Of a DNA stretch of 33,494 nt, positions 1 through 33,494 are shown piece after piece. Within the stretch, counting starts at the first letter, position 1. Each line of letters starts with the position of its first letter. Both the position numbers and the translations under genes were made by a program. Source of the stretch: Candidatus Saccharimonadales bacterium (GTDB lineage Bacteria > Patescibacteriota > WWE3 > UBA101185 > UBA10185); assembly GCA_035480775.1 (NCBI GenBank), contig DATIHK010000077.1, forward strand, positions 1 to 33,494. Direction: 5' to 3'. The notes below the pieces were generated by a model. The model was not told the DNA's origin, did not search any database, and saw only the letters and a list, made by a program, of their open reading frames with translations.

Positions 1-183
1 ATGCCTCAGCCGCAGCAACCGATGTCACGACCGCTGCCACCAGCAGGTGCCAGTCAATATCCACAAATGCCTAAGCCAACTATGCCACTTCCTCCAGTCC
101 AGCCGAGTAAACCAGGAGATGGCATTATTACATTGGGAGATACTCCTAATCAGGGGAACATTTCCACTTTAAATCAAACTTAA
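1..183 (+). CDS. 3' end of a Pro/Gln-rich protein (probably truncated by the window edge)
   Basis: Open frame from base 1 with low-complexity P/Q sequence; its stop overlaps the convergent dnaN stop. Confidence 0.55.
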   Translation: MPQPQQPMSRPLPPAGASQYPQMPKPTMPLPPVQPSKPGDGIITLGDTPNQGNISTLNQT

Positions 184-1289
184 GTTATCTGCATCGGCAT
201 TATAATATTTAAAAGTCCTTCGTGATCTGATGCGACAAAAATGCACGGAGTTAAATTGCCGTTGGTTTCAATTTTAAATCTTTCAGACTTCACATTGCTC
301 AATAAATCTAGCAAATATTTGGAATTAAATGCCAGTTCTAATTCGCCTCCGGTAATTTGAGCTTCGATATCGCTTTCGTGTTCACCAGTTTCTTGAGTTG
401 CCGATGTCAAAACTATATTGCCGTCTGGATTTAGTTTCATTTTTATAGCAGAAGTAGCTTCGGTCGAAAATAAATTCGTTAATTTAACTGCTTCTAGCAA
501 TTCTTCGGCTGCAAATTCGGCCGAGATGGTTGTTTCTTGTGGAATGATTCTTTTGTAATCGGGATAATCTCCGCTCAAAATTCGTGACGCGACTAAAGTA
601 TCACCGCTTTGAAAAAGAGCTAAATTTTCGTTAGAGTTTAATACAAATTTAATTGGTTCTTCTGAACCGGCAAAAATCTTAGCAATCTCTGCAAGTGTTT
701 TTGCTGGAATTATTGCTTTTAAATCATTTTTTGTATTTTCGATTTTTAGTTTTTTTTCAGCAAGTCTGAAGCCGTCACAAGCTGCGACAGTCAACTCCCC
801 ATCTTCGAGGTTTAAATAGATGCCGCTAAAAACTGGTCGGGCTTCATCATTGGCTGAGGCAAATGCCACGTGTGAAATGGCATAAGAAAATAAATTTGGA
901 TCGAGCTCTATAAAATCCCCTTCTTCTGGCATTGTCGGAATAGCCGGAAATTCTGAAGCGCTAACTCCATTAAATTTTGATTTTGTTTTTTGAGAACTTA
1001 GATGTAAAACATTGTCTTCAAGATGGCCGGTAATTGTACTAGGAGATAAAGTCGCTACAAAATCTCTTAGTAATTTTGCCGGAATAGTAATTGAACCTGT
1101 TTCTTCTATTGATGCAGGTACTAAAGTAGTAATAGTAGTATCTAAATTTGTCGCGGATAATTTTAAACCCCCTGGTACTGTTTCAATTAAGATGTGCGTT
1201 GTAATTGGAAGAGGACTTTTTGCGGGCACGGCGCGACTGACGGTATTTATTCCTTTAGCTAAATTTTCTTGAAGGCAAGTAAATTTCAT
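180..1289 (-). CDS. dnaN: DNA polymerase III beta sliding clamp
   Basis: 369 aa; MKFT..ENL start, LSATNLD, ACDGFRL, YPDYKRIIP, AFNSKYLLD, IIMPM end. Confidence 0.97.
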   Translation of the reverse strand: MKFTCLQENLAKGINTVSRAVPAKSPLPITTHILIETVPGGLKLSATNLDTTITTLVPASIEETGSITIPAKLLRDFVATLSPSTITGHLEDNVLHLSSQKTKSKFNGVSASEFPAIPTMPEEGDFIELDPNLFSYAISHVAFASANDEARPVFSGIYLNLEDGELTVAACDGFRLAEKKLKIENTKNDLKAIIPAKTLAEIAKIFAGSEEPIKFVLNSNENLALFQSGDTLVASRILSGDYPDYKRIIPQETTISAEFAAEELLEAVKLTNLFSTEATSAIKMKLNPDGNIVLTSATQETGEHESDIEAQITGGELELAFNSKYLLDLLSNVKSERFKIETNGNLTPCIFVASDHEGLLNIIMPMQIT

Positions 1290-1303
1290 AGGTTATAACG
1301 GCT

Positions 1304-1347
1304 TTATTTTGAGCAGCTTCAGCTGCGAAAAAGACGACGTAGTCGTC
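1304..1347 (+). repeat. Intergenic double hairpin, copy 1 of a TTATTT(C)TGAGC..GCGAA(G)AAAGA element
   Basis: tttt-GA-gcagc-ttca-gctgc-GA-aaaa followed by gacgac-GTA-gtcgtc; related to 3162-3191. Confidence 0.55.
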
Positions 1348-1798
1348 ACTTTTTTGGTTTTAGAACAACGTGTCTGTAGGGACCTTCTCCGGCACTTTCA
1401 GAAGTTATATCGTCGTAAGTACCTACAAAAGTGTGAACAGTTTTGCGCTCGAATGGATTCATCGGGGGCATAGCAACTTCTTTACCCAAAAAACGTACTC
1501 GGTCGATAAAGCTTTTCGCGATTTGCTCGACTTTTTCTTGGCGTTGTTTTCTGTAGCCATTTATATCTACAACTGCTTTGGTTTCAGGTCCAAATTTTCT
1601 GTATAAAGCTAAATTGACGATTGTTTGAAGTCCATCCAAAGATTCGCCTCGGTATCCGATGAGATAACTTAAGTCATTTCCATCTATTGTAACGATACTT
1701 ATCTTTTCTGGATCTTCTTCGACAATTACTGTTGCTTGAGCGTTAATGTGTTTTAAAATTTCTTCTATTAAGTTTTTTAATTCTTTTTGCTTTTCCAT
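1346..1798 (-). CDS. jag: Jag/KhpB (EloR)-like RNA-binding protein, KH + R3H domains, no N-terminal Jag domain
   Basis: LIGYRGESLDGLQ KH motif, PMNPFERKTVH R3H motif, position after yidC. Confidence 0.9.
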   Translation of the reverse strand: MEKQKELKNLIEEILKHINAQATVIVEEDPEKISIVTIDGNDLSYLIGYRGESLDGLQTIVNLALYRKFGPETKAVVDINGYRKQRQEKVEQIAKSFIDRVRFLGKEVAMPPMNPFERKTVHTFVGTYDDITSESAGEGPYRHVVLKPKK

Positions 1799-2562
1799 AC
1801 TTTTTTTATCCAGGGATTAAGTCCTCCCCAACCACTTACAAAATACTGTTGGACAATTGAAAAGACAGTCGAGACTACGATGTACAAAACAACTCCAGCC
1901 GGCAAGGTCATACCAATGATAAAATTCATGACCGGCATGGTGTATACCATTTGCGCCTGCATATTATAAGCTATATCGTCTTTTTTGTCAGGTGTTTTTT
2001 CGGCGGCCTTTTCACCTTGTTCTACGTATGGAAGCATCATTTTGGAAGCGAAAAATTGTAAAACTCCAGATAAAAGTGCCAATATGTAAAATCTATCGGC
2101 TTTTGCTAAATCCCAAATCCAGAAATGCGAGTTTACAGTTTGGCCCGGATTAAATTTAAAAAGCGGAAAATAAATTAAGGTGTTTAGATGCGCAACGTTT
2201 ACATTGATTGTAAATTGTCTAATAACTCCATACAGTGCAATTAAGACAACGATCATTGCTACTTGGGTTAAACATCCAGATGCTGGGTTCAGCCCGTGTT
2301 TTTTAAACAATTCCATCTGCATTTCTGCCATTTTCTTCTTATCGTATTTGTATTTTTCTTTTAGCTTATCTAGTTCTGGTTGCAGGTCCCGCTGCTTTTT
2401 CATAGTTTTAAGTGATGGAGTAATAACTGGAATAAGTAGGGCTTTGATGATAACAGTCATCAATATGATAGCAATGCCTAAAGAACCGCTAAAATGATAC
2501 AGCGCGGCTAAGACATTAAGTAAAGGATTCACTAAAATTGTATTCCAAAGCATTCCGATCAT
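1777..2562 (-). CDS. yidC: Membrane protein insertase YidC/Oxa1 (short form)
   Basis: LQPEL..LKEKY, GLNPASGCL, FWIWDL, LPAGVVLY..VSTVFSIVQQ. Confidence 0.95.
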   Translation of the reverse strand: MIGMLWNTILVNPLLNVLAALYHFSGSLGIAIILMTVIIKALLIPVITPSLKTMKKQRDLQPELDKLKEKYKYDKKKMAEMQMELFKKHGLNPASGCLTQVAMIVVLIALYGVIRQFTINVNVAHLNTLIYFPLFKFNPGQTVNSHFWIWDLAKADRFYILALLSGVLQFFASKMMLPYVEQGEKAAEKTPDKKDDIAYNMQAQMVYTMPVMNFIIGMTLPAGVVLYIVVSTVFSIVQQYFVSGWGGLNPWIKKVWKSKKN

Positions 2563-2584
2563 AGCTTGTGTTCTTTCATTGTTA

Positions 2585-2642
2585 GATTGATTCTATAGTG
2601 CGAAGCGCTATAGAGCAATCGCGAATAACTCGAAGAGTTATT
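2585..2642 (+). repeat. Two adjacent intergenic hairpins with c-GAA-g loops
   Basis: gattgattctatagtgc-GAA-gcgctatagagcaatc and aataactc-GAA-gagttatt. Confidence 0.6.
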
Positions 2643-2858
2643 TCATTTGACAGGGTCGTAGCCTCCCTTTGAAAATGGATTACAGCGCAAAACTCGCCAG
2701 GTTCCCATTAAACCGCCCTTGAAGATACCATATTTTTCTATAGCTTGATATGTGTACTTCGAGCAACTAGGTTCAAATCTACATACTTTTAAACCTAGAT
2801 TATTTGGCGAGAGGAAGCGTCTGTAGAGTTTTAACAAAGTCAGTGTTAATTTCTTCAT
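2643..2858 (-). CDS. yidD: Membrane protein insertion efficiency factor YidD
   Basis: CRFEPSCSKY..AIEKYG..G...WRVLRCNPFSKGGYDPV. Confidence 0.96.
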   Translation of the reverse strand: MKKLTLTLLKLYRRFLSPNNLGLKVCRFEPSCSKYTYQAIEKYGIFKGGLMGTWRVLRCNPFSKGGYDPVK

Positions 2859-3147
2859 AATTTTTTTCTATACTAAAAAATTTTGGATGAATAACGACCC
2901 AATATCCTGGTTTGATTTTATCGAGATTTATGCGCACCGCCTCGCGAAATAGTCGTTTAACTTTATTTCTTTTTACTGCAGATTTATCAAATTTGTTTGA
3001 AACAACTACGGTAAATTTGCTAGGACCTTCGTAGTTTTTGGCTTTAAGATAAAACATATGAAAGTTTTGTCCCGAGACTTTTGCTCCATATTTACGTGAA
3101 ACATTAATTTCAAAATTGGTTGATAGACGATTTGCTTTTTTTAGCAT
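2800..3147 (-). CDS. rnpA: Ribonuclease P protein component
   Basis: MLKKANRL start, KSAVKRNKVKRLFRE (RNR-type motif), position between rpmH and yidD. Confidence 0.93.
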   Translation of the reverse strand: MLKKANRLSTNFEINVSRKYGAKVSGQNFHMFYLKAKNYEGPSKFTVVVSNKFDKSAVKRNKVKRLFREAVRINLDKIKPGYWVVIHPKFFSIEKNYEEINTDFVKTLQTLPLAK

Positions 3148-3161
3148 TTTTATAGTTCAGG

Positions 3162-3191
3162 TTATTTCTGAGCGTTAGCGAAGAAAGAGAC
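3162..3191 (+). repeat. Intergenic hairpin, copy 2 of the TTATTT(C)TGAGC..GCGAA(G)AAAGA element
   Basis: tttct-GA-gc-gtta-gc-GA-agaaa; flanks match 1304-1335. Confidence 0.5.
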
Positions 3192-3203
3192 TTCGAATAA
3201 GGC

Positions 3204-3362
3204 TCATTTGCCGTTGTACTTAACGACTAGCTTTTTTCGACCTTTGGCTTTTCGAGCTCTTAAAACTCTTCTTCCACCTACAGTTGAATTGCGGTTCATA
3301 AATCCGTGCTTTTTTACTCGTTTTCTTTTTTTAGGTTGCCAAGTGCGTTTGGTTTTAGGCAT
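3204..3362 (-). CDS. rpmH: 50S ribosomal protein L34 (52 aa, not in the ORF track)
   Basis: Manual translation: [52 protein letters not shown]. Confidence 0.97.
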
Positions 3363-3371
3363 AACACAAGG

Positions 3372-3411
3372 ATTCTACTGAGTTGCCAGTTAAAAGTCAA
3401 ACGTTTACAAT
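3372..3411. promoter_or_regulatory. Overlapping divergent sigma70-type promoters
   Basis: Minus strand: TTGACT-17-TAGAAT, 9 nt before the rpmH ATG. Plus strand: TTGCCA-17-TACAAT, 6 nt before ATG 3418. Confidence 0.65.
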
Positions 3412-3417
3412 AAGCAA

Positions 3418-3762
3418 ATGGCTGAACTAAAAGATCAAATCGAAATAGCTGATTTAGCAAAAATAGATATCAGAGCCGGAACCGTTACGGCGGCTGAAAA
3501 AGTAGAAGGTTCTACAAAACTTATAAAACTAGATGTGGATTTTGGCGAACTAGGTCACAGAACTATTTTGACTGGCATGCAAGAGTTTTATACTCCGGAA
3601 GATTTTGTAGGAATGCAAACTACATTTATAGTAAATTTAAAACCCCGCAAAATGATGGGACTAGAATCTCAAGGAATGATTTTTGCTGTTGATAACGAAA
3701 ACGGCAAACCCATCTTTTTAATTCCTAAAGAACATGCTAATAATGGAGATAGTATTATTTAA
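3418..3762 (+). CDS. Stand-alone OB-fold tRNA-binding protein (Trbp111/CsaA/MetRS C-terminal-like)
   Basis: KIDIRAGTV..AEKVEGSTKL..L.VDFG, NLKPRKMMGLESQGM. Confidence 0.9.
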   Translation: MAELKDQIEIADLAKIDIRAGTVTAAEKVEGSTKLIKLDVDFGELGHRTILTGMQEFYTPEDFVGMQTTFIVNLKPRKMMGLESQGMIFAVDNENGKPIFLIPKEHANNGDSII

Positions 3763-3775
3763 TTGAAAGGAATCA

Positions 3776-4126
3776 ATGAAAGTTTCAAATACCACCTTAA
3801 TAATTGCGACTGCCAATAATGATAAAGCGATGGGCACTTTTTATTCTAAAAAATTAGGTTTTAAAAAAAATAAAAACGGTGGATGGGAAAACGCTAATAT
3901 TTCGGTTTACTTTGATCGCCATAACAAAGCTGCAAAAAAAGCTATCGAGCCATTTAGAGTTATGCTAACGCTAGCAGTTGATGATATAGAGAAAGCTTAC
4001 AAAGAACTCAAGAAAAAAGGAGTTAAATTTGTAAGGACTCCAGCAAAAGAAGAATGGGGAGGTTGGTTTGCTACGTTTAAAGATCCAGACGGTAACTACC
4101 TACAGATTTTTCAATACAAGCCTTAA
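3776..4126 (+). CDS. VOC/glyoxalase-family protein
   Basis: FYSKKLGF, VDDIEKAY.EL..KGV, WGGWFATFKDPDGN. Confidence 0.88.
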   Translation: MKVSNTTLIIATANNDKAMGTFYSKKLGFKKNKNGGWENANISVYFDRHNKAAKKAIEPFRVMLTLAVDDIEKAYKELKKKGVKFVRTPAKEEWGGWFATFKDPDGNYLQIFQYKP

Positions 4127-4320
4127 AAGTACTTACAGTATCCACCGGCCCCTGGTTTATCTCCTACAGGAATACAAACGCTGTTTGTCGGACAAGGAAC
4201 CTTGGTTGGTCCTCCGCAGTAAACTTTTCGATTTTGCCATCGCTCGAGTATAAATATTATTGCGACAATAACCAAAAGAGCTATCAAAATCCATTTAATA
4301 TTTTTAACTTTTTTCTTCAC
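4123..4320 (-). CDS. Small membrane-anchored protein with a 4-Cys domain
   Basis: Basic N-terminus and TM helix, then CGG...CP...C...GGYC. Confidence 0.65.
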   Translation of the reverse strand: MKKKVKNIKWILIALLVIVAIIFILERWQNRKVYCGGPTKVPCPTNSVCIPVGDKPGAGGYCKYF

Positions 4321-4357
4321 CCAATGATTTTATTATGTTTTTGTTATAATTCCAAAC

Positions 4358-5584
4358 ATGGCAGAGTTTAAACCCAAAACTTATTACATAAAAACCTTTG
4401 GATGTCAGGCAAATATTGCCGATTCAAATACCATTGGCGGAATTTTAGAAGCACTTAATTTTGAGCGAGTTATTACACTTGAAGCTAAAAATGAAGATGA
4501 AGCTTTACTAAAAATCATTCCACAGACAGATTTGTTTATAGTCAACACTTGTTCGGTTCGCCAAAAAAGCGAAGACAAAGCCTATGGAATAGGACGTATA
4601 ATGAAAAAAGTAAAAGATGCAACCGGTAAAAAACCTTTTGTCATCATGGCAGGTTGTATGGTGGGATCAGCAACTGGAGATCGTAAACGTATCGAAATGG
4701 ATGAACTCCGCAAAAAAACCTCTTATGTCGATACTTATATCAATCCGTCGCAGTTAATGCAGGTTCCGGATATTTTATTTCAACACGGAGTGTTGGACGA
4801 ATGGGCTGTTAAAACATTTAACGCCGAAGACGTTGTTGCTACTCAAGAAAATCCTACACATGCTTTTGTAAATATTTCTTACGGATGTGATAATTTTTGC
4901 ACTTTTTGTGTAGTTCCTTATGCGCGCGGAGCCGAAGTTTCGCGACCAGAATCTGACATTTTAAAAGAAATTGACCACTTAGCTAAACGCGGTTTTAAAG
5001 AAATTACTTTGTGCGGACAAAATGTTAACTCTTGGGGATTATCTATGAGCGACAAGTTTGAAATTCGTACAGGCAGTGATCAAAAGATTCCATTTGCAGA
5101 TTTGTTAAGAAAAGTTCACGCAATTGAGGGAATTGAGAAAATTTCATTTTTATCTTCAAATCCATTTGATTTTACAAATGATTTAATTGAAGCTATTCAA
5201 CTTCCCAAAATTTCAAATTACTTGCATATGGCGGTGCAGTCTGGAAATAATGAAGTATTACACCGCATGAATCGCCGACATACTGTCGAGGATTTTATCG
5301 TTTTAGCAAACAAAATAAAGTTGGCTAAACCACGCGTCGAATTTGGAACAGATATTATCGTAGGTTTTCCTGGTGAAACTCGCGAACAATTTATGGATAC
5401 GGTAAAACTTTTTCAAACTGTAAAATTTAACGTAGCTTTTATTTCTATTTATTCTCCACGCAAGGGAACTCCCGCTCAAAAATATTTTGAAGATGATGTT
5501 TCGCGTGATGAAAAAAAGTGGCGTCACGCCAAGTTAACCGAAATTTGGGAAGATACAAAAAAAGCTAGCGCCAAAAGTATCTAG
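4358..5584 (+). CDS. miaB: MiaB-family radical SAM methylthiotransferase, no C-terminal TRAM domain
   Basis: TFGCQAN, NTCSVR, AGC, GCDNFCTFCVVP, TDIIVGFPGET; near miaA; TGTTATAAT 7 nt before ATG. Confidence 0.9.
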   Translation: MAEFKPKTYYIKTFGCQANIADSNTIGGILEALNFERVITLEAKNEDEALLKIIPQTDLFIVNTCSVRQKSEDKAYGIGRIMKKVKDATGKKPFVIMAGCMVGSATGDRKRIEMDELRKKTSYVDTYINPSQLMQVPDILFQHGVLDEWAVKTFNAEDVVATQENPTHAFVNISYGCDNFCTFCVVPYARGAEVSRPESDILKEIDHLAKRGFKEITLCGQNVNSWGLSMSDKFEIRTGSDQKIPFADLLRKVHAIEGIEKISFLSSNPFDFTNDLIEAIQLPKISNYLHMAVQSGNNEVLHRMNRRHTVEDFIVLANKIKLAKPRVEFGTDIIVGFPGETREQFMDTVKLFQTVKFNVAFISIYSPRKGTPAQKYFEDDVSRDEKKWRHAKLTEIWEDTKKASAKSI

Positions 5585-5593
5585 ACGCTAGCT
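5557..5593 (-). terminator. 3' hairpin + U-tail of the 5628-5981 unit (lies within the miaB 3' end)
   Basis: Sense strand: agctagcg-tctagatacttttgg-cgctagct-ttttt. Confidence 0.6.
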
Positions 5594-5627
5594 CTGAAGT
5601 TCCAAACAATTGTAGTCGCTTAAAGTC

Positions 5628-5981
5628 TTAATCTTTTTTTCTGAGTAAAGATGCAAATGGTCCCAGAAAACCCATGATAAATGCATCTCTCTGTCTCATA
5701 GCTCCCTTAAACTCGTAGGTATATACGACCGTTGTTATTGGCATGAACACCGCCCACAAGCCGATACACAAAAATACTACAAAAATAGGAAATTCTTTTG
5801 GTGCGTGAGTTAATGCTGTAAGAACTATCCAGGAACCGGTCGCTGTAGTGAATGCAATTCCAACTAGACCACCCAACACAAAGGTTGTGTACAGCATTAT
5901 TTCTCGGTGATTTTCGAGCACGTTATTAGCGTACCGCAGACAAGCTCTAAAAAAAGAGCCGGCAAACCAAAGGAACATCAT
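5628..5981 (-). CDS. Orphan membrane protein (unit 1); start moved to the ATG at 5981
   Basis: Hydrophobic segments; SD GAGGGAGG 5 nt before ATGATG; promoter TTGAGA-17-TAAGTT at 6046-6018. Confidence 0.7.
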   Translation of the reverse strand: MMFLWFAGSFFRACLRYANNVLENHREIMLYTTFVLGGLVGIAFTTATGSWIVLTALTHAPKEFPIFVVFLCIGLWAVFMPITTVVYTYEFKGAMRQRDAFIMGFLGPFASLLRKKD

Positions 5982-6066
5982 GCTAGCCTCCCTCATGACC
6001 AACTCGAAGTTAAAAATAACTTAGCACAAAGTTGCGCCAGTCTCAACACTAGCTTAGTATGCAGCC

Positions 6067-6966
6067 ATGAACAAAAAAGTCTTTGTGATTGTCGGCCCAA
6101 CTTCTACCGGAAAAACTTCTCTGGCGTTGAATCTGTGCAAAAAATTTAATGGTGAAATAATTTCGGCTGACTCGAGGCAAATTTATAAATACATGGATAT
6201 TGGAACTGGTAAAATTCCACTAAATAGTAAACCCGACTTAACTAAAATTTGGGGATATGATTTAGTGGCTCCAGACCAATACTTTTCGGCCTATGACTGG
6301 GCTATGGATGCTCTGCAAAAGGCGAGTCAACTGCAAGAGCAGGGAAAAAACATTTTTTTGGTTGGGGGGACTGGTTTGTATATCGATATCTTCACACATC
6401 GCCAAGATGTCGCGAATATTAATCCCAATAAAGAATTGCGCGAATCATTGGAAAATTTGTCTACTGAAGTCCTCTTCTCTAAACTGATGTCGTTAAATCT
6501 ACAGAGGTCTAAAAATATAGATAAGCAAAATAAAATGAGATTAATTCGAGCAATTGAGGTTGAGGCGAGCAATTCCAAAAACACTCCCCTACCCTATTTA
6601 GCCAACGCCAAATTTATTTTTATCGGACTAACAGCAGAGCGCTCTATTTTATATTCGCACGTAGATAATTGGTTAGAAGCAATTTGGAAAAACGGCTTAT
6701 TGCCCGAAGTTTCTAAATTAATAAATTTAGGATTCGAAACTTCCCCAAAATTGCACGGTTTAGTTTACAAGAGTGTCTTGGCTTTTATGCAAAAAGATTT
6801 ATCTGAAAGTGCCGCAATAGAACGAGCAAAATTCGATCTCCACGCCTATATAAGAAGACAACAAACTTGGTTTAAACGTAATACAGATATTAATTGGTTT
6901 GATATTAGTCAAGAAAGCTATATAAAAGATATTCAAAAATTAGTTGAGTCGCATGTGGCTAATTAA
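6067..6966 (+). CDS. miaA: tRNA dimethylallyltransferase
   Basis: GPTSTGKT, ISADSRQIYKYMDIGTGK, VGGTGLY, RRQQTWF. Confidence 0.96.
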   Translation: MNKKVFVIVGPTSTGKTSLALNLCKKFNGEIISADSRQIYKYMDIGTGKIPLNSKPDLTKIWGYDLVAPDQYFSAYDWAMDALQKASQLQEQGKNIFLVGGTGLYIDIFTHRQDVANINPNKELRESLENLSTEVLFSKLMSLNLQRSKNIDKQNKMRLIRAIEVEASNSKNTPLPYLANAKFIFIGLTAERSILYSHVDNWLEAIWKNGLLPEVSKLINLGFETSPKLHGLVYKSVLAFMQKDLSESAAIERAKFDLHAYIRRQQTWFKRNTDINWFDISQESYIKDIQKLVESHVAN

Positions 6967-6986
6967 AGGTATAAATAGTAAAATCT

Positions 6987-7994
6987 ATGCAAATGGATAA
7001 ACAATTTGTAATTTCGGTTAAAACAATTTTGATAGCATTTTTAATGGTGCTGGGAGCTTATATTATTTACAGACTCGGAGGTATTCTATCGATTCTGTTA
7101 ATTTCAGTAATTATAGTTATCGGAATGGAGCCTTTAGTTAAGTTTTTTATGAAAAAGACTTTACTTAATAAATACCTTTCGAGAAGTTTTTCGGTTATTT
7201 TAGCTTATATTCTGTTAATTTTAGCTTTACTTATTATGTTTACCATTGGACTTCCACCGGTAATAATTCAAGTCGAAAAGTTGCTTTCTAATTTAGGTGT
7301 ATTGATTCAAAACTTGTCAGATAAATATGGAGTTAATGTATCGGTCAATAATCTTATACCCCAGTTTTCGCAATTATCTGGAGGAGTTTTGACAATTACC
7401 TACAATATTGTTTCAAATATCACCACAGTTTTGAGTATTTTAATTTTATCTATTTATATGTCTTTAGATTGGGAAAATATCAAAGAAAAATTTGTTAGTC
7501 TTTTTCCAGACAATATGGAAACCACTGTACTTGAAATATTTAATGATATTGAAGTAAGTGTCGGAAACTGGATAAAAGGTCAGTTGTTTTTGATGCTCGC
7601 AATTGGAGTCGCTTCTTTTGTCGGTTTAGTTTTAATTCATGTTAACTATCCACTGGCGTTAGGCATTGTAGCTGGACTGTTAGAGATAGTTCCTATTCTT
7701 GGTCCAATAATGTCGGGTGCCTTAGCTGGAGTAATTGGATTTTCGGATTCTCCAGTAAAAGGGCTAGCTGTTTTGGTTTTGTTTTTTATAATTCAACAGT
7801 CTGAAAATAATCTGTTGGTTCCCAAAGTTATGCAAAGAGTTTCTGGTTTCAGCCCATTGGTTATTTTAATCGCTCTGTTAATTGGAAGTGAATTTTTTGG
7901 AATTGTCGGCGCCATTTTGAGTGTGCCTGTAACCATGATTTCTGTTATCGTCGTAAAAAAGATTTTACTTTATACTTCAGCGGGAAGCGAGTAA
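6987..7994 (+). CDS. AI-2E family (PerM-like) transporter
   Basis: Multi-TM; IQQSENNLLVPKVM, GSEFFGIVGAILSVP. Confidence 0.9.
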   Translation: MQMDKQFVISVKTILIAFLMVLGAYIIYRLGGILSILLISVIIVIGMEPLVKFFMKKTLLNKYLSRSFSVILAYILLILALLIMFTIGLPPVIIQVEKLLSNLGVLIQNLSDKYGVNVSVNNLIPQFSQLSGGVLTITYNIVSNITTVLSILILSIYMSLDWENIKEKFVSLFPDNMETTVLEIFNDIEVSVGNWIKGQLFLMLAIGVASFVGLVLIHVNYPLALGIVAGLLEIVPILGPIMSGALAGVIGFSDSPVKGLAVLVLFFIIQQSENNLLVPKVMQRVSGFSPLVILIALLIGSEFFGIVGAILSVPVTMISVIVVKKILLYTSAGSE

Positions 7995-8326
7995 GCCAGA
8001 TTCTGTTTCATTGAGCGCCTCACGGCACATAATTATTGACATCTATCTACGCTCCATCTTTGTACCTCGTCGAGCAGACTGATAGCGGTACGTTCGTGGA
8101 TTGCTGCAGGTGGGATTGCCCGTTTCACTCTTTTTTCATGGCCGAAGCCGAAGAAAAAAGCTCGTCTCTGTGGCTCTCAAGTTGTGTCAATTCACAACCT
8201 GTTTCTTTAGGTTTTCACCCAAGAACACTAGCGGTTACCCGTCGGAAGTTACCTTCCATACCTTTGCTCTATGCAGTCTGGACTTTCCTCCAATTCGGTT
8301 AAGAATCGGTAGTCAACCTGCTTCCC
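7981..8326 (-). ncRNA. rnpB: RNase P RNA
   Basis: Minus strand has GAGGAAAGTCC, GCCACAGAGA, GTGAAACG..CCCACC..AGCAA and ACAGAATCTGGCTTAC; P1 closes as cgggaagc/gcttcccg. Confidence 0.93.
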
Positions 8327-8383
8327 GGGTGTATTTTACCACCTTTTGTGTGATATTATCTTAAAGCATAAGCTTAACTAAAT

Positions 8384-9523
8384 ATGGCCGAAGATTTAGA
8401 TCCAAATAAATTTCATATATTCTCACCTGCTCAAAGAAAAAAGATTGCAATTACGACAATGCTATTACTGTTAGTTTTGATCCCGGTTTTAGGATTTGTT
8501 TATTATAATTTTGCTATCAATCGTCCGGCTCAAAATGATAAGAGAATTACTGTTAAAATCGAAAAAGGTTTGGGTGTTAGTGGAATTTCAAAGCAACTAA
8601 GAGATCAAAATTTGATTAATTCCGAATTTTTATTTAGTTTTTACGTCGTTTCAAATCATCTTCAAAATAGTATTCAAGCAGGAGTTTACACAATTCCAGC
8701 AGGAACATCGATTGTAAAGTTAACAGATCTGCTTCAGCATGGTACAGATGATATTCGAATCACTTTTTTGGATGGTTGGAGAGTTGAAGAATATGCCCGT
8801 GAAGCAGTCAAGAAATTTAACAATATTGATTATGAGCAATTTATAAAGTTGGCAAAAAATGATGAAGGATATTTATATCCCGATACATATTTTTTTAACA
8901 GTGATGCCAGCGAAAAAGATCTAGTTCAAAAACTGCAAGAAAATTTTACGCTTCATACAAAAAATGTTTTAACCGAATCTCAACTTCAGAAAATGGGTTT
9001 AACTATGAATGACGCTATAACTTTAGCATCCATAGTCGAGCGCGAAGTTGCAAATGACAATGATCGACCCATTGTAGCCGGAATTCTCTTAAAACGCCTA
9101 AAAGCTGGAGCTTTATTAGGCGCTGACGCTACTACTCAATACTCGGTTGCTCTAATAGCTTTTTGCGCACCCGGGCTTCCACTAAATTGTTTTGATGGTT
9201 CTAAAGACTGCAATCTGCCAAATGATATTCGTCAATGTCTTGAAAAATATGGTAATACAGATTCTCAAAGAATATTATCTATAAATTGGTGGCCTCAAAG
9301 TATATCTCAAGAAGAAATACAATTTAATAGTCCTTACAACACAAGAGTAGTTGCGGGTCTTCCGCCAGCTCCAATTTCTAATCCTGGTATTGGGGCTATT
9401 AATGCTGTAATTAACGCAAAAGTAACTGACTACAATTTTTATCTCACAGATTCGCACGGAGTTACACATTACGCGAAGACCCTTGAAGAACATAATCGTA
9501 ATGCTGCTATATATCTGAAATAG
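8384..9523 (+). CDS. mltG: Endolytic transglycosylase MltG (YceG family)
   Basis: N-terminal TM; EGYLYPDTY, LASIVEREV, SPYNTR...GLPPAPISNPG, HYAKTLEEH. Confidence 0.94.
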   Translation: MAEDLDPNKFHIFSPAQRKKIAITTMLLLLVLIPVLGFVYYNFAINRPAQNDKRITVKIEKGLGVSGISKQLRDQNLINSEFLFSFYVVSNHLQNSIQAGVYTIPAGTSIVKLTDLLQHGTDDIRITFLDGWRVEEYAREAVKKFNNIDYEQFIKLAKNDEGYLYPDTYFFNSDASEKDLVQKLQENFTLHTKNVLTESQLQKMGLTMNDAITLASIVEREVANDNDRPIVAGILLKRLKAGALLGADATTQYSVALIAFCAPGLPLNCFDGSKDCNLPNDIRQCLEKYGNTDSQRILSINWWPQSISQEEIQFNSPYNTRVVAGLPPAPISNPGIGAINAVINAKVTDYNFYLTDSHGVTHYAKTLEEHNRNAAIYLK

Positions 9524-9932
9524 AACGTTCTAATAATTCTTTGGTAACTTTAATACCGTATTTATCCAAAAAGTCTGCGGATACAAGCACTTCTGCATTG
9601 CATTTAGCAGCTAGACAAATTCCGTCATTTAAATTAAGAGTAATATGACGAGTCGCGGTTGAACTTACTATTTTTAAAGTTGCTTTAAGTAGATTGGCTT
9701 CTTCAGCAATTATTATTTGAGTTACATTTATTTCTAAAGATCTAAAGCTTTCGACAATAAAATCTAAGTAAGTAGAGTTGCTATAAGTCACAGTTATTGG
9801 TAAAACAACTTTCTCTTTACGGTAAAAAAAGTACAAAGTATGCTCATTTTCATTAGGAATGGCAGCAATTAATGAAACAGCTTTAAGTTCTTTTGCATGT
9901 ATTAAGCTTGTAACTGTATAATGTGAGAGCAT
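9507..9932 (-). CDS. Divergent DUF151/bifunctional-nuclease-like protein
   Basis: VLPI, TYLDFI, and LNDGICLAAK.NAEVLV resembling RPSDAIALA..P; key motif residues eroded; start uncertain. Confidence 0.5.
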   Translation of the reverse strand: MLSHYTVTSLIHAKELKAVSLIAAIPNENEHTLYFFYRKEKVVLPITVTYSNSTYLDFIVESFRSLEINVTQIIIAEEANLLKATLKIVSSTATRHITLNLNDGICLAAKCNAEVLVSADFLDKYGIKVTKELLERSISDI

Positions 9933-10367
9933 ATGTTTAACCTGCTAATTAATCTCTATAACAAACTTGAACAAATAAAAGGCAGAAAGTTAGTTATTCT
10001 TTTGCTAGTAATTTTTATAATTTTTTTAGCTTTTGGTTTAAGCTTTGGTTACATTACACAAATATTATTAAATAAAACTGAACAAACAAAATTTGTTTCT
10101 ACGTCAACTGGGCAACAAATAGTGGCTAGATCTTTTGACGGTTTAGTTACGTACGTAAATCCAAATCAATATCCAGCTGATAATGTTACTTATGCGCTAG
10201 TAGATGCAAATGGTAAAGTTGTGATTTTATTGCGTAGTAGAGATCAAAAATTAGTGGTATCAGAAGGACATAATGTACGAGTAAAAGGTATAGTAGAAAA
10301 AAGTGCAGATGGTACAAAGGATATTTTAAATGTTGATGAGGTAATTATAAAAAATGGTGCTAATTAG
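9933..10367 (+). CDS. Membrane-anchored hypothetical protein (possible OB-like beta domain)
   Basis: One TM helix, then a beta-rich region (EGHNVRVKG.V). Confidence 0.7.
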   Translation: MFNLLINLYNKLEQIKGRKLVILLLVIFIIFLAFGLSFGYITQILLNKTEQTKFVSTSTGQQIVARSFDGLVTYVNPNQYPADNVTYALVDANGKVVILLRSRDQKLVVSEGHNVRVKGIVEKSADGTKDILNVDEVIIKNGAN

Positions 10368-10423
10368 CGCACCTTTTGCATACAAAATGACGTTGCACGT
10401 CTTTTGTATGCTTCGAATACAAA

Positions 10424-11110
10424 ATGGCGCAAATTGATTTTAAAAACATCACAAAAGAATACGAAGTCTCCAAAAAAGCATTAGATGATGTAACTTTTTC
10501 TATCGACGATGGAGATTTTGTATTTTTGGTTGGTCCATCGGGAGCTGGCAAATCAACTTTAATTAAAATGTTAATTCGAGAAGAATTGCCTTCCTCAGGT
10601 GAAATATTATTTTATGGCGACAGTATTTTTGGAATTCAACGCGACCAGATTTCTAATCTACGTAGAAGAATAGGAGTTGTATTTCAAGATTTTAAGCTGC
10701 TAGACTCTAAAAATGTTTTTGAAAATGTCGCTGTAGCTTTAGATGTTGTTAATAGTCCGAGAGAAGTTGTAAACAATGTCGTCCCAAATGTTTTGGGTAT
10801 GGTTAATTTATTGAGTAAAAAAAATAATTTTCCTGCGCAACTTTCTGGTGGTGAAAAACAGCGTGTTGCTATAGCTCGAGCGTTGGCCCACGAGCCCGAC
10901 GTGTTAATTGCCGATGAACCAACCGGAAATATCGATCCCCAAGCATGTGAAGAAATAATACAAATATTAGAAAAAGTTAATTCATTAGGGACGACTATAA
11001 TTATGGCGACCCACGATCAAGAAATCGTAGATAAATTAAAAAAACGAGTAGTCAGATTAGAAGACGGTAAAATGGTATCAGATAAAAAAGGAGGTAAATA
11101 TCGTGCTTGA
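10424..11110 (+). CDS. ftsE: Cell division ABC ATPase FtsE
   Basis: GPSGAGKST, LRRRIGVVFQDFKLL, LSGGEKQR, ADEPTGNID. Confidence 0.95.
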   Translation: MAQIDFKNITKEYEVSKKALDDVTFSIDDGDFVFLVGPSGAGKSTLIKMLIREELPSSGEILFYGDSIFGIQRDQISNLRRRIGVVFQDFKLLDSKNVFENVAVALDVVNSPREVVNNVVPNVLGMVNLLSKKNNFPAQLSGGEKQRVAIARALAHEPDVLIADEPTGNIDPQACEEIIQILEKVNSLGTTIIMATHDQEIVDKLKKRVVRLEDGKMVSDKKGGKYRA

Positions 11111-11981
11111 AATGTGGAAAGACTTAAAAATTAATTTACAACGCGAACGCTTATTGGCGATTACTAATATAATTGTTATGACACTGACCTTTTTATTTTT
11201 ATCTATGTTTGTGTATGTCGTCGCTATTTCACAAACTGCTTTAAAGCAGCTTGAAGATCAAGCTCAAATTACGGTTTTTTTTAAAGATGATTTTCCTGAA
11301 AGCAAGATCTTAGATTTACAGAAAAATTTACAAAGTGACCCGCGAGTTGCTCAAACAGTTTACGTTTCAAAAGCTGAAGCTTTCAAAATTTTTACAGAAA
11401 TTCATAAAGACGAGCCCATTTTATTAAAAGCAGCTTCGCCTACTATACTTCCTGCGAGTCTTGAAATTAAAGCCAAAGATCTTGCAAAACTTTCGGTACT
11501 TGCAGATGAATTTGGCAAAAAAGATGGAGTTGAAGAAGTAAAATTTTACCGAGACGTAATAGAACGCTTTAGATATTGGGGAAATATAATATACGCCGTT
11601 GGATTTGTTTTGACAGCATTGTTTTTGATAATTTCGTATTCGATAGTTTTAGTAACTCTTAGATTAACAATAAATGCCAAAGGTACCGAATTAGAAATTC
11701 TAAAATTAGTCGGTGCTACAGATACTTATGTAAAGGCTCCATTGTTATTCGAAGGCACATTTTTTGGAATTGTATCGGCTGTAATTGCTTCGGTTATTGT
11801 TGTGTTGGCTACAACAGTAATAAAAGCGACTCATCTTTTTGGTGGAAGTGTCGCATTTGGCTTTGTTAGATTTGATTTTATGTTATTTGCGATATTGCTT
11901 TGCGTAATTCTATTAATATCTGGAACTCTGCTTGGCTATTTCGGCAGCTCAGTAGCTGTCAAAAAATATTTAAAGTACTAA
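11103..11981 (+). CDS. ftsX: Cell division permease FtsX
   Basis: Four TM helices and an extracellular loop; YVSKAEA, LPASLEI, ELEILKLVGAT..YVKAP. Confidence 0.93.
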   Translation: MLEMWKDLKINLQRERLLAITNIIVMTLTFLFLSMFVYVVAISQTALKQLEDQAQITVFFKDDFPESKILDLQKNLQSDPRVAQTVYVSKAEAFKIFTEIHKDEPILLKAASPTILPASLEIKAKDLAKLSVLADEFGKKDGVEEVKFYRDVIERFRYWGNIIYAVGFVLTALFLIISYSIVLVTLRLTINAKGTELEILKLVGATDTYVKAPLLFEGTFFGIVSAVIASVIVVLATTVIKATHLFGGSVAFGFVRFDFMLFAILLCVILLISGTLLGYFGSSVAVKKYLKY

Positions 11982-11984
11982 TCC

Positions 11985-13220
11985 ATGAGAATAAAAAACC
12001 TACTATTAATTTCTTTAATAGCTGCCGTTTCTATGTCCATTTTGAGCGTCACAGTTTACGCTGACTCAAAGTGTACTTCCGAAGAAGACTGCAATAAACA
12101 AATAGACCAATTACAAAAAAAGGTTATTACTTTGCAAGGAAAAGCTGATAGTTTATCTAGCGAAATAGCAGCCTTTGATAATCAAATTGCTTTAGCACAA
12201 CTTAGAATACAAAATTCTTTACGTAACATAGCGGCTAAAGAAATTGAAATAGCTAACCTAGAACAAGATATAGCAAATATTAGTACCCGCATTGATAAAC
12301 TACAAAATTCTATTGCTTATCAGCAAAATGTTTTTGATCAACGAGTTCGAGCTCAATATAAAACTAGAGAAACCTCACCCATAATTATTTTATTCGGATC
12401 CAATACATTAAATACTCTTGTTAAAAAAGAACAATATTTAAATGTAATGGAACTAGAAGATCAGCGTTTGCTAACTCAAATGAATGCTACAAAAGCTAGC
12501 TACACCCAACAAAAGCAAGTTTTTCAAGATACAAAAGCAAAAACAGAAGCACTAAAAGCACAATTAGTAGCCGAAGAAAGAAATCTAGAATCGTATAAAG
12601 CCAATCTAAATGATCAACAAGACGCTAAACAACGACTGTTGGATGCTACTCAAAATGATCAAGCTAAATACCAAAAATTGCTCGATCAGGCCCAAGCCCA
12701 GCTAAATTCATTTACAAGCTTTGTTACTTCAGCGGGAGGTGGCGTAATTAGTGCAAATGGTTTTGGAAGTGGAAAACTGGGGTGGTATATGTCTCAGCGC
12801 GATGAAAGATGGGCCAGCAGTCACATTGGCAATTCGAGCCAGAATATTTTTAATGTCGGTTGTCTGGTTACAAGTATTGCAATGGTTTACAAACACTATG
12901 GATCAAATGTGACTCCGCAGAGCATTGCAAATCAAACATCTAGATTTTTTGGCAACACAGCTTTAATGTTGATACCTTGGTCAGGACCTGGCGGTCGTTC
13001 GTATACTTCAATTTCGGTAAGCCAAATTAATAGCGAATTAGATAGCGGACGCCCAGTAATTGTGGGTATTTATTATGGAACATTTGGAACACACTTTGTT
13101 GTTTTATCAAGTCGCTCAGGAAGCGACTGGATTACTTACGATCCGTATTACGGCCCGGATCAAAAATTTTCAAGCCGTTATAGCAAAAACTCTATCTTCC
13201 AAGCTGTAGTATTTAAGTAA
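11985..13220 (+). CDS. Secreted coiled-coil protein with a C-terminal peptidase C39-like (papain-fold) domain
   Basis: Signal peptide, about 220 aa heptad region, SQRDERW..GCLVTSIAM..HFVVL..YDP. Confidence 0.8.
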   Translation: MRIKNLLLISLIAAVSMSILSVTVYADSKCTSEEDCNKQIDQLQKKVITLQGKADSLSSEIAAFDNQIALAQLRIQNSLRNIAAKEIEIANLEQDIANISTRIDKLQNSIAYQQNVFDQRVRAQYKTRETSPIIILFGSNTLNTLVKKEQYLNVMELEDQRLLTQMNATKASYTQQKQVFQDTKAKTEALKAQLVAEERNLESYKANLNDQQDAKQRLLDATQNDQAKYQKLLDQAQAQLNSFTSFVTSAGGGVISANGFGSGKLGWYMSQRDERWASSHIGNSSQNIFNVGCLVTSIAMVYKHYGSNVTPQSIANQTSRFFGNTALMLIPWSGPGGRSYTSISVSQINSELDSGRPVIVGIYYGTFGTHFVVLSSRSGSDWITYDPYYGPDQKFSSRYSKNSIFQAVVFK

Positions 13221-13251
13221 TTTTTAATTTTTCCAATTTATATTTATTCAT

Positions 13252-13875
13252 ATGACTTTTATACGCCTTTCAATCTTTACCGTTGTTTTAATATGCTTTT
13301 CTGTTTTTACACTTGCTGACAGTTACTATTTTATTTATTCGATACAAAATCCTTTGTCTTCTGATGGAGTCGTGCAAGTATATTTTGATTACACTTTGTC
13401 TGGAGCGGCAGAAAAAGATTTTGTTATTCGTCCAATTGCCTCGTCTGGAATTGCAAAAATCTACAATGACTCTATACAAACCTGGATTGATTCAACAGAT
13501 TTATGGTCAAAAATGCCGCTGTTGGCAAAACAAGAAAAAATTTCTATTCAAGGATTGTCTTCAAATTCTGCAGATTTATACTTTTTAATTCAATATACAA
13601 AAACTGGAATTGTATATAAAACTCCCAGCAAAAAAATTTGGTCTAACGCCTCTATAAAAAATTACCCGCAAATGTTGAATGCAAATTTATTTAAACCGAC
13701 AGAGGTTGTATCTGAAGAATCCTCGGAAACCATTCCAAATGCTTTATCAATACAATCGACTCCGTCTGCCAATTCCAACGGTAATAATAACAATATAGCA
13801 CTGATTGTATTTGCCGTAGTTACAGCATTAACTGGTGCTTATATGCTAAAATATTTGCATGTTAAAAATCGTTAA
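13252..13875 (+). CDS. Hypothetical protein with a signal peptide and a C-terminal TM anchor
   Basis: Hydrophobic N- and C-termini; in line with the operon. Confidence 0.7.
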   Translation: MTFIRLSIFTVVLICFSVFTLADSYYFIYSIQNPLSSDGVVQVYFDYTLSGAAEKDFVIRPIASSGIAKIYNDSIQTWIDSTDLWSKMPLLAKQEKISIQGLSSNSADLYFLIQYTKTGIVYKTPSKKIWSNASIKNYPQMLNANLFKPTEVVSEESSETIPNALSIQSTPSANSNGNNNNIALIVFAVVTALTGAYMLKYLHVKNR

Positions 13876-14215
13876 ATGGGCACCTTCAATTATATTATGT
13901 GGATTTATATTTTATTGGTCATCAGTGCCAGGTGCCGAAATTAATTCGCTACAACTTGGAGATGAAACCCTGCATAGGGTAGTTCACTATTCGTTGTTTT
14001 TTTTGCTTTGCTTGTTTTTTTATATTCCTACCAAAAGTTTTAAAAAAGCTGTATTATTGACAATCGCTTACGCATTTAGCGACGAATTTCATCAAAGATA
14101 TGTTCCGCGTAGGTCGTCTAGCTTAGAAGATATTTATGTTGATACGTTTGGCGCTTTAAGCGCTGCAATATTATGGAGTACATTTCAAACTCTCTACAAA
14201 AAACTCAAGAGATAG
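13859..14215 (+). CDS. VanZ-family membrane protein
   Basis: IFYWSS, YAFSDEFHQRYVPRRSSSLEDIYVD. Confidence 0.88.
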   Translation: MLKIVKWAPSIILCGFIFYWSSVPGAEINSLQLGDETLHRVVHYSLFFLLCLFFYIPTKSFKKAVLLTIAYAFSDEFHQRYVPRRSSSLEDIYVDTFGALSAAILWSTFQTLYKKLKR

Positions 14216-14604
14216 CTCTAGACATTGCCCGAAAATTAAAATCTGGAGATGTCTTAGCTCTTTCTGGCGATTTAGGTTCGGGTAAAACTACTTTTGTAGG
14301 ATTTTTGGTGGATGCGCTGCAGTCTCATTCGCGCACGCAAAGTCCAACTTTTGTAATTTTGCGAAAATACACCGCAAATTTAAATGGCATTAAAAATGTT
14401 AACCACTTAGATTTGTATCGTTTACAGTCACAGCAAGAAATAGACGATTTAGGTTTGGTAGAGTTGTTTACTGAAAAAAACACCGTAAGTTTGATAGAAT
14501 GGCCTGACTTTGCTGAAAAATATTTGCCCGCAAATACAATTCGAATTAAGTTTGAGTACGTGGATGAATCCACCAGAAAGATGAATGTTCAAAATTTATA
14601 TTGA
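14173..14604 (+). CDS. tsaE: t6A biosynthesis ATPase TsaE
   Basis: GDLGSGKTTF, SPTF, HLDLYRL, LIEWP. Confidence 0.95.
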   Translation: MEYISNSLQKTQEIALDIARKLKSGDVLALSGDLGSGKTTFVGFLVDALQSHSRTQSPTFVILRKYTANLNGIKNVNHLDLYRLQSQQEIDDLGLVELFTEKNTVSLIEWPDFAEKYLPANTIRIKFEYVDESTRKMNVQNLY

Positions 14605-14899
14605 TACAACTGATAGATATAAAAAGTTTGTAAAGCTATTCGATGGCGAAAAAGAAGTCGCTGAAAAAAGTGGAGATATTGATGTTGTTTCAGCAATTCA
14701 GCAACTATTAACAGAAAATAATTTAACTCCAGATCAAGTTGAATACGATGTTAATAAAGGTCCTGGTTCATTTACTGGAATTAAAATGGGAGTTACTGTC
14801 GCCAATGTTTTGAACTGGGCAACTGGTAAAAAACAAATTGACGAACTGATACAACCAGAATACGGAAGAGAGCCAAATATTACTTTGCGAACGAAGTGA
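14585..14899 (+). CDS. tsaB: Half-length TsaB-like protein
   Basis: IDTT start, GPGSFTGIKMGVTVAN, P.YGREPNIT end; only 104 aa; follows tsaE. Confidence 0.8.
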   Translation: MFKIYIDTTDRYKKFVKLFDGEKEVAEKSGDIDVVSAIQQLLTENNLTPDQVEYDVNKGPGSFTGIKMGVTVANVLNWATGKKQIDELIQPEYGREPNITLRTK

Positions 14900-14931
14900 G
14901 TAAAGAGCGTTAAACGCTACTTTAAAGAAAT

Positions 14932-14980
14932 AAAAAACGCGCCGCCAAAGAGTATAAATTACCTCATATGGTGGCGCGTT
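14932..14980 (-). terminator. Long 3' hairpin + U-tail of unit 2
   Basis: Sense strand: aacgcgccacca...tggcggcgcgtt-ttttattt. Confidence 0.75.
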
Positions 14981-15009
14981 CCTCAAATAATCTGCCGAGT
15001 TGGAGCTTG

Positions 15010-15213
15010 TTAGTCGGATTCAGCCAACCAGGCAATCAATTTCTCGCCGGTCAGTGTACCTTTGTGTTCGTCCATAGCCTTCATAACGTTGAGAGCAAGC
15101 TGCTGGGTTTCCGCAAAGGTAAGTATGCGGGGTTTGGGTCGGGCGGTGTGCTTTCCCAGCAGAATTGCACCCACGACAACCAGAACTACTGCGACAAATC
15201 CCAAATAAGGCAT
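15010..15213 (-). CDS. Orphan 67-aa single-TM protein (unit 2)
   Basis: GC-richer than flanks; SD GAGGAGG 8 nt upstream; TGtTATAAT at 15274-15266; own 3' hairpin. Confidence 0.72.
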   Translation of the reverse strand: MPYLGFVAVVLVVVGAILLGKHTARPKPRILTFAETQQLALNVMKAMDEHKGTLTGEKLIAWLAESD

Positions 15214-15332
15214 TGTAGGAGCCTCCTCAGGCTATGTTACGGATAATCGAATCAAATTTAACGAAATTATAACACATGTATACCCTATAGTCTAGCGGAT
15301 AAAGAGAGCAAATTTTGTGATATTATGGTTTC

Positions 15333-15395
15333 GAGGGGACGCGAGTTGGCTGCGAAAAATCTGACTTTGTGTTCCCCTCAATAAATTTCCATTTT
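15333..15395 (+). ncRNA. Candidate small hairpin RNA
   Basis: Extended -10 TGaTATTAT (15318-15326), then gaggggacgcgagttgg...ctgactttgtgttcccctc, which pairs with G-U wobbles on the + strand; no ORF. Confidence 0.35.
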
Positions 15396-15402
15396 TAAAA
15401 TT

Positions 15403-15456
15403 AAAAACTCTGCCAGAAGACACATGTATGGGCTAGTTACACATGTCTCCTGACAG
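15403..15456 (-). terminator. 18-bp 3' hairpin + U-tail of unit 3
   Basis: Sense strand ctgtcaggagacatgtgt/acatgtgtcttctggcag: 14 Watson-Crick and 4 G-U pairs, no mismatch, then agttttt. Confidence 0.75.
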
Positions 15457-15524
15457 TTTTACGAAATCAAACGCTCATTTGGCTGCGATACCTGACTTGT
15501 GCGTTTGAAAACGTAACTTGTAGC

Positions 15525-16286
15525 TTAGAGCACGATGATGCTGCTGGTGTATTCTTCCGCCGTCATGCCGTTCAAGGCGAGGTACACCTTGGCGACATAT
15601 TCCTTGCGGAAGATCTTCCAGTCGTAACCGACGCCGCCGGTGCTGGTCTTGGCGCCCATCGAGAGAACGGTGCTGGCGTTGTGAATGAACCGCGCGTTTT
15701 TCAGTCGGCGTTTCCACTGAATGTTTTCTTCAGTCTCTTCGCCACCGCCGGTCTGACTCTTGTCCTTGGCATCTTTGGCAATCGTCCCGTCGTCCTTCAC
15801 GATTTTCAGATCGGGCAGAACGCCGTTGTTGACGTAGTCGGGCAGGATCGGCGCGTTCAGCAGGGCTTCGAGAGTTTCGACCTTGCCGGTGTTGTAGCCG
15901 AACTTGCCCGGACCTTCGCCGTTGTTGAGCTGCGTAGCGATTTGCCACGAGTAAACGAGGGCGTGGTACCGGCCCAGGGCCTTGAGCGCCTCGAGCACAT
16001 GCTGGTCTTGCAGGCCGACGCCGGGGCTCATAAAGATCGAGGGCATTCCCAGGGTGGCTGCAAACTGCCGCATCAGGTTGACGGGCTCGTCGAACTTGTT
16101 CATGTCGGCGGTGATGACGTCGGCGCCGTAAGCCTTGGCTTTGTCGATGCTCTGATCGCCGGCATTGGTGCCGAGGATGTAGTGCACATTGAAGGAAGGC
16201 AACGCGGCGCGCATCTGATCCATAAAGCTGACGGGATCAGCGGACTGGCCGTACATGCGGAAGCGGAGGGAAATGTTCTGGGTCAT
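15525..16286 (-). CDS. GC-rich uncharacterised protein (unit 3), homolog of 16513-17292
   Basis: About 60% GC by eye; SD AAGGAGA; promoter TTGACA-18-TACAAT (16428-16399); shares motifs with the neighbour. Confidence 0.82.
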   Translation of the reverse strand: MTQNISLRFRMYGQSADPVSFMDQMRAALPSFNVHYILGTNAGDQSIDKAKAYGADVITADMNKFDEPVNLMRQFAATLGMPSIFMSPGVGLQDQHVLEALKALGRYHALVYSWQIATQLNNGEGPGKFGYNTGKVETLEALLNAPILPDYVNNGVLPDLKIVKDDGTIAKDAKDKSQTGGGEETEENIQWKRRLKNARFIHNASTVLSMGAKTSTGGVGYDWKIFRKEYVAKVYLALNGMTAEEYTSSIIVL

Positions 16287-16512
16287 TGCAGTGTCTCCTT
16301 GGTTACTAGTTGTTTCCGGTTGTGTTGTGGCTATAACAAAAGGCTTTGCCCAAAGCCTTTGACTCCTACAAATCTGCTATAGCCTAATTGCTTGATGCAT
16401 TGTAAAACAACTATAGCAATTCTGTCAAGTTATAGGTTATTAAAATAATATGGTAATCAAATCAATATGTTGTCATAGCAACAAATAGTGGGATTTGGGA
16501 TAATTTGGAAGG

Positions 16513-17292
16513 TTATACAATAATCCAAGAATTCATAAAAGAGAGAGGATCTATATCTTCTTCATTTCTATATGCACTGGCTACCATAAGTTTACGAAAA
16601 ATTTTAGATTTTCCGTCTAAACCTGTTCCAACATTTAGTTCATTGTTTACTCCATAATGTTTTATGTGCCCAAATAATTTACTTTTTTTGTTATTCATTT
16701 TCTTGAATAATTTCATTTGCACAGCTAAATCTTCTTGGCCGCCGATCGGTATTTCTTTCGGGCCCTGAGAAGTTATAAGTTTTATAGATCCTAAAACACC
16801 ATTTTCTACATATCTTGGAATACCACCAGTGTTGGCAACCTGTTCGTAAAAATATGGTTCATGGAGAATACACGTGTTATACGAAAGTCTTCCAATATAC
16901 GATCCATCGTTTTCTTGATTTGCTATACGCCATCCAACTCCAAGAAGATTATAAGAACGCAGCAGCTCAGAACCATGTTGTAATTGCCAGAGTTGCAAAT
17001 CCACGCCTACAGAAATAATTAACAGATTAGTATTATTACCTGCTTTGTATAGCGCGTTGATAGGATTTGCAAAGTTCCATTCAGTTTTTTTCAAAGTAAT
17101 AATTTGTGAAACATCTTTTTGCACATGCTCAATGACAGGATCATTTTCTTCTGTAGTAAGCACTATATTAGATGGACCTAAAGTTTGAATATGTGCTAGG
17201 TAAATTTTTAGCAATTCAAAGGTAAGTTTTTTCTCGTAATCTGTGTGATATCTAAGTCCAATCGTAAGATTGTTTTTTAACTTCAGGGGCAT
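16513..17292 (-). CDS. AT-rich uncharacterised protein, possibly GT-A-like, homolog of 15525-16286
   Basis: About 30% GC; TACCAT 6 nt before ATG; SVGVDLQ, YNT, YVENGVL, GGQED, KIFRK. Confidence 0.82.
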   Translation of the reverse strand: MPLKLKNNLTIGLRYHTDYEKKLTFELLKIYLAHIQTLGPSNIVLTTEENDPVIEHVQKDVSQIITLKKTEWNFANPINALYKAGNNTNLLIISVGVDLQLWQLQHGSELLRSYNLLGVGWRIANQENDGSYIGRLSYNTCILHEPYFYEQVANTGGIPRYVENGVLGSIKLITSQGPKEIPIGGQEDLAVQMKLFKKMNNKKSKLFGHIKHYGVNNELNVGTGLDGKSKIFRKLMVASAYRNEEDIDPLSFMNSWIIV

Positions 17293-17311
17293 GCTTTAAT
17301 GGTAATCTATT

Positions 17312-18244
17312 TTATTGCTTTTTTCTAATAACCCAAAAAGCAAAAAGACTTCTGTCATAAGCAGCTTCATAACAACGAGCAAGTTCTTCTGGATCATCTC
17401 TTTTGGTTGTATCTACTGGACGTGGATGCAAAACAGTAAGACTAAAAACATTATCAAAATTTATAAATCCATCTTTATCTGCCACACGAGAAAAAACTTC
17501 AATACCTGGGCCAAGATTTGGTTCTGCAAATTTACCATCTCTGATATCCGGCATAACAGCATACCCACCTTTTTGAATTAGTTCGCCGCCAGCTTGTTCA
17601 ATTAAACTTTCATAAACTTTTGGATTATCAAATTTTTCATCGCCAATATTTCCAACATCTTTTCCGTCAACAGCTTTGTTAACAGTTAAGCCAAAAACTT
17701 CTCTAACGTGTGGATCTGATTGGGCTGCAGTTGGAACACTTATTATAACTGTATCAGCTTTATCCATAAGATTTTTTATCATTTGAATGCGTTCGTCTGG
17801 GCTATAATGCTCTAGTATTCCTTGACTAAAAATTACGTTAGTTTGTGGAATATCACCCGCCTTAAGCATATCGCCTTGAAATAAAGTTAACATTCCAGTA
17901 CCTGGAGAGTGTGTTTTGTCGACAATATTAGCTTTTACTCCTAGTGCTTGTGCATTTCTGGCCACACTTTGATTAACTGCATTACTTAAATCCATTCCGG
18001 CACATTTGTAGCCTTCTTTTGTTAATTCAATTGAAAGTGTACCGAAGCCCACACCAGTTTCTAATACTGTATCGCCTGGTTTTACATATTTCTTTATAGT
18101 GTTTAATAACGGTTCGTTTTCTAGAAGTCGCCAGTTGTTATATCCTTCATTGCTATTGCCGAATCTATCGGCCATCTTTCTTTCGTAATATCCTGCCCAG
18201 TCGAACTCTTTGGCGCTATCATTTTCTAGTTTAGTTGGTTCCAT
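17312..18244 (-). CDS. Class I SAM-dependent methyltransferase
   Basis: VLETGVGFG motif I, GMDLS, QGDM, FSQGILEHY. Confidence 0.88.
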   Translation of the reverse strand: MEPTKLENDSAKEFDWAGYYERKMADRFGNSNEGYNNWRLLENEPLLNTIKKYVKPGDTVLETGVGFGTLSIELTKEGYKCAGMDLSNAVNQSVARNAQALGVKANIVDKTHSPGTGMLTLFQGDMLKAGDIPQTNVIFSQGILEHYSPDERIQMIKNLMDKADTVIISVPTAAQSDPHVREVFGLTVNKAVDGKDVGNIGDEKFDNPKVYESLIEQAGGELIQKGGYAVMPDIRDGKFAEPNLGPGIEVFSRVADKDGFINFDNVFSLTVLHPRPVDTTKRDDPEELARCYEAAYDRSLFAFWVIRKKQ

Positions 18245-19226
18245 GTGTGCTTTTTGCCAAAATATCTTGGTGTGCTAAATACCACTCAACTGTAGTTTTT
18301 AATCCTTCGGTTAGAGTAACTTTTGGTTCGTAGTGCAAAATCTTTTTGGCGCGATCAATACTAACGTCTACCGTCTGTGGAACAAGCCGATTAAAGTCTT
18401 TTTCGTGTTTGGTCATTATTACTTTGCTTGGGTCCTTGCCCATTATTGTGGCAATTTCGGTAACAAGTTGCGAAATAGCAGTAGATTTTCCGCTAGCAAT
18501 ATTTATAGCTTGAAATTTTATACGCTTGTTTAGTGAAGCAATTATATAATTCACCGCATCATCGATATAGATATAATCTCTGGTTGTATCATTAGAATAT
18601 AAATCTATTGGCAAATTGCGATTTAATCTATCAATTATTAATGGAATAACTGTGTGTGGTTTCATTCCCGGTCCATATACAGAAAAAATTCTTAGAATTA
18701 CGGCTGGAAGTTTATAAAAATTATTCATAAAATGAATAACTTCTTCAGCTGCCATCTTAGAAGCTCCGTGAGGAGATATTGGCTTTGGCAAAATCTTTTT
18801 TTCGGTTAGCAATGGTTTCTTAACATTTCCATATACACTGTAGGTTGAGGCAAATATAAATTTTTTAGCTTTTAGATAGTTTGAGAGTTCGAAAATCTTA
18901 GAAGTTCCGACGACATTAGTCACCAAATACGGAGTGTATTTGATCATTTCTGCCGAATCATAATAGATGTCTTTAGCCGCCAAATGTATAGTGTAATCTA
19001 CTGTTTCATTTTGAAAGATTGAGTTAAATGCGTCATTAACAACATCTAATTTTATAAATCTAAATTTTGGATTCTTTTTTAATTCTTCAGTACGCGCTTC
19101 TTTAATAGAGACATCGTATTCGTCATTGTGATTATCGATGCCTATTACTTCATGACCTTGCGATAAAAGTTTTGTACATAAATTAGATCCTATAAAACCT
19201 GCCGATCCCGTTACTAGTATTCTCAT
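18231..19226 (-). CDS. NAD-dependent epimerase/dehydratase-like SDR with the catalytic Tyr replaced by His
   Basis: TGSAGFIG, IHLAA, PISPHGASK (HxxxK). Confidence 0.88.
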   Translation of the reverse strand: MRILVTGSAGFIGSNLCTKLLSQGHEVIGIDNHNDEYDVSIKEARTEELKKNPKFRFIKLDVVNDAFNSIFQNETVDYTIHLAAKDIYYDSAEMIKYTPYLVTNVVGTSKIFELSNYLKAKKFIFASTYSVYGNVKKPLLTEKKILPKPISPHGASKMAAEEVIHFMNNFYKLPAVILRIFSVYGPGMKPHTVIPLIIDRLNRNLPIDLYSNDTTRDYIYIDDAVNYIIASLNKRIKFQAINIASGKSTAISQLVTEIATIMGKDPSKVIMTKHEKDFNRLVPQTVDVSIDRAKKILHYEPKVTLTEGLKTTVEWYLAHQDILAKSTHGTN

Positions 19227-19262
19227 GCTGGAATTATATTACATTTGTTATAATCTTTCAGT

Positions 19263-20342
19263 ATGAAAGTATTTGTCTCCGGCGCGGCCGGATTTATTGG
19301 AAGCTATATTTCGCGTGCCCTCGTTTGGCGAGGCGATGCAGTAGTTGGATTTGATAACTTTAATAATTACTATCCCAAAAACTGCAAAGAATTTAATGTT
19401 GATTTAATTAACCTATCCTCAGGAAGGAAAACTCAGTTTTTTCCAGCACAAACTGTTGAACCAATATACGAAAAAATAGAAAGTTTTTATGATAAACCAA
19501 TTCAAAAAGAACGCGGATACTTTTCGTTTGTCGAAGGTGACATTACTAATCATGATTTTCTCGAGTATTTGTTCGAAAAAGAGAAATTTGATGCTGTGAT
19601 TCATTTGGCCGCCATGGCGGGAGTTCCTCTTTCTACCAAAAATCCTCGTTTATATACATCAGTAAATGTCGATGGAACTATGAATCTTTTAAATGTTTCT
19701 AAAGACACTGGCGTTAAAAAGTTTGTTTTTGGTTCATCATCTTCGGTTTATGGTAATCGCGAAGACAAAAAAGTTACCGAAGAAGATAATGTTATGAACG
19801 CAGCATCTCCATATGGAGCTACGAAAGTTGCAGGAGAAGTTTTGTGTCATGCTGCTTCGGTGGTTTTTGGTATGAATATAACAATTGATCGCATTTTTGG
19901 TCCCATATATGGCCCATTACAACGCCCGGCTGGAATGTTAATGCAAAGAGCCATTAATTACACTCACAACAATAAAAAGGTGCAGGTTTACGGCAGAAAA
20001 GGCTTGGATTCCGCCAAAGACAGTACTTATATCGATGATCAGGTAGATGGTTTGTTGAAATGTCTTGATTATCAAGGGCATTTTGATGTTTTTAACATAG
20101 GGACTTCTGATCCTCAAAGTATGCGCGAGTGGTTTGGGGCTATCGAGAAATATATGGGTAAGCCCGTTCCCTACGAAATAGTCGAGGTTGATAAGGGTGA
20201 TGTAGCCGCAAGTGCCGACATCTCAAAAGCCAAAAAATTGCTCGGTTACGAGCCAAAAGCCACTTTGGACGAAGCCGTAAAGCGCCAAGTTGAAGTTTTT
20301 AACCTTATGCCAGATTGGTATCAAACTCTCCCCAATGTATAA
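19263..20342 (+). CDS. NAD-dependent epimerase/dehydratase (UDP-glucuronate 4-epimerase-like)
   Basis: SGAAGFIG, IHLAAMAGV, SSSSVYG, SPYGATK. Confidence 0.9.
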   Translation: MKVFVSGAAGFIGSYISRALVWRGDAVVGFDNFNNYYPKNCKEFNVDLINLSSGRKTQFFPAQTVEPIYEKIESFYDKPIQKERGYFSFVEGDITNHDFLEYLFEKEKFDAVIHLAAMAGVPLSTKNPRLYTSVNVDGTMNLLNVSKDTGVKKFVFGSSSSVYGNREDKKVTEEDNVMNAASPYGATKVAGEVLCHAASVVFGMNITIDRIFGPIYGPLQRPAGMLMQRAINYTHNNKKVQVYGRKGLDSAKDSTYIDDQVDGLLKCLDYQGHFDVFNIGTSDPQSMREWFGAIEKYMGKPVPYEIVEVDKGDVAASADISKAKKLLGYEPKATLDEAVKRQVEVFNLMPDWYQTLPNV

Positions 20343-20387
20343 TTGAATTTGTGATACATCGGATTTGTAGTATAATCCTATAGCATT

Positions 20388-21344
20388 ATGGATTTATCAA
20401 TAGTCAGTTGGATTCACAACTGCGAAGATACAATTGAAGAACTTTACACCCGCGTGTCCAATACAATGGATTTAATAGGCAGTTCTTACGAAATTATTTT
20501 AATAAATGATGGTTCTACTGATAACTCTTGGGATATTATAAAAGACTTACACAAAAAAGATCCGCATGTAAAAGCAATAAACTTTTCAAGATATTATGGA
20601 CATTCAGCCGGTTTGCAAGCAGGATTTGATGCCGCCAAAGGCGATTTAGTATTTACCATCTCACCAACTTTAGAAAATGCTCCAGAAGAGCTTCCAAAAT
20701 TTATTGAAGAAATGCGTTCACATAATTACGATATGATTGTTGGCTGTAGAAAACATAAAGCTAAAGGCAAAAAAGTTCGCGGATTAGTTTCTAAAATTGC
20801 TAATAAAATGATTAGCCTTGCCGCTGGACATCAAATAACTGACATGACATCTCCATATCGTTTAATTAAAAAAAGTGTTTTATCTAACTTAAGATTATAC
20901 GGAGATCATTATATGTTTTTGCCGGCTTTGGCCAGCTTATACGGAGCTAGATTTGGCGAAATTGATATCGAACATTCAAAACCTAAAAACAAGAGTTACA
21001 AAAATGTACATATGCGTTTAATTCCTACAGCTCTTGATATTGTGGTATTAAAGTTTTTAGTTTCTTTTTCAACTCCTCCATTTTCAACAGCTCCAATTAG
21101 AGTTTTTGGTGGAACTGGTATAGTTTCACTTTTAATTGGTTTAGTTTTAGGAATATACCTTTCTGTAGACAAATTACTTTTTGGGCATAGTATAGGTAAT
21201 AGACCTTTGTTACTATTATCTATATTAATGGTAATGTTAGGAGCAATGTTTGTGCTGATGGGACTTTTAGGCGAATTATTAGTTAGAATTTATTTTGAAG
21301 GTCAAAACAAAATGACTTATCATATTAGAGAGGTTTTCAAATGA
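20388..21344 (+). CDS. GT2 polyprenyl-phosphate glycosyltransferase-like (ArnC/DPM-type), DxD lost
   Basis: INDGSTDNS, FSRYYG, TISPTLEN at the DAD site, two C-terminal TM helices. Confidence 0.88.
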   Translation: MDLSIVSWIHNCEDTIEELYTRVSNTMDLIGSSYEIILINDGSTDNSWDIIKDLHKKDPHVKAINFSRYYGHSAGLQAGFDAAKGDLVFTISPTLENAPEELPKFIEEMRSHNYDMIVGCRKHKAKGKKVRGLVSKIANKMISLAAGHQITDMTSPYRLIKKSVLSNLRLYGDHYMFLPALASLYGARFGEIDIEHSKPKNKSYKNVHMRLIPTALDIVVLKFLVSFSTPPFSTAPIRVFGGTGIVSLLIGLVLGIYLSVDKLLFGHSIGNRPLLLLSILMVMLGAMFVLMGLLGELLVRIYFEGQNKMTYHIREVFK

Positions 21345-22309
21345 ACGATAAAAAACTAGTATCAATTGTTATTCCCTGCTACAACGAAGAAAAAAATATC
21401 AATCGTACTTTTGACGGATTGTTAGAAATTGCCAAAGATTATAAGTATGATTTCGAATTTATTGCTGTTAACGATGGAAGTAAAGATGGAACTTGGAAAG
21501 TTATCGAAGAATACGCCTCAAAAAATTCTAATATAGTTGGAATTAATCAAATGACTAATTTTGGACAAAGTGCCGCTTACCAAGCCGGATTTGATGCTTC
21601 AAAAGGTGACTATGTTTTAACACTAGCCGCCGACTTAGAAACTCCATTAGAAAATGTGACAAAAGTTATCGACCTTTTAGATGAAGGTTATGATTTTGTG
21701 AATACCAATCGCGTCGGACGTTGGGGAGCCGAAAAAGCCGAACGCCAACAAAAAAGCGGAATTGCCAATAAACTAATTGCAAAAATTTCTGGTGTTAATA
21801 TGAAAGATCGCGGCTCTGGTTTAAAAGGATTTAAACGCGTTCTTATAGAAAATTTAAGATTTTATGGCGAAATGCACAGATTTATTCCAGACTATCTATC
21901 TGTCTATGGCGCAAAAATGACCGAGTTCGATGTCGAATTTAAGGATCGCGACTACGGTAAATCTTATTACGCCGGTCACAAGAGAACAATTAAAGTTTTA
22001 CTAGATTTAATTACTTTAGCATTTATGCTCTATTTTGCGCGCAAACCTTTTAGAGCTATGCCTGGTCGATTATTTGGTTTTACTGGCGCTGTTATTACAG
22101 GAGTTGGATTTTTGATAAGTGCTTATTTAGCTGTTTTAAAAATAATGGGACACAATATTGGCGACCGCCCTTTGTTTGCAGTAGCAATATTTTTAATCGT
22201 TGTAGGTGTTCAGTCTATGATGATGGGAATGTTAGGTGAATTAATAATGAGAGTTTACTTTGAATCAAGCGGCCGAAAAACTTATGTTGTGCGCAAGCGC
22301 GTAAACTAA
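21341..22309 (+). CDS. GT2 polyprenyl-phosphate glycosyltransferase (ArnC/DPM-type)
   Basis: VIPCYNEE, VNDGSKD, NFGQSAA, LAADLE, YGEMHRFIP, two C-terminal TM helices. Confidence 0.9.
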   Translation: MNDKKLVSIVIPCYNEEKNINRTFDGLLEIAKDYKYDFEFIAVNDGSKDGTWKVIEEYASKNSNIVGINQMTNFGQSAAYQAGFDASKGDYVLTLAADLETPLENVTKVIDLLDEGYDFVNTNRVGRWGAEKAERQQKSGIANKLIAKISGVNMKDRGSGLKGFKRVLIENLRFYGEMHRFIPDYLSVYGAKMTEFDVEFKDRDYGKSYYAGHKRTIKVLLDLITLAFMLYFARKPFRAMPGRLFGFTGAVITGVGFLISAYLAVLKIMGHNIGDRPLFAVAIFLIVVGVQSMMMGMLGELIMRVYFESSGRKTYVVRKRVN

Positions 22310-22336
22310 CTACTATTAGCAATTCTCAAATAATAT

Positions 22337-22477
22337 TGGTATAATGCCCCTGTCTCTTGTAAGTATTCTTACGGCCGTTAACGGCTTTAATGATCAGGTT
22401 AGCTTAGGAGTTTTCCTCGTAAGTCTTCCCCATTAAGAGAGTTGTTATCAAATTGTCCTGAGGGGTGGTGTATTTAA
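22337..22477 (+). promoter_or_regulatory. Promoter and about 125-nt structured 5' leader of the RRM gene
   Basis: TGgTATAAT at 22337-22345; hairpins gtaag/cttac, gccgttaacggc, ttaatg/cattaa; purine-rich SD-like gaggggtgg. Confidence 0.5.
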
Positions 22478-22783
22478 TTGACAAAATTATATGTTGGAAA
22501 TTTACCATACAGTGTTAACGATCAAGCATTAGCTGATATGTTCGCTGCTTATGGAACAGTAAATTCTTCTACCGTTATCATAGATAAAGGTACAGGAAGA
22601 AGTAAAGGTTTCGGATTCGTCGAATTAGAAGCAGACGAAATGGCACAAAATGCTATTAACGAACTTAATGGAAAAGACATGCAAGGAAGAAATCTCGTAG
22701 TTTCAGTCGCAAGACCTATGGAACCACGAGCTCCAAGAAGTGGAGGTTTCGATAGAAACCGAAACGGAGGAAGTAGATACTAA
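22478..22783 (+). CDS. RRM (RNP-1) RNA-binding protein with a Gly/Arg tail
   Basis: RNP2 LYVGNL, RNP1 KGFGFVEL; TTG start. Confidence 0.95.
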   Translation: MTKLYVGNLPYSVNDQALADMFAAYGTVNSSTVIIDKGTGRSKGFGFVELEADEMAQNAINELNGKDMQGRNLVVSVARPMEPRAPRSGGFDRNRNGGSRY

Positions 22784-22804
22784 TATCTATTTGATTCCTT
22801 AGAG

Positions 22805-22832
22805 AAAGCCGGTGTAACAGCCGGCTTTTTTT
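22805..22832 (+). terminator. Intrinsic terminator
   Basis: aaagccgg-tgtaacag-ccggcttt-tttt. Confidence 0.85.
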
Positions 22833-22874
22833 ATTCAAATATACAAACTAAAAATTAGTGATTATAATTATTAC

Positions 22875-23057
22875 ATGACTGGTAACAGAACTGTAAGACA
22901 ATTAATGGTATTGGTTGTAATGTTTGTAGTTATCGTGGGAATCGTAGTTTTTATATTAGCCAAGCTTGGATTAAATCTTCCTATTCCACTAATTGTAGTT
23001 CTTTTATTTCCGCTATTTTTGGGATTTGCAGCTTATATTAAAAACAGAATTAATTAA
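22875..23057 (+). CDS. Small 2-TM membrane protein
   Basis: Two hydrophobic helices; TATAAT 6 nt before ATG. Confidence 0.7.
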   Translation: MTGNRTVRQLMVLVVMFVVIVGIVVFILAKLGLNLPIPLIVVLLFPLFLGFAAYIKNRIN

Positions 23058-23658
23058 CTTGTACACCTAATTTAGTAAGCTGTTGCGCAAAATCTTCGTA
23101 AGTTGTGTAAAGAATTGTATTTATTCCGACTGTTTTTGCCCCTTCTATGTTTGGTTCGTAATCGTCTCCGTAAACTATTTCATCGGCTGGAAGTCCGCTG
23201 CGTTTTAATAAAGCTTCGAAAATTTCTTTGTTTGGTTTATCTACCCCTCTTATAAAAGAAAAAACGGCTTCGTCGAAATTTTCTAAGAAGTGAAATTTTT
23301 GCTGAAGGCCTTCGATTCTAGCTTGATAACTATTAGAACAAATAAGCGTTTTTATGCCATTTTCTCTGAGTCGTTTTATTAGTTGTTCGATAGGTTTATT
23401 TAATTCGTATCCTGAAATCAATAAATCGACCGCTTCTGCGGGAGTTAAGTGCAGTCCCATAGCTTTTATTGCCCATTCCCAATATTTGTCGTCGCTTATT
23501 TTGCCGAGTTTGTAAATTTTATTCATGACATCAGATTTTACAAATATTCTTTCGGCTTCTTCATATGGGGCGCCTTGCTCAGTTACATTTTTTATGAAAT
23601 TAGTTCGACCTTTTAAAAAGTAGACATCTTCGAGTGCAATGCAAACTGCTTTTATCAT
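23050..23658 (-). CDS. HAD-superfamily hydrolase-like protein; start moved to the ATG at 23658
   Basis: MIKAV start 6 nt after TATAAT; CSN, DKP, GDD motifs; motif I reads CIALEDV. Confidence 0.82.
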   Translation of the reverse strand: MIKAVCIALEDVYFLKGRTNFIKNVTEQGAPYEEAERIFVKSDVMNKIYKLGKISDDKYWEWAIKAMGLHLTPAEAVDLLISGYELNKPIEQLIKRLRENGIKTLICSNSYQARIEGLQQKFHFLENFDEAVFSFIRGVDKPNKEIFEALLKRSGLPADEIVYGDDYEPNIEGAKTVGINTILYTTYEDFAQQLTKLGVQVN

Positions 23659-23708
23659 ATTTAAATTATACACTGAAAAATTTCTAGCATACTTGCGCTA
23701 TTATATCA

Positions 23709-24824
23709 TTGAGGATTTGTATGAAGCTTAAATATATCTTAATTTTAGTTTTAGGTTTTGCGGTTAGTATTGGCGGAATTGCTTATTTTAAGTCAACCTT
23801 AAAAAAGACAATTTATAACACAACAAATATTACAGCTCAAAATTTGCAATCTGGATGCACTTTAACTACTGCAAAAAATGGTTGGCAAAACAAAACTTTT
23901 TCTGACCAATCAGGAATTGTAACGGTTACATTTACTGTCACTCCGTTTGGTGATGTAAGAAATAGTGTAATTGCTTTGTCTGATGCAAACATTTCAGACA
24001 AAAGTAATTTTGCAGCTAGCGTTATTTTTACCGACTCCGGATTAATCAAAGCCACAAATGGTTCTGATTATGTTGACTCTTTGGGTGTGCCCTATTTAAA
24101 TAATGTTAGTTATACTTTTAGATTTGCCTTAGATACTTCTAAACAAAGCTATTCTGCATATGTAACTTCTAGCGGAAGTACTGAAAAATCTTTGGGAAGT
24201 GATTTGGCGCTTAATAAGAAAGTTTCAAAATTAAATTTATTATCTATTCGTATCGATCCGTCAAAAACTGGTTATCTAACAATGTGTAAATTTAATGCTT
24301 CGTCAGATTCTGTGGTAATAACATCGCCAACTCCGACTCCAAATATTTCTGAAGGTCTTCCAGCAGGATGTGTAGCAGTTTCTGATACTTCAGGTTTTTT
24401 AAATACCCCAATGGCAATTCAAGAGGGTATTTTTAATATTGAGTTTGATGCCACTCCTTCGATAAATTTCGGTAATATGTTTGTTGGGCTATCCAAAGAT
24501 AGTCGCATAGATTTTAACGGCCTTGCTGCAATAGTACGATTTAATATAAAAGGCTACATTGATGCGCGTGATGGGGATGTTTATATTCCATCAAAAATTA
24601 CCTACAAAGCTAATACACCAGATCATTTTAGACTGGTAGCAGATATTCCAAATGGAAAGTATTCGGCATATGTAACTCCAAAAGGAGCAAATGAAATAAC
24701 CTTAGGTACTAATCTGGAATTTAGATCAGATCAAAAAAATGTTAGAGAATTAAATAATTGGGCCGCTGCCATTGGTATAGGAACAGCCGGAAATTTGTTA
24801 ATTTGCAACTTTAAAATTTATTAA
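23709..24824 (+). CDS. Membrane-anchored surface protein with two tandem beta-sandwich-like repeats (start probably ATG 23721)
   Basis: N-terminal TM; repeats sharing GC..N..Q.G..F..TP..AA..F..G.I.A..G..Y..FR..D..YSAYVT..G..E..LG, joined by a PT linker. Confidence 0.8.
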   Translation: MRICMKLKYILILVLGFAVSIGGIAYFKSTLKKTIYNTTNITAQNLQSGCTLTTAKNGWQNKTFSDQSGIVTVTFTVTPFGDVRNSVIALSDANISDKSNFAASVIFTDSGLIKATNGSDYVDSLGVPYLNNVSYTFRFALDTSKQSYSAYVTSSGSTEKSLGSDLALNKKVSKLNLLSIRIDPSKTGYLTMCKFNASSDSVVITSPTPTPNISEGLPAGCVAVSDTSGFLNTPMAIQEGIFNIEFDATPSINFGNMFVGLSKDSRIDFNGLAAIVRFNIKGYIDARDGDVYIPSKITYKANTPDHFRLVADIPNGKYSAYVTPKGANEITLGTNLEFRSDQKNVRELNNWAAAIGIGTAGNLLICNFKIY

Positions 24825-24910
24825 ACTAATTTGTATTGCAAAGTATTTAAGTTGTGAGTAAAATCTATTAAAGTTTGCTGCGGCCTTGGAAAATCTAAGG
24901 AGAGGACCCA

Positions 24911-25249
24911 ATGCATGTAAGAATGCCAGCTCGTGGCCAGCCAGAAGTTCTGATCCGCGAATTGGAAGAGGCGGGTATCGGACATGGTGCCGTCGATGTC
25001 CCCGTCACCCTCCACCGCGTTCGTCTCGCCCCCGGGGCACTCAAGGACGAAGCGCTGCTCTACTTCTGTCCCATGGAAGGGATCTCACTCCGCCGGAGCC
25101 TCTCTTTGCGCCGGCCGGTCCTGGGCGAGAATGAATATCCGGCAAGTACCGTGGTGGTAACAGGACAGGTCGCGCAACGCAACGGACTGTTCGACCTCAA
25201 AGCGCGAATAACCTGGAACGGTCGTCTCGCCGTCGCCGTCGAAGCCTAG
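24911..25249 (+). CDS. GC-rich orphan protein (unit 4)
   Basis: About 63% GC in a sampled line; TTGCAA-17-TAAAAT (24836-24864); SD AAGGAGAGG; own 3' hairpin. Confidence 0.72.
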   Translation: MHVRMPARGQPEVLIRELEEAGIGHGAVDVPVTLHRVRLAPGALKDEALLYFCPMEGISLRRSLSLRRPVLGENEYPASTVVVTGQVAQRNGLFDLKARITWNGRLAVAVEA

Positions 25250-25309
25250 CATCCTCACCGCTGATCTCTAACGAAAAGGAATTAACTTTGTCGCCGCAGC
25301 GACCGAGTA

Positions 25310-25352
25310 AGGCCGGAACATATCTCACGATATCTTCCGGCCTGTATTTTTT
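25310..25352 (+). terminator. 15-bp 3' hairpin + U-tail of unit 4
   Basis: aggccggaacatatc-tcac-gatatcttccggcct-gtatttttt. Confidence 0.75.
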
Positions 25353-25378
25353 ATAAATTTCAATTCTATTTAGAAAAT

Positions 25379-25429
25379 AAAAAAACCGTCAGATCTGTGC
25401 GAAGTACTTGTGCACGGACACTGACGGTT
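25379..25429 (-). terminator. Long interrupted 3' hairpin + U-tail of unit 5
   Basis: Sense strand: aaccgtcag-tg-tccgtgc...gcacaga-t-ctgacggtt-tttttatttt. Confidence 0.75.
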
Positions 25430-25466
25430 GCGCTACGCATGTCGGAGATTACATACGAAGCTGAGA

Positions 25467-26417
25467 CTAAGGAGCTGCTTGCGTTTGGGCCGGGAAGGTG
25501 ACGCTTGGATTGTTGCCGCCGCCGACTGAGACCACGAGATTGTTGGCTTTCTGGGAATTGAGCCAGATCAGTTGCAGGTAGGCGATGCAAGACTCGGATG
25601 TGGTCATCTTGGCAATAATGCAGGCCGTGAGATGCCCGTTGGCCAACTTCTGTGCGACCTCGACCTGTGTGTCAGCTTGAATGCCAGCGGTTTTTTGCTG
25701 AATTTCAGCCGCCTGCAGTTCAAAGTTCGCCTGGTCTATCTTGGTCTGCGACAAAAATGCTTGGTCGTAGGCCGCCTCGAGATCCTTGTCGGTGAATTGC
25801 CAGGTTTTCAGTGAGATGATGTGCGGTAAAACATGCAGCTTTTCGAATGCATCCGCAGTCTGCCTTCTAATCTCTTCGACCACGGCGTTTCGGTTGTCGG
25901 TCAGATCTCGCGGGACAAAGAGCGCCGTTGCATTGGCCGTCCCTTGCGTGATTTCTGTCTGCCACGCCGTTGTGATGACATCGAGGCCGCCGTTATACCT
26001 GGCGTATTGCTCGGCCCAATTAATCTGCGTGCTATCGATGGTGAAGCACACATTAACGGTGACTCCGGCGCCGCCCTTAACACTGGGGGTCAGAATCGGG
26101 CACCATTGCCAGTCGGACTGATAAGGGTATTCAAACGTATCTCTGAAAAACCAAGGCACGCTTTGGATTCCGGGGTAGCGTAACTGCGCTTCTGGCTTTC
26201 CGGTTCCCTGGTTGACTACAACCACAGCCTTGTTCGGGGCAACCGCGATCGTTGAGCCGGTGTAAAACCAGAGAAAGCCGAAGACCAATGTCAGCAGGCC
26301 CATGGTACCAGCTCCGCCCTTTCTGTTTTGCACAAGCAGAGCAATGGCCGAGACGAGCGCACACAGAGCCGCGATCGCCATTACAGACGAAAAAAGTGAG
26401 TTAAGAAAAAACCACAT
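25467..26417 (-). CDS. SPFH/band-7 (prohibitin-like) membrane protein (unit 5); start moved to the ATG at 26417
   Basis: Two N-terminal TM helices, SPFH-like core, Ala/Gln coiled coil; SD GGAGG 5 nt upstream; TTGAGT-17-TATAAT (26514-26486). Confidence 0.75.
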   Translation of the reverse strand: MWFFLNSLFSSVMAIAALCALVSAIALLVQNRKGGAGTMGLLTLVFGFLWFYTGSTIAVAPNKAVVVVNQGTGKPEAQLRYPGIQSVPWFFRDTFEYPYQSDWQWCPILTPSVKGGAGVTVNVCFTIDSTQINWAEQYARYNGGLDVITTAWQTEITQGTANATALFVPRDLTDNRNAVVEEIRRQTADAFEKLHVLPHIISLKTWQFTDKDLEAAYDQAFLSQTKIDQANFELQAAEIQQKTAGIQADTQVEVAQKLANGHLTACIIAKMTTSESCIAYLQLIWLNSQKANNLVVSVGGGNNPSVTFPAQTQAAP

Positions 26418-26547
26418 GGTATCCTCCAATAGGGATAGATGTTCGGTGGGCAACTCGTCTCCGTCGAGTTGTTTTTACTCGGCGGATTATACCAAAAAAA
26501 GGTCCTCGACTCAAGAGCTATAGGGTATGTATTATAAGTGTTGATAA

Positions 26548-27231
26548 TTACTTTTCGAGTTTGTTATACAAAACAGCCATAACATATAGCCAGACAGTTC
26601 CTATTAAGTAAGACCCTAAAACATCAGAAAACCAGTGCGCTCCTATATAAATGCGTGAAATACCAATTCCTATAAGAAGTATCGCTAAAATAAGTAAAAG
26701 CGAGTTTCGCAAAAACGACTTTTTAAATTTAGTAAAAAGAAAAATAAATAAAAATCCAAACAGTCCAATAAAATGCAAAACATGTCCAGATGGAAAACTG
26801 TCATTTTTGACAAAAATTCCAATTTGATGAATGAGTAGAGCATTAGGCCTTGGTCTGGCAACGAGCTCTTTTACTAATAAGCCAATAAGTGAAACTCCAC
26901 AACTTGAAATAAGCATTACAACTACAGCACTATAACGCTTTATCAATAAAAGTATAAATGATATAAGCAAGATACTTATAGCCGCAGCTACAGGATTTCC
27001 TAAATTTGTTAGTGTAAACATAAAAACATCAAATCCGGGAAAAGTTATTTGTTGTATTGATCGAGTAATAACTAAATCAAAACTAAAGTACGGAAAATTT
27101 CGAGCTAAAAATGCCAACACAATAAATACTCCTATCAATATTATAAGAAAGTCTTGTACAACAGAAATTCTCTGAAAAAATGTTGGTTTTGCAACAGTGT
27201 GCTTTTCGATGGTTTGCTGTGTTACTCTCAT
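26548..27231 (-). CDS. PAP2-family phosphatase (undecaprenyl-PP phosphatase-like)
   Basis: KELVARPRP, SFPSGH, SRIYIGAHWFSDVLG. Confidence 0.93.
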   Translation of the reverse strand: MRVTQQTIEKHTVAKPTFFQRISVVQDFLIILIGVFIVLAFLARNFPYFSFDLVITRSIQQITFPGFDVFMFTLTNLGNPVAAAISILLISFILLLIKRYSAVVVMLISSCGVSLIGLLVKELVARPRPNALLIHQIGIFVKNDSFPSGHVLHFIGLFGFLFIFLFTKFKKSFLRNSLLLILAILLIGIGISRIYIGAHWFSDVLGSYLIGTVWLYVMAVLYNKLEK

Positions 27232-27306
27232 ATTTAAATTATAGCGTAACTATGTAAAGTCCACTTTACTTTTTTTTGCTTAAAAGAGTGTATATACTGC
27301 AGATAC

Positions 27307-28005
27307 ATGAAGCAGCTACACGAAATTCAATTAAATATTTTACGGGATTTATTATTTTCTGATGTACTACGCTATTCAGATATCAAACCTGTAGATATGG
27401 AAAACAGTCAGATTGTGTTTCATATAGATAAACTTATCGAAAATGGCTTGGTCACCAAAGTAGATACTTTATATAAACTTACCGATGCCGGAAAAGAATA
27501 CGCCAATCAAATAGACACCGATATAGTAAAAGTTCCGCACGCCGTAAAAGCTACAACTATTTTTTGCGCGGTTAGAAATGCTTCTTCCGAAAAAGAATAT
27601 TTAATATATAAACGACTTAAAAATCCATTTTATGGGTGTCTGGGTTTTCCAACAGAAAAACCAAAATGGGGCGAAACTTTAGAAGGCGCTGCCAAACGTG
27701 GATTAAAAGAAGAAGCAAATTTAGATGGAGAAGGTAAATTATTTGCGATTAGACACTACTTAGTTTTTTCAAAAGAAAGTGGTGAGATCGTTGAAGATAA
27801 ATTGATGCATGCATTTTTGTTTATAAATCCAACGGGAAATTTAGCTGGAAATATAGAGGGCGATTACCAATGGATTAAAGAAAGTGAGTTGTCTCAAAAA
27901 GTTATTCCAGCGCTTGAAGAGTTTTCTGAAATATTAGAGGCTTTAAATAATTTTAACGGAGTTGTAAGTTTTAAAGAATTAAAAATAGCAACTTCTAAAT
28001 TTTGA
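27307..28005 (+). CDS. Winged-HTH + Nudix-domain protein
   Basis: N-terminal wHTH (FHIDKLIENGLV..YKLTDAG); variant Nudix box GETLEGAAKRGLKEEANL. Confidence 0.82.
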   Translation: MKQLHEIQLNILRDLLFSDVLRYSDIKPVDMENSQIVFHIDKLIENGLVTKVDTLYKLTDAGKEYANQIDTDIVKVPHAVKATTIFCAVRNASSEKEYLIYKRLKNPFYGCLGFPTEKPKWGETLEGAAKRGLKEEANLDGEGKLFAIRHYLVFSKESGEIVEDKLMHAFLFINPTGNLAGNIEGDYQWIKESELSQKVIPALEEFSEILEALNNFNGVVSFKELKIATSKF

Positions 28006-28006
28006 T

Positions 28007-28444
28007 ATGAAAATTACATTGTGTGGAAGTGTTACATTTTTAGATGAAATGAATAAAATGACCCAGGAACTTTTGGAAATAGGGTTTTCTGAAGTTCTAC
28101 TTCCGGTTGGATTTGGAGGAAATGAGCGCAAACATAAAGCCGAATTAACCGTCGAAGAAGATGGTCAAAGAAAAATTGAGCACAATTTAATAGAAAAGCA
28201 TTATATAAAAATACTCAATTCTGATTGTGTTTTAATAGTAAATTATACAAAAAACGGTGTTGAAAACTACATTGGTGGTAATACTTTGCTTGAAATTGGA
28301 TTCGCATTCGTTAACAAAAAGCCAATCTATCTTTTGAATCCAATTCCTTCTATTCACTATGCGCCTGAAATCTTAGGAATGCAGCCAACTATTTTAAATG
28401 GTGATATTTATAAATTAAAGAAATTAGTTGATCAATATGCTTAA
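28007..28444 (+). CDS. Nucleoside 2-deoxyribosyltransferase-like (NDT-fold) protein
   Basis: ITLCGS, SDCVLIVN, YIGGNTLLEIGFAFVNKKPIYL. Confidence 0.65.
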   Translation: MKITLCGSVTFLDEMNKMTQELLEIGFSEVLLPVGFGGNERKHKAELTVEEDGQRKIEHNLIEKHYIKILNSDCVLIVNYTKNGVENYIGGNTLLEIGFAFVNKKPIYLLNPIPSIHYAPEILGMQPTILNGDIYKLKKLVDQYA

Positions 28445-29396
28445 TGTTCTAAAAACCACAAAATTTGTTGTCGATAATTCGCAATCGGTAAAAATAAACA
28501 ATGCTAATTTAAAAAAAATGGGCGCAAGTGTTACAGAAAAAGAATTAAAACTTAGTGATTTAGATTTAAGTTCTAACAACTGGAATTTTAATCAATTGCA
28601 CTACCTTACTCTTGTTTTTAATGCTCTGGTTTATAACTTTTGGGCCGAAAAAGATCAACCAAAATGGACAATTAAAACAAATAAAACAACTCTGGATGGA
28701 AGTGTTGCACTTTTTTTGGCTCTCGAAATTGAAGCTCAAACAAACAAAGATTTTTTCAAACCACAGTACCTTGCCAACTTCTCTTATGAAAATGCAAAAA
28801 AACTTTTTAAAGGTAACACAGAAATTCCACTATTTCATAATCGAGTTAGTTGTATACGCGAACTTGGCTATGTTTTAAAAAATAAATTTTCATCTAATGC
28901 TAATAAAATAATTGATGTTTCTAATCGAGATGCCGTTAAAGTTGTAGAATTTTTAAGCGAGACAATGCCTTTGTTTAACGATGTTCGTTCATATAAAGGT
29001 ACAAAAGTTGGATTTTATAAGCGTGCTACACTTCACGCGAAAATGCTCAACGATTTATTAAAAAAATACAATAAGTCCCAACTAAAAAACATGCACAAGC
29101 TCACCGCCATCGCTGATTATAAAATTCCACAAATTTTACGCAGTGTAGGAATATTTGAATACTCAAGTGATTTGGCGGAACACATCGATTCTTACAAAAT
29201 AGTCAACGAAAATAGCGAATACGAAGTCGAAATTCGAGCAGCTACAATTTGGGCTGTAAAATATTTGACACATGAAATAAACAAAAAGTTTCCTCACATT
29301 GTGGCGGTAGATACTGATAATATTTTATGGAAATTGTCGCAAAACGCTACACCGAACTTTAAACCTTACCATCGAACGTACACAATCGATTACTAA
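28437..29396 (+). CDS. Queuosine salvage protein (QNG1/DUF2419 family); start probably ATG 28437
   Basis: FYKRA, LTAIADYKIPQILR, EVEIRAAT, D..LW, PYHRTYTIDY end. Confidence 0.88.
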   Translation: MLNVLKTTKFVVDNSQSVKINNANLKKMGASVTEKELKLSDLDLSSNNWNFNQLHYLTLVFNALVYNFWAEKDQPKWTIKTNKTTLDGSVALFLALEIEAQTNKDFFKPQYLANFSYENAKKLFKGNTEIPLFHNRVSCIRELGYVLKNKFSSNANKIIDVSNRDAVKVVEFLSETMPLFNDVRSYKGTKVGFYKRATLHAKMLNDLLKKYNKSQLKNMHKLTAIADYKIPQILRSVGIFEYSSDLAEHIDSYKIVNENSEYEVEIRAATIWAVKYLTHEINKKFPHIVAVDTDNILWKLSQNATPNFKPYHRTYTIDY

Positions 29397-29443
29397 AAAT
29401 AAAACGGCCACACAAATGCGTAACTTAACATATGTATGGCCGC
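29395..29443 (-). terminator. 14-bp 3' hairpin + U-tail of unit 6
   Basis: Sense strand: cggccatacatatg-ttaagttacg-catttgtgtggccg-ttttattttt. Confidence 0.72.
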
Positions 29444-29475
29444 TCGTCTTGCAATAATTCTGTACCTACTTTTGG

Positions 29476-29862
29476 CTAGTCAGCTTCGATCAAATGATCT
29501 ATGTCGTCGAGTGTGAGAGCTACGCCCATTTTGACTTCAAAAGAAGGGGTGGAAAGCGTCATCAACTGCGCAATAGCATTATGAATCACTTGCTCGGATG
29601 TGCCGCCCAAAACACCTTTGTGTACGAGTGAGAGTTCTTTAAAAGCCAAAAGCAGCTTTTTTCGGATATCTTTGATTTTGTCCCAGTTGCAATGGTCTGC
29701 CGATGCCAAAAGCTCGACTGTGACTTCTCCTGCCCTGGGTTTTCCATACACATGTAAGATCGGAACACCTGACTTCTGGATGATCGTATAGATCATTTCG
29801 TATTCGCTCGTGAAGCCAAGCCACCTTAGTCCACCTGTTGAACGTACTCTTGCGATGGTCAT
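29476..29862 (-). CDS. Orphan protein (unit 6)
   Basis: GC higher than flanks; TTGTAT-17-TATAAT (29938-29910); about 40-nt leader with only a weak SD; own hairpin. Confidence 0.68.
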   Translation of the reverse strand: MTIARVRSTGGLRWLGFTSEYEMIYTIIQKSGVPILHVYGKPRAGEVTVELLASADHCNWDKIKDIRKKLLLAFKELSLVHKGVLGGTSEQVIHNAIAQLMTLSTPSFEVKMGVALTLDDIDHLIEAD

Positions 29863-29953
29863 GTTATTCTCGCTTTCTTATTTGAGATGGTAAGTTAAAT
29901 GCTGAAAAGATTATACGGTAATAATTGTACGCATACAACTGCTATAGGTTTTG

Positions 29954-30607
29954 TTAGTTATTGGGAGCTGCGCCGAAAATAATTAATTTAGTACCGGTAC
30001 CGTTTTCTTGCTCTGACGACGCCCAGTTAAATACTTCGGCTGCTTGATCAGTTCTCATATTTATACATCCGTGACTCATGGGGTGTCCAAAGTTATGATG
30101 CCAGTAAGTCCCGTGAATTCCATATCCTTTATATTTTGGTACATCTGCATTGTAAAAAAACATTGTATACGGAACATTTGGGAGATCATAAAAAGTATTT
30201 ATAGCTTTGGATCCTCCCACCATATGTACATACCTTAATTTTGTCCAGATTCTAAATTCACCTGTAGGAGTTGGAGCCCATTTCCCGGTTGAAACCAAAT
30301 AAGAATGAATTTTTTTACTTCCTTCATAAGTAGTTAATGTTTGTGTTGTTAAATTAACTTCGATGCGCTTTTCTTTTCTGTTAGAGTGCGAGCCCAAAAC
30401 ATTTTCTGCTAGTTGTGTCGGAGTCGGAATTTCGGTGGGAACTTGCACTTTTTCTCCGTGAAATTCGGCGGTTTTTGCATTAGAATCGAAAGTTTCTTGG
30501 AGTAAATTGGGATTTATGTTTGCTTGCCTATTTAGATATTGCAAAACAGGTTTGTACAGTATGACTAAAGCAATTATGGGCAAAATAATTAAGGCAAGGC
30601 GCTTCAT
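29954..30607 (-). CDS. L,D-transpeptidase (YkuD domain)
   Basis: VSTGKWAPTPTG.F, GIHGTYWH..FG..MSHGCINM. Confidence 0.93.
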   Translation of the reverse strand: MKRLALIILPIIALVILYKPVLQYLNRQANINPNLLQETFDSNAKTAEFHGEKVQVPTEIPTPTQLAENVLGSHSNRKEKRIEVNLTTQTLTTYEGSKKIHSYLVSTGKWAPTPTGEFRIWTKLRYVHMVGGSKAINTFYDLPNVPYTMFFYNADVPKYKGYGIHGTYWHHNFGHPMSHGCINMRTDQAAEVFNWASSEQENGTGTKLIIFGAAPNN

Positions 30608-30652
30608 GTAAATAAATTATACTATTATTTTGTTGGAGTTGGATAAATTTAT

Positions 30653-30688
30653 AAAAAGAAGCGCGGATACAAAATAATATCCGCGCTT
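30653..30688 (-). terminator. 11-bp 3' hairpin + U-tail of unit 7
   Basis: Sense strand: aagcgcggata-ttattttg-tatccgcgctt-cttttt. Confidence 0.75.
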
Positions 30689-30710
30689 TGCGTAATTGGT
30701 AAAGCGAGTT

Positions 30711-31979
30711 CTAGGGGTTTGGCAGAGCAATCATTACTCGGTGTAAAGCAACTCCGCCCCACATTTCCAGATGCAACATACTGTTTACTCCTGGAACGAA
30801 AGCTGCCCAGCTTCCCATTGTTGGAAGGAAGTACAAGATCCAGTTGTTTGTTGGATCAGTTTGGGCATACGAGAAACTTGTGTAATCATCTCCAAGATCG
30901 GGCAAGGAGTGGTTCCAGGTGTCGCCGGGAATATTCCAAGCGCTATAGGGATAACCCTTGATGTACAGATTGTCTTCTCCATACCACAGCGGTTTGCTCC
31001 CCGGGCATTCGCTATAGGATCCTCCGCTATCTACCACATGTGTAACTGTCAGTGCTGAGTCGATAGAGGCGATACGACATTCGCTCTGTCCGTTCGGGTC
31101 GCCAACGTCTTTGAGCCAGTAATAGTAAAGCTGGCTGCCGTTTGGACTTAGCGATTCTTTCTGGCTAGTTACATCCAGCTGAGGAGCTGCAAGGCCCGTG
31201 GTATCTGTTAACCAATATGTGTTAGTAAACACATTGTAGGTTCCGTTGCCGAACTGCTCAAAAGTTCCGTAGGCGCGCACGCGGGATTGCTGATTGTGTC
31301 CAGCACTAACAACTTTGAGCGCGAGCAGCTTACCCGCTTGCAATTGCCAAGTTTGTAAGTCTGGATCAAAGCCGATATGTTCTGTTGTGACTGATCCATC
31401 ACCATGTACTTCTCCAAGATCAATTCCACCATACGGATTGCGTACGGCAAAGAATTGCCCATCGGAATAGATGGCTTCATAAGCTGTCCATAAGGAAGTG
31501 GTTACAGTTTGACCAGTCGTAAACGATTGATACGTCACCACGTTGTGATAAGGTGCTGTGGTGTTAAGCGTCACCAGTAGGTAATCGTTATCAGTTGGTA
31601 TTACCCAAGCGGAATCGAACTTGCCGTGGTTTACACCCGCAGACGTCTGGGTATTCACGCCAGTATTGGATCTGTGCACGATCTGCCATTGCGCATCCTG
31701 CCAGACAATAGCGTAGGTGATAGCCCAAGATTCTACCTGAGTAGCTGTTGCGGTGGGGGTTTGTGTTGGTGTCTGTGAAGGCGAAGGAGTGCTTGTAGAA
31801 GTTGCTATAGCGGTTGCCGTTGGTGATGGCGTTGCGGTGATGTCGTCAGCTACGCGCACTACCAGTGGCATATAAATCGTGTGATTTTCGCCGGCCTGTG
31901 CTCCGTTGACGATCAACAAGAGCGGGAGCGACAAAACAACTACAAGACTTACTATGCCCCAAAGCTTGCTTCTGTTCAT
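30711..31979 (-). CDS. Secreted orphan protein with an IYMPLV motif, a Thr/Pro linker and a beta-rich body (unit 7)
   Basis: Signal peptide ending AQA; SD AGGAGGT 6 nt upstream; TATAAT at 32015-32010; about 50% GC. Confidence 0.82.
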   Translation of the reverse strand: MNRSKLWGIVSLVVVLSLPLLLIVNGAQAGENHTIYMPLVVRVADDITATPSPTATAIATSTSTPSPSQTPTQTPTATATQVESWAITYAIVWQDAQWQIVHRSNTGVNTQTSAGVNHGKFDSAWVIPTDNDYLLVTLNTTAPYHNVVTYQSFTTGQTVTTSLWTAYEAIYSDGQFFAVRNPYGGIDLGEVHGDGSVTTEHIGFDPDLQTWQLQAGKLLALKVVSAGHNQQSRVRAYGTFEQFGNGTYNVFTNTYWLTDTTGLAAPQLDVTSQKESLSPNGSQLYYYWLKDVGDPNGQSECRIASIDSALTVTHVVDSGGSYSECPGSKPLWYGEDNLYIKGYPYSAWNIPGDTWNHSLPDLGDDYTSFSYAQTDPTNNWILYFLPTMGSWAAFVPGVNSMLHLEMWGGVALHRVMIALPNP

Positions 31980-32101
31980 TTTTGAACCTCCTGGGATTGT
32001 TTAAATAGGATTATACACTATAAGATATAGGGGACAAATAAGCGCAAAGCTCCAATAAAGATAAAACTTATACAGCGTTATAGACTTAAGCATAAAATGT
32101 A

Positions 32102-33136
32102 ATGTACAATTATCCCAAGGTGAAAAAATTATTATTATTATTAATTTTCACGTTAGGATTGGGATTAGTTGTATTTATAAATCCAGTCATTAGATCTAAT
32201 ATTGCTTATCTACTTAATCCTAGCTTAAGAGATAACGTTTTAAGTTCGACTAAATCACCATCAATATGGAATACTCCACCTTATGCCACTCCGAATCCTA
32301 CTGTTTCTATTCTGCCTACTGAAGGTGCAAGAGGCATTCCATTTGGAGCTTATGGAAATACAGTAGATTTATTTGGAAATCCTTTTACAGGGGGTTTAAT
32401 AAGCCTCAAACCTAATGATTTTGCATTATCAAAAAGTGTTTTGGATCAAGCCAAAGCAAAAAAAGTTCGTGTAGTAATTGCTTTGGTTGGAGAAAGAACT
32501 AATTTTCAAAATGCAGATAAATCGTTTTCTTTGTCTAAATGGAAAGCCCAATTAGATAGATGGAAAGATTTTGATTTTTCACCTTATATCTCAAGTGGAA
32601 CTATTATTGGCTTCAGAATGATTGATGAACCACAAGATTCGTGCGGCAACTGGAACTGTAAACCAATTCCATATTCAGATATCGAAGCAGCTGCAGCATA
32701 TAGCAAATCTTTATGGCCCAAACTACCTACAGGTGTTGGTTCTAACCCCTGCTTTTTAAAAGGTGGTGCGCCTTGGAAGTCACTAGATTTTGTATTAATT
32801 CCATTTACAGAAAAAAAGTTAAATGCGCGTGATGATTGTGATAATGTTTTTACAAATGCTGCAGATTTTGCAAAGAAAACATCAGCACAAGCTAGTGCGA
32901 TTGGTTTAAAGTTTGCACTTGATCCAAATGTTACACACGGAGGAACTCCTAACGGAAATTCCATAACAGCAGCAAATCTTGAAAGTGATGTGAGAGCTTT
33001 TTCTGCTATGAGACCATGTGCTGTTTTGATGTGGGATTACGATCAAAGTTACTTTTCCCAGTCTTCTGTCTCAACAGTAGTAAATAGATTGGCTACTTTA
33101 CTGAGTAATTTACCTTCATCTTCTTGTTCAAGATAA
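32102..33136 (+). CDS. Membrane-anchored putative glycoside hydrolase-like (TIM-barrel) protein
   Basis: N-terminal TM, P/T linker, IIGFRMIDEP (clan GH-A-like DEP), LMWDY. Confidence 0.55.
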   Translation: MYNYPKVKKLLLLLIFTLGLGLVVFINPVIRSNIAYLLNPSLRDNVLSSTKSPSIWNTPPYATPNPTVSILPTEGARGIPFGAYGNTVDLFGNPFTGGLISLKPNDFALSKSVLDQAKAKKVRVVIALVGERTNFQNADKSFSLSKWKAQLDRWKDFDFSPYISSGTIIGFRMIDEPQDSCGNWNCKPIPYSDIEAAAAYSKSLWPKLPTGVGSNPCFLKGGAPWKSLDFVLIPFTEKKLNARDDCDNVFTNAADFAKKTSAQASAIGLKFALDPNVTHGGTPNGNSITAANLESDVRAFSAMRPCAVLMWDYDQSYFSQSSVSTVVNRLATLLSNLPSSSCSR

Positions 33137-33187
33137 ATGTCATAGTTTGGTGAGTCCAGCGGGATTTGGTTGGAACTTTTATTAGTA

Positions 33188-33494
33188 TTATTTTTGATAA
33201 TATTTAAAAGTCTTAACATCTGCAGGGACATAATATTCCACAAAAAAACGAGGATCAGTAATTACAGGCAATACAAAAAAATAAAATTTTAATCCATGCA
33301 TACTTTTTATTGCAAATCCATCTATTTGATATTTTTCGGAATTATATGTATTAAGATTTGACCAAAGTTCTCTAAAAGTATCATTTTCCAACATTCTTTT
33401 AATCAAATCTTTATACCATCGTTCTTTGGTTCTACCAGATTGGCTTAATTGAAAATCAACTAACATATTTATATAAAATGATTTATCTTCTTGT
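33188..33494 (-). CDS. C-terminal part of a MmyB-like regulator (ligand-binding domain), cut by the window edge
   Basis: Frame open to base 33494; FRELW..., RFFVEYYVPAD. Confidence 0.55.
   Translation of the reverse strand, partial: QEDKSFYINMLVDFQLSQSGRTKERWYKDLIKRMLENDTFRELWSNLNTYNSEKYQIDGFAIKSMHGLKFYFFVLPVITDPRFFVEYYVPADVKTFKYYQK

Follow-up and report, generated by a model that had tools for sequence, protein, structure and literature searches.

GC-rich single-gene units with their own predicted expression signals are probably repeatedly acquired, moron-like modules in a small CPR-like soil bacterium

Seven dispersed units, each of which consists of a single gene with elevated GC content and its own predicted expression signals, were found in a window of 33,494 nucleotides, which is part of the 0.92-Mb genome (G000; mean GC 0.368) of a small CPR-like (i.e., candidate phyla radiation) soil bacterium. 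The units were probably acquired repeatedly, as insulated modules of one gene that resemble phage morons, from a GC-richer pool that is possibly linked to phages. They would belong to a genome-wide class of about 60-75 horizontally acquired, self-contained expression modules, most with one gene and occasionally with two to seven. A module would combine a sigma70-type promoter, often with CTATAG by its -35 box, a 25-105 nt leader with a canonical Shine-Dalgarno (SD) sequence, an ORF foreign in base and codon composition and a strong hairpin-U terminator. The intergenic gaps that separate conserved resident genes would be where the modules are located, and the native genes appear to be mostly leaderless or SD-independent and seldom to possess a strong intrinsic terminator. 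The parts of the seven units are as follows, in which all expression signals are predictions and the promoters are motif matches only:

5982-6046, minus strand: unit 1 promoter and leader; TTGAGA-17-TAAGTT at 6018-6046, SD GGGAGG at 5987-5992
5628-5981, minus strand: unit 1 CDS; small membrane protein of 117 aa, GC 0.41
5557-5595, minus strand: unit 1 terminator hairpin and U-run; hairpin at nt 33-67 past the stop, z -3.3
15214-15294, minus strand: unit 2 promoter and leader; TAGACT-17-TATAAT with TG at 15266-15294, SD GAGGAGG at 15222-15228
15010-15213, minus strand: unit 2 CDS; 67 aa, hydrophobic helix at the N-terminus, GC 0.51
14925-14985, minus strand: unit 2 terminator; z -4.3
16287-16428, minus strand: unit 3 promoter and leader; TTGACA-18-TACAAT at 16399-16428 (11/12), SD AAGGAG at 16295-16300
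15525-16286, minus strand: unit 3 CDS; 253 aa, GT-A (family 2-like) glycosyltransferase fold, GC 0.58, GC3 0.81
15403-15456, minus strand: unit 3 terminator; perfect 19-bp stem, z -6.2
24836-24910, plus strand: unit 4 promoter and leader; TTGCAA-17-TAAAAT at 24836-24864, SD AAGGAGAGG at 24897-24905
24911-25249, plus strand: unit 4 CDS; 112 aa, no known family, GC 0.61
25310-25353, plus strand: unit 4 terminator; z -4.8
26418-26514, minus strand: unit 5 promoter and leader; CTATAG followed by TTGAGT-17-TATAAT (TG) at 26486-26514, SD GGAGGA at 26422-26427
25467-26417, minus strand: unit 5 CDS; membrane-anchored SPFH/Band 7-like protein of 316 aa, GC 0.54
25377-25429, minus strand: unit 5 terminator; z -4.8, facing the unit 4 terminator
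29863-29947, minus strand: unit 6 promoter and leader; CTATAG followed by TTGTAT-17-TATAAT at 29910-29938, without SD
29476-29862, minus strand: unit 6 CDS; 128 aa, no known family, GC 0.46
29393-29445, minus strand: unit 6 terminator; z -6.0
31980-32037, minus strand: unit 7 promoter and leader; TTGTCC-16-TATAAT at 32010-32037, SD AGGAGGT at 31986-31992
30711-31979, minus strand: unit 7 CDS; 422 aa, signal/anchor helix, then a Thr/Pro/Ser/Ala-rich linker and a domain of unknown fold, GC 0.49
30652-30688, minus strand: unit 7 terminator; 12-bp stem

Rechecking bore out the coordinates and anatomy of the seven ORFs given in the initial annotation, i.e., a sigma70-like promoter (as a motif match) and a leader of about 25-105 nt for all seven, an SD sequence spaced 4-8 nt from ATG in all except unit 6, and a long hairpin with a U-run 3' of each stop codon, starting 22-68 nt past it. 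Their GC content is indeed elevated, with a computed range of 41-61% rather than the 45-65% estimated by eye, and unit 1 is GC-rich only marginally (0.41 vs. the genome mean of 0.368). The promoter hexamer pairs end 30-112 nt ahead of ATG in all units; the leader of unit 3 is about 105 nt, and the unit 1 promoter, which scores only 9/12, leaves 36 nt between its -10 box and ATG. Promoter-like sites over positions 14000-33494 are not above chance (54 vs. 58.2 ± 7.1 in shuffled sequences), and four of the 11 sites with the highest scores (10 or more matches out of 12) precede units 2, 3, 5, and 7. When the 120 nt 3' of each CDS were folded, z-scores ranged from -3.3 to -6.2, and for none of the seven units was the native fold equaled in 200 shuffles. 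The terminators of units 1 and 6 overlap the 3' ends of convergent genes, miaB and a queuosine-salvage gene, respectively.

The product of unit 1, which lies between miaB and miaA, has no Pfam match. An ORF antisense to unit 2 (14968-15246, plus strand) is longer but has neither an SD sequence nor a terminator. The unit 3 protein matched PF00535 clusters in structure comparison (TM 0.59-0.66) and is 27% identical (E 9e-14) to the product of the adjoining AT-rich gene at 16513-17292, its native paralogue; only one other homologue, a distant one, was found elsewhere. Its setting is a sugar-modification cluster with epimerase/dehydratase, methyltransferase and glycosyltransferase-like genes. The unit 5 protein has no Pfam match and no counterpart in the 40 relatives searched; in feature comparison (0.97, 196 of 256 features in common) all 30 matches were to PF01145, structure comparison gave a TM of 0.63, and the protein matches phrog_200 (E 6e-10). 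Among 1.84 billion representative proteins, the relatives of the unit 7 protein were itself, one weak match (E 3e-9) and nine low-complexity matches.

The GC-rich island at 7976-8328 of the window is RNase P RNA with spurious ORFs, and many 40-60 aa ORFs of GC-rich patches look spurious. Both observations would favor an explanation of the units as artefacts, either of chimeric assembly or binning or of GC-rich non-coding RNA genes misread as ORFs, which we consider very unlikely. Contigs assembled separately from four runs continue at even depth from the units into the AT-rich DNA that flanks them (X1, 21689-31295; X2, 14000-19774 and 24754-26613), and the units are therefore not assembly chimeras. 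Rfam and ARAGORN detected no RNA gene in the seven units. ORFs of 112-422 aa that start with ATG, follow a correctly spaced SD sequence and have GC3 above GC2 are beyond chance, and the folds of units 3 and 5 are recognizable.

The co-occurrence of high GC, SD sequence and hairpin proposed from the window extends across the 0.92-Mb genome. SD motifs precede 44 of 75 GC-rich ORFs (at least 45% GC) and 112 of 821 resident ORFs (odds ratio 9, p 2e-17), where the longest-ORF calls, made without a trained gene finder, may miss a downstream SD-led start in up to about 47 of 792 residents. The motif is position-specific among the GC-rich ORFs, with 44/75 at -20 to -4 vs. 4/75 and 2/75 in control windows. 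Hairpin-U terminators follow 32/75 GC-rich and 53/768 resident ORFs (p 2.5e-15), or 31/53 and 40/258 when only genes with a downstream gap of at least 40 nt are counted. Both frequencies climb with GC and already reach 42% (SD) and 44% (terminator) at 0.42-0.45 GC. Strong promoters were found for 29 of 57 GC-rich units, none within 12 nt of ATG, whereas 32 of 91 strong resident promoters lie within that distance. GC3, one of the measures that the initial annotation proposed to test for bimodality, is fitted far better by a two-component mixture than by one component (BIC -2459 vs. -1902); 16% of genes fall into the second component, which lies at GC3 0.44. Pfam matches were obtained for 2 of 59 GC-rich proteins and for 15 of 20 resident proteins (the latter at E ≤ 0.001). 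Most GC-rich genes encode small accessory proteins, either membrane or secreted, of unassigned function; the class further encodes a GT-A glycosyltransferase, an M23 peptidase, a second adenylate kinase and a divergent member of the SPFH proteins.

The resident genes mostly look leaderless, as had been noted for the window. In ten of the 19 window residents whose upstream gap is 30 nt or longer, a TANNNT ends 5-10 nt ahead of the start codon. Across the genome, the 220 operon-first residents have 97 TATAAT-like hexamers that begin at -18 to -7, compared with 7-18 per 6-nt bin elsewhere; in these genes the -10 box lies 6-8 nt ahead of ATG, which indicates leaderless transcripts. SD use by residents above background is about 7%, and orthologues of the 31 residents with strong SD sequences also have strong ones in six cases, the same rate as for non-SD genes (70/422). 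We further compared G017, a closed genome from another genus of the same family, and the first 400 kb of G230, from another family of the same class. The 16S rRNA of G000 ends in GGATCACCTCCTTTCT, with the canonical CCUCC anti-SD, as is also the case in G017 and G230; the cell's own ribosomes are therefore able to pair with the SD sites of the units. This contradicts the earlier view that the SD sequences are tuned for a different translation system. The same view had led to the suggestion that the units are symbiont transcripts translated on host ribosomes (mRNA effectors), which found no support beyond the contrast between SD-led units and SD-poor residents and which we regard as exceedingly improbable. 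In addition to the anti-SD, the N-terminal membrane or signal segments in about half of the GC-rich products suit the cell's own envelope, and unit 3 adjoins its native paralogue within the sugar-modification cluster. No RNA export signal or machinery, nor anything else pointing to mRNA export, was seen, and we know of no precedent.

Comparison with relatives showed the GC-rich genes to be accessory. Homologues in G017 were found for 5 of 77 GC-rich ORFs vs. 528 of 834 residents (p 8e-24), and the homologous GC-rich genes are non-syntenic. Empty sites are also present, in that nine units in eight intergenic slots are absent from G017, where the orthologues of the flanking genes are -11 to 130 bp apart; these could in principle be deletions in G017 instead. 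Three more slots carry GC-rich cargo in G017 too, but different cargo. Among the window units, an indel relative to G017 can be demonstrated for units 2 and 3 only, and the slot equivalent to that of unit 1 (miaB/miaA) is filled there by 726 bp of unrelated DNA. The same split is seen within G017, with SD 68/111 and terminators 47/111 at GC 0.44-0.48 vs. 59/370 and 12/369 at GC 0.36-0.40, and its GC-rich genes are seldom conserved in G000 (11/111 and 5/34 vs. 49-62% in other classes). The association is weak in G230 (SD 6/25 and 5/19; terminators 5/25 and 0/19). Low-GC genes of G000 without a G017 homologue have SD sequences in 47/301 and terminators in 32/282 cases; SD and terminator rates do not track accessory status alone.

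CTATAG abuts the -35 box in many units and is rare at resident leaderless promoters, which makes the earlier impression that the promoters look native doubtful. The element is enriched ahead of GC-rich SD-led genes in three genomes of two families (9/44 vs. 14/267 in G000, 13/48 vs. 22/212 in G017, and 5/11 vs. 6/111 in G230), and the composite CTATAG/-35 motif precedes 13 ORFs, nine of which are GC-rich (vs. a 12% genome share; p 2e-6). Promoters taken from many unrelated donors would not be expected to have an element in common across three genomes. The element argues for a native, selectively kept gene class under a common promoter element, whose members, mostly encoding surface proteins, are leadered, depend on SD sequences and are insulated by terminators. 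Selection (e.g., on mRNA stability or for regulation as a block) would maintain their high GC and strong signals, which would then not be relics of import. Consistent with such a class are three families common to G000 and G017 that are GC-rich in both despite only 25-38% identity, the retention of the anti-SD though residents hardly use SD sequences, and slightly commoner N-terminal hydrophobic segments (27/58 vs. 277/834, p 0.045). The five of 77 members conserved, non-syntenically, in a genome of the same family and the eight empty slots argue against it, as do the range of GC3 from 0.37 to 0.81, which looks like mixed origins or ages and not one optimum, and the lack of a function or family common to all members. 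We therefore consider a native class rather unlikely.

With regard to the source, the earlier alternative of repeated single-gene capture from host-like donors fits the data as to capture, given the accessory status, empty slots and lack of synteny; no host-like donor was found. Genes captured with native SD sequences and terminators from the GC-richer chromosome of an episymbiont's physical host would explain the raised GC and GC3 (up to 0.64 and 0.81) and the SD sequences and intrinsic terminators, a common bacterial style; moreover, the 497 homologues of one family (C84:3546-4385) include records named Armatimonadota and Woesebacteria. Such an origin is nevertheless unlikely. Pfam matches and close relatives would be expected for most ordinary genes of bacterial chromosomes, whereas only two of 59 match and the GC-rich adenylate kinase reached at best 41% identity among representatives of 185,579 species; the two metagenome scans, like two viral-contig scans, revealed no donor-like contig; and episymbiosis, which is presupposed, is only putative for this organism. 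For both of the units examined, the nearest look-alikes fall in phage-rich protein clusters (77-100% viral for unit 3, 50-54% for unit 5). When 50,697 phage records were searched by tblastn with the same two units, no match was obtained. No prophage or terminase was detected in the genome and no integrase near the units; the absence of an integrase from the contig, as first annotated, was confirmed, the genome's two PF00589 matches being on other contigs (C59 and C28).

Under the preferred explanation of repeated module acquisition, the donors would form a poorly sampled pool of higher GC content in which SD sequences are used. The modules would be transcribed by the RNA polymerase of the cell itself, its anti-SD-bearing ribosomes would translate them, and the module terminators would shield neighboring genes from read-through. 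The imports kept may be those that arrived or persisted as complete expression units, because a leaderless start grammar could not be borrowed by a gene dropped into a gap.

Ordinary horizontally acquired islets and orphan genes are atypical in GC content, both overall and by codon position; they are patchily distributed, correspond to empty sites in related genomes and have few database relatives. The units share atypical composition, patchiness, empty sites and scarcity of relatives with them, but, unlike ordinary islets, they are GC-richer than the recipient, are nearly all single genes with complete expression signals, depart as a class from residents in where promoters lie and in how SD sequences and terminators are used, and lack tRNA-linked islands and mobility genes. 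Integron gene cassettes are likewise single accessory genes, many functionally unassigned, each followed by an imperfect hairpin; the units, in contrast, are dispersed instead of arrayed, have their own promoters, have hairpins followed by U-runs as in terminators, and have no integron integrase nearby. Some SD-poor lineages, such as Bacteroidota, retain the anti-SD, and others, such as Actinomycetota and Deinococcota, are rich in leaderless genes. The genome resembles them in little resident SD use, a -10 box directly before ATG and a 16S rRNA that keeps CCUCC, but its SD-led minority is made up of accessory genes of foreign composition and not of a conserved native subset. Within CPR, the anti-SD motif is reported to have been lost in part of Parcubacteria (Tsurumaki et al., 2022; PMC9297842). 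Phage morons are independent transcription units with their own promoter and terminator and a GC content unlike that of their neighbors; they usually hold a single accessory gene, whose product is often located in the membrane or at the surface, and they appear as extra DNA relative to the same position of related genomes (Cumby, Davidson and Maxwell, 2012; PMC3594210). The units differ from morons in being located in a cellular chromosome amid housekeeping genes, with no phage or prophage, terminase or contig-borne integrase found, and in being set apart also by translation-start mode, which is absent from the moron definition. With morons, they share their own promoter and terminator, deviant GC, extra DNA and, usually, a single accessory gene, often with a membrane or surface product.

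All seven GC-rich ORFs of the window (units 1–7) were open frames that started with ATG, and the GC contents of their coding sequences, compared with 0.37 for the genome, were as follows.

Unit 1: 5628-5981, minus strand, GC 0.41
Unit 2: 15010-15213, minus strand, GC 0.51
Unit 3: 15525-16286, minus strand, GC 0.58
Unit 4: 24911-25249, plus strand, GC 0.61
Unit 5: 25467-26417, minus strand, GC 0.54
Unit 6: 29476-29862, minus strand, GC 0.46
Unit 7: 30711-31979, minus strand, GC 0.49

As in the initial annotation, the base composition of these ORFs is distinct from that of their neighbors, but unit 1 is only marginally GC-rich. Its description of their expression signals held. Shine-Dalgarno (SD) sites (i.e., GGGAGG, GAGGAGG, AAGGAG, AAGGAGAGG, GGAGGA, and AGGAGGT) were found 4-8 nt 5' of the ATG of six of the seven units, with unit 6 being the one without an SD. 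Sequence matches to sigma70-like promoters, such as TTGACA-18-TACAAT and TTGAGT-17-TATAAT, ended 30-112 nt 5' of all seven ATGs. Given that promoter-like matches in 14000-33494 (54) were in no excess over those in shuffled sequences (58.2 ± 7.1), these promoters are plausible placements, not proof. Each unit was also followed by a strong hairpin and a U-run (7/7), whose onset was 22-68 nt past the stop codon; the folds had z-scores of -3.3 to -6.2, and in each of the seven cases the native energy was reached by 0/200 shuffles. The terminators of unit 1 (5557-5595) and unit 6 (29393-29445) overlapped the 3' ends of the convergent miaB and queuosine-salvage genes, respectively, and may act in both directions. 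In the leader of unit 3 (~105 nt; 16301-16398, minus strand), a hairpin and T stretch (AAAGGCTTTG..CAAAGCCTTTT, then TGTT) was noticed by eye, which resembles an attenuator or a terminator within the leader.

No known RNA gene was identified in the window by Rfam at gathering thresholds or by ARAGORN, and the possibility that the units are themselves known RNA genes was rejected, as neither tool had a match over any of the seven. An eighth GC-rich island of the window (~0.46) was an RNA gene rather than a unit, i.e., a divergent RNase P RNA of the bacterial type that was missed at the gathering thresholds and was 71% identical to the syntenic segment of G017, a closed genome (897,158 bp, GC 40.4%) of the same family but a different genus. 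The ORFs at 8036-8302 and 8101-8364 overlie this RNA and are spurious.

RNase P RNA: 7976-8328, minus strand, RF00010, 79 bits, E 2.6e-24, under the gathering score of 100
RNase P protein gene: 2800-3147

The window is one entire contig (C77) of the assembly GCA_035480775.1 (G000; 915,627 bp, 91 contigs, GC 36.8%, estimated completeness 95.5%). Neither uL30 nor bL9 was detected among the ribosomal proteins of G000, and the small genome, the lack of these two proteins and the soil-metagenome source fit a CPR/Patescibacteria bacterium. The ribosomal protein uL1 was also undetected; given its presence in four relatives, the protein is missing because of a gap in the assembly rather than as a trait. 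An assembly artefact, in which unrelated GC-rich DNA had been joined to the AT-rich contig, was excluded by separately assembled contigs that bridged the junctions: in four sequencing runs, contigs crossed from the GC-rich units into their AT-rich flanks at even depth, such as 21689-31295 in run X1 and 14000-19774, 24754-26613 and 26584-30291 in run X2, although all four runs belong to one soil study and X1 is possibly the source sample itself. Three runs had contigs that matched the window as far as 25226 and 31475 and then diverged into dissimilar GC-rich sequence; depth was slightly higher at these positions. As a low-complexity GC-rich repeat follows 25226, these divergent ends may reflect cross-matching from other organisms, or they may be variant alleles. 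Window positions 1-183 had protein-level identity to a portion of one 747-aa ORF from another contig of G000 (C3), which is a contig-end overlap or an assembly repeat.

For comparisons across the genome, ORFs of at least 60 aa were called in G000 by a simple greedy rule that took the longest ORFs without overlap (1,028 in total), and those overlapping rRNA or RNase P RNA were then removed. ORFs of at least 45% GC were classified as GC-rich, and those of <42% GC and at least 80 aa as residents (i.e., the AT-rich native genes). Gene GC content had its chief peak at 0.36 and a heavy right tail. In the test for bimodality that had been proposed, a two-component mixture of GC3 was much better than one component (BIC -2459 vs. 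-1902), with the second component containing 16% of genes at a GC3 of 0.44, but the distribution shows a tail rather than two clean peaks. A 4-mer SD core at positions -20 to -4 was found in 44/75 GC-rich ORFs, compared to 4/75 and 2/75 in two upstream control windows, while the corresponding numbers for resident ORFs were 112/821, 52/804 and 48/794 (GC-rich vs. resident, odds ratio 9, p 2e-17). Likewise, terminators (i.e., a hairpin of -12 kcal/mol or lower abutting a T-run, no more than 120 nt past the stop) followed 32/75 GC-rich and 53/768 resident ORFs (p 2.5e-15), or 31/53 and 40/258, respectively, of the genes with a downstream gap of at least 40 nt. By these counts, the association of high GC with SD sites and with terminators is genome-wide. 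Genes in the GC bin of 0.42-0.45 were intermediate (SD, 24/57; terminators, 24/55), and low-GC genes without a G017 homologue were poor in both signals (SD, 47/301; terminator, 32/282), which demonstrates that the signals track composition and not accessory status alone.

Re-inspection of the GC-rich patches on both strands left 58 strong-SD units of at least 75 aa (3.8% of the genome), which, being SD-selected, were kept out of the SD statistics. At the sequence level, a strong promoter match was found for 29/57 GC-rich units genome-wide. The GC3 of the units ranged from 0.37 to 0.81, which suggests several sources or ages. Apart from trivial contig-end overlap, the only paralogues within the class were C30:6655/C30:7400 and C88:5523/C88:5834; thus, the GC-rich class is not an expanding family. 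Its only multi-gene block was at C65:7947-15664, where seven consecutive GC-rich (0.47-0.50), SD-led genes lie on the same strand up to the contig end; their products are mostly membrane or secreted proteins and, except for an M23 peptidase, have no Pfam or PHROG match.

The resident genes start differently. In 220 operon-first residents, T at -12 (44%), A at -11 (56%) and T at -7 (47%) prevailed and TG was enriched at -15/-14, which is the pattern of a -10 box; 97 TATAAT-like hexamers started between -18 and -7, compared to 7-18 per 6-nt bin elsewhere. The resident -10 hexamer ends ~6-8 nt 5' of the start codon, as would be the case in a leaderless-type start without an SD. Among the window residents with an upstream gap, 10/19 had such a box at the start, including miaB and the PAP2 and YkuD genes. 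Strong promoters no more than 12 nt from the ATG were found for 32/91 residents but 0/29 GC-rich units, in which the median distance was 47 nt. These observations support a predicted leaderless type for the resident genes and agree, at the level of sequence, with the earlier description of a leaderless resident genome. SD use among residents scarcely exceeded background and was not conserved, as a strong-SD orthologue existed for 6/31 conserved residents with a strong SD and for 70/422 without. Mis-called starts cannot explain this low use, because at most 47/792 residents had an in-frame SD and start no more than 150 nt downstream, and one of the wrong frames gave similar counts.

The initial annotation had also suggested that the SD sites of the units were tuned to a foreign translation system. 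The 16S rRNA of G000, however, ends with GGATCACCTCCTTTCT, and a CCUCC end is likewise found in G017 and in G230, a genome of another family in the same class. The units thus have SD sites that are compatible with the ribosomes of G000 itself. This canonical anti-SD contradicts, and thus removes, the premise on which the units were proposed to be mRNA effectors made for translation in a host.

Comparison with relatives revealed that the GC-rich class is accessory. A G017 homologue was present for only 5/77 GC-rich G000 ORFs but for 528/834 residents (p 8e-24), and in the reverse direction 11/111 and 5/34 of the GC-rich classes of G017 were conserved in G000, compared to 49-62% in its other classes. 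Of the five GC-rich ORFs with a homologue, three matched GC-rich genes (GC 0.49-0.50; 25-38% identity) in other neighborhoods. The same signals accompanied high GC in G017 itself, where genes at GC 0.44-0.48 had an SD in 68/111 cases and a terminator in 47/111, and those at GC 0.36-0.40 in 59/370 and 12/369 cases, respectively. In the first 400 kb of G230, both the leaderless signature and the GC-rich tail were present, with a weak link to SD (6/25 and 5/19) and terminators (5/25 and 0/19).

Empty sites, which had been proposed as a check, were identified for nine units in eight slots, where just -11 to 130 bp separate the orthologues of the flanking genes in G017; in three more syntenic slots, G017 contained different GC-rich, SD-led cargo. 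The indel in these slots consists of the entire module (i.e., promoter, leader, ORF and terminator). Unrelated GC-rich, SD-led genes at shared intergenic slots were observed for C61:956-2581 vs. G017:71008-73586 and for the C44:3094 slot, and shared slots with unrelated cargo suggest insertion hot spots or cargo replacement. Within the window, the gene order of 180-14899 is collinear with G017, the slot of unit 1 (miaB-miaA) contains unrelated DNA in G017, units 2 and 3 belong to a 5.5 kb stretch that is missing at the orthologous G017 junction, and units 4–7 are located in a region without syntenic G017 flanks. Collectively, the anatomy of the units is real, and they contrast strongly with the residents; this contrast recurs in a second genus and is linked to DNA that is accessory and inserted.

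Many units share a further element, the palindrome CTATAG, which is located 0-4 nt 5' of the -35 hexamer. The sites are the following.

26515-26520: CTATAG before unit 5, abutting the -35 box
29942-29947: CTATAG before unit 6, abutting the -35 box
C64:2250-2288, C33:8172-8209, C48 and C90: further CTATAG/-35 sites on other contigs of G000

CTATAG preceded GC-rich, SD-led genes more often than others in G000 (9/44 vs. 14/267), G017 (13/48 vs. 22/212) and G230 (5/11 vs. 6/111). It is rare in the genome of G000 (198 sites), and 44 of its sites are intergenic, compared with an intergenic share of 9%. The composite CTATAG-N0-3-TTGNNN-N15-19-TANNNT was found 5' of 13 G000 ORFs, nine of which were GC-rich against a genome share of 12% (p 2e-6). 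The element was not enriched downstream of the units (3/58 vs. 22/187), and the possibility that it is a target-site duplication or a repeat flanking the units was therefore rejected. Its recurrence points either to one source shared by the modules or to a host factor acting on promoters of this class, and it is mainly because of this regularity that a native regulon is still to be considered as a less probable rival to horizontal acquisition.

The claim of repeated single-gene capture from host-like donors stood in part. Of the features of horizontal acquisition, an atypical composition, a patchy distribution and empty sites at orthologous positions were found, but no donor lineage closer than the kin of the recipient was. 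Searches of viral contigs with unit 5 and C65:10466-12634, tblastn searches of GenBank phages with units 3 and 5, and searches of metagenome contigs with C61:956-1879 and a 30-nt consensus of the divergent contig ends yielded no match. There was no prophage in G000, and a Terminase_6N search of the genome was empty. In agreement with the initial annotation, in which no integrase was visible, no PF00589 match was found on the window contig; the two tyrosine recombinases of the genome are located on other contigs. The sole broad family of the class was that of C84:3546-4385, with 497 taxonomically mixed homologues and top identities of 60-66%; phylum-wide (400 genomes besides G000), only partial matches were found, in three genomes. 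The second adenylate kinase encoded by C10:1025-1714 had just 32-41% identity to homologues in many phyla and archaea among 185,579 species representatives. This gene is GC-rich (0.51) and has an SD and a terminator, its product shares 27% identity with the resident Adk (C47:13628-14239), and its slot contains other GC-rich DNA in G017.

Few of the encoded proteins belong to known families. Pfam domains were found in 0/7 window units and 2/59 GC-rich proteins overall (i.e., the divergent second adenylate kinase and the M23 peptidase), and in 3/35 GC-rich, SD-led proteins of G017. Of the window residents, 15/20 had a Pfam match at E ≤ 0.001, including 9/10 size-matched small proteins. An N-terminal hydrophobic segment was slightly more frequent in the class (27/58 vs. 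277/834, p 0.045). Unit 5 has no Pfam match at E ≤ 0.1; its protein-atlas matches (feature score 0.97, 196/256 features shared, 30/30 matches to PF01145), structure (TM 0.63) and phrog_200 match (E 6e-10) suggest that it is probably a membrane-anchored SPFH/Band 7-like protein. Unit 3, also without a Pfam match, has a predicted GT-A (family 2-like) glycosyltransferase fold, as it resembles PF00535 clusters at TM 0.59-0.66 with a feature score of 0.94, although just 138/256 features are shared. The nearest atlas clusters were mostly viral for unit 3 (77-100%) and unit 5 (50-54%), but such taxon labels are thin evidence. The AT-rich (0.34) gene that adjoins unit 3 (16513-17292, minus strand; no Pfam match) is its paralogue with 27% identity, and both stand beside methyltransferase and sugar epimerase/dehydratase genes; the two look like imported and native versions of one glycosyltransferase-like protein in a sugar-modification cluster. 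Unit 7, with its signal/anchor helix and Thr/Pro-rich linker, is a near-orphan even by HMMER over 1.84 billion representatives.

What is new here is that imports and residents have different modes of translation start, that the residents hardly use SD sites even though the anti-SD is retained, and that the imports share a promoter-proximal element. No earlier description of SD-led imports beside leaderless residents in CPR bacteria was found in the literature searched. If the split holds, raised GC, an SD leader and a strong terminator would together be a sequence-only marker by which recent imports could be recognized in this CPR family. The imports are mostly proteins without assigned function, and their probable location is the cell surface, the site of contact between a host-dependent bacterium and its partner. 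The split would also suggest that gene transfer is subject to a compatibility filter, by which only genes arriving with complete expression signals persist, and it is relevant to the question of why the anti-SD is retained in a lineage that is SD-poor and mostly leaderless. Gene callers that have learned the start model of the residents would mis-start or miss such units, as for unit 7, for which one database gene model has 315 aa compared to 422 aa for the SD-led ORF. We regard as speculative, and rather unlikely, a model in which this family has two start grammars, i.e., a leaderless, SD-independent core and a fast-turnover, SD-dependent, terminator-insulated accessory set with CTATAG promoters that encodes mostly envelope or secreted proteins. 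In an otherwise SD-free genome, the anti-SD would be retained for the accessory set, and either the cell or a mobile element supplying the modules could turn this set on or off as a block via a CTATAG-binding factor or anti-SD availability.

Among known concepts, the phage moron is the closest to the units. Morons are described in PMC3594210 as extra phage DNA with its own promoter, its own terminator and deviant GC. Similarly, the units have their own predicted promoters, their own factor-independent terminators and a composition unlike that of their neighbors (marginally so in unit 1). Extra DNA compared to G017 was observed for nine units in eight slots elsewhere in G000; in the window, it was observed for the 5.5 kb stretch with units 2 and 3 but not for unit 1, whose slot has unrelated DNA in G017, or for units 4–7, which have no syntenic flanks there. 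They differ from integron cassettes in that they are dispersed, that each has a promoter and that the contig is without a PF00589 match. In contrast to morons, the units are located outside phage and prophage genomes and are flanked by housekeeping genes (i.e., miaB, miaA, tsaE, PAP2, queuosine salvage and YkuD). Thus, the units resemble morons in the way they work but do not belong to the moron class.
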